Positions 1 to 32,000 of a stretch of DNA of 32,000 nucleotides are shown piece by piece. The notes under the pieces are model-generated. The model made no database searches. It saw only the letters and a program-made list of their open reading frames with translations, and was not told the origin of the DNA. Numbering within the stretch: the stretch's first letter is position 1; every line of letters begins with the position of its first letter. The stretch spans positions 30,001-62,000 of the forward strand of contig NZ_CP094965.1 in the NCBI RefSeq assembly GCF_022985615.1, written 5' to 3'. A program made the translations under genes and the position numbers. The DNA is from Candidatus Karelsulcia muelleri. GTDB taxonomy: Bacteria; Bacteroidota; Bacteroidia; Flavobacteriales; Blattabacteriaceae.

Positions 1-1318
1 TCTTTACTTTATATTTGTTTTTAAATTTAATTTGAATCGGGATTCCAATTAGATCAAAATTAGACCTTATTTTTTTTTCTAGAAATCTTTTATAAGACCT
101 AGGAATAAGTTTAGGATTATTGCTAAAAAAAAGGAATTTCTTAATACCTTTTTTTAAAATTGGTACGCAATATTTTATAGAAAGATTTCTACCATTACTT
201 AAATTTATTGTTTTTTTTTTTAATATCGGAAGCATAATTTTATTAAAATAACTTGTATTTATTTTTTGTTTTTGCTTTTTTATTATACTTATTGCTTGAT
301 TAAAAGCTTTAATAATATTTTGTTTGGAAAAATTAGATGTGAAATATATTGGCAGATCTGTAAATGGATAAATTTTTTTAATAATATTTTGTTTTAAATT
401 TTGTAAAATACTCTTTTTTTTAATAAGATCACATTTATTAATTAATATAATAATACCTTTAAAGGTATTTTTAATAATTTTAAATATCTTTATATCTTGT
501 TTTTGAAACCCTATTTTAGTATCTATTATTAAAAAACATAAGTCAGAATTGTAAATTGCTTGAGTCGTTCGAAGAAATGAAAAGTATTCGAGATCTTCCT
601 TTTTTCTTTTCTTTTTTATTATCCCAGCAGTATCAATCAAAATACATTTAAAATTAAATTTATTATAAATTACTTCTATGCAATCCCTAGTAGTACCTGG
701 AAGATCACAGACTATGCTTTGATTTTTATTTAATAAGGTATTAATTAAAGATGACTTGCCTACATTTTTCCTTCCTACTAAAGTAATCCTAGGTAAATTG
801 TAATTTTTTAATTTAATTAATATTTCTTTTTTATTAGAAAAAATATAATTTAATAATTCGTTAACCCCTTGTCCAGTTGAACCAGATAAAAAAAAATAAT
901 CATTAAATCCTAATTTTAAAATATCTTGTATTTCATAAATATCTGATTTATATTGATCAATTTTATTAACAGCTAGAAAAACTTTTTTTTTTGATCTTTG
1001 TAAGATATTAGATATCTTATAATCTATAGGTAATATTCCAGATAAAATATCTATTACAAATATTACATCGGTTGATTCTTCAATAGCAAATAAAAATTGC
1101 TCACATATTTTAATTTGTAAATCTTTCTTTCCAATTACATATCCTCCAGAATCTATCAGAGTAAACTTATTACCTTTCCATTTACAATCACAATATATCC
1201 TATCTCTGGTAACTCCACTCGAATAATGAGTAATTGCTTTACGGTAGCCTGCTAAATAATTAAAAAGGGTAGATTTTCCTACATTAGGCTGGCCTACTAT
1301 AGAAATTATTTTTTTCAT
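1..1318 (-). CDS. der: GTPase Der (EngA); C-terminus runs off the left edge
   Basis: Own reverse translation from ATG (complement of 1316-1318): MKKIISIVGQPNVGKSTLFNYLAGYRKAITHYSSGVTRDRIY... It has two GTPase domains (GQPNVGKS / GRKNVGKS, DSGG / DTAG, NKID / NKCD) and a KH-like tail (...IPRSYKRFLEKKIRSNFDLIGIPIQIKFK). The frame stays open to base 1. It is absent from the ORF track, probably because it has no stop in the window. Confidence 0.9.
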   Translation of the reverse strand, partial: MKKIISIVGQPNVGKSTLFNYLAGYRKAITHYSSGVTRDRIYCDCKWKGNKFTLIDSGGYVIGKKDLQIKICEQFLFAIEESTDVIFVIDILSGILPIDYKISNILQRSKKKVFLAVNKIDQYKSDIYEIQDILKLGFNDYFFLSGSTGQGVNELLNYIFSNKKEILIKLKNYNLPRITLVGRKNVGKSSLINTLLNKNQSIVCDLPGTTRDCIEVIYNKFNFKCILIDTAGIIKKKRKKEDLEYFSFLRTTQAIYNSDLCFLIIDTKIGFQKQDIKIFKIIKNTFKGIIILINKCDLIKKKSILQNLKQNIIKKIYPFTDLPIYFTSNFSKQNIIKAFNQAISIIKKQKQKINTSYFNKIMLPILKKKTINLSNGRNLSIKYCVPILKKGIKKFLFFSNNPKLIPRSYKRFLEKKIRSNFDLIGIPIQIKFKNKYKVK

Positions 1319-1345
1319 GACTAGTTGAAAAAATTAATAATTTAA

Positions 1346-1510
1346 ATTAAAATTCCGATTGTAGGTACTGGGAATATTGGTGGTGCTTGTGCAAGTTTAA
1401 TAGCTGCTAAGGATATAGTTAATAATATTATTTTGTTAGAATATGGTTTAAATAATGTTTTCTTAGGTATCCCAGTAATTTGAGTAAAAAAAGGAATATT
1501 ATTGAATTAA
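1346..1510 (+). pseudogene. mdh: Collapsed malate dehydrogenase relic (N-terminal Rossmann segment joined to a C-terminal segment, with an internal stop)
   Basis: Own translation: IKIPIVGTGNIGGACASLIAAKDIVNNIILLEYGLNNVFLGIPVI*VKKGILLN*. The first ~33 aa resemble the flavobacterial Mdh N-terminus as I recall it (KVxxVGAGxVGxxCA...VVLLDI). The end resembles the C-terminal ..IGVPxxIGKNGVE.. segment. About 250 codons are missing, there is no ATG, and a TGA lies at 1481-1483. Confidence 0.6.
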
Positions 1511-1540
1511 AACTTAATAAAGAATTTAATTAGATAATAT

Positions 1541-2389
1541 TTAAATAATATGTTTATAGGCATTATAAGAACTTCTAACTAATGGATTGCTTTCAACATA
1601 TAAAAAGCCCATTTCTAAAGCTAGATTTTTGTAGTATTTAAATTTATGAGGCGTAATAAAGCTTTGAACTGGGTAATGTTTTGAAGTAGGGGCTAGATAT
1701 TGACCTATTGTTAATATATCAATATTGGCTTTTTTTATAGCTTTCAAAGTATTTATTACTTCTACTTCTGTTTCACCTAATCCTAGCATAATACCAGTTT
1801 TAGTTCTTATGTCGCTTTTTTTTTTTATATATTTTAAAATAGATAAGCTTCTATCATATTTAGCCTGAATACGTACTTTTTTTGTTAATCTAGGTACAGT
1901 TTCTAAATTATGAGAAATAATTTCTGGGTGTTCCTTAATTATTAGTGCAATTTTTTTTTTATGCCCTTTAAAATCTGGTATTAAGGCTTCTATAGTCGAA
2001 TTAGAGATTTTTTTAATTTCTCTTATTGTTTTAATCCATATTTTTATTCCCATATCTTTTAAATCATCTCTATTAACTGAAGTCAAAACAACGTGTTTAA
2101 TTTCCATTTTTTTTACTGTCTTTGCAATTTTATAAGGTTCTAACACATTTATTTTTTTAGGTTTTCCAGTTTTTATCGCACAAAATTTGCAAGATCTAGT
2201 ACATATATTTCCTAATAAAAGAAAACTTAACACTCCATTTTTCCAACAAATTCCAAGATTAGGACAATCACTACTTTTACAAATTGTATTTAAGCTTTCT
2301 TTTATTAGTAAATTATTAATATTATCATACTTTCCTCCAATCGGTAATCTAACTTTTAACCAAATTGGTTTATTTTTATTAAAATTCAT
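1541..2389 (-). CDS. lipA: Lipoyl synthase
   Basis: 282-aa track ORF with the CPNLGICW and radical-SAM CTRSCKFC motifs, collinear with LipA. Confidence 0.95.
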   Translation of the reverse strand: MNFNKNKPIWLKVRLPIGGKYDNINNLLIKESLNTICKSSDCPNLGICWKNGVLSFLLLGNICTRSCKFCAIKTGKPKKINVLEPYKIAKTVKKMEIKHVVLTSVNRDDLKDMGIKIWIKTIREIKKISNSTIEALIPDFKGHKKKIALIIKEHPEIISHNLETVPRLTKKVRIQAKYDRSLSILKYIKKKSDIRTKTGIMLGLGETEVEVINTLKAIKKANIDILTIGQYLAPTSKHYPVQSFITPHKFKYYKNLALEMGFLYVESNPLVRSSYNAYKHII

Positions 2390-2416
2390 AATAAATAAAA
2401 CCTCATAATAAGAAAA

Positions 2417-3199
2417 ATGAAAACTAATTCAAGGATTGAATCCCAATTAAAATACATATATAGATTACAATTAATTCATTTGCGTTTGAAATATTTAAAT
2501 TATATAATAAATAGATTTCCAGTCTTTATTATAAGATTTCTTTTGTTTTTAAAACAAAAAAAAAGATATCTATTCTTTTTAACACAAAGACTAAAAAATA
2601 AAAAAAAACTTTTAAGAAGTAATTCAAAATTAAATATATATAAAAAAAAAATTATACAACTTTTAAAATTACTTCCAAAGCAAAAAAAATTACTTCCAAA
2701 GCAAAAACTAAAACTAAAGAAGTTGGAGATGGATATAGAATATAATTATATTAATTTTCTTTTAAAAAAAAGAAGAAATTTAAAGAAAAAGAATAACTTG
2801 ATTATTAATTCAATAAAAATCAAACAAATTAAAAAATATATTAGGATTAAAGAACTCAGATTTAAAAGTAAAATTATAAATTATAAACAAAAAAAAGAAA
2901 AAATTAATAAAAAGATTATCTTTTTAAAAGAAATTGAAAAGAAAATAAAAAAAAAGATTAATAACAATTTATTAAAAAGATATAAACAGATTATTTCTAT
3001 AAGTGGAATAGCAGTAGTCCCAGTTTATAAAAAGATACCATTTGGTACATATATATTAATTACTCAACAAAAATATTATGAATTATTAGAAAGAAAAAAA
3101 ATAATTATTGAAGAAATTAGTGGGAGAATACTAATAGATTTTTATTTAGCTAATAAAGAAAATAATAATATGAAGAAAATATTATTTAATTTTTATTAG
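2417..3199 (+). CDS. COG1579/DUF164-like coiled-coil protein with a degenerate C4 zinc ribbon
   Basis: The N-terminus (IESQLKYIYRLQLIHLRLKYLNYIINRFP) and the C-terminus (LLKRYKQIISISGIAVVPVYKKIPFGTYILITQQ...IIIEEISGRILID) are collinear with the COG1579 pattern (..LYDLQLID.RI.. / ..RYE.IR...G.AVV.V....C.GC...P.Q......I..C..CGRIL.). All four expected Cys positions are substituted. Confidence 0.55.
   Translation: MKTNSRIESQLKYIYRLQLIHLRLKYLNYIINRFPVFIIRFLLFLKQKKRYLFFLTQRLKNKKKLLRSNSKLNIYKKKIIQLLKLLPKQKKLLPKQKLKLKKLEMDIEYNYINFLLKKRRNLKKKNNLIINSIKIKQIKKYIRIKELRFKSKIINYKQKKEKINKKIIFLKEIEKKIKKKINNNLLKRYKQIISISGIAVVPVYKKIPFGTYILITQQKYYELLERKKIIIEEISGRILIDFYLANKENNNMKKILFNFY
2669..2707. repeat. 21-bp tandem duplication, in frame (LLPKQK x2)
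   Basis: ttacttccaaagcaaaaa occurs at 2669 and again at 2690, inside the COG1579-like CDS. Confidence 0.9.
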
Positions 3200-3273
3200 A
3201 ACTTTTTTTTTTCTTTTTAAAACTCTAAAGCCAATTTTTCTTATTTATTTTGGATGGATTATATGTACGTTTC

Positions 3274-3560
3274 ATACTATACTATACTATACTATACTAT
3301 ACTATACTATACTATACTATACTATACTATACTATACTATAAATAAATAGAATACTATAGTATAGTATACTAATACTAATTATACTAATAGATAATAGAT
3401 AGTATAGTATACTAATACTAATACTAATACTAATAGATAATAGATAATACATTACATTATAATAGATAGTATAGTATACTAATAGTAATACTAAGACTAC
3501 TAAGACTAAGACTAATAGTAATAGTAATAGATAGATAGTATACTATTACTATTACTATAA
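3274..3560. repeat. Composite satellite block: (ACTAT)13, then mosaics of ATAGT, TACTAA, TAGATAA, TAAGAC, TAGTAA and TATTAC units
   Basis: A perfect (actat)13 spans 3276-3340. From 3355 onward short arrays of other units follow, including the reverse-complement unit atagt and the higher-order block aatagatagtatagtatactaata seen twice (about 3394 and 3472). The block ends 17 bp before the peroxiredoxin ATG. Confidence 0.95.
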
Positions 3561-3576
3561 ATAGTATTAATTATAT

Positions 3577-4206
3577 ATGAATACTTTAATAGGAAAAAAA
3601 GCTCCAAATTTTAAGGCGACAGCAGTTTTAAATGGAAATTCAATAGTAAATAATTTTACTTTAGAAAACTTTATAGGCAAGTACGTAGTTTTATTTTTTT
3701 ATCCTAAAGATTTTACTTTTGTATGTCCCACTGAATTACATTCGTTTCAAGAAAAAAAGGATATTTTTTGCAGAAAAAATGTTAAATTAATAGCCGTTTC
3801 TATAGATTCTGAATATACCCATTTAGCTTGGTTACAAATTTCGAAAAAAAAAGGTGGAATTAAAGGAGTAAATTTTACTATAGTTTCTGATATAAATAAA
3901 ACTATTTCTTATTCGTATGGTGTTTTAAGTGGTAATTGGAAAATTAATAAAAAAGCTGAATTAAAAGTTAAAGGAGGTGAGTTAATCGCCTATAGAGGTT
4001 TATTTATAATAGACAAAAAAGGAATTATAAGACATCAATTGATAAATGATTTCCCTTTAGGAAGAAATGTAGACGAGGTAATTAGAATAATAGATGCTTT
4101 GCAATTTTTTGAAACACATGGTGAAGTTTGTCCTGCAAACTGGAAGACGGGAGAAAAAGGTATTAAACCTACTAAAGATGGAATAATTAATTATTGGAAT
4201 GAATAA
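3577..4206 (+). CDS. ahpC: Typical 2-Cys peroxiredoxin (AhpC/Tsa family)
   Basis: Peroxidatic motif FFYPKDFTFVCPTEL and resolving-Cys motif GEVCPANW. 209-aa track ORF. Confidence 0.9.
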   Translation: MNTLIGKKAPNFKATAVLNGNSIVNNFTLENFIGKYVVLFFYPKDFTFVCPTELHSFQEKKDIFCRKNVKLIAVSIDSEYTHLAWLQISKKKGGIKGVNFTIVSDINKTISYSYGVLSGNWKINKKAELKVKGGELIAYRGLFIIDKKGIIRHQLINDFPLGRNVDEVIRIIDALQFFETHGEVCPANWKTGEKGIKPTKDGIINYWNE

Positions 4207-4394
4207 TTAATTAATTAATTATTGTAATGAATAATTAATTAATTATTGTATTGTATTGTAATGAATATTATATTATATTATTGTAATGAATAATTAATTA
4301 TTGTAATGAATAATTAATTATTGTATTGTATTGTATTTGTATTGTATTGTAATGAATATTATATTATATAATTAATTATTGGAATAATTAATTA
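4184..4394. repeat. Array seeded on the 3-prime end of the peroxiredoxin CDS, plus an (ATTGT)n microsatellite
   Basis: The last codons plus stop (attattggaatgaataattaatt, from 4190) recur as attattgtaatgaataattaatt at about 4219, 4277 and 4297. They are interleaved with attgtattgtattgta and atattatattatat blocks. A final aattaattattggaataattaatt copy abuts tRNA-Leu. Confidence 0.85.
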
Positions 4395-4477
4395 TACCTG
4401 GAGTGGGATTTGAACCCACAAGATTTTTAATCACTGAATTTTGAGTTCAGCGTGTCTACCCATTTCACCATCCAGGC
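4395..4477 (-). tRNA. tRNA-Leu (anticodon CAA), class II, no encoded CCA
   Basis: Reverse complement: gcctgga-tg-gtgaaatgggtagacac-g-ctgaa-CTCAAAA-ttcag-(variable arm gattaaaaatc)-gtggg-ttcaaat-cccac-tccaggt-a. This folds as a cloverleaf with a long variable arm. Confidence 0.9.
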
Positions 4478-4481
4478 TATA

Positions 4482-4565
4482 TGCGGATAAAGGGATTCGA
4501 ACCCTTATATCTTTTTAGATACTAGATTCTAAGTCTAGCGTGTCTACCCATTTCACCATATCCGC
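4482..4565 (-). tRNA. tRNA-Leu (anticodon UAG), class II, no encoded CCA
   Basis: Reverse complement: gcggata-tg-gtgaaatgggtagacac-g-ctaga-CTTAGAA-tctag-(variable arm)-aaggg-ttcgaat-ccctt-tatccgc-a. It lies 4 nt from the other tRNA-Leu. Confidence 0.9.
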
Positions 4566-4568
4566 AAA

Positions 4569-4658
4569 TTATTTCTTTTTATGTCTATTTTTTCGGCTTT
4601 GTTTTTTTCTTTTATGTGTTGCTATTTTTTTTCTTTTTCTTTTTTTGCCATTTGGCAT
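4569..4658 (-). CDS. 29-aa Lys/Arg-rich ORF, candidate small ribosomal protein (bS22-like)
   Basis: Own translation of the reverse strand: MPNGKKRKRKKIATHKRKKQSRKNRHKKK*. The ATG is the complement of 4656-4658 and the TAA is the complement of 4569-4571. It is below the track size cutoff. The KKRKRxK..HKRKK pattern resembles the small basic bS22 family as I recall it. The stop is 3 nt from the tRNA-Leu(UAG) 5-prime end. Confidence 0.5.
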   Translation of the reverse strand: MPNGKKRKRKKIATHKRKKQSRKNRHKKK

Positions 4659-4943
4659 TTTAATAAAAAATTTTTAGTTATTAATTAATTATTTAATTTT
4701 ATTTACTATTTAAACTACTGTAAATTGACTAGCTTTAATTTTATTAATTTAAATTACGTTAATAATAAATTTATTTATTTTAGAAAATTGTCCAGTATTT
4801 TCTTCTATCACTACTTTTTACAAAGTCTTTATTTACATTTATGAAGTAAATTCAGATGATGACTTTAAAGAATTACTATAATTTAATAATTAATTACTAG
4901 AATTTAAGAATTTAAAGAATAAGGGAAATTGTTTACCAATCAG

Positions 4944-5900
4944 TTAATTACATTCGAAAGCTTTTCTAACTTCAGAAATAGTAGAATTGACTATTTGTTT
5001 CATTTTTTTAGCCCCTTTTTTAAAAATTGTTTCTAACTTATTTTTTCTTTTTATGTAGTATTTATATAAATTACGTTCTCTTTTAAATTTATTGATTATC
5101 AACCTATATAATTCTTCTTTTGCATGTTCGTATCCCATTTTAAAATTATTTTTTATTTTTTCTTTTTTTTCTTTCCCTGCTAAGCTTATATATATATTGT
5201 ATAAATTATCTTTTAATAGTTCTTTTTTATTAGTTGAAAAGTTTTTTTGTGTCTTAATTTTCAGTATTTGTTTTTTTATTTCTTTTTTAGAGGCAAAAAG
5301 ATCTATAATGTTATTTTTAGTTTTACTCATTTTTGATCCATCTGTACCGGGTATTAAATTTTCAATTACTATTGCTTGAGGAAGTGGAAATATTTTTTTT
5401 ATATTATTTATTTTTTTTGCTATTTTTCTAGCTATTTCTAAGTGCTGTAGTTGATCTTTTCCTACTAATACTAGTTCTGCTTTACTTATTAATATATCAG
5501 CAGCCATTAAAATTGGATATGTTAATATTCCTGTATTTATTGTTTTTTTTTTTTTTACATTTTCTTTAAAAGAATGTACTAATTTTAATCTATTATATGG
5601 ATATATAATACTAAAAAACCATAATAATTCAGTAACTTCTGGAATATCAGATTGTCGATAAAAAAGAAATTTTTTATAATCTATTCCACAAGCTAACCAA
5701 ACAGCTAAAATTTTGTAGGCATTTTTTTTATTATTTTTAATATATTTTAAATTCGTAATAGAATGAAGGTTAGCAATTAAAATAAATTGATTTTTAAACT
5801 TTTCATTCTTTGTTAAAAATATAGTAGGGTAAATAACTCCTATCACATTACCCAAATGTGGACGACCAGTACTTTTAATACCAGTTAAAAAATTATACAT
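4944..5900 (-). CDS. trpS: Tryptophan--tRNA ligase
   Basis: 318-aa ORF with a class I HIGH-type motif (TGRPHLGNVIG) and KMSKS (GSKMSKT). Confidence 0.95.
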   Translation of the reverse strand: MYNFLTGIKSTGRPHLGNVIGVIYPTIFLTKNEKFKNQFILIANLHSITNLKYIKNNKKNAYKILAVWLACGIDYKKFLFYRQSDIPEVTELLWFFSIIYPYNRLKLVHSFKENVKKKKTINTGILTYPILMAADILISKAELVLVGKDQLQHLEIARKIAKKINNIKKIFPLPQAIVIENLIPGTDGSKMSKTKNNIIDLFASKKEIKKQILKIKTQKNFSTNKKELLKDNLYNIYISLAGKEKKEKIKNNFKMGYEHAKEELYRLIINKFKRERNLYKYYIKRKNKLETIFKKGAKKMKQIVNSTISEVRKAFECN

Positions 5901-5965
5901 TGGTTTTCTTACATTAGAAAATTAATAAGATAAAATAATGGTTTTGTTAAAAAAAAAACTAATAT

Positions 5966-6019
5966 TAGTGTATAGTGTATAGTGTATAGTGTATAGTGTA
6001 TAGTGTATAGTGTATAGTA
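5966..6019. repeat. (TAGTGTA)7 heptamer array
   Basis: Seven perfect tagtgta units span 5966-6014, followed by a degenerate unit. The array sits in the divergent trpS/frr spacer. Confidence 0.95.
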
Positions 6020-6039
6020 TAGAAAATAAAAAAAGAGAA

Positions 6040-6573
6040 ATGAAAAAAGAAATTAAAGAAAAAATGAATAAAATTTTATATTATTATAAAAACAAACTTT
6101 CTAAAATTAGAATAGGAAAAGCAAATACAGAGATGTTAGACGATATTACTGTAGAATATTATAAAAATCAAGTTCCTTTATATCATTTATCAAGCATAGA
6201 AGTAATAAATTCAAAAACTATATTAATTAAGCCATGGGAAAAAAACAAATTGTCTGTAATCGAAAAAAGTATAATTAAATCAAACCTAGGTATTATTCCA
6301 ATTAATAAGGGGAAATTACTAAAATTAGTAATTCCAAGTTTAACAGAAGAAAGGAGGAAAGAAATAATTAAAAGTAATAATCTAAAATTAGAAAAAGCTA
6401 AAATTAGTTTAAGAAATATAAGAAAAGCTTATAATAAGAAAATAATGAAAGAGTTTACTGAAAAAGATTTAATTGAAAAATATAAAAATGAGGTGCATGA
6501 AGCAACTAAAGAATCTATTTATAAAATAGAAAAAATATTTGAAAATAAAAATAAAGAAATACTTAAAATATAG
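6040..6573 (+). CDS. frr: Ribosome recycling factor
   Basis: MKKEIKEKMNKILYYYKNKLSKIRIGKANTEMLDDITVEYY... is collinear with Frr. I prefer the ATG at 6040 over the track start at 6010, which is a GTG inside the heptamer array. Confidence 0.9.
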   Translation: MKKEIKEKMNKILYYYKNKLSKIRIGKANTEMLDDITVEYYKNQVPLYHLSSIEVINSKTILIKPWEKNKLSVIEKSIIKSNLGIIPINKGKLLKLVIPSLTEERRKEIIKSNNLKLEKAKISLRNIRKAYNKKIMKEFTEKDLIEKYKNEVHEATKESIYKIEKIFENKNKEILKI

Positions 6574-7893
6574 ATGTGCAATACGATAAGATCTATTTTA
6601 AAAAAAAATACGAATTTAATAAACAAAAAAATAGTTGTAAATGGGTGGGTAAAACATATAAGATCAAATAAATTAAAAAAGTTTGTGATAATAAACGATG
6701 GTTCAACCATAAGAAATTTACAAATTATAGTAAAAACTGAAAACCGAAAACTTAATAGAGGGACTTTTTTAAAAGTAAAAGGCAAAATAGTATTAAGCAA
6801 AGGCAATAAACAAATTATTGAGCTTTTAGCAAAAAACATAATAATCTATGGCTTATTCAAAAAGAAAGATTTTCAAAAGACCATATTGCAACCGAAAAAA
6901 CATAGTTTTAATAAATTAAGACAACAAGCTTATTTAAGATTTCGTACTAATTTATTTAGTACAATAATGAGGGTTAGACATAATGTCTCTTACCTAATTC
7001 ATAAATATTTCAATAAAAGGGGGTTTTATAATATTCAAACCCCTATAATTACTAATTATGATACAGAAGGGCATAGTAACCTTTTTAAGGTAACTACTTT
7101 AAAGTCAGATTTTTTTGGAGAAAAGGCATTTTTAACAGTTTCTGGACAATTGCATGGTGAATCTGCTGCATTAGGTTTAGGAAAAATTTATACTTTTGGC
7201 CCTATTTTTAGAGCCGAAAATTCAAATACTCCTAGACATTTGGCAGAATTTTGGATGGTAGAACCAGAAGTAGCTTTTTTTAATTTAAAACATAATATGT
7301 ATTTAGCTGAGCATTTTATTAAATATATACTTAAAAATATTATTAAATTATCTTATGAGGATTTATTATTTTTGGATAAAGAAAATAAAATATTTAATAA
7401 TATTAATTTAATATTAAAGAAAGAATTTAAAAGAATAACTTACTCAAAAGCCATTAAAATTCTAAGTAAAAATGGGTATAAAATTAAATGGGGAAAAGAT
7501 TTAAAGTCAGAACATGAAAAATTTTTAGTAGAAAATTATTTTAATTCCCCGATAATTATATTTGATTATCCAATTGATTTAAAACCATTTTATATGAGAA
7601 TAAATAAAGACAAGAAAACAGTATCAGCAATGGATATTATTTTTCCATCTGTTGGTGAAATTATTGGGGGTTCACAAAGAGAAGAAAGATATAAAATACT
7701 ATTATCACAAATTAAATATTTTAAATTAAAAAAAAAAGATCTAGAATGGTATATTAATACTCGAAAATTTGGAACTGTTCCACACAGTGGTTTTGGATTA
7801 GGTTTTGATAGACTAATTCAATTCATTACAAATATGAAAAATATAAGAGAGGTAATACCATTTCCAAGATCTCCCAAAAATATTTATACATAA
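6574..7893 (+). CDS. asnS: Asparagine--tRNA ligase
   Basis: 439-aa ORF with an OB-fold N-terminus (GWVKHIRSNK..FVIINDGS) and class II motifs (FRAENSNTPRHLAEFWMVEPE, GFGLGFDRL). Confidence 0.95.
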   Translation: MCNTIRSILKKNTNLINKKIVVNGWVKHIRSNKLKKFVIINDGSTIRNLQIIVKTENRKLNRGTFLKVKGKIVLSKGNKQIIELLAKNIIIYGLFKKKDFQKTILQPKKHSFNKLRQQAYLRFRTNLFSTIMRVRHNVSYLIHKYFNKRGFYNIQTPIITNYDTEGHSNLFKVTTLKSDFFGEKAFLTVSGQLHGESAALGLGKIYTFGPIFRAENSNTPRHLAEFWMVEPEVAFFNLKHNMYLAEHFIKYILKNIIKLSYEDLLFLDKENKIFNNINLILKKEFKRITYSKAIKILSKNGYKIKWGKDLKSEHEKFLVENYFNSPIIIFDYPIDLKPFYMRINKDKKTVSAMDIIFPSVGEIIGGSQREERYKILLSQIKYFKLKKKDLEWYINTRKFGTVPHSGFGLGFDRLIQFITNMKNIREVIPFPRSPKNIYT

Positions 7894-7916
7894 TTCAGAC
7901 TAGGGAAATTTTGATA

Positions 7917-7991
7917 GGTCTCATAGCTCAGTTTGGTTAGAGCACTTGACTCATAATCAAGAAGTCGTTGGTTCAAATCCAGCTGAGACCA
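7917..7991 (+). tRNA. tRNA with anticodon CAU (elongator Met or lysidine-type Ile2; not the initiator)
   Basis: ggtctca-ta-gctcagtttggttagagc-a-cttga-CTCATAA-tcaag-aagtc-gttgg-ttcaaat-ccagc-tgagacc-a. Positions 1 and 72 pair and the anticodon stem has no GGG/CCC, which argues against fMet. Confidence 0.85.
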
Positions 7992-8021
7992 CGAAATGTC
8001 GAAATAATTTTACTGAACTTT

Positions 8022-8354
8022 ATGAAAGCTTGTTTTGAAGCTTTAGGTAACCAGTTTGTGGCCATAAAAGAGAAAGATTTATATATACCTTTTTTAAAAT
8101 TAGAAAAAATAGGCCAACAAATTTTGTTCCAAAAAATTATATTATTTATGAATAATGGCAAGGTTAAAATAGGAAGACCATATTTGAAGAATATTTACAT
8201 TTTAGCAGAAGTAATTAGTCATAGGAAAGAAAAAAAAATTATTGTTTTTAAAAAAAAAAGAAGAAAAGGGTATAAACTGAAAAAAGGTCATCGCCAAAAG
8301 ATGACTAAAATAAAAATTATTTCGATAGTAAAAAAAAGAATACATGGCTCATAA
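8022..8354 (+). CDS. rplU: 50S ribosomal protein L21
   Basis: [23 protein letters not shown]... is collinear with bL21. The track start at 7968 lies inside the tRNA, so the ATG at 8022 is preferred. Confidence 0.9.
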
Positions 8355-8601
8355 AAAAGGAGTTGGAAGTTCGAGAAATGGACGTGATTCTCGAAGTAAA
8401 CGCTTAGGGGTAAAAAAATATGGTGGCCACATAGTTAAACCAGGAAATATAATTGTAAAACAACGTGGTTCGAAATTTTTACCTCTACAAAATGTTTACA
8501 TGAGCAAAGATTATTCTATACATTCTTATATTTATGGAAAGGTTTTTTTTAAAAAAAAAGGAATAAAAAAATTTATATCAGTTTTATCGTTAGATAAATA
8601 A
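8344..8601 (+). CDS. rpmA: 50S ribosomal protein L27
   Basis: [28 protein letters not shown]... is the canonical bL27 N-terminus. It overlaps the rplU stop. Confidence 0.95.
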
Positions 8602-8606
8602 CTGAA

Positions 8607-8914
8607 GGGGCTGATTTGGTTTTGACATCAAGTAAATATAATAAGATAGCATATCGTGAAATGTAATGTAATCACGTAAAAAATTCCTTACAAAAAACTA
8701 AATGGCAAAAATTACTCTCTTAAGCTTGCAGCTTAAAAATTTTGTTCTAATTTAATTTTGTTCTAATTTTGTTGTGTCTAATTTTAGGGCTTATAACTAA
8801 AATTAGAACTTACTACTTTATAAGCTAACTTTATAAGCTAACTTTATAAGCTAAATATGTAGAACTCTTATTATATTACTTGTTTGGACACGGGTTCGAT
8901 TCCCGTCAGCTCCA
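8607..8914 (+). ncRNA. ssrA: tmRNA (SsrA), tag reading frame 8704-8736
   Basis: The 5-prime ggggctgatttggttttgac and the 3-prime ggacacgggttcgattcccgtcagctcca form the tRNA-like domain. The internal frame ggc aaa aat tac tct ctt aag ctt gca gct taa encodes GKNYSLKLAA*, with the typical ..LAA end. No CCA is encoded. Confidence 0.9.
8815..8853. repeat. 13-bp x3 perfect tandem repeat inside the tmRNA
   Basis: actttataagcta occurs at 8815, 8828 and 8841, downstream of the tag ORF in the pseudoknot region. Confidence 0.9.
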
Positions 8915-8955
8915 TAAAATGTCCCATAAAGATAAAATGTCCCATAAAGATAAAG
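8914..8955. repeat. 18-bp x2 (+6) tandem duplication starting at the last base of the tmRNA
   Basis: ataaaatgtcccataaag occurs at 8914-8931 and 8932-8949, followed by ataaag and then the rpsF ATG at 8956. Confidence 0.85.
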
Positions 8956-9312
8956 ATGGATTTAAAATCAGCATTTTATGAAACCTTAATAGTGATTTCT
9001 CCGACGGTTTCAGAAGAAGAAAAAAAACAAATTATTTCTTCCTATGAAAACCTCTTAAGAAGAGAAGGAAGAATAATTTATCAAATTAACTGGGGGAAAA
9101 AAAAATTAGCATATATTATAAATAAAAAGAGATTTGGCATATATCATATATTTTATTGGAAGATCCTAAAAAGCTCAGTAAAAAACTTAGAAAAAAAATT
9201 AAATCAAGATGAAAATATAATTCGTTTTTTAATTCTTAAAATTAATAAGAAAGCTCTAAATTATTTAGAGTCAAAATTTAATATAACTTTAAATAATAAA
9301 TTAGATGAATAA
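8956..9312 (+). CDS. rpsF: 30S ribosomal protein S6
   Basis: [25 protein letters not shown]... is collinear with bS6. The track start at 8884 lies inside the tmRNA and the repeat, so the ATG at 8956 is preferred. Confidence 0.85.
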
Positions 9313-9574
9313 AAAAACGGAACTTAAATATTTAACGCCATTAAATATAGAAAGTAAACATAAGAAGAAAAAATGTTATTTCCAAAATAAAAAAATTAAT
9401 TTTATAGATTATAAAAACTTTTACCTTTTAAAAAAATTTTTAAATGAAAGAGGAGAGATTTGCTCACGCAGAGCAACTGGTACTACTGCTAAAAAACAGA
9501 GAAGACTTAAAATTGCTATAAAAAGATGTCGACATATTGGTTTATTGCCTTTTACTACTGATAATTTTAAATAA
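9305..9574 (+). CDS. rpsR: 30S ribosomal protein S18
   Basis: ...[53 protein letters not shown] matches the bS18 core. Confidence 0.9.
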
Positions 9575-9578
9575 ATAT

Positions 9579-10034
9579 ATGAAAATTCTTTTAATTAAAG
9601 ATGTTAAAGAATTAGGAATTAAATATGATATAGTTGATGTTAAACCAGGGTACGCTAAAAATTTGTTATTTCCTCAAAAATTAGCAATTTTATTTACTGA
9701 TTCACTTAAAAAAAAATATTTTAATATTTTAAATAAAAATATAAATAATGAAAAAAAAATTCTTAATAACTTTAATAAAGAAATTATTAAAATTAAAAAA
9801 TTAAATTGGGTCTTTTATAAAAAAGCCAGTAAATCGGGTTTTTTGTATAAGACTTTATCGAAAAAAGATATTTTTAAGATTTTTTTAGAAAAAAAAATTA
9901 ATATTAATATTGATCAAATCAATTTTAAAAAAAAAGGAATTAATAAAATCGGTAAATTTAAATTTGAAGTTAAATTTAGTAAAAAAATATTTAAGCAGTT
10001 TAATATAATAATTATTCCTAAACAAAATAAATGA
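9579..10034 (+). CDS. rplI: 50S ribosomal protein L9
   Basis: MKILLIKDVKELGIKYDIVDVKPGYAKNLLFPQKLA is the canonical bL9 N-terminus. ATG at 9579. It completes the rpsF-rpsR-rplI order. Confidence 0.85.
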   Translation: MKILLIKDVKELGIKYDIVDVKPGYAKNLLFPQKLAILFTDSLKKKYFNILNKNINNEKKILNNFNKEIIKIKKLNWVFYKKASKSGFLYKTLSKKDIFKIFLEKKININIDQINFKKKGINKIGKFKFEVKFSKKIFKQFNIIIIPKQNK

Positions 10035-11536
10035 TAAGAGTTCGTTTTGCTCCCAGTCCTACTGGCCCATTACATATAGGAAATTTAAGAACTGCATTAT
10101 TTAATTATTTATTTGCAAAGAAGAATAAAGGATCTTTTATACTAAGATTTGAGGATACAGATAAAGAAAGATTTATTAAAAAATCTGAAAAACATATTTT
10201 AAATTCTCTTAAATGGTGTGGGCTTATTCCTGATGAAGGTCCAGACAACGGAAAATATGGGCCTTATCGTCAATCTAAAAGAAAACATATATACAAAAAA
10301 TATATAAAATATTTATTGAAAAATAAATATGCTTATTATGCTTTTGAAACAAAAGAGGATTTAAAACAAATAAGAAATGAGTATAAAGAAAAAGGAAAAT
10401 TATTTATATATAATTCTTTAACTAGAAGTAAACTAAAAAATTCATTGAATGAGTTTTATTTTAAGCAAGTAAAAATAAAGAAAAAAAAGGCTACAATAAG
10501 ATTAAAAGTCCCAGACTCCACAACGATTAAAGTTAAGGATATATTACGTGGAAATATTTACATAAATTCCAATTCACTAGATGATAAGGTATTAGTAAAA
10601 TCTGATGGCAATGTTACCTATCATTTAGCCAATGTAATTGATGATCATCTTATGAAAATTTCACATGTCATTAAAGGAGAAGAATGGATTTCTTCTTTTC
10701 CAATACTACAATTGTTGTATAATTTTTTTAATTGGAAAATGCCTAATTTTTTGCATCTGCCTTTGATCTTAAATTCTTTTGGAAAAGGGAAATTAAGTAA
10801 AAGAAATTCGAACCAATTCAATTTTACTATCTTGCCACTAAAATGGAAAGATCCTATAAAATTAACGACTATTCTTGGGTATCGTGAATTAGGATATTTA
10901 CCAGAGGCTTTGCTTAATATGTTAGCCTTTTTTGGTTGGAATCCAGGTGGAAAGAAAGAAATTTTTTCATTAAAAGAATTAATATCTACCTTTTCATTAA
11001 AAGATATTAATTTTACTTCGGCTAGATTTGATAAAGAAAAAATGAAATGGATTAATCATAGACACCTACAATGCAAATCGGTTTCTGATTTGACTCGGTT
11101 AGTTAAAAGAAGTTTGAAAGAGAAAAAAATTTATTTTAATAATGATCAAAAGCTACAAAAAATTATTTTACGAATTAGATCTCAATGTACTTTTGTCTAT
11201 CAAATCATAGAAAAGTCAATTTATTTCTTTAAAACACCAAGTTTAAATCAAACTTATATAAGTAAAGTTTTATTAAATAAAAATATAAATAAAAACATTT
11301 TATTTCTAATAATAGAATGGTTAAAAAATAATGATAAAAATAATTTAAAATTACTAAAAACTTTCTTTTATAAATTAGCTATTAACAAAAAGATTAAGAT
11401 CTCTTATTTATTTAAAATCTTACGAGTAAGTTTAGTTGGAAAATTAGTCGGGTTAGACCTTTATTTTATAATTAAAATATTAAAAACAAATGTTCTGATG
11501 AAAAGAATACTAAATCTAATCTTTTTATTAAATTAA
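10031..11536 (+). CDS. gltX: Glutamate--tRNA ligase
   Basis: MIRVRFAPSPTGPLHIGNLRTALFNYLFAKKNKGSFILRFEDTD (HIGH motif) and KLSKR. ATGA overlap with the rplI stop. Confidence 0.95.
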   Translation: MIRVRFAPSPTGPLHIGNLRTALFNYLFAKKNKGSFILRFEDTDKERFIKKSEKHILNSLKWCGLIPDEGPDNGKYGPYRQSKRKHIYKKYIKYLLKNKYAYYAFETKEDLKQIRNEYKEKGKLFIYNSLTRSKLKNSLNEFYFKQVKIKKKKATIRLKVPDSTTIKVKDILRGNIYINSNSLDDKVLVKSDGNVTYHLANVIDDHLMKISHVIKGEEWISSFPILQLLYNFFNWKMPNFLHLPLILNSFGKGKLSKRNSNQFNFTILPLKWKDPIKLTTILGYRELGYLPEALLNMLAFFGWNPGGKKEIFSLKELISTFSLKDINFTSARFDKEKMKWINHRHLQCKSVSDLTRLVKRSLKEKKIYFNNDQKLQKIILRIRSQCTFVYQIIEKSIYFFKTPSLNQTYISKVLLNKNINKNILFLIIEWLKNNDKNNLKLLKTFFYKLAINKKIKISYLFKILRVSLVGKLVGLDLYFIIKILKTNVLMKRILNLIFLLN

Positions 11537-11674
11537 TGCCTTTTTTTAATCTCATAATCAGGAACAATATTAAATAATAATTTAATACCTGGTTTAATGA
11601 GGAAAAGTACTGTATTCTATATTTGTTAGGAACAAAATATATTGCTTTAAAGGTCTTTAGGGATTTATTCCCAT

Positions 11675-11714
11675 AGGTCCATATTCATATGAAAAGGTCC
11701 ATATTCATATGAAT
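11675..11714. repeat. 20-bp x2 tandem duplication containing the palindrome ttcatatgaa
   Basis: aggtccatattcatatgaa occurs at 11675 and 11695, in the convergent gltX/rplY spacer. Confidence 0.85.
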
Positions 11715-11718
11715 AGTC

Positions 11719-12000
11719 TTAGTCTTTCTTTCTTTTACTGACTTTACTTTGACTTCTTAGTCTTTGACTTCTTAGTATTTGACTTCTTAGTCTTAGTCTT
11801 TGACTTAGTCTTTGACTTAGTCTTTGACTGAGTCTTTGACTGAGTCTTTGACTGAGTCTTTGACTGAGTCTTTGACTGAGTCTTTGACTTTGACTGAGTC
11901 TTTGACTGAGTCTGAGTCTTTGACTGAGTATTTGACTGAGACTGAGTCTGAGACGTCTTCTGAGACGTCTGAGTCTGAGACTGAGTATGAGTCTTTGATT
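11719..12000. repeat. 12-bp minisatellite family (TCTTTGACTGAG and variants)
   Basis: tctttgactgag x5 is perfect at 11821-11880. It is flanked by variant units (tctttgacttag, tcttagtc, tctgagac) from about 11719 to 12000. Confidence 0.9.
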
Positions 12001-12553
12001 GAGGAGTTTCAATAATCTGTTTAACTGTAGAGATAACTGTATTAGAGTCATGTAATATTACTATTTTTTTTGGAGGTATATTTTTTACATAATAATTTTC
12101 TCCTATATCTAAATTGTCAATATTAATCTCTATATGATCTACCATATTCTTAGGTAAAGCCTTAATTTTTAATTTTCGGATTTTCGATATATATTCCCCA
12201 CCTTTATAAACTCCTTTGGCTTTCCCTATTGGTCTAATAGGCACTTCATAAGTAATATACTTTCTAGGGTTTAATTCCAAAAAATCTAAATGCAGGATTT
12301 TTTCTGTAATTGGGTTATATTGGATTTCTTTTAATATAGTAGTAATATTGATTTTATTGTTTATAGATACTATAAATTGGCTTAATGTGTTATTTTTAAT
12401 TATTTTTTCTACTAAATAAGTATCCAAAACAAATTTAATGTTTTTATTCTTCCCATACACTATTCCAGGCGTGTAACCAGATTCTCTTAAACTTTTTATA
12501 TGTTTTTTATTTACAATTACTCTTTTTTCTACTTTTAAAATGATTCTTTTCAT
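11744..12553 (-). CDS. rplY: 50S ribosomal protein L25 (Ctc type) with a repeat-encoded Ser/Lys/Thr/Gln tail
   Basis: The N-terminal ~185 aa (MKRIILKVEKR...GYTPGIVYGKNKN...HLDFLEL...) are collinear with bL25/Ctc. The last ~85 aa are SKTQ-type low complexity encoded by the 12-bp array. Confidence 0.85.
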   Translation of the reverse strand: MKRIILKVEKRVIVNKKHIKSLRESGYTPGIVYGKNKNIKFVLDTYLVEKIIKNNTLSQFIVSINNKINITTILKEIQYNPITEKILHLDFLELNPRKYITYEVPIRPIGKAKGVYKGGEYISKIRKLKIKALPKNMVDHIEINIDNLDIGENYYVKNIPPKKIVILHDSNTVISTVKQIIETPQSKTHTQSQTQTSQKTSQTQSQSNTQSKTQTQSKTQSKSKTQSKTQSKTQSKTQSKTQSKTKSKTKSKTKTKKSNTKKSKTKKSK

Positions 12554-12609
12554 TTAAACTACAATATTTACTATCTAGAAAAAAGAAAAGAAATTATATT
12601 ATTGTTATT

Positions 12610-12680
12610 GGTACTGTGGCCGAGTGGTTAGGTAAAGGTCTGCAAAATCTTTCACAGCAGTTCGATTCTGCTTAGTACCT
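12610..12680 (+). tRNA. tRNA-Cys (anticodon GCA), no encoded CCA
   Basis: ggtactg-tg-gccgagtggttaggt-a-aaggt-CTGCAAA-atctt-tcac-agcag-ttcgatt-ctgct-tagtacc-t. The U73 discriminator is as expected for Cys. Confidence 0.85.
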
Positions 12681-12705
12681 TTTATTTGCTTAGTACCTTT
12701 TATTT
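12670..12705. repeat. 18-bp x2 perfect duplication covering the last 11 nt of tRNA-Cys plus 7 nt of trailer
   Basis: gcttagtaccttttattt occurs at 12670-12687 and 12688-12705. Confidence 0.9.
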
Positions 12706-12715
12706 AACGGGAGAG

Positions 12716-13114
12716 ATGATATATTTTTCTTTTTACTATAAGTTTTCATTTAAAAAAAAAATAGAAAAAATATTACGATATGAAAAAAGTAATTTTATAA
12801 AAATTATTTATATTTTTTGCAATAATAAATATATTTCTACTCTAAATTTTTTTGTTTTCAAAAAAACAAAATTGACTGATGTTATTACATTAAAAAAGAC
12901 GGATCGCAACAAAAAAAAAGTAGGAGAAATTTATATAAATATTGATATGATAAAATTTAACTCTATTGTCTTTAAAAAAACATTTTATGAGGAATTAAAA
13001 AGAGTAATGATACATGGAGTATTACATTTAATTGGTTACGAAGATAATAATAAGCAAATTGCTGAAAAAGAAAAGTTTTATTTATGTCCTCATTATGTCC
13101 TCAAAAAGATTTGA
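12716..13114 (+). CDS. ybeY: rRNA maturation endoribonuclease YbeY
   Basis: It has the metal-binding motif MIHGVLHLIGYED and the ...EKEKFYL C-terminus. The ATG at 12716 is preferred over the track TTG at 12686, which lies in the tRNA-Cys duplication. Confidence 0.85.
   Translation: MIYFSFYYKFSFKKKIEKILRYEKSNFIKIIYIFCNNKYISTLNFFVFKKTKLTDVITLKKTDRNKKKVGEIYINIDMIKFNSIVFKKTFYEELKRVMIHGVLHLIGYEDNNKQIAEKEKFYLCPHYVLKKI
13082..13103. repeat. 11-bp x2 perfect duplication across the mnmG start codon
   Basis: ttatgtcctca occurs at 13082-13092 and 13093-13103. Each copy carries an ATG (13084 and 13095). Confidence 0.9.
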
Positions 13115-14942
13115 TGTAATTGTAGTAGGGGCAGGACATGCTGGGGCCGAAGCAGCTGCTATATGTGCAAAATTAGGCTCCAAAACATTGTTAATTACTT
13201 CTGATATAGATAACATAGCTAAAATGTCTTGTAATCCAGCCATTGGTGGTATAGCCAAAGGGCAAATAATAAAGGAAATAGATGCATTAGGTGGCCTATC
13301 AGGAATTATAACTGACAGAAGTATGATACAATTTAGAATGTTAAACAAATCTAAAGGTCCGGCAATGTGGAGCCCAAGAGCACAATGTGATAGAAGAAAA
13401 TTTACAAGAAATTGGAAATCGGCTTTAAAAACAATTAGTAATTTATCTATTATTCAAGATACTATAATTGACTTGATAATTCGTAATAATAAAATAATCG
13501 GTGTTAAATCTTTAGTAGGTAAAAAGATATTTGGAAATTCCGTAATTTTAGCTGCTGGAACCTTTTTGAATGGTAGAATTCATATTGGAAACAAAAAAAC
13601 ATACGGTGGACGATTATCAGAAAAAGCCGTTTTAGGATTAACTAAAAAGCTTACAAACCTTGGCTTTTGTTCTGGCCGTCTTAAAACTGGTACCTCTCCA
13701 AGAGTTGATGCTAGATCATTAAATTATAATAAAATGATAATTCAAAATGGAGATCTTCCAATTGAATATTTTTCTTTTAAGAAAAAAGAAAAATATTTTA
13801 AACAAAAGAAATGTTATATTACTTATACCCATGATAAAATTCATGACTTAATTATAAATAATATTCACCTTTCTCCATTGTATAATGGAAATGTTAAAAG
13901 CAAAGGTCCAAGATATTGTCCATCTATTGAAGAAAAAATATATAGATTTCCAAATCAAACTAGGCATCAAATATTTGTCGAACCTGATGGTAACCATTCT
14001 ATAGAAATGTATATAAATGGATTCTCAACATCTTTACCAATCGAGATACAAAAAAAAGCCTTATTAAAAATACCTGGTTTCGAAAAAGCAATAATTTTAA
14101 AACCTGGATATGCAATCGAGTATGATTATTTCAATCCAATTCAATTAAAAAAAAATTTAGAAACTAAAATAGTTGAAAACCTTTTTTTTGCAGGGCAAAT
14201 TAATGGGACTACTGGATATGAGGAAGCAGCAGCACAAGGTTTAATGGCTGGAATCAATGCTCATTTAAAAATTCATCAAAAAAAACCTTTAATCTTAAAA
14301 AGAAATGAAGCCTATATTGGCGTTTTAATAGATGATTTAATAAATAAAGGAACTCAAGAACCATACAGAATGTTTACTTCACTAGCAGAATATAGAATTT
14401 TATTAAGACAAGATAACGCCGATCAAAGATTAATGCCTATAGCTTATAAATTAGGATTAATTTCTAATAATATTATATATAAATTAAGAAATCAAAACAA
14501 AAAAATTAATCTCTGTATTAAATTTTTTAATAATCGAATTAATTCTAGAAAAATAAAAACAAATTCTTTTAAAAAAAAATATATAAAAATTAGTCATTTT
14601 TTCTCTTTACCAAAAGTTCCAATTAAAGATCTAATTAAAATTTCATTAATTAAAAACTTTATAAAAGAGAATAAAATATCTAATAATATTTTAAATAAAC
14701 TTTATATTCTTCTCAAATATAAAGTCTATTTAAAAAAAGAAGAAGAAAATGTTAAAAGAATTTTAAAATTAGAAAATTTAATAATTCCTAAAAATTTTAA
14801 TTATGATAAGATTAAATCTTTATCTATAGAAGCAAGGGAAAAATTATTTAATTTTAAACCTCAAAATCTTGGGGAAGCTTTAAAAATTAGTGGAATTTCT
14901 CACTCAGATTTAAATAATTTATTATTCTATATAAGATCGTGA
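13095..14942 (+). CDS. mnmG: tRNA uridine 5-carboxymethylaminomethyl modification enzyme MnmG (GidA)
   Basis: MSSKRFDVIVVGAGHAGAEAA... (FAD-binding GxGxxG), collinear with MnmG throughout. ATG at 13095. Confidence 0.95.
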   Translation: MSSKRFDVIVVGAGHAGAEAAAICAKLGSKTLLITSDIDNIAKMSCNPAIGGIAKGQIIKEIDALGGLSGIITDRSMIQFRMLNKSKGPAMWSPRAQCDRRKFTRNWKSALKTISNLSIIQDTIIDLIIRNNKIIGVKSLVGKKIFGNSVILAAGTFLNGRIHIGNKKTYGGRLSEKAVLGLTKKLTNLGFCSGRLKTGTSPRVDARSLNYNKMIIQNGDLPIEYFSFKKKEKYFKQKKCYITYTHDKIHDLIINNIHLSPLYNGNVKSKGPRYCPSIEEKIYRFPNQTRHQIFVEPDGNHSIEMYINGFSTSLPIEIQKKALLKIPGFEKAIILKPGYAIEYDYFNPIQLKKNLETKIVENLFFAGQINGTTGYEEAAAQGLMAGINAHLKIHQKKPLILKRNEAYIGVLIDDLINKGTQEPYRMFTSLAEYRILLRQDNADQRLMPIAYKLGLISNNIIYKLRNQNKKINLCIKFFNNRINSRKIKTNSFKKKYIKISHFFSLPKVPIKDLIKISLIKNFIKENKISNNILNKLYILLKYKVYLKKEEENVKRILKLENLIIPKNFNYDKIKSLSIEAREKLFNFKPQNLGEALKISGISHSDLNNLLFYIRS

Positions 14943-14945
14943 GAT

Positions 14946-16565
14946 ATGTATCAAAAACATTTTTTAGAAAAAATTATTGATAAAGATATTAAAAAAGGGT
15001 TTCCGAAAGAAAATTTATCCTTTAGATTTCCTCCAGAACCTAATGGGTATTTACACTTAGGGCATGTGAAATCAATATATCTAAATTTTTACCTTGCTGA
15101 AAAATATAAAGGTCCTTTTATATTGCGTTTTGATGATACTAATCCTATTAAAGAAGAATCAAAATTCATTAAAGCAATTAAAAAAGATATAAAATGGCTA
15201 GGGTTTAAATGGGTTAAAGAAACTTATGCATCAGATTATTTTTTTGAGCTTTATAAACTAGCTAAGAAATTAATCTTAAAAGGCAAAGCTTATGTAGATA
15301 GCCAAAACAAAAAGGAAATTAAAGAACAAAGAAAAACTTCTTATGAAGTTGGGATAAAAAGTCCTTTTAGAAATAGGTCAAAAAAGGAAAATCTAAAATT
15401 ATTTAAAAAAATGAAAGATGGTTTTTTTAACGAAGGTGAATGTGTATTACGAGCTAAAATAGATATGAATTCCCCTAATCTAAAACTTAGAGATCCTATT
15501 ATGTATAGAATACTAAAGAAAAAGCACTACAAAACTAAAAATAAGTGGGTAATATATCCAACTTACGATTGGGCACATGGGCAAAATGATTATTTAGAAA
15601 AAATCTCACATTCTTTATGTACGTTAGAATTTAAACATAATAATCCATTATATAACTGGTTTATTCTTCAAATTAAAAATAAAAATAATGTAATTTTGCC
15701 AAAACAATATGAGTATTCTAGATTAAATTTAAATTATTCTATAATGAGTAAAAAAAAAATACAAATTTTAATTAAAAACAAAATGGTGGATAATTGGGAT
15801 GACCCAAGATTACCAACAATTTCTGGGCTTCGAAGAAGAGGTTTTACTCCTAAATCTATTTGTAACTTTATAAAAGAAATAGGAATTTCCAAAAGAGAAA
15901 ATAATATTGATATTTCTTTATTAGAATTTCATCTAAAGAAACATTTAAATCAAATTGCTGATAGGGTAATGGTCGTATTTAATCCTCTCACTTTAATAAT
16001 AGAAAATTTTAATAAAACTAAAACTAAATGGTTAATAGAAAAAACCAACCCTAATTCTGATATATATCGTAAAATTCCATTTTCTAGAGAAATATATATA
16101 GAAAGCAAAGACTTTTTAGAAACTAAAACAGATAACTTTTTTCGGTTATCGATTGGTCAAAAAGTAAGATTAAAATCTGCGTTTATAATAAAAGCTAAAT
16201 CTATAATAAAAAATAATAATGGTAATATCAAATATATATTGTGCAAATTATACAATAATATAAAGAAAACAAATAATAAGGCAACTTTACATTGGGTATC
16301 TAAAAAATATTCTTTCCCTATTAACATAAATTTATATGGAAAATTATTTAACATTAAATTTCCTAACAAAGTAAAAAATTTTAGTAATTATGTTAATGAA
16401 AATTCCAAACTCCAAGCAAAAGCTTATGCAGAACCTTATTTAAAAAATGCTAAACCTGAAAATAAATATCAATTTATACGAAGTGGTTATTTTTGTCTTG
16501 ATAAAGAAAGTAGTAGTAAAAATTTAATATTTAATCAAATCGTTTCGTTACAAAAAAAATATTAG
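14946..16565 (+). CDS. glnS: Glutamine--tRNA ligase
   Basis: RFPPEPNGYLHLGHVKSIYLNFYLAEKYKGPFILRFDDTNP and the IMSKK motif. 539 aa, with a GlnRS-type C-terminal anticodon-binding domain. Confidence 0.93.
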   Translation: MYQKHFLEKIIDKDIKKGFPKENLSFRFPPEPNGYLHLGHVKSIYLNFYLAEKYKGPFILRFDDTNPIKEESKFIKAIKKDIKWLGFKWVKETYASDYFFELYKLAKKLILKGKAYVDSQNKKEIKEQRKTSYEVGIKSPFRNRSKKENLKLFKKMKDGFFNEGECVLRAKIDMNSPNLKLRDPIMYRILKKKHYKTKNKWVIYPTYDWAHGQNDYLEKISHSLCTLEFKHNNPLYNWFILQIKNKNNVILPKQYEYSRLNLNYSIMSKKKIQILIKNKMVDNWDDPRLPTISGLRRRGFTPKSICNFIKEIGISKRENNIDISLLEFHLKKHLNQIADRVMVVFNPLTLIIENFNKTKTKWLIEKTNPNSDIYRKIPFSREIYIESKDFLETKTDNFFRLSIGQKVRLKSAFIIKAKSIIKNNNGNIKYILCKLYNNIKKTNNKATLHWVSKKYSFPININLYGKLFNIKFPNKVKNFSNYVNENSKLQAKAYAEPYLKNAKPENKYQFIRSGYFCLDKESSSKNLIFNQIVSLQKKY

Positions 16566-16610
16566 ATTTTTATAATTTTCTATAGCTTATCTCCTAAAGA
16601 ATTAAAGAAA

Positions 16611-17702
16611 ATGAATATTGAATCTTTTATTGAACACGAAAAAATAAAAGGGGAATTATATAATCTTTGTAAATTTAATAGATTACCAACGGGTATTTTA
16701 CTTCTTGGCCCTGAAGGCTGTGGAAAGTTTAAATTAGGAATAAAATTTATAAAAAAGCTTTTAAAAATTGATATTTTAACACATCCAGATATATATTTTC
16801 TTTTTCCTTTACCGAATTTACCTAAAAGTAGTAAGTTAACAGATTATTTTTATAATAAATGGCATAATTTTTTAGTTAATCAACCTTATGGTAGTTTCTT
16901 AGATTGGAAAAAAAAAATACATTATGAAAATAAAGATTGCAAAATTTCCTTAGAGCAACTTGAAGAGGCTTTAAAAATGATAAATTTAAAATCTTATGAA
17001 CTTTCTCATAAGGTTGTAATATTTTGGATGTTAGAACACTTAAATATTAATGCAGCGAATAAATTATTAAATGTTTTAGATTCACCACCAAAGCAAGTTT
17101 TTTTTTTATTTATTGGAGAAAATGAAAACTTAATTTTACCAACTCTAAAATCTAGGTTACTTATAATAAAATTCCAACTAATTTATAATAAAAGTATTGA
17201 AAAATATTTAATTCTAAAGTTTAACTTATCTAAAAAACGAGCTCAAAATATAGTTTCTGTTTCAGAAGGTAATCTTAATACTATCTTTAAAATTTTAAAA
17301 AATAAAAAAAATACTTTAAATATTAATTTTTTAAATATTAATTTTATATTTTGGATGAGAATGTTATTCAATTTAAAAAATAAAATAGATTCATTATTGA
17401 TATGGAGTTCCCAAATTAATTCCTGGAATAGGGACAAAAAAAAAAGTTTTCTTTTGTTTTCTTTAGAGATTTTTAGAATTGCACATCGATATAAATATGA
17501 TAAAAATTACAGAAATCCATTTTTTAATTATAAAAATTTTAATTGGAAACAATTTTGTATATACATAAATACTAAAAAAGTCAGTATAATAAATTACTTA
17601 ATAAGTGATGTAATTAAAGGTATTGACAGATATTATTTCTTCTTATTTAATTTTTTATATTTGTCTTTTAATATTAATAAAATATTATTTAATAAACTAT
17701 GA
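16611..17702 (+). CDS. holB: DNA polymerase III delta-prime subunit (divergent)
   Basis: AAA+ clamp-loader-like N-terminus (LPTGILLLGPEGCGKFKLG, ..ANKLLNVLDSPP..FFLF...LPTLKSR). The C-terminal half is very divergent. Confidence 0.7.
   Translation: MNIESFIEHEKIKGELYNLCKFNRLPTGILLLGPEGCGKFKLGIKFIKKLLKIDILTHPDIYFLFPLPNLPKSSKLTDYFYNKWHNFLVNQPYGSFLDWKKKIHYENKDCKISLEQLEEALKMINLKSYELSHKVVIFWMLEHLNINAANKLLNVLDSPPKQVFFLFIGENENLILPTLKSRLLIIKFQLIYNKSIEKYLILKFNLSKKRAQNIVSVSEGNLNTIFKILKNKKNTLNINFLNINFIFWMRMLFNLKNKIDSLLIWSSQINSWNRDKKKSFLLFSLEIFRIAHRYKYDKNYRNPFFNYKNFNWKQFCIYINTKKVSIINYLISDVIKGIDRYYFFLFNFLYLSFNINKILFNKL
17316..17345. repeat. 15-bp x2 perfect in-frame duplication (LNINF x2) in holB
   Basis: ttaaatattaatttt occurs at 17316-17330 and 17331-17345. 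Confidence 0.9.
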
Positions 17703-19495
17703 GATTTATTAGAAATTTTTGTATTCTCGCTCATATTGATCATGGAAAAAGTACACTAGCAGATAGATTATTAGAGTATACTCATACTATATCGAGACAA
17801 AATATTTTAAAAAAAAATCAATATTTAGATAACCTTGAAATAGAAAGAAAAAGAGGAATAACAATTAAGAGTCATCCAATTCAAATGGAATACACTACTG
17901 AAAATAAAAAATATATTCTTAACTTAATAGATACACCAGGTCATGTAGATTTTTCATATGAAGTTGAAAGATCTATTTCAGCTTGTGAAGGAGTGTTATT
18001 ATTAGTTGATGCGACTAAAGGAATACAAGCACAAACTATTTCTAAAATTTCTTTAGCAGTAAGAAAACAAAAAATCATTATACCGATAATTAATAAAATT
18101 GATTTACCTACTATTAATATAGATAATCTAAAAAAAGAGATTATAAATTTATTAAAATGTAATTGGAAAGATATCCTGTGTATTAGTGCAAAAAAAGGGA
18201 CTGGTATAAAAAAGGTTCTATATAGTTTAATTAATAAAATACCTGCTCCTAATGGTAATAAAAATGAACCATTACAAGCCTTAATATTCGATTCAGTATA
18301 CAATTCTTTTCGTGGGGTACAAATATACTTTAGAATAATAAATGGTAAGATATATAAAGGACAGAAAATTAAATTTTTGTCTAACAATAAAAATTATTAT
18401 GCTAATGAAATTGGAGTATTTAAAAATACCAATATTTCTAAAAATATACTTTCAACTGGAAATGTTGGTTATTTAATACCTGGAATAAAAAATCCATCTG
18501 AAATTAAAATAGGAGATACATTAACGGATGCAGTAAATCCAAATTTTAAGTTAATTAAAGTATTTAAAAAAAAACAACCAAGGGTATATGCTGGAATATA
18601 TCCAAGTAAACCAAATCAGTATAAATCTTTAAAGAATTCTTTAGAAAAATTATATTTAAACGATTCTTCATTATTCTTTAGACCTGAAACTACTTCTACA
18701 TTTGGGTTAGGATTTAGATGTGGTTTTTTAGGTTCATTACACATGGAAATTATAAAAGAAAGATTAGAAAAAGAATATAATTTAAAAGTTATACTGACTA
18801 TACCTAATGTAAAATATAAAATTACTTTAAAAAATCACGAAGTAAAATTTATTACTTCACCGAGTACATTACCAGATAAGAAAAACATTTTGTTTTTTGA
18901 AGAACCCTATGTGATAACTAATATAATTACAAAATCTGAATTTATAGGTCCTGTTATAGAATTAGTCCTCAATAGAAGAGGGAAATTACTTTTTCAAAGA
19001 TATTTAACTGCAAATAAAATTGAATTACTCTTTGAATTACCTTTCTCTGAAATAATAATGGATTTTTATGATAAACTTAAGAGTATTTCTAAGGGATATG
19101 CTTCTTTTAATTATGAATCCATTAATTATAAAAAGTCTGATTTAGTAAAAATCAATATTCTAATAAATAGAAAATTAATTGATGCTTTTTCAATGCTAAT
19201 AGAAAGAAAAAAAGCATTGACTTTTGCTAAAAAAATATGTAATAATTTATCTAAATTAATTCCGAAAAAGCAGTTTGAAATTCCAATACAAGCCACAATA
19301 GAAAAAAAGGTTGTTTGTAGAATTAATATAAAACCTTTTCGAAAAGATGTAATATCCAAGTGTTATGGTGGAGATATTTCTAGAAAACGCAAGCTTTTGG
19401 AAAAACAAAAAATCGGAAAAAAAAAATTGAGAATAATTGGAAATCTTTCTTTACCTAAATCTACTTATATTTCTATTTTTAAAAAAGTAAATTAA
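17699..19495 (+). CDS. lepA: Elongation factor 4 (LepA)
   Basis: MRFIRNFCILAHIDHGKSTLADRLLE..., DTPGHVDF, NKIDL. 598 aa. ATGA overlap with the holB stop. Confidence 0.95.
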   Translation: MRFIRNFCILAHIDHGKSTLADRLLEYTHTISRQNILKKNQYLDNLEIERKRGITIKSHPIQMEYTTENKKYILNLIDTPGHVDFSYEVERSISACEGVLLLVDATKGIQAQTISKISLAVRKQKIIIPIINKIDLPTINIDNLKKEIINLLKCNWKDILCISAKKGTGIKKVLYSLINKIPAPNGNKNEPLQALIFDSVYNSFRGVQIYFRIINGKIYKGQKIKFLSNNKNYYANEIGVFKNTNISKNILSTGNVGYLIPGIKNPSEIKIGDTLTDAVNPNFKLIKVFKKKQPRVYAGIYPSKPNQYKSLKNSLEKLYLNDSSLFFRPETTSTFGLGFRCGFLGSLHMEIIKERLEKEYNLKVILTIPNVKYKITLKNHEVKFITSPSTLPDKKNILFFEEPYVITNIITKSEFIGPVIELVLNRRGKLLFQRYLTANKIELLFELPFSEIIMDFYDKLKSISKGYASFNYESINYKKSDLVKINILINRKLIDAFSMLIERKKALTFAKKICNNLSKLIPKKQFEIPIQATIEKKVVCRINIKPFRKDVISKCYGGDISRKRKLLEKQKIGKKKLRIIGNLSLPKSTYISIFKKVN

Positions 19496-19528
19496 AAAAA
19501 TTAATATTTAATATTTAAATTAAATATT

Positions 19529-19603
19529 TCCTCAGTAGCTCAGTTTGGTTAGAGCACCTGACTGTTAATCAGGGTGTCGTTGGTTCAAATCCAACCTGAG
19601 GAG
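19529..19603 (+). tRNA. tRNA-Asn (anticodon GUU), no encoded CCA
   Basis: tcctcag-ta-gctcagtttggttagagc-a-cctga-CTGTTAA-tcagg-gtgtc-gttgg-ttcaaat-ccaac-ctgagga-g. Confidence 0.9.
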
Positions 19604-19709
19604 TATAATACCTGGTATAATTAATACCTACCACCTAATACCTGGTACCTGGTACCTAATACCTGGTACCTGGTACCTAATACCTGGTACCTGGTACCTA
19701 ATACCTGGA
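19604..19709. repeat. 21-bp minisatellite (CCTAATACCTGGTACCTGGTA) x3.6 plus degenerate lead-in
   Basis: Perfect copies lie at 19634, 19655 and 19676, with a partial copy at 19697-19709. Degenerate copies (tataatacctggtataattaataccta) span 19604-19633. Each unit contains GGTACC palindromes. Confidence 0.95.
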
Positions 19710-22700
19710 ATATATTTTTTAATTGCTATGTAAACTTTTTTGTTATTTACATAACAATAGAAATTTATCTTTCTTTTATTTAAGATTACTTCTTTAACTA
19801 AAGCCTCAGTGCTTATATTTTTATAATATTTTTTTATAGTTATTAAAAACATCTCATCCTCACTGTTAATATACACGACTATTCTCTGAGTAACAGTAAA
19901 GCCTTTTTTCTTTCTCAAATTTTGAATTACTTTTATTAAATCTCTTAATAAGCCTTCTAAAATTAATTTCTTCGTGAGTTGTGAGTCTATTCCAACAATG
20001 AAATCTTGATTAATACTTAATTTCCAGAAGTTTTTGGGTTTGTAATCTATTATAAATTCTTTTATAGATAGCTTAAATCTTTTATTATTTATATTTATAT
20101 CTATATTTTCTTTTATTTCTAACTTATTCTTATTTGTTTTTATATAAGAATTTATCAAATTAATATCTCTTTTATATTTTTTTCCTAATAAATTATAATT
20201 AGGTTTTATATCAATTGTTGCTATCTTATTAAGATTTTGTTTTATTTTAATTTTATTTACATTAACTTCATTTTTAATTAAATTTAAGATATCTTTAGAT
20301 AATAAGATATTATTAGACTCTTTTTTAAGTAGAATAATTGCTTTGGTTAATTTTTGTCGAACTTTAAGATTATTTGTTTTTCTAAGAAATAATATTTTTG
20401 AAGTAATATTTTGTGCTAATTTCATTCTCTTTTCTAGAGATTTATCTACTAATTTCTTTCTATAAAGAGGAAATTTAACTAGATGTACACTTTCATAAGG
20501 TTCTTTTTTTTTTATATTGAGATTATTATAAAATTTTTCCATAAAAAATGGGGCAATAGGTGAAGAGATTTTAAATATAGTAATTAAACAAGTATAAAGG
20601 GTTTTATAAGCGTTAATCTTATCTTCATTATAATCATTTTTCCAGAACTTTCTTCTAGAAAGCCTAATATACCAATTACTTAAATCAAAAATTACAAATT
20701 TTTCTATTTTTTTTGCTACTTTAAAAATGTTATATTTTTTATAATAGATTGATATATCTTTTATTAAAGTATTTAATTTAGAAATTATCCATTTTTCTAA
20801 TAACTTTAGATTTTCTATTTTAAGTTCTATTTCATTGGGGAAAAAATTATCTATATTTGCATATAAAGCAAAGAAAGAATATGAATTAAATAAAGTACCA
20901 AAAAACTTTTTTGTTACCTTTTTTATTCCTTTTTCATCAAATTTAATATTTTCCCAGGATTTAGAATTAGAGATTAGATACCATCTAATAGGATCAGAAC
21001 CATATTTTTTTAATAGTTTTATTGGATCAATTGTATTTCCCTGATTTTTAGACATTTTTTTACCTAATTTATCTAAAATTAAACCATTGGAAATGGCCGT
21101 TTTAAATGCAATAGAATTCGAAATTAGAGTAGAAAGAATATGCAAAGTAAAAAACCACCCTCTAGTTTGATCTACACCTTCACAAATAAAGTCAGCTGGA
21201 ATATTTATTTTATTTTCTATTAATTTTCTATTCTCAAAAGGATAATGTAGTTGTGCATAAGGCATTGCCCCGGAATCAAACCAAACATCCACAATTTCGG
21301 GTTCTCTTTTTAGTGGTATTTTTTTTTTAGAGACTAAGATAACTTTATCTAAAGTATGTTTATGAAGATCTATTTTTGAATAATTTTTTCTTTTCATATT
21401 TCCAATTCTAAAATCTTCAAATGGATTTTTTTTCATATATCCAGCATCAATTGATTTCTCTATTTCCTTAATTAATTCTTCAATTGAGCCTATTATTTTT
21501 TCTTCTTTATTTGCAGTTGAACGCCAAATTGGTAATGGAATTCCCCAATATCTACTTCTAGAAATATTCCAATCTTTTAAATTTTTTAACCAATTTTCGA
21601 ATCGTTTAATCCCTGTACTTTTTGGTATCCAATTAATTAATTTATTTAATTTAATTAATTTGTTTTTATATTTGCTGGTTTTAATAAACCAAGAACTTAT
21701 TGGATAATATAATATTGGGGCTTTAGTTCTCCAACAATGTGGATAAGAATGGATATGCTTGCCAATTAGAAAAATTTTCTCTTCTTTTTTTAAATATAAA
21801 GCGATTTTAAAATCAGTTGATAAATCGTTTGATAATGATTTTTCTTTATTATTTTCATATTCTTTTTTAATAAATTTTCCACTAAATAGTGGATGTAAAT
21901 TTTTTATAAATTTACCTTTATTATCTACTAAAGGGATTAAAGTATTTTTTTTCCCCTTTATCATCATCATAGGAATTTTGTTTTTTTTAGCCAATTCAAA
22001 ATCTTTTTCACCAAAACACGGAGCAATATGCACAACTCCTGTCCCTTCTGATTCACTGACGAAATCTCCATCTATGTCTCCATCTATGATTTTAAAAGCT
22101 TTTTCACAACCTTCATAAGGTTTTTTCCAAGTAATAAGTTGCTCATACTTTGTATCCAAAAGTACTTTCCCCTTAAAGGTTTTAATAATTTTATATGGAA
22201 TTTTATTATTCTTTTTTTTAAATAAAGTAATTTTTTTCTTTCTATTTCTTAGAAAAAAAAAGCCACTATCTAAAGTTTTAGATATTGTTTTCTTAGAAAG
22301 AATTATATTTATTTTTTTTAATGTATAAGGATTATAAGTATTTATTAAAACATATTCTATATTTCTTCTTATTGCTAATGCAGTATTAGATGGTAGTGTC
22401 CAAGGTGTAGTCGTCCATGATAATATATATATATCATCTTTAATATCATCAAATTTACAAGATAGAGTGTTTTTCTTAATTTGGAATTGAGCTATTACTG
22501 TAGTATCTGTTCTGTTTTTATAACAACCTGGGTAATTTAATTCATGTGTACTTAAACCAGTTCCAGCAATTGGAGAATAAGGTTGAATTTTAAAATCTTT
22601 ATAAAGATTATTTTGATTATATATTTTTTTTAATAACCACCATACTGTTTCTATATATTTTGTATCATAAGTAAAATATGCCTTTTTGAAGTCTAACCAA

Positions 22701-23122
22701 TAACCAATTTTCTTACTAATTTCATTCCATTTTTTAACATTTTTGTTTACCAGACTTTTACATTTTTTATTAAATGTTTTTATTCCAATTTTTTTTTTAA
22801 TATCGTTTTTTGATATCCCCATTTTCTTTTCTACTACTAATTCTACTGGCAACCCATGAGTATCCCAACCGGCTATTCTATTTACTTTATTATTGTTTAA
22901 TGTAAAATATCTACAGAATATATCTTTAATAGTTCTAGAAAATAAATGATGTAAACCTGGTTTACCATTTATTGATGGTGGTCCCTCATAAAATACAATA
23001 TTCTTTTTATAATTTTTGGATAAACATTTTTTAAAGATTTTTTTTTCTTTCCAAAATTTTTTTATTTCGTTTGAAATTTCATACATTTTTAACTTATTGT
23101 ATTCTCTGAATATTTTTGCCAT
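19628..23122 (-). CDS. ileS: Isoleucine--tRNA ligase with a repeat-encoded C-terminal extension
   Basis: 1164-aa ORF with PPSINGKPGLHHLFSRTIKD (HIGH region) and KMSKNQGN (KMSKS). The last 27 aa (PGIRYQV x3 + PGIRW) are translated from the 21-bp array. Confidence 0.95.
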   Translation of the reverse strand: MAKIFREYNKLKMYEISNEIKKFWKEKKIFKKCLSKNYKKNIVFYEGPPSINGKPGLHHLFSRTIKDIFCRYFTLNNNKVNRIAGWDTHGLPVELVVEKKMGISKNDIKKKIGIKTFNKKCKSLVNKNVKKWNEISKKIGYWLDFKKAYFTYDTKYIETVWWLLKKIYNQNNLYKDFKIQPYSPIAGTGLSTHELNYPGCYKNRTDTTVIAQFQIKKNTLSCKFDDIKDDIYILSWTTTPWTLPSNTALAIRRNIEYVLINTYNPYTLKKINIILSKKTISKTLDSGFFFLRNRKKKITLFKKKNNKIPYKIIKTFKGKVLLDTKYEQLITWKKPYEGCEKAFKIIDGDIDGDFVSESEGTGVVHIAPCFGEKDFELAKKNKIPMMMIKGKKNTLIPLVDNKGKFIKNLHPLFSGKFIKKEYENNKEKSLSNDLSTDFKIALYLKKEEKIFLIGKHIHSYPHCWRTKAPILYYPISSWFIKTSKYKNKLIKLNKLINWIPKSTGIKRFENWLKNLKDWNISRSRYWGIPLPIWRSTANKEEKIIGSIEELIKEIEKSIDAGYMKKNPFEDFRIGNMKRKNYSKIDLHKHTLDKVILVSKKKIPLKREPEIVDVWFDSGAMPYAQLHYPFENRKLIENKINIPADFICEGVDQTRGWFFTLHILSTLISNSIAFKTAISNGLILDKLGKKMSKNQGNTIDPIKLLKKYGSDPIRWYLISNSKSWENIKFDEKGIKKVTKKFFGTLFNSYSFFALYANIDNFFPNEIELKIENLKLLEKWIISKLNTLIKDISIYYKKYNIFKVAKKIEKFVIFDLSNWYIRLSRRKFWKNDYNEDKINAYKTLYTCLITIFKISSPIAPFFMEKFYNNLNIKKKEPYESVHLVKFPLYRKKLVDKSLEKRMKLAQNITSKILFLRKTNNLKVRQKLTKAIILLKKESNNILLSKDILNLIKNEVNVNKIKIKQNLNKIATIDIKPNYNLLGKKYKRDINLINSYIKTNKNKLEIKENIDININNKRFKLSIKEFIIDYKPKNFWKLSINQDFIVGIDSQLTKKLILEGLLRDLIKVIQNLRKKKGFTVTQRIVVYINSEDEMFLITIKKYYKNISTEALVKEVILNKRKINFYCYVNNKKVYIAIKKYIPGIRYQVPGIRYQVPGIRYQVPGIRW
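22065..22088. repeat. 12-bp x2 perfect in-frame duplication (IDGD x2) in ileS
   Basis: tctccatctatg occurs at 22065-22076 and 22077-22088. Confidence 0.9.
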
Positions 23123-23139
23123 TTTTTATTTTTATTTAT

Positions 23140-23835
23140 ATATTCTTCTTATTCTAAGTCTAAGTCTTCTAAGTCTGTCTTCTAAGTCTGTCTTCTAAGT
23201 CTAAGTCTTCTAAGTCTGTCTTCTAAGTCTAAGTCTAAGTCTTCTAAGTCTGTCTTCTAAGTCTGTCTTCTAAGTCTGTCTTCTAAGTCTTCTAAGTCTG
23301 TCTCTGTCTTCTACTTACTTATTCTACTTTCTACTTTACTTTCTACTTACTTACTTATTCTACTTACTTATTCTACTTACTTATTCTACTTACTTATTCT
23401 ACTTACTTATCTTATCTTATTCTACTTACTTATTCTACTTTACTTTCTATTCTACTTACTTACTTACTTATGTTTGTACTTTACTTTGTACTTGTACTTG
23501 TACTTACGTCTAGACTAAGATAATTAAAGAAAGATAAAGATAATTAGAAGTAGAATTAGAATTCTTATAATTATTAGAATTATTAGAATTCTTATAATTA
23601 TTATAATTAATTATTAGAATTATTATAATAATTAATTAATTAATTAATTAATTAATTAATTAATTAGGAATTAGGAATTAGGAATTAGGAATTAGGAATT
23701 AGTTTTTTTCCTTTAGTTTAGTTTAGTTTAGTTTAGTTTAGTTTAGTTTAGTTTAGTTTAGTTTAGTTTAGTTTAGTTTAGTTTAGTTTAGTTTAGTTTA
23801 GTTGAAACAAACAAAACAAAACAAAACAAAAAAAT
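23140..23835. repeat. About 700-bp spacer built from at least eight abutting tandem arrays
   Basis: In order: the TCTAAGTC/TGTCT family (about 23152-23310); the TTCTACTTACTTA 13-mer family (about 23306-23470); GTACTT (about 23474-23506); the ATTAGAATT/CTTATAATT family (about 23545-23625); (AATT)3+6 (23629-23665); (AGGAATT)5 (23666-23700); (TTTAG)18 (23712-23801); (AAAAC)n (about 23805-23827). Confidence 0.95.
23712..23801. repeat. (TTTAG)18 perfect pentamer array
   Basis: 18 uninterrupted tttag units, ending 42 bp before the grpE ATG. Confidence 0.95.
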
Positions 23836-23843
23836 AGAAACAA

Positions 23844-24428
23844 ATGCAAATGAATAACAAGAATCATCAAATTAAAAAGAACAACAAAAAAAAATCACTT
23901 TTATTAAAACTAATTAAATATATTGAACATAGTAATATTAAAAACAAAGAAAAAATCATAAAATTAATGTTAAACTTTAATAATTATAAAAAAAAGAAAA
24001 TTAATAAATTAATAGGAATTCTTGCTGAATTTGAAAATTATAAAAAACGTATAGAAAAAAACAAAAAGCTAATAATAGAAAATGCTAATAAAAACTTATT
24101 ATTAGAATTGCTAAGTTTAGCAGAGGATTTTAATAGATGCTTTAATAGCAAGAAAGAGAAAGATAGCAAGAAAGAGAAAGATAGCAAGAAAGATAAGGAA
24201 GGAATAAAAATAATAAATAGAAAATTATGGAACCTTTTAAAAAAAGAAGGGATAAAAAAAATCAAATCGAAAAAAGGAGATGTTTTTAATACAGATATTC
24301 ATGAAGCCGTATCAATACAAACTATAAAAAAAACTGAATTGAAAGGAAAAATATTACACATAATAGAATCAGGATATAGTTTTAAAAACAAAATAATTAA
24401 ATATACTAAAGTAATTGTAGGAAAATAA
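23844..24428 (+). CDS. grpE: Nucleotide exchange factor GrpE
   Basis: ...LAEFENYKKRIEKNKKLIIENANKNLLLELLSLAEDFNRC... and the C-terminal ...FNTDIHEAVSIQ...GYSFKNKIIKYTKVIVGK are collinear with GrpE. It lies immediately upstream of dnaJ. Confidence 0.9.
   Translation: MQMNNKNHQIKKNNKKKSLLLKLIKYIEHSNIKNKEKIIKLMLNFNNYKKKKINKLIGILAEFENYKKRIEKNKKLIIENANKNLLLELLSLAEDFNRCFNSKKEKDSKKEKDSKKDKEGIKIINRKLWNLLKKEGIKKIKSKKGDVFNTDIHEAVSIQTIKKTELKGKILHIIESGYSFKNKIIKYTKVIVGK
24147..24195. repeat. 18-bp x2.7 in-frame tandem repeat (SKKEKD SKKEKD SKKDKE) in grpE
   Basis: agcaagaaagagaaagat occurs at 24147-24164 and 24165-24182, with a partial third copy. Confidence 0.9.
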
Positions 24429-24436
24429 AAAAATAA

Positions 24437-25525
24437 ATGAATAAAAAAGATTATTATGAAATACTTGGAGTAAATAGAGATGCAACTCTTGATCAAATAA
24501 AAAGAGCATACAGAAAATTAGCATTAAAATATCATCCAGATAAAAATAGAGAAAATAAAAAAGAGGCTGAAGAAAAATTCAAAGAAGCTGCAGAAGCTTA
24601 TAATGTATTAAGTGATAAAAATAAGAGAAATACATACGATCAATATGGACATCATCAAGAATATCATAATAAAAGTAATAATATAAATATAGAAGATATA
24701 TTATCTAATTTTGGAGATATATTTAATGATACATTAGGTGGTGGTTTCACAGAATTTGAAGAAGAAAATCCTGAAAATAGGAATAGAGGAGAAGACTTAA
24801 GAATTAAAATTAAATTAGATTTATGGGAAATTTATAAAGGCGTAAAAACAAAAGTAAAAGTTAAACGACTTAAATTTTACAAAAATTTAAACTTTAAAAG
24901 TTGTGATTATTGTGAAGGAACAGGCAATATTAATAAATATACTAGTACTTTTTTAGGTAGAATACAAACTAGTATAACTTGTAATCAATGTTTAGGGTTA
25001 GGTAAAATAATAAAAAATACTCCACTAGGCGTAAATAATCAAGGTCTAAAGAAAGTTGAAGAATTAATAAATATTAAAATTCCAGCTGGTGCAAGGAATA
25101 AAATGCACCTGAGAATATTAGGTAAAGGGAACGATCCAGTTTTTGGTATTGGTGTACCAGGTGATTTAATTGTTATAGTAGAAGAAATACCACATAAAAA
25201 CTTAAATAGAGATGGGGATAATTTATCATATGATTTGTATTTATCAATCCCCAAAGCAATATTAGGAACATTTGAATATATCCCTACAATAACTGGGAAA
25301 GCCAGAGTGAAAATAGAACCAGGAATTCAACCAGGAAAAATTTTAAGATTAAAAGGAAAAGGACTACCAAAAATAAAAGGATTTGGAAGAGGAGACTTAT
25401 TTGTCAATATAAATATTTGGATTCCTAAAAAAATAAATAGTGAACAACGACTTTTTTTAAAACAAATTAAAAATGATCCTAATTTTATACCAAAAACTAA
25501 AAATAATAAAGAGTATTTTTTTTGA
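24437..25525 (+). CDS. dnaJ: Chaperone DnaJ with a reduced Cys-rich domain
   Basis: It has the J domain (DYYEILGV...[13 protein letters not shown]) and C-terminal substrate-binding domains. Only two CxxCxGxG motifs remain ([16 protein letters not shown]). Confidence 0.9.
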
Positions 25526-25578
25526 GTAAAACGAGTAAAATAAAAGAAAAAATAAATGTTAAAGATTAAATATTAAAT

Positions 25579-26751
25579 ATGAAAAGAGTAATTGTTGGTT
25601 TATCTGGAGGCGTTGATTCAAGTGTTGCAGCCTTAATATTAAAGAAAAAGGGATACGAAGTAATAGGAATATATCTTAATTATAAAAATTCTTTCTGTGA
25701 TTGGGAAGAAGAAAGTATATCAGCTCTTATGGTATCTCAACAGCTTGGGATACCATTTTATATATTTGATATAACTAATTATTATAAAAAACTAATTTTT
25801 GATTATACAATTAATGAATATATTGGTGGGAAAACCCCTAACCCCGATGTTTTATGTAATAATAAAATAAAATTCAATATTTTTATAAAAAAATCAGTAA
25901 TTTTAAAAGCAGATTATATTGCTACGGGTCATTACGTAAGAAAAAAAAAAACATGTATAGCCGGAAAAACCATTTATAAACTATTTACTGCTTTAGATAA
26001 TAAAAAAGATCAATCTTATTTTTTATGTAATTTAAATCAAAATCAAATAAAAAAATCATTATTTCCACTTGGCAAACTTAATAAAGAAAAGGTTAGAAAA
26101 ATAGCCGAATATGCTAAATTAATTAATGCTAAAAGAAAAGATTCTCAAGGAATTTGTTTTTTAGGAAAAATTAATTTGGCTACAGTTATTAATAAAAAAA
26201 TAAATAATAAATTAGGAAAAATTATAATTATAAATAAAAAATGTAAAGTTTATAAAAAAAAGATATTATATGGTTTATCTACTATTGAAAAATTATATAT
26301 TTTATCACAAAAAATAAAATATAGACCTAAATACGGAAAAATAATAGGCTATCATAAAGGTGTATATTATTTTACAAAAGGACAAAGAAAGGGTCTCAAA
26401 ATTGGAGGCTTAAGTAAACCAATATTTGTTATAGAGAAAGATTTAAAACAAAATATATTATATGTCGGACTAGGGAATAACCATCCTGGCTTATTTAATT
26501 CAGTAATTTTTATAAAAAAAGAAAATATTAATTGGATTTATAAAAAATATAAAAATTTAGTTGATAAAAACAATCCTTTTAAAGTAAAAACTAAGATACG
26601 ATCAAGACAAAGCTTTCAAATGGCAAGTTTATATAATATTAAACAAGGGATATATATTTATTTTCATTCACCTCAACGAGCACTAACAGAAGGACAATAT
26701 ATAGTATTGTATTTTAGAAATGAATTAATTTGTTCTTGCTTGTATAGTTGA
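25579..26751 (+). CDS. mnmA: tRNA 2-thiouridine(34) synthase MnmA
   Basis: PP-loop MKRVIVGLSGGVDSSVAA and the catalytic Cys contexts PNPDVLCNNKIKF and DSQGICFLG. Confidence 0.95.
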   Translation: MKRVIVGLSGGVDSSVAALILKKKGYEVIGIYLNYKNSFCDWEEESISALMVSQQLGIPFYIFDITNYYKKLIFDYTINEYIGGKTPNPDVLCNNKIKFNIFIKKSVILKADYIATGHYVRKKKTCIAGKTIYKLFTALDNKKDQSYFLCNLNQNQIKKSLFPLGKLNKEKVRKIAEYAKLINAKRKDSQGICFLGKINLATVINKKINNKLGKIIIINKKCKVYKKKILYGLSTIEKLYILSQKIKYRPKYGKIIGYHKGVYYFTKGQRKGLKIGGLSKPIFVIEKDLKQNILYVGLGNNHPGLFNSVIFIKKENINWIYKKYKNLVDKNNPFKVKTKIRSRQSFQMASLYNIKQGIYIYFHSPQRALTEGQYIVLYFRNELICSCLYS

Positions 26752-27810
26752 TTAAGTTGAGATTTTAAATCGCCACTTAAAAGGATCATTGGATAAATTA
26801 TGCTGTATATCTAAGATAGATTTTTTAAAAAAATAAGAAATTCTTTTTTTCTTATTTAAAGAAGGTAATATATAATTCCTGTTTTGTATACTAATTAATT
26901 TTAAAGGATTAATTATTACAGCAGTACCACTCCCAAATATTTCATTAACTAATTTTTTTTTTAAATAGTATTTTAATTCTTCAACAGTTAAGTATCTTTC
27001 CTCTACTTTAATTTTATTTCTTTTTGCTATATCTATAATACTTTTACGAGTTATTCCATTAAGAATTTTATCGTCAGCTGGTGCAGTAATAAGACAATTT
27101 TTAATATAAAAAAAAACATTCATAGTACCAGATTCTTCAATAATGGAATGTGTCCCTGAATCAGTCCATAAAATTTGATCATAACCTTCTTCTTTTGCTT
27201 TTTGAGTTGGAAAAAATGAAGTTGCATAGTTTCCTGCTGCTTTAATAAAGCCAATTCCACCATTAGAAGATCTACTGTATTTTTGTTCTATTTTAACTTT
27301 TAATGGTCTTGAATAATAATTATTTACAGGGGTACAAATAACTAAAAACATATAATTTGAACTTGGTTTGGCTGATAATAGACCATCTGTTGCTATCAGA
27401 AATGGTCTTATATATAATGAATATCCATATTTAATTGGAATCCAATCCTTATCCAATTTTAATAAATTAATTAATCCTTCAAAAAAGATATTATATGGAA
27501 TAGTTGGCATTTGCAAACGTTTAGCCGAAATATTAAAACGATGAAAATTTTCTAAAGGTCTAAATAAAAAAACATTTTTTTCTTTATCTTTGAAGGCTTT
27601 CATCCCTTCAAAAATTGCTTGACCATAATGAAAAACTAAAGTAATTGGAGAAAAACTAAAATTACTAAATGGTTTTATTATAGCTTCATTCCAATTTTCA
27701 TTTTTATATTCACAATATAATATATGATCAGAAAAATATTTCCCAAAAGGAATATCTATCTCCCAATTAATTTTATCTATACTAGATATTTTGCATTTTT
27801 CAATACGCAT
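26752..27810 (-). CDS. ilvE: Branched-chain amino acid aminotransferase
   Basis: 352-aa fold-type IV aminotransferase pattern (..FEGMKAF.., YIRPF, GNYATSF.., ..NGITR.S..). Its stop abuts the mnmA stop with zero spacer. Confidence 0.9.
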   Translation of the reverse strand: MRIEKCKISSIDKINWEIDIPFGKYFSDHILYCEYKNENWNEAIIKPFSNFSFSPITLVFHYGQAIFEGMKAFKDKEKNVFLFRPLENFHRFNISAKRLQMPTIPYNIFFEGLINLLKLDKDWIPIKYGYSLYIRPFLIATDGLLSAKPSSNYMFLVICTPVNNYYSRPLKVKIEQKYSRSSNGGIGFIKAAGNYATSFFPTQKAKEEGYDQILWTDSGTHSIIEESGTMNVFFYIKNCLITAPADDKILNGITRKSIIDIAKRNKIKVEERYLTVEELKYYLKKKLVNEIFGSGTAVIINPLKLISIQNRNYILPSLNKKKRISYFFKKSILDIQHNLSNDPFKWRFKIST

Positions 27811-27852
27811 ATAGTAACTTTCTTCTTCAGATTAATAGTTTCTTCCTATTCC

Positions 27853-27921
27853 TATTACTATTACTATTACTATTACTATTAAAGATTAAGATTTTTATTT
27901 CTTCTTAATCTTAATCTTAAT
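27853..27921. repeat. (TATTAC)4.8, then an aagattaagat / atcttaatctt inverted repeat and (CTTAAT)3 running into the def ATG
   Basis: The tattac array spans 27853-27881. cttaat x3 spans 27904-27921. The 11-bp perfect inverted repeat has arms at 27882-27892 and 27908-27918. Confidence 0.9.
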
Positions 27922-28372
27922 GATTTTACAAATTATTAAATATGGAGATAAAATTTTACATAAAAAATGTAAAAAGATAAAAAAGAATATTTTATTCGAA
28001 GGTCTCTTTGAAAATATGTTTAATACATTACTTGAAAATATGTTTAATACATTACTTAAGTATAGAGGAGTAGGTTTATCTGCTCCTCAAATTGGGATTT
28101 CTTTGCGATTATTTATAATCAATTATTTTGATTCAAGAAAAAACATTTTTTTAAATACTAAAATTTTAAAACAATTTGGAGTTTATAAAGAGTATTGCGA
28201 AGGTTGTTTAAGTCTACCGAAAAGTTTTTATAGAATTAAAAGGAAAGAAATCCTTTTAATTGAATATTTTGATGAAAAGTGGATACGACATAATCTACTT
28301 ATAAAAGGTTTTTTAGCTCGAGTTATTTTACATGAATATGATCATATAAATGGAAAACTTATAATTCTTTAA
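27920..28372 (+). CDS. def: Peptide deformylase
   Basis: Motifs GVGLSAPQIG, EGCLSLP and HEYDHINGKL. 150 aa. Confidence 0.9.
   Translation: MILQIIKYGDKILHKKCKKIKKNILFEGLFENMFNTLLENMFNTLLKYRGVGLSAPQIGISLRLFIINYFDSRKNIFLNTKILKQFGVYKEYCEGCLSLPKSFYRIKRKEILLIEYFDEKWIRHNLLIKGFLARVILHEYDHINGKLIIL
28010..28057. repeat. 24-bp x2 perfect in-frame duplication (ENMFNTLL x2) in def
   Basis: gaaaatatgtttaatacattactt occurs at 28010-28033 and 28034-28057. Confidence 0.95.
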
Positions 28373-28700
28373 TAATTTTATTAAATATATTATATTCATT
28401 AATAATAAGATTTGATATCGTTTTACGATTTAATTTTAAATTATTATTTTTTAATTTTTTAATAAAATTAGAATAATTTAAACCAAATTTTCGAACAGCA
28501 GTATTAATTCTAATAATCCATAGCTTTCTAAAATTACGTTTTTTTTGTTTTCTACCTATATATGAATAACACCTAGATTTTTCTACTGCATTTTTTGCAA
28601 CAGTGTATAATTTACTTCTAGCACCATAAAAACCTTTTGCTAGTTTTAAAATCTTTTTCCTTTTTTTTTTAGCTGCAACTGAATTAACTGATCTTGGCAT
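28359..28700 (-). CDS. rplT: 50S ribosomal protein L20
   Basis: MPRSVNSVAAKKKRKKILKLAKGFYGARSKLYTVAKNAVEKS... is the canonical bL20. Its 3-prime end overlaps the def 3-prime end by 14 bp (convergent). Confidence 0.95.
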   Translation of the reverse strand: MPRSVNSVAAKKKRKKILKLAKGFYGARSKLYTVAKNAVEKSRCYSYIGRKQKKRNFRKLWIIRINTAVRKFGLNYSNFIKKLKNNNLKLNRKTISNLIINEYNIFNKIIKEL

Positions 28701-28703
28701 ATA

Positions 28704-28910
28704 TTATAATAATAATAATTTTTTTATTTTATTTTTTAGATAATTTTTGATTATCTCTAAATTAGATAATCTTCTTTTCCTTTTATTAGATTTTTTAGTT
28801 AATATATGATTTTTAAAAGCTTTTTTTCTTTTGAGTAAACCCTTACTGGTTATTTTAATTCTTTTTTTTAAACTTGATTTCCTTCTTAATTTCTTTTTTT
28901 TTATTTTCAT
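28704..28910 (-). CDS. rpmI: 50S ribosomal protein L35
   Basis: ...KKRIKITSKGLLKRKKAFKNHILTKKSNKRKRRL matches the bL35 core. It sits between infC and rplT. Confidence 0.9.
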   Translation of the reverse strand: MKIKKKKLRRKSSLKKRIKITSKGLLKRKKAFKNHILTKKSNKRKRRLSNLEIIKNYLKNKIKKLLLL

Positions 28911-28920
28911 TTAGTTTCCT

Positions 28921-29475
28921 TTAGTTTAGTTTCTGTACTTTAGTTGTAGTTGTATTTGTATGTGAAACTTTAGGTATTAATACTATAAACATTTTTTTTT
29001 CTTCTATTCTTGGTGGAATTTCTACTTTTGTAATATTACTAAGTAGTTCAATACATTTTAATAACATTTTTTCTCCTAAATATTTGTAAAATATCCCTTT
29101 CCCTTTAAAAAAAATATAAAATTTAACTTTATTATTAGATTTTAATATTTTTTTAGCATTTTCTATTTTAAACGATAAATCATGTATATTAGTCTGAGAA
29201 GTTAGTCTTATTTCTTTAGTCAAAATTACATTTTTTTTATATTTTTTTTTCATTTTTTTTAAGTTATATAAAAATTTACTAAAATTCATTGCTTTACAAA
29301 TTGTCGGAGTAACTTTTGGATTAATTTCTACTAAATCTAGAGAAAGATCTTTGGCTATTTTTAAAGCTTGTTTTAATGGGTAAACTTTTGGTTTAATGTT
29401 TTTTCCAACTAATCTGACTACTTTTGATCTTATTTCAGAATTTATTTTATATTTTATTTTTTTTTTTATTCTCAA
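28921..29475 (-). CDS. infC: Translation initiation factor IF-3 (non-ATG start)
   Basis: ...INSEIRSKVVRLVGKN...LDLVEINPKVTPTICKAMNFSKFLY...MFIVLIPK is collinear with IF-3. The track start codon is TTG (complement of 29473-29475) and no in-frame ATG is nearby. It has the usual infC-rpmI-rplT order. Confidence 0.9.
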   Translation of the reverse strand: MRIKKKIKYKINSEIRSKVVRLVGKNIKPKVYPLKQALKIAKDLSLDLVEINPKVTPTICKAMNFSKFLYNLKKMKKKYKKNVILTKEIRLTSQTNIHDLSFKIENAKKILKSNNKVKFYIFFKGKGIFYKYLGEKMLLKCIELLSNITKVEIPPRIEEKKMFIVLIPKVSHTNTTTTKVQKLN

Positions 29476-29537
29476 ATTTTTTATTTTTCTTATTTTTCTT
29501 GATAAGATTAGTCTAGCTTTTAGCTGACGGGTTGTTT

Positions 29538-31415
29538 TTATTTAACCTCTTCATAATCTACATCTTGTACTTGTGAATCACTAGATTTTTTTTCTTTATT
29601 TATATTATCGGTTTCGTTTTTATTAAAAATTTCTTGTGAAGTTGCCCAAAATTTATTAATCTTCTCAACATATTTATCAATATCTATAAAGTTTTTATTA
29701 CTTGTAGCTTTTTTTAATTTTAATAAATAAGTTTCTATATTTTTTAGTTTGTCAGGAGTTAATTGTTTTCCATATTCTTTAATATATTTCTCAGATTGAA
29801 AAATTAATGTATCCGCATAATTAATTTGATCGATTTCTTTTTTCAATTTTTCGTCTCTTTCATAATTTTTTTCGGCCTCTTTTTTCATTTTTTCTATATC
29901 TTCTTTGCTTAAACCAGAAGAAGCTTGAATTCTAATTCTTTGTTCTCTTCCAGTTCCTTTATCTTTAGCAGAAACATTTAAAATACCATTAGCATCTATA
30001 TCAAAACATACTTCTATTTGTGGTATACCTCTAGGAGCTGGAGGAATGTCAACTAAATCAAATTGCCCAATTTCTTTATTATCTTTAAATAGTGGTCTTT
30101 CTCCTTGTCCCACTTTAACTGTTACAGCTGATTGGTTATCAATTGCTGTAGAAAATATCTCTGATTTTCTAGTTGGTATTGTAGTGTTAGATTCTATTAA
30201 TTTAGTAAAAACACCTCCTAAGGTTTCTATTCCTAAAGACAATGGAGTTACATCTAATAATAAAACATCTTTTATATCACCTGCTAATACTCCACCTTGA
30301 ATAGCAGCACCAATAGCTACGACTTCATCTGGATTAACACCTTTTGAAGGTACTCTTTGAAAAAATTTCTCTACTTCTTCTTGAATTTTTGGTATTCTAG
30401 TTGATCCCCCTACTAAAATAACTTCATTTATATCTTTTACTTTTAAATCTGCAGCTTTTAAAGCATCTTTACAAGGCAAAATAGATCTTTTAACTAATTG
30501 ATCAGATAACTCTTCAAATTTTGCTCTAGTTAAGGTTTTAACTAAATGTTTTGGTCCAGTTGCTGTTGCAGTTATATAAGGTAAATTAATTTCTGTTTTA
30601 GTACTAGAAGAAAGTTCAATTTTGGATTTTTCTGCTGATTCTTTTAGTCTTTGATGTGCAATAGGATCATTCCCAAGATTTATTCCTTGTTCTGCTTTAA
30701 ATTCTTTTATTAACCAATTGATTATAATTTTATCAAAATCATCTCCACCGAGATGAGTATCACCGTTTGTTGATAATACTTCAAAAACTCCATCTCCCAA
30801 TTCAAGAATTGAAATGTCAAAAGTTCCACCACCTAAATCATAAACTACTATTTTTTTATTTTTATTCTTTTTATCTAAGCCATAAGCTAAAGCAGCTGCT
30901 GTTGGCTCATTGATTATTCGTTCTACTTCTAGTCCAGCAATTTCACCAGCCTCTTTAGTGGCTTGACGTTGGGAATCATTAAAATATGCTGGTACTGTAA
31001 TTACTGCTTTAGTCACTTTATATCCTAAGTAATCTTCTGCAGTTTTTTTCATTTTTTGAAGTATCATTGCAGATATTTCTTGTGGAGAATATAATTTTTT
31101 CTCTATTTTTACTCTTGGAGTATCGTTTTCACCTTTAATAATTTCATAGGGTACATATTTTAATTCTTCAATTACTTCAGAATATTTTCTTCCCATAAAA
31201 CGTTTAATAGAGAATATAGTATTTTTAGGATTAGTTACTGCTTGGCGTTTAGCTGGATCACCTATTTTCATTTCTCCTCCTTCTTCAATAAAGGCTATTA
31301 TAGATGGAGTTGTACGTTTGCCTTCAGAATTTGGTATAACAGTTGGACCATTTACTTCAATAACTGAAACACAAGAATTAGTAGTACCTAAATCTATACC
31401 TATTATTTTATTCAT
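29538..31415 (-). CDS. dnaK: Chaperone DnaK (Hsp70)
   Basis: [18 protein letters not shown]..., [26 protein letters not shown]. 625 aa. Confidence 0.97.
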
Positions 31416-31460
31416 GTTAAATTCAATTAATTTTTTAATTAATAGACTTAATTATATTAT

Positions 31461-31617
31461 ATATAATATAATATAATATAATATAATATAATATAATATA
31501 ATATAATATAATATAATATAATATAATATAATATAATATAATTAATTATATAATTAATTATATAATTAATTATATATAATATTAAGATTAATATAATATA
31601 ATATAATATAATATAAT
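31461..31617. repeat. (ATATA)16, (ATTAATTATATA)3, then (ATATA)n again
   Basis: A perfect period-5 array spans 31461-31540. A 12-bp x3 array spans 31541-31576. A second period-5 run spans about 31591-31617. All lie in the divergent dnaK/rplM spacer. Confidence 0.95.
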
Positions 31618-31652
31618 CGTATTTAAAAATCAAAATAAAATTATATCAGACA

Positions 31653-32000
31653 GTGAAAAAACCAATTAATTGGTATATTTTTAATGCCTTTAATAAAACT
31701 CTAGGACGTTTAGCATCTGTTATTGCTTGTAGCATCTGTTATTGCTTGTATAATTATTGGAAAACATCAAATTAATTTTTCTAAGTTGTGGAGATAAAGT
31801 TATTATTATTAACGCTAAACATATTCTTTTAGGGAGTAAAACAAATAATAAAACCTATATTAGTTATAGTGGATATCCAGGAGGTAAAAAAGTAAAGAAA
31901 GTATCTGAATTAATAAAAAAAAGACCAGAATTTCTAATTAGAAAAGCTGTATTAGGTATGTTACCTAAAAATTCTTTTAAAAAAAAAATAAAAAATTTAT
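31653..32000 (+). pseudogene. rplM: 50S ribosomal protein L13 gene, split over three reading frames as assembled; runs off the right edge
   Basis: Own translation. The coordinate mod 3 = 0 frame from GTG 31653 gives (M)KKPINWYIFNAFNKTLGRLASVIAC, then nonsense and a TAA at 31773. The mod 3 = 1 frame over 31732-31785 gives ASVIACIIIGKHQINFSK. The mod 3 = 2 frame from 31787 gives CGDKVIIINAKHILLGSKTNNKTYISYSGYPGGKKVKKVSELIKKRPEFLIRKAVLGMLPKN... Concatenated, these segments are collinear with uL13. Confidence 0.7.
31712..31749. repeat. 19-bp x2 perfect tandem duplication inside rplM (out of frame)
   Basis: agcatctgttattgcttgt occurs at 31712-31730 and 31731-31749. Confidence 0.95.

Follow-up and report, generated by a model that had tools for sequence, protein, structure and literature searches.

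The DNA analysed here (the window) is a 32,000 nt stretch from the genome of Candidatus Karelsulcia (Sulcia) muelleri, the symbiont of a Pyrops planthopper (Fulgoridae), and it is rich in short tandem repeats that occupy many of its spacers and reach into several genes. These arrays are probably neutral products of a very high local rate of tandem duplication and replication slippage, which affects some planthopper lineages of Sulcia, including that of Pyrops. The Sulcia genome serves in textbooks as the example of a symbiont genome that is gene-dense and collinear and evolves slowly, and it is the usual example of stability, yet in some of its lineages hypervariable arrays make up 5–8% of the sequence.

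The genome is about 156 kb, and its identity, to which matches of IleRS and IlvE with Karelsulcia muelleri genomes of that size point, agrees with the symbiont-type character that had been deduced from the sequence alone. The G+C content of the window is 23%, and 3,036 bases are intergenic (about 9.5% non-coding DNA). The streamlining described in the same reading was also found: frr/asnS and the convergent pair mnmA/ilvE meet at 0 bp junctions, and ATGA overlaps join rplI to gltX and holB to lepA.

Tandem Arrays Exceed Chance Expectation

Tandem Repeats Finder (TRF) arrays cover 2,671 bp of the window (8.3%) at a score of at least 50, and 1,964 bp at a score of at least 80, the latter agreeing with an earlier tally of roughly 2 kb. 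Dinucleotide-preserving shuffles of the window (n = 100) gave 136 ± 69 bp and 5.6 ± 19 bp, respectively, and the top score was 262 in the window against a maximum of 93 across all shuffles. A scan for exact arrays (at least 18 bp in length, with units of no more than 40 bp) found 63, or about 20 per 10 kb, such as ATACT ×13.6, TTTAG ×18.4, ATATA ×16.4, TAGTGTA ×7.6 and a 21-mer ×3.6. By TRF, exact scan and shuffles alike, head-to-tail copies of short units are present above chance, as is typical of slippage-type VNTRs.

Arrays were confirmed at every interval listed in the sequence-only reading, and its unit sizes of 4, 5, 6, 7, 12, 13, 20 and 21 bp were all recovered by the exact scan. Unit length in the window spans a broad range, 4 to 34 bp, and TRF detected higher-order periods of 34–75 bp. 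None of the exact arrays in the window has a unit of 1–3 bp, all units being at least 4 bp, and homopolymers show no elevation there. A TRF survey of the whole genome had been proposed; the sequence covered for the Pyrops clade is about 47 kb of the roughly 156 kb genome, and arrays are present in it.

The low G+C content, together with the der/lipA spacer (1319–1540), which has a weak remnant of malate dehydrogenase and resembles a decayed copy of that gene, could suggest ordinary AT-rich low complexity or decayed pseudogenes, with no special process. This has practically no chance of being correct and is already refuted: the shuffles give 20 times less coverage, Sulcia lineages L009, L010, L011 and L014 are equally AT-rich but almost free of multi-copy arrays, and the pseudogene-like spacers, such as der/lipA, are the ones without arrays. 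A CRISPR array was rejected, as the copies are contiguous with no spacers between them and the neighbouring genes are all housekeeping. A dispersed repeat or mobile-element family was likewise rejected: no 7-mer with two or more G or C is common to window arrays at different loci, and the units derive from adjacent sequence.

Arrays Occupy Spacers of Every Orientation

Arrays make up 51.5% of the intergenic bases of the window but 3.8% of the genic bases, an intergenic concentration in a reduced symbiont genome that matches the type seen in Portiera of Bemisia tabaci (Portiera BT). It had been claimed that the longer spacers are almost wholly arrays. Among the nine spacers over 100 bp this is true of four, which are 75–91% array; three are 25–38% array and two have little or none. 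The tRNA-Leu/trpS spacer (4567–4943) is 11% array. The arrays in or bordering spacers (no strand assigned) are as follows.

3274–3557, composite array, hyp260/ahpC spacer (3200–3576), which is 75% array
4184–4351, array downstream of ahpC, convergent ahpC/tRNA-Leu spacer (4207–4394), which is 77% array
5966–6018, perfect TAGTGTA ×7.6, divergent trpS/frr spacer
8914–8954, perfect 18 bp ×2.3 duplication occupying the whole tmRNA/rpsF spacer
11675–11713, perfect 20 bp ×2 repeat, convergent gltX/rplY spacer
12669–12705, perfect 18 bp ×2.1 duplication that takes in the final 12 nt of tRNA-Cys
23144–23843, chain of adjoining arrays, divergent ileS/grpE spacer (23123–23843, 721 bp), which is 91% array
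27846–27921, CTATTA ×6 and TCTTAA ×3.2, divergent ilvE/def spacer, 6–12 bp longer in the sister genomes
31420–31617, ATATA/TATAA ×16–34 and a 12-mer ×3.4, divergent dnaK/rplM spacer

The array at 3274–3557 holds perfect ATACT ×13.6, followed by ATACTA, TAATAGA, TAAGAC and TACTAT, and its ATACT units are opposed to AGTAT units, giving it the potential to form hairpins. The array downstream of ahpC contains copies of the last 16–21 bp of that gene (ATTATTG[G/T]AATGAATA at 4190, 4218, 4277 and 4297), along with runs of TATTG and TAAT. Together with the duplicated 3′ end of tRNA-Cys, these copies show that arrays are seeded locally. The ileS/grpE spacer holds the largest array block of the window, made up of TTCTAAGTCTGTC (about ×11), TTCTACTTACTTA (about ×13), TTGTAC ×5, ATTAGAATT ×9, and then TAAT ×9.5, AATTAGG ×5.9, TTTAG ×18.4 and AAACA ×5. 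Two intervals previously given as spacer arrays need adjustment. Most of that at 19604–19709 belongs to the 3′ coding end of ileS, while the one at 11675–11743 does carry a spacer array, but a 273 bp array that goes on into the 3′ end of rplY (11731–12003) had been overlooked.

Arrays Extend into Genes

Further arrays missed by the sequence-only reading lie in rplY, ileS, grpE, def, holB, the tmRNA gene and rplM. The genic arrays are listed below.

8738–8854, plus strand, perfect arrays of 16 bp ×3.0 and 13 bp ×3.1 within the tmRNA gene (8607–8917)
11731–12003, minus strand, 12 bp array of AGTCTTTGACTG and variants, about 15 copies, rplY 3′ end
13082–13103, plus strand, perfect 11 bp ×2 duplication at the overlap of the ybeY 3′ end and mnmG start, absent from sister genome L006
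17315–17345, plus strand, perfect in-frame 15 bp ×2.1 duplication inside holB, absent from L006
19625–19708, minus strand, perfect 21 bp ×3.6 array at the ileS 3′ end, encoding PGIRYQV repeats at the IleRS C-terminus
24145–24193, plus strand, perfect in-frame 18 bp ×2.7 array inside grpE, encoding KEKDSK repeats
28008–28057, plus strand, perfect in-frame 24 bp ×2.1 duplication in def, encoding ENMFNTLL twice
31711–31750, plus strand, perfect 19 bp tandem duplication inside rplM

The tmRNA arrays are placed downstream of the tag reading frame. In the related lineage L007, an unlike 7 bp ×13 array occupies the rpsF-rpmA interval, which is the expected site of the tmRNA gene (the tmRNA itself being unmapped there). 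Translation of the rplY array gives ribosomal protein L25 an S-, K-, T- and Q-rich tail of about 65 aa, which is confined to the Pyrops clade; the tail of L006 is shorter by 20 aa. IleRS is 1164 aa in the window, 1150 aa in sister genome L001 and 1143 aa in L006. The grpE array is extended by 42 bp in L001 and 18 bp in L006, and GrpE lengths across the three genomes are 194, 208 and 215 aa. The def duplication is common to the L013 lineage but lacking in the array-free L014 lineage. The reading frame of rplM is broken by the 19 bp duplication and a 5 bp deletion near 31782, whereas the gene is intact in L001 and L006.

Arrays Vary between Near-Identical Pyrops Genomes

The two sister Pyrops Sulcia genomes, L001 (CP094964) and L006 (CP094963), differ from the window by 1.5 and 4.1 substitutions per kb in unique genic DNA, and by 24 and 45 indels, respectively. 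Nearly all of these indels lie within or beside repeats, many being exact copies of flanking sequence, so the very active slippage suggested earlier now has direct support. Copy number thus varies between close genomes with conserved flanks, as in VNTRs. Against L006, 17 of 24 genic indels are multiples of 3, compared with 7 of 21 intergenic ones (Fisher p = 0.017), as a filter of selection on genic changes would give. The dnaK/rplM spacer is 237 bp in the window and 194–196 bp in the sister genomes, and the ileS/grpE spacer is 721 bp in the window, 831 bp in L001 and 625 bp in L006.

The ileS/grpE spacer is also one junction of a Pyrops-specific inversion of about 43 kb (PMC10333215). In other lineages ksgA adjoins ileS, with a spacer of 176–247 bp that has no array, while L007 and L008 are array-rich yet keep the ancestral gene order at ileS. 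The presence of the largest array at an inversion junction could indicate that the main source of the arrays was not polymerase slippage but exchange between copies, by gene conversion or unequal homologous recombination, as could the higher-order periods, a few large events (52, 77 and 118 bp) and the correlation of repeats with structural variation in Portiera of Bemisia (PMC3673631). Most events, however, involve one or a few units of 5–21 bp, and fresh two-copy duplications have appeared in unique sequence (rplM, holB, ileS), where there is no template for recombination. Recombination as the main source is therefore unlikely, and slippage is favoured, although sequence alone does not discriminate between the two.

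Arrays Are Restricted to Certain Lineages

TRF coverage was compared across Sulcia lineages in two independent regions. Besides the window, array-rich sequences include the Pyrops sister loci (6.7–7.2%), L007 (6.3%), L008 (5.0%) and L013 (4.7%). Coverage is 1.8% in DICMUL, 2.0% in L009, 3.6% in CARI, 0.9% in L011 and 0.16% in L014, and these array-poor lineages fall to 0–0.3% when only arrays of at least three copies are counted. By lineage, three have coverage of 4.7–8.3% and four others 0.2–3.6%; the density of exact arrays per 10 kb is 11–20 in the former lineages and 0–3.5 in the latter. The units differ from lineage to lineage and from locus to locus.

The sequence-only reading was to be refuted if related genomes filled spacers of the same length with ordinary unique sequence. 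Related lineages do have the orthologous spacers without arrays, but in shorter form: in array-free L014 they are two to three times shorter, that of dnaK/rplM being 78 bp (149 bp in L013) and that of ilvE/def 57 bp, compared with 109–127 bp elsewhere. The arrays are therefore a derived, lineage-specific expansion well above AT-rich chance, with units replaced and lengths variable between orthologous spacers. The enlargement of spacers in a derived lineage relative to its sister lineages again resembles Portiera BT.

The Pyrops genomes are Canu assemblies of Nanopore reads that were then polished (medaka, Pilon) with the help of Illumina reads (PMC10333215). Arrays beyond Illumina read length are unreliable to polish, so those over about 150 bp could have copy-number errors, and the broken frame of rplM could be an error. 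As a general account of the arrays or of the strain differences, assembly or polishing artefacts in AT-rich low-complexity DNA are nevertheless highly improbable. Arrays sit at the same loci in the three Pyrops assemblies, and a separate study supplies two more lineages that carry them, with different units. Five independent assemblies show arrays. DICMUL, CARI and L009, which come from other projects, have none, and L011 and L014 have none although they belong to the same accession series as array-rich L007 and L008. Perfect arrays of less than 100 bp are numerous, arrays in coding sequence keep the frame, and unique sequence differs by only 0.15–0.4%.

Possible Functional Roles of the Arrays

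Four of the array-rich spacers (trpS/frr, ileS/grpE, ilvE/def and dnaK/rplM) are divergent and so bear promoters, chaperone genes adjoin arrays, and lengths vary from strain to strain, as at contingency loci. The arrays could accordingly be functional, through promoter spacing or DNA curvature, or as tuning knobs or contingency loci for grpE-dnaJ, dnaK, ileS and ahpC. Arrays are, however, found alike in divergent, tandem and convergent spacers, the convergent ones being filled equally (ahpC/tRNA-Leu, and also gltX/rplY). Other array-rich lineages have wholly different units, array-poor lineages have the same genes with no arrays, and coding arrays consist of in-frame units at 3′ tails, with no frame-switching units near gene starts. 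The Bacteroidetes-type −7 motif (TAnnTTTG) was not found upstream of any of these array-flanking genes. With convergent spacers filled, units replaced and lengths free, the role in spacing, curvature or promoter architecture raised by the sequence-only reading gained no support, and a function is decidedly unlikely. As a side-effect of neutral expansion, arrays in promoter regions may influence regulation.

The contingency loci of Haemophilus, Neisseria and Mycoplasma likewise show high-rate slippage in promoters and coding regions, but there selection maintains the repeats, which act as switches of reading frame or promoter spacing in particular surface or restriction genes. Those of Pyrops Sulcia form in-frame tails of housekeeping proteins, occur in every spacer type and have nothing conserved. 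Contingency loci were rejected as a class, as coding units are 12, 15, 18, 21 and 24 bp, at 3′ tails or in frame, and convergent spacers are filled too.

A Model for Array Formation

In the model that we favour, of neutral tandem duplication and slippage, stretches of 4–40 bp would be duplicated in place, often with the final or initial bases of a gene, or the 3′ end of a tRNA, included. The duplicated stretches would then grow, shrink and mutate, giving chains of variant units. Selection would purge most genic events, so that arrays would gather where the sequence is free to vary: in spacers of all types, C-terminal protein tails, tolerant parts of tmRNA and in-frame duplications. The outcome would be spacers two- to threefold longer and a genome several kb larger. 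The slippage would be replication-based and involve loops longer than MutS-type mismatch repair can handle, and the absence of 1–3 bp units would thereby be accounted for. Array-rich and array-poor genomes alike encode a full-length MutS; dnaX and holB are present in the Pyrops clade, and dnaN in the related array-rich L007 and L008. In two of the three Pyrops Sulcia genomes, holA is reported to have decayed to a pseudogene (PMC10333215). Arrays occur in the window and both sister genomes (taken as the three published Pyrops genomes) even though holA is intact in one, and its decay cannot be the sole cause. We infer that the trigger was a change affecting either the replisome or flap processing.

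Comparison with Known Systems

Reduced endosymbiont genomes are expected to be essentially free of repeats, but an exception is already known, Portiera aleyrodidarum of Bemisia tabaci (Sloan & Moran 2013, PMC3673631), which is the closest precedent. It too is a tiny, AT-rich obligate symbiont in which one lineage gained abundant, mainly intergenic microsatellites, with spacers longer than those of sister lineages and recent indels that are nearly all changes in repeat units. Repeats in Portiera are also associated with rearrangement, and may be so in Pyrops Sulcia, where the ileS/grpE array lies at one inversion junction. Portiera BT has a sharp 7 bp spike in unit size and about 30% non-coding DNA, whereas the Pyrops units are spread over 4 to 34 bp, with far less non-coding DNA (about 9.5%), and the arrays also enter coding tails and tmRNA. 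Portiera BT has lost dnaQ, mutL, dnaN, dnaX, holA, holB, ruvC and ssb (PMC3673631), while Pyrops Sulcia has mutS, dnaX and holB, and L007 and L008 have dnaN.

Sulcia of leafhoppers is known to carry a few hypervariable microsatellites (Waneka et al. 2021, PMC7952229; a 6 bp repeat in atpB, PMC13345377). Their units are about 6 bp, their lengths are heterogeneous within hosts, and their alleles turn over in populations. These amount to about four loci in a 190 kb genome, far below the density of exact arrays in the window. Plant and algal mitochondria, plastids and Nasuia (PMC5533117, PMC7952229) are likewise reduced, AT-rich and polyploid with variable non-coding arrays, but Nasuia has a single dedicated repeat region and the Pyrops arrays are spread over most spacers.

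The array-rich Sulcia lineages thus make up, after Portiera, a second case in nature of this instability syndrome, now with array-free close relatives, so that comparative genomics can test what the genetic cause of unstable minisatellites is in a minimal replisome. We tentatively suggest, as a possibility somewhat short of even, that several planthopper Sulcia lineages independently entered a structurally unstable, repeat-accumulating mode of the kind known from Portiera in Bemisia, in which MutS was kept, about 10 kb was added, C-termini and tmRNA were rewritten, the essential ribosomal protein gene rplM was broken and a substrate was provided for the Pyrops inversion. If so, candidate triggers would be the replisome, flap processing and host-supplied replication proteins, and as array-rich and array-free lineages neighbour each other among 63 published genomes, the trigger for units of at least 4 bp would be identifiable.

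The arrays go unmentioned in the paper that published the Pyrops genomes. They explain why short reads gave fragmented assemblies of Pyrops Sulcia (PMC10333215). They also inflate comparisons of genome size between lineages, and make length-variable proteins (L25, IleRS, GrpE) and possible pseudogenes (rplM). Their rapid evolution provides markers for population studies of both symbiont and host.

Gene content and affiliation

The window has a G+C content of 23% and carries genes in a compact housekeeping order (der, lipA, ahpC, trpS, frr, asnS, rplU-rpmA, tmRNA, rpsF-rpsR-rplI, gltX, rplY, ybeY, mnmG, glnS, holB, lepA, ileS, grpE-dnaJ, mnmA, ilvE, def, rplT-rpmI-infC, dnaK and rplM), together with five tRNAs. 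As the sequence-only reading had noted, genes abut or overlap, with 0 bp at frr/asnS and at the convergent pair mnmA/ilvE, and ATGA overlaps at rplI/gltX and holB/lepA. The IleRS shows 98% identity to proteins of Candidatus Karelsulcia (Sulcia) muelleri with genomes of ~156 kb, and the IlvE is identical to that encoded in CP094964.1 (155,888 bp genome). Deng et al. 2023 (PMC10333215) described these ~156 kb relatives as symbionts of three planthoppers of the genus Pyrops (Fulgoridae). Since the window differs in sequence from both CP094964 (loci L001 and L012) and CP094963 (L006), we infer a third genome, closely related to these, as its source. The Pyrops-clade sequence covered amounts to ~47 kb of the ~156 kb genome.

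Tandem arrays in spacers

All of the arrays listed in the sequence-only reading were found. TRF arrays (score at least 50, period at least 2) occupy 2,671 bp (8.3%) of the window, and those scoring at least 80 occupy 1,964 bp, matching the earlier estimate of roughly 2 kb. In 100 dinucleotide-preserving shuffles the corresponding totals were 136 ± 69 bp and 5.6 ± 19 bp, and the maximum score over all shuffles was 93, compared with 262 in the window. Exact arrays, taken by the definition of Sloan & Moran (total of at least 18 bp, unit of no more than 40 bp) with at least two copies also required here, numbered 63; their units are all 4–34 bp long, with no 1–3 bp units among them.

By the gene map, intergenic DNA makes up 3,036 bp (9.5% of the window), and arrays cover 51.5% of it versus 3.8% of genic DNA. 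The longer spacers had been described as almost wholly tandem arrays, which is true of four of the nine spacers over 100 bp but not of the other five.

Array content of the nine spacers longer than 100 bp (hyp260 is a 260-aa ORF upstream of ahpC)
75–91% array: hyp260/ahpC, ahpC/tRNA-Leu, ileS/grpE, dnaK/rplM
25–38% array: trpS/frr, gltX/rplY, ilvE/def
Little or no array: der/lipA (none), tRNA-Leu/trpS (11%)

Arrays inside genes

The sequence-only reading overlooked arrays that lie inside genes; one of them, at 19604-19709, it had taken for a spacer.

Repeats within genes of the window (copy numbers are as assembled, and long arrays may carry polishing errors)
11731-12003, rplY 3′ end: 273 bp array, 12 bp period, encoding a ~65-aa S/K/T/Q tail
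19604-19709, mostly ileS 3′ end: perfect 21 bp x3.6 array encoding PGIRYQV repeats
28008-28057, def: 24 bp in-frame duplication (ENMFNTLL twice)
31711-31750, rplM (L13; 31653-32000): perfect 19 bp tandem duplication
grpE: in-frame array, 18 bp x2.7
holB: 15 bp in-frame duplication
ileS: 12 bp in-frame duplication
tmRNA gene: 16 bp x3 and 13 bp x3.1 arrays, downstream of the tag reading frame

The S/K/T/Q tail of L25 (rplY) is confined to the Pyrops clade. The def duplication is found in Pyrops and in CM132438 (L013, 18840-18889) and is absent from CM132418 (L014); being common to the Pyrops and L013 lineages, it indicates that some of these events are old and fixed, and it could serve as a candidate shared-derived marker uniting the array-rich lineages. 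In rplM, the 19 bp duplication is accompanied near 31782 by the absence of 5 bp relative to L001 and L006 (CCACA, within a small hairpin CTCCACA...TGTGGAG). With a net gain of 14 bp the reading frame is lost and the ORF ends at ~46 aa; the gene is intact in both sister genomes. Either this essential ribosomal protein gene has become a genuine pseudogene, or the assembly is in error here. The lysine-rich hyp260 ORF (2417-3199, + strand), which matched no family, contains a perfect 21 bp x2 duplication at 2665-2707.

Differences among Pyrops genomes

Alignments of the window covered 15.1 kb for L001 and 22.3 kb for L006. In unique genic DNA there are 1.5 substitutions per kb against the former and 4.1 against the latter. 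Indels number 24 and 45, and nearly all of them lie within or adjacent to tandem repeats; many duplicate flanking sequence exactly. The slippage proposed earlier from the window is thus borne out by the abundance of repeat-linked indels between close genomes. The ileS/grpE spacer measures 721 bp in the window, 831 bp in L001 and 625 bp in L006, and the dnaK/rplM spacer 237 bp in the window and 194 and 196 bp in L001 and L006. Proteins vary likewise: IleRS has 1164 aa in the window, 1150 in L001 and 1143 in L006, GrpE has 194 (window), 208 and 215 aa across the three genomes, and L25 has 269 aa versus 249 aa in L006. Relative to L006, the length is divisible by three in 17 of 24 genic indels but in only 7 of 21 intergenic ones (Fisher p = 0.017), the pattern expected from a single mutational process acting everywhere, with selection filtering coding DNA. 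For exact arrays, the same period-of-three comparison between coding and intergenic DNA did not reach significance (p = 0.17).

In L012 (1609-6774, 8602-8795), arrays lie on both sides of the presumed rRNA operon gap: one of 266 bp, with a 36 bp period, within the 3′ end of queA, and two of 179 bp and 124 bp ahead of dnaX. In the same locus, two copies of an 88 bp repeat stand between clpP and clpX.

Distribution across Sulcia lineages

The ileS neighbourhood was compared in seven more Sulcia genomes and the mutS-grpE neighbourhood in three. TRF coverage is 6.7–8.3% in the Pyrops clade, 6.3% in CM132423 (L007), and 5.0% and 4.7% in two loci of CM132438 (L008 and L013). It is lower in DICMUL (1.8%), CP110505 (L009, 2.0%), CARI (3.6%) and the two CM132418 loci (L011, 0.9%; L014, 0.16%), where the signal is mostly two-copy AT-rich noise. 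Counting only arrays with three or more copies, coverage is 3.9–6.0% in the array-rich sequences versus 0–0.3% in the array-poor, and exact arrays number 11–20 versus 0–3.5 per 10 kb. G+C is alike in all lineages compared, and homopolymers are not in excess in the array-rich group.

The orthologous spacers of array-free L014 are much shorter (dnaK/rplM, 78 bp versus 194–237 bp; ilvE/def, 57 bp versus 109–127 bp), so arrays enlarge spacers rather than fill long ones that already existed. The window's units have no relation to those found in L007, L008 and L013. A shared or mobile unit was considered, as AGTCT-like motifs seemed recurrent, but comparison of arrays at different window loci revealed no informative k-mers in common. 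Several arrays are visibly made from adjoining sequence; downstream of ahpC the last 16–21 bp of the gene are repeated at least four times, and the 3′ end of tRNA-Cys is duplicated.

Gene content varies among the array-rich relatives L007 and L008. In L008 (6423-7792) no rho was called, and the gap at its expected position holds arrays (7666-7805). In L007, lepA is absent (13017-14320), and a perfect 7 bp x13 array (21726-21818) occupies the place where tmRNA, not mapped in this locus, is expected.

An inversion junction at ileS/grpE

In all non-Pyrops lineages (L007–L011) ksgA precedes ileS, with an array-free spacer of 176–247 bp, and in array-free L014 grpE adjoins dnaB (21626-22505). In the Pyrops clade, ileS instead faces grpE across the largest array block (625–831 bp; window 23123-23843). 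A Pyrops-specific inversion of ~43 kb was described by Deng et al. (PMC10333215), and the change from ancestral ksgA/ileS and grpE/dnaB to ileS/grpE identifies this spacer as one of its junctions. Arrays may have prompted the inversion or may have settled at the junction later. A Pyrops KsgA, which would mark the second junction, was not found among homologues and cluster members.

Mechanism and precedents

A role for the arrays in promoter architecture had been suggested. They occur in divergent, co-directional and convergent spacers alike, which argues against a promoter-tied role, and no promoter motif of Bacteroidetes type could be located close to an array; the regions upstream of all window genes were scanned for TAnnTTTG, the -7 motif of Bacteroidetes, with no useful match, so promoter location relative to arrays could not be set. 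Tandem duplication and slippage, neutral and fast, fit the evidence, with selection deciding where their products survive.

Loss of mutS was ruled out as the cause, since array-rich and array-poor genomes alike encode a full-length MutS that retains all five domains. In E. coli, MutS-dependent repair handles loops of ~1–4 nt, and tandem repeats become less stable, and duplications more frequent, when replisome processivity or flap processing is defective. By analogy, the lack of 1–3 bp units and the normal homopolymer load would reflect functioning mismatch repair, and the excess of longer units a replisome-level change, which we infer to be the trigger of array gain. In the loci covered, dnaX, holB and dnaN are present. 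holA is pseudogenised in two of the three Pyrops Sulcia (Deng et al., PMC10333215); as the window and both sister genomes, taken as those three, all carry arrays, holA decay is not the sole trigger.

The nearest known parallel is Portiera from Bemisia tabaci, in which microsatellites with a 7 bp spike proliferated in expanded intergenic regions, and the genome also underwent rearrangements and lost dnaQ, mutL and clamp-loader genes (PMC3673631). Leafhopper Sulcia has about four hypervariable microsatellite loci that vary in length within hosts (PMC7952229), and a 6 bp repeat in Karelsulcia atpB turns over in populations (PMC13345377). The open-access full texts of PMC10333215 and of a 63-genome planthopper survey (PMC12992758) characterise Sulcia genomes as gene-dense and conserved and do not mention tandem arrays. 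The process itself is therefore of a kind already known. The novel points are its host lineage, its scale and its wide range of unit sizes, together with the entry of arrays into coding tails and tmRNA and a MutS that has been kept.

Other features of the window

Permissive Rfam searches of the two long array-poor spacers detected no hidden RNA genes. Just past tRNA-Leu, a very basic 29-aa ORF (MPNGKKRKRKKIATHKRKKQSRKNRHKKK; ~4575-4665, - strand), with no match in Pfam or NCBIfam, may encode a small ribosomal-type protein without annotation here. The array-free, unique spacer at 1319-1540 (+ strand, ~1340-1500) probably holds a decayed mdh gene, judging from a translation that weakly resembles the NAD-binding N-terminus of malate dehydrogenase (E 4e-5).

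Follow-up and report, generated by a model that had tools for sequence, protein, structure and literature searches.

Among endosymbionts, Sulcia is the textbook case of a frozen genome. In the stretch of Candidatus Karelsulcia muelleri DNA analyzed here (32,000 nucleotides, hereafter the window), two divergent genes are separated by a spacer built almost entirely of repeats, and we asked what this block is, how it arose and whether the genes on either side depend on it. On the minus strand lies ileS (isoleucyl-tRNA synthetase, 1164 aa; 19628..23122, start codon at 23120-23122; Pfam tRNA-synt_1, Anticodon_1 and DUF5915), whose product is 98% identical to Karelsulcia IleS P0001 and finds its best matches in planthopper-lineage Candidatus Karelsulcia (Sulcia) muelleri. 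On the plus strand lie grpE (194 aa; 23844..24428; Pfam GrpE) and dnaJ (24437..25525; Pfam DnaJ and DnaJ_C); an exact look-up of this GrpE matched no record. The window derives from a planthopper Sulcia that belongs to, or is very close to, the Pyrops lineage. The ileS/grpE spacer, 721 bp between the two start codons, occupies 23123-23843.

The initial annotation had described this spacer as a concatenation of eight named arrays with almost no unique sequence and a switch in composition part-way through, and TRF together with the sequence itself located all eight arrays where that reading had placed them. From the ileS side, an TCTAAGTC-family array (23144-23316), in which TRF resolves the 13-mer TTCTAAGTCTGTC (10.8 copies) and a 75-bp higher-order unit (two copies), is followed by an TTCTACTTACTTA-family array (23309-23470, 12.7 copies) and a GTACTT array (23474-23505, 5.3 copies). 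A unique centre of 34 bp, ACGTCTAGACTAAGATAATTAAAGAAAGATAAAG (23506-23539), contains the palindrome GTCTAGAC and is shared with the sister genome L001. Beyond it come the ATTAGAATT-family array called by TRF at 23540-23634; a self-complementary (AATT)~9, read from the sequence at about 23630-23666; an AGGAATT array (23662-23702, 5.9 copies, 100% pure by TRF); the short unique block TTTTTTTCC (23703-23711), common to the window and L001; a (TTTAG)n array (23712-23803, 18.4 copies, likewise 100% pure by TRF); and an AAACA/AAAAC run (23805-23843) that ends at the grpE ATG. The spacer thus consists of at least eight head-to-tail arrays, three of them 100% pure, with unit lengths of 4, 5, 6, 7, 9 and 13 bp, higher-order periods of 41-75 bp and no single dominant unit.

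Tandem repeats cover 94% of the 721 bp according to TRF, compared to a mean of 6.3% and a maximum of 24% in 100 dinucleotide-preserving shuffles of the spacer, and apart from the 34-bp centre and TTTTTTTCC no stretch of more than two bases is free of repeat; the description of the block as nearly devoid of unique sequence therefore holds. So does the compositional switch: the left part is pyrimidine-rich, with 27% purine on the top strand left of ~23511 and 55% to the right, and the change is marked by the unique centre. The units are strictly contiguous and local, with TCTAAGTCT, for example, present 15 times in the TCTAAGTC-family array and once elsewhere in the window (0.42 expected). A CRISPR array or a dispersed element of the REP or MITE type was considered and rejected on these grounds, as TCTAAGTCT occurs just once outside the spacer array and the TTTAG array is confined to the ileS|grpE junction.

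Repeats are common throughout the window. They make up 10.7% of it, compared to 1.3% in shuffles, and account for 56% of intergenic bases versus 6% of coding bases; across the sampled loci the tandem-repeat fraction ranges from 1.9 to 10.7%. The ileS|grpE spacer is the extreme case of this window-wide pattern.

The gene order of relatives bears on how the block came to lie where it does. In five other planthopper Sulcia (L002 (DICMUL), L006, L007, L008 and L009), ksgA, tRNA-Met and ileS lie in series, with tRNA-Met 40-100 bp upstream of ileS, and in three others (L011, L012 and L013) dnaB is divergent from grpE across 100-170 bp, so that spacers of the ancestral type measure 40-170 bp. These eight loci indicate that ileS and grpE were not ancestral neighbors and that their adjacency is derived, the ancestral order having been ksgA, tRNA-Met, ileS on one side and dnaB|grpE on the other; the spacer is therefore an inversion junction. 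The ileS|grpE junction is common to the window and two sister genomes, L001 (CP094963.1, 156,700 bp) and L010 (CM132443.1, 152,970 bp), while the reciprocal junction, in which ksgA and tRNA-Met are followed by 123 bp and then dnaB, is found in L015 (CP094964.1, 155,888 bp). A Pyrops-specific Sulcia rearrangement of '~43 kb including 32 CDSs' has been published (Deng et al. 2023, PMC10333215). In CM132418.1 the distance from the ileS start to the grpE start is 43,054 bp, which matches that description and identifies the two as the same inversion; the spacer is one of the two junctions of this published [ileS...dnaB] event. The suggestion that the block might mark where ancestral genes had been deleted and replaced is not upheld by this comparison of synteny among Sulcia genomes: ksgA, tRNA-Met and dnaB are all kept at the reciprocal junction and, because the old neighbors survive there, no gene was lost. 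The block is a rearrangement scar.

Traces of both ancestral spacers are visible at the junctions. The 22 bp adjoining the ileS ATG agree at 21 positions with the ileS leader of L002, which is of the ancestral tRNA-Met|ileS type. At the other junction, the dnaB-proximal ~50 bp of L015 are collinear with the reverse complement of the dnaB-proximal spacer of L013, where the best 25-mer match has E = 9e-9 within a small search. Both non-inverted dnaB|grpE spacers that bear on the repeats are themselves repetitive. That of L013 reads ACGTCTAAGTATAAGTCTAAG..., then (ATA)7, then (AAGAAGAAT)n, and also contains GTCTAAGTATAA, and that of L011 reads (GTATAA)8, then TTAATTAATTATAATAATAAG. Words in the window related to these ancestral-type spacers include TCTAAGTCTAAGT, the reverse complement of GTATAA/AAAGTAAAG, and AATTAATTATAAT; the GTACTT array in particular corresponds to the reverse complement of the L011 (GTATAA)n plus AAAGTAAAG, with a local alignment score of 55 against 20-24 for orientation controls. 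Since the dnaB|grpE spacers of non-inverted relatives are already microsatellite, the seeds of the arrays are older than the inversion, and a few hundred bases of array came later. Being at a junction does not by itself cause expansion, as the reciprocal junction is only 123 bp long. A base-by-base placement of the breakpoints was attempted and set aside: when both junctions were aligned to spacers of the ancestral type, the orientations obtained for the TCTAAGTC and ATTAGAATT families were partly in conflict, and three origins of the left arm could not be told apart, namely inversion of the ileS leader, inverted copying of the former dnaB|grpE array, or template switching at a later stage.

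Comparison of the three genomes that carry the junction reveals how quickly the block has changed since. Outside the spacer, the window is 99.3% identical in ungapped columns to L001, its closest genome, and its flanks are about 98-99% identical to those of L010 (about 1-1.8% divergence). The spacers of these near-identical genomes measure 721 (window), 625 and 530 bp between conserved flanks, and length variation, which the initial annotation had put forward for checking, is thus present between genomes. In the window-L001 alignment the spacer makes up 3.2% of the aligned length and holds 39% of all indel bases. The pieces common to all three spacers are the ileS-proximal anchor of about 33 bp (23123..23155, kept in all three by three-way alignment), an ACGTCTA centre, the (TTTAG)n array and the AAACA run, which is longest in L010; TTTTTTTCC is held in common by the window and L001 only.

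Between these anchors the arrays differ in kind as well as in number. The TCTAAGTC-family array is reduced to a few units in L001 and L010. In place of the TTCTACTTACTTA family L001 carries (TATTC)19, a long (CTTA)n and (TTCTACTTAC)n; it also nearly lacks the ATTAGAATT-family array (a 58-bp gap) and AATT, and has a single AGGAATT unit. L010 contains a 224-bp GACTTAGAC/GACGTA array that is the reverse complement of the TCTAAGTC family of the window. Only (TTTAG)n keeps its unit, position and copy number, with 18.4, 19.4 and 18.2 copies in the three genomes. Like all copy numbers given here, these were obtained from short-read-polished Nanopore assemblies and may not be exact. Outside the spacer, many indels are gains or losses of a single unit at TRF arrays, such as those at 13093, 17331, 22077 and 31503. 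By a crude test of whether an insert equals the bases beside it, tandem copy changes account for only 31-40% of indels, although multi-unit indels and the forced alignment of the spacer defeat this test.

Units that are pure and run head to tail, higher-order periods, indels the size of one unit, and free turnover of units between flanks that are conserved are together the marks of slipped-strand mispairing in poorly constrained DNA, and we consider it likely that the spacer is a compound microsatellite and minisatellite block grown by this process at the ileS|grpE junction of the Pyrops-lineage inversion. The inversion brought ileS, with no more than about 22-33 bp of its leader, up against the grpE half of the former dnaB|grpE spacer, which in non-inverted relatives was already rich in microsatellites. 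Each array could then have grown from a short seed by expansion and contraction through replication slippage, where selection was weak and no strong bias toward deletion opposed it. The greater part of the block would have no sequence-specific function, with promoters residing in the few conserved pieces, namely the 33-bp ileS anchor and the (TTTAG)n plus AAACA block beside grpE. The spacer changes fast and is probably neutral replication-slippage DNA as opposed to a designed control element.

Published work on related symbionts describes the same process. In leafhopper Sulcia, microsatellite copy number varies within a host (Waneka et al. 2020, PMC7952229), and indels in Sulcia mostly reflect change at microsatellites, attributed to replication slippage (PMC7952229; PMC13345377, 2026). 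In the Portiera of Bemisia, microsatellites have proliferated in enlarged spacers alongside rearrangements and the loss of replication and repair genes (PMC3673631), and in Pyrops Sulcia holA is pseudogenised in two of three genomes (Deng et al. 2023, PMC10333215). Two features of the block sit less easily with it. The stability of (TTTAG)n at 18-19 copies while its neighbors were replaced is unexpected for a highly mutable neutral array and counts against pure neutrality; the array might mutate less readily, have settled at an equilibrium length or be under selection for length. The two arms of the spacer are related by reverse complement, which simple slippage alone leaves unexplained; this symmetry may come from purine-rich leaders set head to head, from template switching or from repeats that mediated the inversion.

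We then considered whether the repeats serve as control elements. The initial annotation had argued that both promoters must lie inside, or be built from, repeat DNA. For grpE this stands, since nothing but (TTTAG)n and the AAACA run occupies the 132 bp before its ATG, placing the element that drives grpE in or beside repeat DNA. On the other side ileS keeps the 33-bp conserved anchor, which, with its TATATAAAT stretch, could hold a minimal promoter element. A scan of 1.2 kb for sigma-70-type sites returned three, all outside the spacer and none within it, against 7.3 expected. The Bacteroidetes -7 promoter motif, TAnnTTTG, is not enriched in the window (49 matches versus 62 expected), and its sole exact match in the spacer, at 23469 and about 370 bp upstream of grpE, is unconvincing. 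The genome has a GC content of 23%, and consensus promoter scanning is uninformative at this composition. No ORF of at least 20 aa is contained in the spacer; three extend across its edges, and these are repeat-derived and spurious. Rfam gave no relevant match in a gathering-threshold search of the window or in a permissive search of 22900-24100, with just two chance microRNA matches (E about 0.2) and none near the threshold of its family. Single-strand folding of the whole spacer was no better than that of shuffles (z = -0.9), indicating no global hairpin despite the symmetry of the arms.

Several other explanations of the block were weighed against slippage. One holds that the arrays, especially (TTTAG)18-19 and the AAACA run, are or contain a promoter or upstream activator whose copy number tunes grpE-dnaJ, ileS or both in the manner of a contingency locus. 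Phase variation based on simple sequence repeats is known in free-living pathogens, and contingency loci are typically surface or restriction genes, unlike the housekeeping genes ileS and grpE. The 132 bp of pure array next to grpE and the singular conservation of (TTTAG)n in unit, position and copy number speak for such tuning, as does TAGTTTAG, which is one base off TAnnTTTG. There is also a precedent in Buchnera, where a one-base homopolymer change in the ibpA promoter governs aphid heat tolerance (PMC1847839), so that the lengthening or shortening of a repeat ahead of such a heat-shock gene could in principle affect its expression. Neither of the promoter scans lends support, however, with no sigma-70-type site in the spacer and a single, distant TAnnTTTG of a motif that is not enriched. 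Comparable arrays occur in other spacers and at gene ends, and most arrays have been swapped outright between genomes only 0.7-1.8% apart, with no sign of constraint; this free turnover argues against a sequence-specific function for most of the block. Copy-number tuning of these genes seems to us rather improbable, and we rate just as low the narrower version in which (TTTAG)18-19 and AAACA, perhaps with the first units on the ileS side, form a repeat-built promoter or upstream element whose length is held by selection. Were that version true, slippage alleles would create heritable, host-level variation in grpE-dnaJ chaperone expression, a much larger-scale analogue of the Buchnera ibpA polymorphism that followed an inversion that removed the original upstream context of ileS and dnaB.

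The symmetry of the arms raises the converse possibility that repeats caused the inversion, with self-complementary or shared microsatellites (AATT, ATTATAAT and the ATTAGAATT family) in both ancestral spacers and the symmetry as their scar; such an origin would be compatible with later growth of the block by slippage. A 17-mer, TATAATTATTAGAATTA, does occur in both junctions (in the ATTAGAATT-family array of the window and in L015), and a 13-mer, AATTAATTATAAT, in both junctions and the ancestral-type L011 spacer, but these shared words, partly self-complementary, are short, AT-only and of low complexity, and matches from junction to junction are mostly direct, not inverted. (AATT)n is its own reverse complement, and when the left arm of the window is aligned with the L010 right arm in reverse complement the score is 109, compared to 14-39 for controls that are direct, reverse-only or complement-only; within the window itself, however, the symmetry is weak (44 versus 20-33), and it can arise simply from the inversion having brought two purine-rich leaders face to face. 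In Portiera, rearrangements go together with repetitive spacers (PMC3673631), while outgroup tRNA-Met|ileS spacers lack the motifs in question. On balance we regard a repeat-caused inversion as unlikely. A mis-assembly or polishing artefact of low-complexity reads is very improbable: although Sulcia genomes of this lineage broke in short-read assembly and needed Nanopore data (PMC10333215), and array copy numbers are difficult to polish, three independent assemblies show the same architecture with anchors in the same order, the published genomes passed long- and short-read mapping without breaks (PMC10333215), and each array, at no more than 165 bp, is short enough to be bridged by 2x150 bp read pairs at an insert size of 350 bp. 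There is equally little to commend a reading of the block as the residue of lost genes or as an iteron-bearing replication origin. The block is the longest spacer of the window, lies between divergent genes and contains a switch in strand composition, features that would suit either; against them, all ancestral neighbors are accounted for at the reciprocal junction, this junction is recent and lineage-specific where ancestral spacers span 40-170 bp, the array sequence is not conserved as iterons would be, and GC skew tracks gene orientation across the window with no origin-like signal.

Growth by slippage, the reading we favor, places the block among known systems, of which whitefly Portiera and leafhopper Sulcia are the closest parallels. 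Portiera aleyrodidarum of Bemisia tabaci is likewise an ancient insect endosymbiont with a tiny genome in which tandem repeats are concentrated in spacers, indels come in repeat-unit steps and repeats are linked to rearrangement in a group famed for stability (Sloan & Moran 2013, PMC3673631). The same trait is present here, with repeats concentrated in spacers (56% versus 6%) and coincident with an inversion junction. The Portiera repeats have a dominant 7-bp unit, unlike the units of 4 to 13 bp with higher-order periods in this spacer, and their expansion is genome-wide (coding fraction 69%) and tied to the disappearance of dnaQ along with further genes for replication and repair (PMC3673631), whereas here the genome stays at about 156 kb and there is a single inversion. 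Leafhopper Sulcia shares the symbiont genus and slippage-driven change in copy number (PMC7952229; PMC13345377), but its loci are single arrays of ~50-140 bp, whereas the block described here strings at least eight arrays together over 721 bp of an inversion junction, with units wholly replaced between sister lineages. Buchnera ibpA is similar in that an obligate symbiont has a repeat prone to slippage in front of a heat-shock gene; there, the repeat sits in a mapped promoter spacer and effects on expression and host fitness were measured (Dunbar et al. 2007, PMC1847839), while the present arrays are far larger.

The rearrangement itself is the ~43-kb inversion reported in the Sulcia genomes of three Pyrops species, which are 155.8-156.7 kb long and were assembled from Nanopore and Illumina reads, Nanopore having been used because short reads alone left the genomes fragmented (Deng et al. 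2023, PMC10333215). The main text of that study makes no mention of tandem repeats in Sulcia, at junctions or elsewhere, and we found none of these repeats mentioned in the planthopper Sulcia literature that we searched. The block is a previously undescribed example of a known phenomenon, slippage-driven compound microsatellites in an endosymbiont spacer, located at a published inversion junction; on present evidence it reveals no new mechanism. In this planthopper lineage, Sulcia genes are nearly identical (0.7-1.8% divergence), yet the intergenic DNA has been rewritten wholesale by repeat expansion, and the most extreme rewriting falls exactly on the known inversion junction. This offers a concrete parallel to the instability of Portiera and a marker of very rapid evolution for work on the population genetics and heteroplasmy of symbionts, as well as a natural test of how a tiny genome runs two essential transcription units after their upstream regions were swapped and flooded with repeats.

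Arrays in the window also occupy the spacers upstream of ahpC and dnaK, and others extend into genes, namely ileS and rplY at their 3' ends and grpE at its 5' end. At the 3' end of ileS, an in-frame array with a 21-bp unit (19625-19708) encodes a C-terminal tail of 3.6 copies of PGIRYQV. The N-terminus of GrpE varies through in-frame tandem duplications, giving proteins of 194 aa in the window, 215 aa in L001 and 211 aa in L010.

The pentanucleotide array (TTTAG)n, located within the compound tandem repeats of the ileS|grpE spacer, is pure in all three genomes compared: it spans 18.4 copies in the window (23712-23803), 19.4 copies in the sister locus L001 (CP094963.1, 9411-9507) and 18.2 copies in the sister locus L010 (CM132443.1, 5856-5947). 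Across these genomes all of the arrays neighbouring (TTTAG)n have been replaced while (TTTAG)n itself is retained, and the array is restricted to genomes carrying the ileS|grpE junction. At the reciprocal junction of the inversion, just 123 bp separate tRNA-Met from dnaB (L015, CP094964.1, 3731-4000), and the ksgA-tRNA spacer immediately preceding this junction contains an array of its own, (ATCTAAGATATCTTAAG)x3. A third arrangement, rpsK|grpE, was observed in a still smaller, 117.7-kb Sulcia genome (L014, CP138191.1), where the repeat-rich spacer measures 273 bp (2728-3000) and grpE and dnaJ are separated by an unusual 250-bp gap (3688-3937).

Tandem duplication is also found in frame within coding genes. 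The N-terminus of grpE is variable (window 23844-23900; L001 9290-9375; L010 6001-6070), its length variation arising from in-frame tandem duplications. The window encodes a GrpE of 194 aa, whereas L001 and L010 encode longer versions (215 and 211 aa, respectively); the protein measures 178-184 aa in the non-inverted relatives and reaches 228 aa in L014. The ileS gene has 3.6 copies of a 21-bp unit at its 3' end (19625-19708; purity 100%), translated as a PGIRYQV repeat at the C-terminus of the protein; two 9-bp insertions distinguish L001 from the window at this array, and IleS lengths in planthopper Sulcia lie between 1083 and 1164 aa. Similarly, a 270-bp block of 12-bp-family arrays (11731-12003) is in frame with the rplY ORF (11744..12553, minus strand), giving ribosomal protein L25 a long C-terminal (TQSK)n/(KTKS)n tail; this ORF measures 269 aa in the window, against 249 aa for L001 and 201 aa for L008, another planthopper Sulcia locus.

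Nearly pure arrays also make up the spacer upstream of dnaK (29538..31415, minus strand), which consists of about 20 copies of ATTAT and four of TATAATTAAT (31420-31617) and differs between the window and L001 by a 40-bp block, equivalent to eight units. Compound arrays fill the spacers on both sides of ahpC (3274-3557 and 4184-4351), each 75-77% tandem repeat, with the units ATACT, TAATAGA, TACTAAGAC and TAAT, TATTG. The 260-aa ORF adjoining lipA (2417-3199, plus strand) had no match in a Pfam search, even at E = 0.01. In contrast to neighbouring spacers, the 377-bp trpS/tRNA-Leu spacer (4567-4943) is just 11% tandem repeat and may be a decayed gene remnant.

Tandem-repeat fractions were compared over the whole of loci L001, L002 and L006-L009, all from planthopper Sulcia, together with the window. 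Because these fractions show a five-fold spread, with L008 at 1.9%, L006 at 9.6% and the window at 10.7%, the repeat load depends on lineage and extends beyond Pyrops.

Follow-up and report, generated by a model that had tools for sequence, protein, structure and literature searches.

The window analysed here is the whole 32,000-nt stretch of the genome of Candidatus Karelsulcia muelleri (Sulcia), a bacteriome symbiont with a tiny genome, the host being most probably the lanternfly Pyrops viridirostris and the assembly the third genome of Deng et al. 2023 (CP094965; PMC10333215). At its right-hand end lies rplM, the gene for ribosomal protein uL13, which starts at a conserved GTG (31653, + strand) and is still open to the right when the window ends. 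The order of genes is dnaK (29538-31415, minus strand), a divergent spacer and rplM; in relatives, dnaK is adjoined by rplM-rpsI-rpsB-tsf, and the rpsI side falls beyond the window. A first-pass annotation made from the letters alone had named the gene rplM, and this identity is borne out by the conserved gene order, by a match to PF00572 and by the reconstructed protein, which is 96% identical to its best match, a Karelsulcia L13 (P0001); the matched proteins come from genomes of 140-157 kb. The features of the locus are as follows.

31416-31652, no strand: dnaK-rplM divergent spacer, with a (TATAA)n / AATT microsatellite at 31420-31617; 40 bp longer than in both relatives
31653-32000, + strand: rplM (uL13) with two frameshifts, from DNA alignments to relatives and PF00572 matches; intact orthologues have 131 codons
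31653-31775, + strand: frame-0 ORF from the conserved GTG; 26 native uL13 residues and 14 out-of-frame residues, then TAA at 31773-31775
31663, + strand: window-specific A>C substitution; makes codon 4 CCA (Pro), where relatives have CAA or AAA (K/Q4P)
31711-31729, + strand: copy 1 of the 19-bp unit TAGCATCTGTTATTGCTTG, from TRF and exact search; single-copy in five relatives
31723-31797, + strand: +1-frame ORF of 24 codons with a TTG start, carrying the native segment ASVIACIIIGKHQINFS
31730-31750, + strand: copy 2 of the 19-bp unit (31730-31748) and a TA microhomology (31749-31750) that repeats the unit start; window-specific in the three-way alignment
31757-32000, + strand: +2-frame ORF from TTG 31757; 101-codon C-terminal remnant without the first third of the domain
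31782-31783, + strand: junction of a 5-bp deletion; relatives all read tct-CCACA-aagt, in a loop-coding segment of variable length in Sulcia
31934, + strand: window-specific A>C substitution; Ile to Leu in PEFLIRK, Leu being present at this site also in a Karelsulcia L13 (P0003)

Two lesions break the reading frame of rplM. The first is a perfect tandem duplication of the 19-bp unit, detected by TRF at 31711-31750 (period 19, 2.1 copies, 100% match) and by exact search, which found the unit twice in the window (31711-31729 and 31730-31748) and never in 100 shuffles; the chance expectation of such a duplication in the window is ~1.3e-5. The first-pass annotation had placed it at 31712-31749, which is the same duplication with the register one base off. 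The second, 53 bp downstream, is the loss of 5 bp, CCACA, from between tct (31780-31782) and aag (31783-31785), where the unbroken sequence would read TCTCCACAAAGT. Each of them shifts the frame by +1. For the second lesion this frame effect had been called correctly, but its nature had not: an extra T had been proposed, so that removal of one base near 31786 would give one open frame, whereas all relatives carry CCACA and it is these five bases that need restoring. Deletion of the duplicate copy does mend the first junction only, as had been claimed, and the two lesions (+19 and -5, net +14 bp) do not compensate each other, leaving uL13 to be read through three frames. Frame 0 yields VKKPINWYIFNAFNKTLGRLASVIAC, followed by out-of-frame residues and the TAA at 31773-31775; the +1 frame continues with IIIGKHQINFSK / IIIGKHQINFS up to a stop at 31795-31797; and the +2 frame, which carries CGDKVIIINA...GYPGG...GMLPKN, is open to the window end. 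Our translations agree with the earlier description of these segments, their frames and the first stop. A single uninterrupted ORF for the whole uL13 domain is absent from the window (three frames, stops at 31773 and 31795). The full-length protein would contain the junction peptides LASVIACIIIGK and HQINFS..CGDK and, judging from the predicted frames, cannot be reached from this rplM by standard decoding.

To polarize the lesions, the window was aligned at the DNA level with rplM from PYRLAN, PYRCLA, a Logan contig of a related fulgorid sample, CM132441 and DICMUL. The closest of these are Sulcia-PYRLAN, from P. lathburii (CP094964, 155,888 bp), and Sulcia-PYRCLA, from Pyrops clavatus (CP094963, 156,700 bp), to which the window is 99.0% and 98.5% identical, respectively, over the longest aligned segment. 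Flanking nucleotides are near-invariant across the alignment, and the extra 19 bp and the missing CCACA occur in the window alone as against the five other planthopper Sulcia. The alignment shows both lesions to be derived and, among the genomes compared, unique to this one. At the protein level, 17 of the 17 other named Karelsulcia L13 hits have 125-153 residues with at least 90% query coverage, and no split or frameshifted L13 was found among the other Karelsulcia search hits; a scan of genome contigs with an intact L13 gave one Sulcia (DICMUL) and otherwise unrelated bacteria only. At the deletion site, Sulcia proteins differ from each other by in-frame length changes (INFSPQSCGDK, INFSPQLSCGDK, INLSCGDKDK, HHFSPHSSGDK and others). 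Ribosomal proteins have been called highly conserved across planthopper symbionts (PMC12992758).

Standard decoding from the GTG would end after 40 codons, and the only long ORF left would be the 101-codon C-terminal piece from TTG 31757. This piece scores 76.7 bits against PF00572 (cut-off 23.8) over profile positions 37-118 of 119, while the N-terminal frame-0 piece reaches 17.4 bits at positions 2-24, below the 23.8-bit cut-off. Positions 1-36, which include the most conserved motif, are thus missing from the remnant. The same ORF has been deposited as the 101-residue 'uL13 family ribosomal protein' UOQ38148.1 / WP_246980468.1 (P0105; beginning MENIKLIFLSCGDK...), which the window translation matches without a difference at all 82 visible codons, including the Leu in PEFLIRK; it belongs to the 90% cluster of the best L13 hit and lies on a 156,326-bp contig, so that GenBank and RefSeq annotate the remnant as a uL13 protein. 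Aligned to solved ribosomes, Sulcia residues 6-120 correspond approximately to residues 14-131 of a 142-residue uL13, and the remnant lacks roughly the first 45-50 residues of canonical uL13, including the conserved LGRLA...GKH segment. uL13 is an early-assembly protein of the 50S subunit, essential in E. coli and universally conserved. A truncated product is unlikely to be sufficient. The rplM stop and rpsI share one base in relatives, and early termination of rplM could also weaken translational coupling to S9.

We next compared indels by region in a three-way alignment (window, PYRLAN and PYRCLA) of ~30 kb, with the following counts.

Spacers: 81 indels, 23 of them multiples of 3
Protein genes other than rplM: 23 indels, 21 of them multiples of 3
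rplM: 2 indels, none a multiple of 3

The excess of multiples of 3 in the other genes over spacers is strong (21/23 vs 23/81, Fisher p = 5e-8). Since coding indels are mostly multiples of 3 and spacer indels are not, the indels are largely biological and filtered by selection, and the alignment shows that frame-breaking indels elsewhere have been purged from the genes of this genome. The two exceptions in other genes both lie at 3' ends, in the last codons: an 11-bp insertion in ybeY (window-only) and a 5-bp indel in gltX (PYRCLA). Among ~34 window genes, rplM is the only one with internal frame-breaking indels; the other ~33 protein genes match their counterparts in relatives in length, apart from differences by in-frame repeats. 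This speaks for an assembly that is sound in general and for rplM as a true outlier.

The insertion in ybeY is a perfect 11-bp tandem duplication at 13082-13103 (TTATGTCCTCA twice), specific to the window, which also duplicates the ATG of mnmG and changes the ybeY tail from QKDLM* to HYVLKKI*. The first-pass annotation had held the rplM duplication to be the only one in coding sequence with a length other than a multiple of 3; this one, over the ybeY tail and the mnmG start, contradicts it. Being at the 3' end, it is tolerated. We considered it as a second broken gene and rejected it, since only the last ybeY residues are rewritten and the mnmG start codon is duplicated.

Such events are frequent in these genomes. 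Perfect tandem repeats with a period of at least 9 number 12 in the 32-kb window, against 0-1 per 20 kb in three non-Pyrops planthopper Sulcia, and TRF coverage is 8.3% in the window and 5.5-9.4% at Pyrops loci, as compared with 1.9-4.5% in the three other planthopper Sulcia. Besides the +11 in ybeY, other window-only slippage events are +19, +15, +51 and +40 in spacers.

An artefact of assembly or polishing, with rplM intact in reality, would involve errors of Canu (on Nanopore R9.4.1 reads), medaka and Pilon beside a long low-complexity spacer. The gene is essential and intact in every relative compared, its remaining ORF is otherwise (nearly) identical to theirs, and the lesions are clustered within 53 bp, with a window-only +40 bp change in the microsatellite ~200 bp upstream. 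Related Sulcia short-read contigs break right at the dnaK-rplM spacer, and the Nanopore-first assembly was chosen because short-read assemblies of Sulcia were fragmented. The quality check stated by the authors was even coverage rather than individual sites (PMC10333215). As differences among the Pyrops Sulcia, their text gives holA and acoB alone; rplM is mentioned neither in that text nor in the supplementary files of the two relevant papers.

Several observations speak against such an error. A perfect 19-bp tandem duplication with terminal microhomology is atypical of Nanopore or Pilon errors and typical of this genome. Polishing of the Pyrops Sulcia genomes used medaka as well as two or more rounds of Pilon, with deep Illumina data of 2x150 bp (PMC10333215); both the 38-bp duplicated tract and the 5-bp gap fit within single 150-bp reads, so Pilon should have corrected both if the reads lacked them. 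No other internal frameshift was found in the ~80 kb of coding sequence from the three genomes, which went through the same pipeline, despite many long A/T runs; errors of the pipeline thus seem to be rare. Finally, the two extra point substitutions in rplM are not accounted for by an indel artefact. All this considered, we regard an artefact as a possibility to be taken seriously, though a doubtful one. If it were the answer, CP094965 and WP_246980468.1 would carry a truncated uL13 in need of correction.

A broken frame can also be bridged during expression. Programmed recoding could yield full-length uL13 through two +1 shifts, through a 19-nt hop plus one +1 shift, or through transcriptional slippage. 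Through the duplication, every take-off codon has its identical landing codon 19 nt further downstream, and rescue of frameshifted endosymbiont genes by polymerase slippage is known (see PMC5009743 and PMC3017870). However, the split-frame arrangement is not conserved, all relatives compared having one uninterrupted ORF, and neither junction has in its sequence a slippery or hungry-codon motif with an in-frame stop. The segment 31690-31810 folds no better than shuffles (z = -0.40), which gives no sign of a stimulatory RNA structure. Within 31690-31800 we found no long A/T homopolymer (~9 or more); the longest run is T5, much too short for slippage rescue, which takes 9-10 or more, and an A10 run at rplM codons 2-4 of PYRCLA is broken by CC in the window. 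Two independent low-efficiency events would moreover multiply, leaving very little product. On these grounds we rejected +1 frameshifting, bypass and transcriptional slippage, and consider recoding of any kind very improbable. In formal terms, the ribosome could hop 19 nt from a codon of one copy to its twin in the other; the second +1 shift would then still have to be made, and the idea is unsupported. A phase-variable contingency locus was rejected as well: the unit is single in relatives, and with the 5-bp deletion, which is irreversible, no copy number would bring the gene back into frame.

How long the gene has been broken is difficult to read from the duplication itself. From the identity of the two copies, the first-pass annotation had concluded that the event was either recent, variable within the population, or an assembly or sequencing error. 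Window-specific substitutions amount to only 0.17% overall (0.06% in other genes), and the 38-bp duplicated tract would be expected to have gathered 0.06 substitutions along the entire branch that leads here from the split with the symbiont of P. lathburii. With lineage-specific divergence this low, identical copies are no proof of a very recent event, and we discarded dating by copy identity. In rplM there are two window-specific nonsynonymous substitutions against 0.20 expected from the other genes (P = 0.018), both at sites that vary among Sulcia. All four changes together, against 0.26 expected, give P = 1.5e-4, the indel part of which is partly circular, as frame-breaking indels are purged elsewhere.

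These numbers bear on whether the loss is fixed. Were all genome copies broken, uL13 function would have to come from the 101-residue fragment (possibly with small N-terminal peptides), from supply in trans or from correction of the transcript. Two indels and two substitutions in one gene suit prolonged relaxed constraint better than a very young allele, and we estimate that the indel input of the lineage would be enough for 1-2 indels in a dead 400-bp gene along the lineage-specific branch. The 101-codon ORF is still open and annotated as a protein, although an open ORF is uninformative over so short a branch, and both substitutions are at variable sites. Long-retained truncated genes, for example rplI, have been reported in planthopper Sulcia by authors who also raise post-transcriptional correction (10.1101/2025.05.16.654412). 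Against this, the fragment lacks PF00572 positions 1-36 with the most conserved motif. We know of no bacterium that dispenses with uL13, nor of any demonstration that ribosomal proteins are imported into Sulcia. A fixed and compensated loss is in our judgement quite unlikely. It is likewise unlikely that every genome copy of the P. viridirostris Sulcia has been doubly frameshifted in rplM for many host generations, with truncated or split uL13, supply by host or co-symbiont, or an undescribed correction such as hopping making up for it.

On balance, we lean towards genuine slipped-strand mutations of rplM that were dominant in the sequenced population of highly polyploid symbionts, taken from a single female. 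Replication slippage in this lanternfly lineage of Karelsulcia would very frequently give rise to short tandem duplications and deletions. In rplM, it would have duplicated a 19-bp segment with the 2-nt TA microhomology at its bounds, throwing translation into the +1 frame, and CCACA would have been lost 53 bp further on, in the loop-coding segment of variable length, for another +1. The TA microhomology at the bounds of the duplication is as expected for slipped-strand mispairing, and the type of lesion is the prevailing mutational mode of this genome. The two window-specific nonsynonymous substitutions in rplM also favour real lesions. Within-host variation of Karelsulcia is dominated by repeat-associated indels (PMC13345377). 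Intact copies of rplM would persist among the hundreds of genomes in each Sulcia cell, where ~180-880 genome copies have been estimated (PMC2859065), and the unfixed disabling allele would be masked by polyploidy. Because uL13 is indispensable for building the large subunit, its function is most likely kept by intact rplM copies; of the two ways to live with real lesions, masking by such copies is thus the most likely, and a fixed loss compensated otherwise the less likely.

Some facts sit uneasily with the preference for masked slippage mutations. It is difficult to see how a young unfixed allele would have acquired two frame-breaking lesions, 53 bp from each other on one haplotype, other than by a single complex event. 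Such clustering is also expected from local assembly failure. The remainder of the rplM ORF is undecayed, with both substitutions at sites variable among Sulcia, and a microsatellite that exceeds the length of an Illumina read lies ~95-165 bp away from the lesions.

Comparable cases come from a later study by the laboratory behind the Pyrops genomes, in which several planthopper symbiont genomes had frameshifts and stops in conserved genes, seen as the dominant variant when reads were mapped; the authors suggested either mutations not yet fixed in the polyploid symbionts or some unknown way of correcting them after transcription (10.1101/2025.05.16.654412). In those broken ORFs of planthopper Sulcia and Vidania (e.g. 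dnaE of the Vidania of Zopherisca tendinosa; 10.1101/2025.05.16.654412), a conserved essential information-processing gene is likewise split by a frameshift, and the longer ORF, at more than 60% of the length of the reference, is for this reason scored or annotated as a gene, as here. The present case differs in affecting a ribosomal protein gene and in that two lesions are present, the perfect 19-bp tandem duplication being one of them. Three papers on Pyrops and planthopper symbiont genomes (PMC10333215, PMC12992758, 10.1101/2025.05.16.654412) do not mention it. Frameshift-disabled conserved genes are therefore already noted for planthopper symbionts, and the rplM case is public only as a silently truncated CDS.

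Other systems share single aspects with this locus. Signals of the kind used in prfB +1 frameshifting and phage T4 gene 60 bypassing (conservation, a slippery site with a stop, a stimulatory structure) were sought at rplM and found to be missing; the resemblance lies in a protein encoded across frames or a gap, and the match between take-off and landing codons in rplM follows by construction. Poly(A)-tract frameshifts in Buchnera and Blochmannia genes are reportedly rescued by transcriptional slippage (Tamas and colleagues, in 2008). These too are frameshifted yet needed genes in reduced genomes of insect endosymbionts, but their lesions are single-base changes in long homopolymers, whereas those of rplM are +19 and -5 bp and the nearby homopolymers do not exceed 5; with no homopolymer above 5 near the lesions, rescue by transcriptional slippage is unavailable. 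Phase-variable contingency loci, such as the genes with tetra- or pentanucleotide repeats in Haemophilus and Neisseria, have in common with rplM a tandem repeat, not a multiple of 3, that sets the frame from the 5' part of the coding sequence, and loss of a copy reverses the shift in principle. Unlike them, rplM has two copies of a long unit, no sign of copy-number switching and a housekeeping ribosomal target; and because its 5-bp deletion cannot revert, it is not a switch. Heteroplasmic disabling alleles are known in organelles, and complementing genome lineages in Hodgkinia. If rplM is masked by polyploidy, it would share with these a deleterious allele of an essential gene tolerated through many genome copies per cytoplasm, although Sulcia, unlike them, is otherwise noted for varying very little within a host.

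Should the lesions be real, the majority genome copy in an obligate nutritional symbiont would carry a disabled form of a ribosomal protein gene that is universally essential. This would be a concrete and easily assayed case of lethal-allele tolerance in highly polyploid symbionts, whether by masking, supply in trans or correction. Both rplM lesions fit within one short read, and haplotypes could be phased directly. More generally, the Sulcia of Pyrops, usually seen as extremely stable, shows very active tandem-repeat slippage under strong frame-preserving selection.

Repeats are also found at other places in the window. The spacers at 3274-3557, 4184-4351, 23144-23831 and 31420-31617 are filled with microsatellite and minisatellite arrays (units ATACT, TAAT/TATTG, TCTAAG/TTCTACT, AATTAGG, TTTAG x18 and TATAA x34), which have many indel differences among genomes that are 98.5-99% identical. 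Logan contigs of a related fulgorid Sulcia (L016:1-90, L017:1-66 and L018:1-70) all break 66-90 bp upstream of rplM, at the microsatellite spacer, and three independent short-read contigs broken at this spacer fit the fragmentation reported for short-read Sulcia assemblies. Within genes, in-frame repeat expansions lie in housekeeping genes at 11756-12003 (rplY), 19633-19708 and 22065-22088 (ileS), 8914-8954 (rpsF), 24145-24193 (grpE), 17315-17345 (holB), 2665-2707 (a 260-aa ORF) and 28008-28057 (def). Examples are an SKTQ-type low-complexity tail of L25, YQVPGIR x3.6 at the C-terminus of IleRS and IKCPIK x2.3 at the N-terminus of S6. The unit lengths of these expansions are all multiples of 3, and their copy number is often variable among the Pyrops Sulcia.

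Repeat expansions also occur inside a structured RNA. The tmRNA gene (8607-8917; Rfam RF00023, 97.5 bits; tag peptide GKNYSLKLAA) has internal repeats at 8738-8784 and 8815-8854, with units of 16 bp and of 13 bp (the latter perfect, x3.1); the three Pyrops Sulcia differ in copy number, 26 bp being absent at 8815 from PYRCLA. At 12669-12705, an 18-bp perfect repeat (x2.1) overlaps tRNA-Cys (12610-12680) at its 3' end as well as the upstream region of ybeY, and is kept in PYRCLA and PYRLAN. Despite active slippage, close relatives have a full-length mutS (847 aa) ~2 kb downstream of rplM (L001:12379-14922 and L015:12396-14939).
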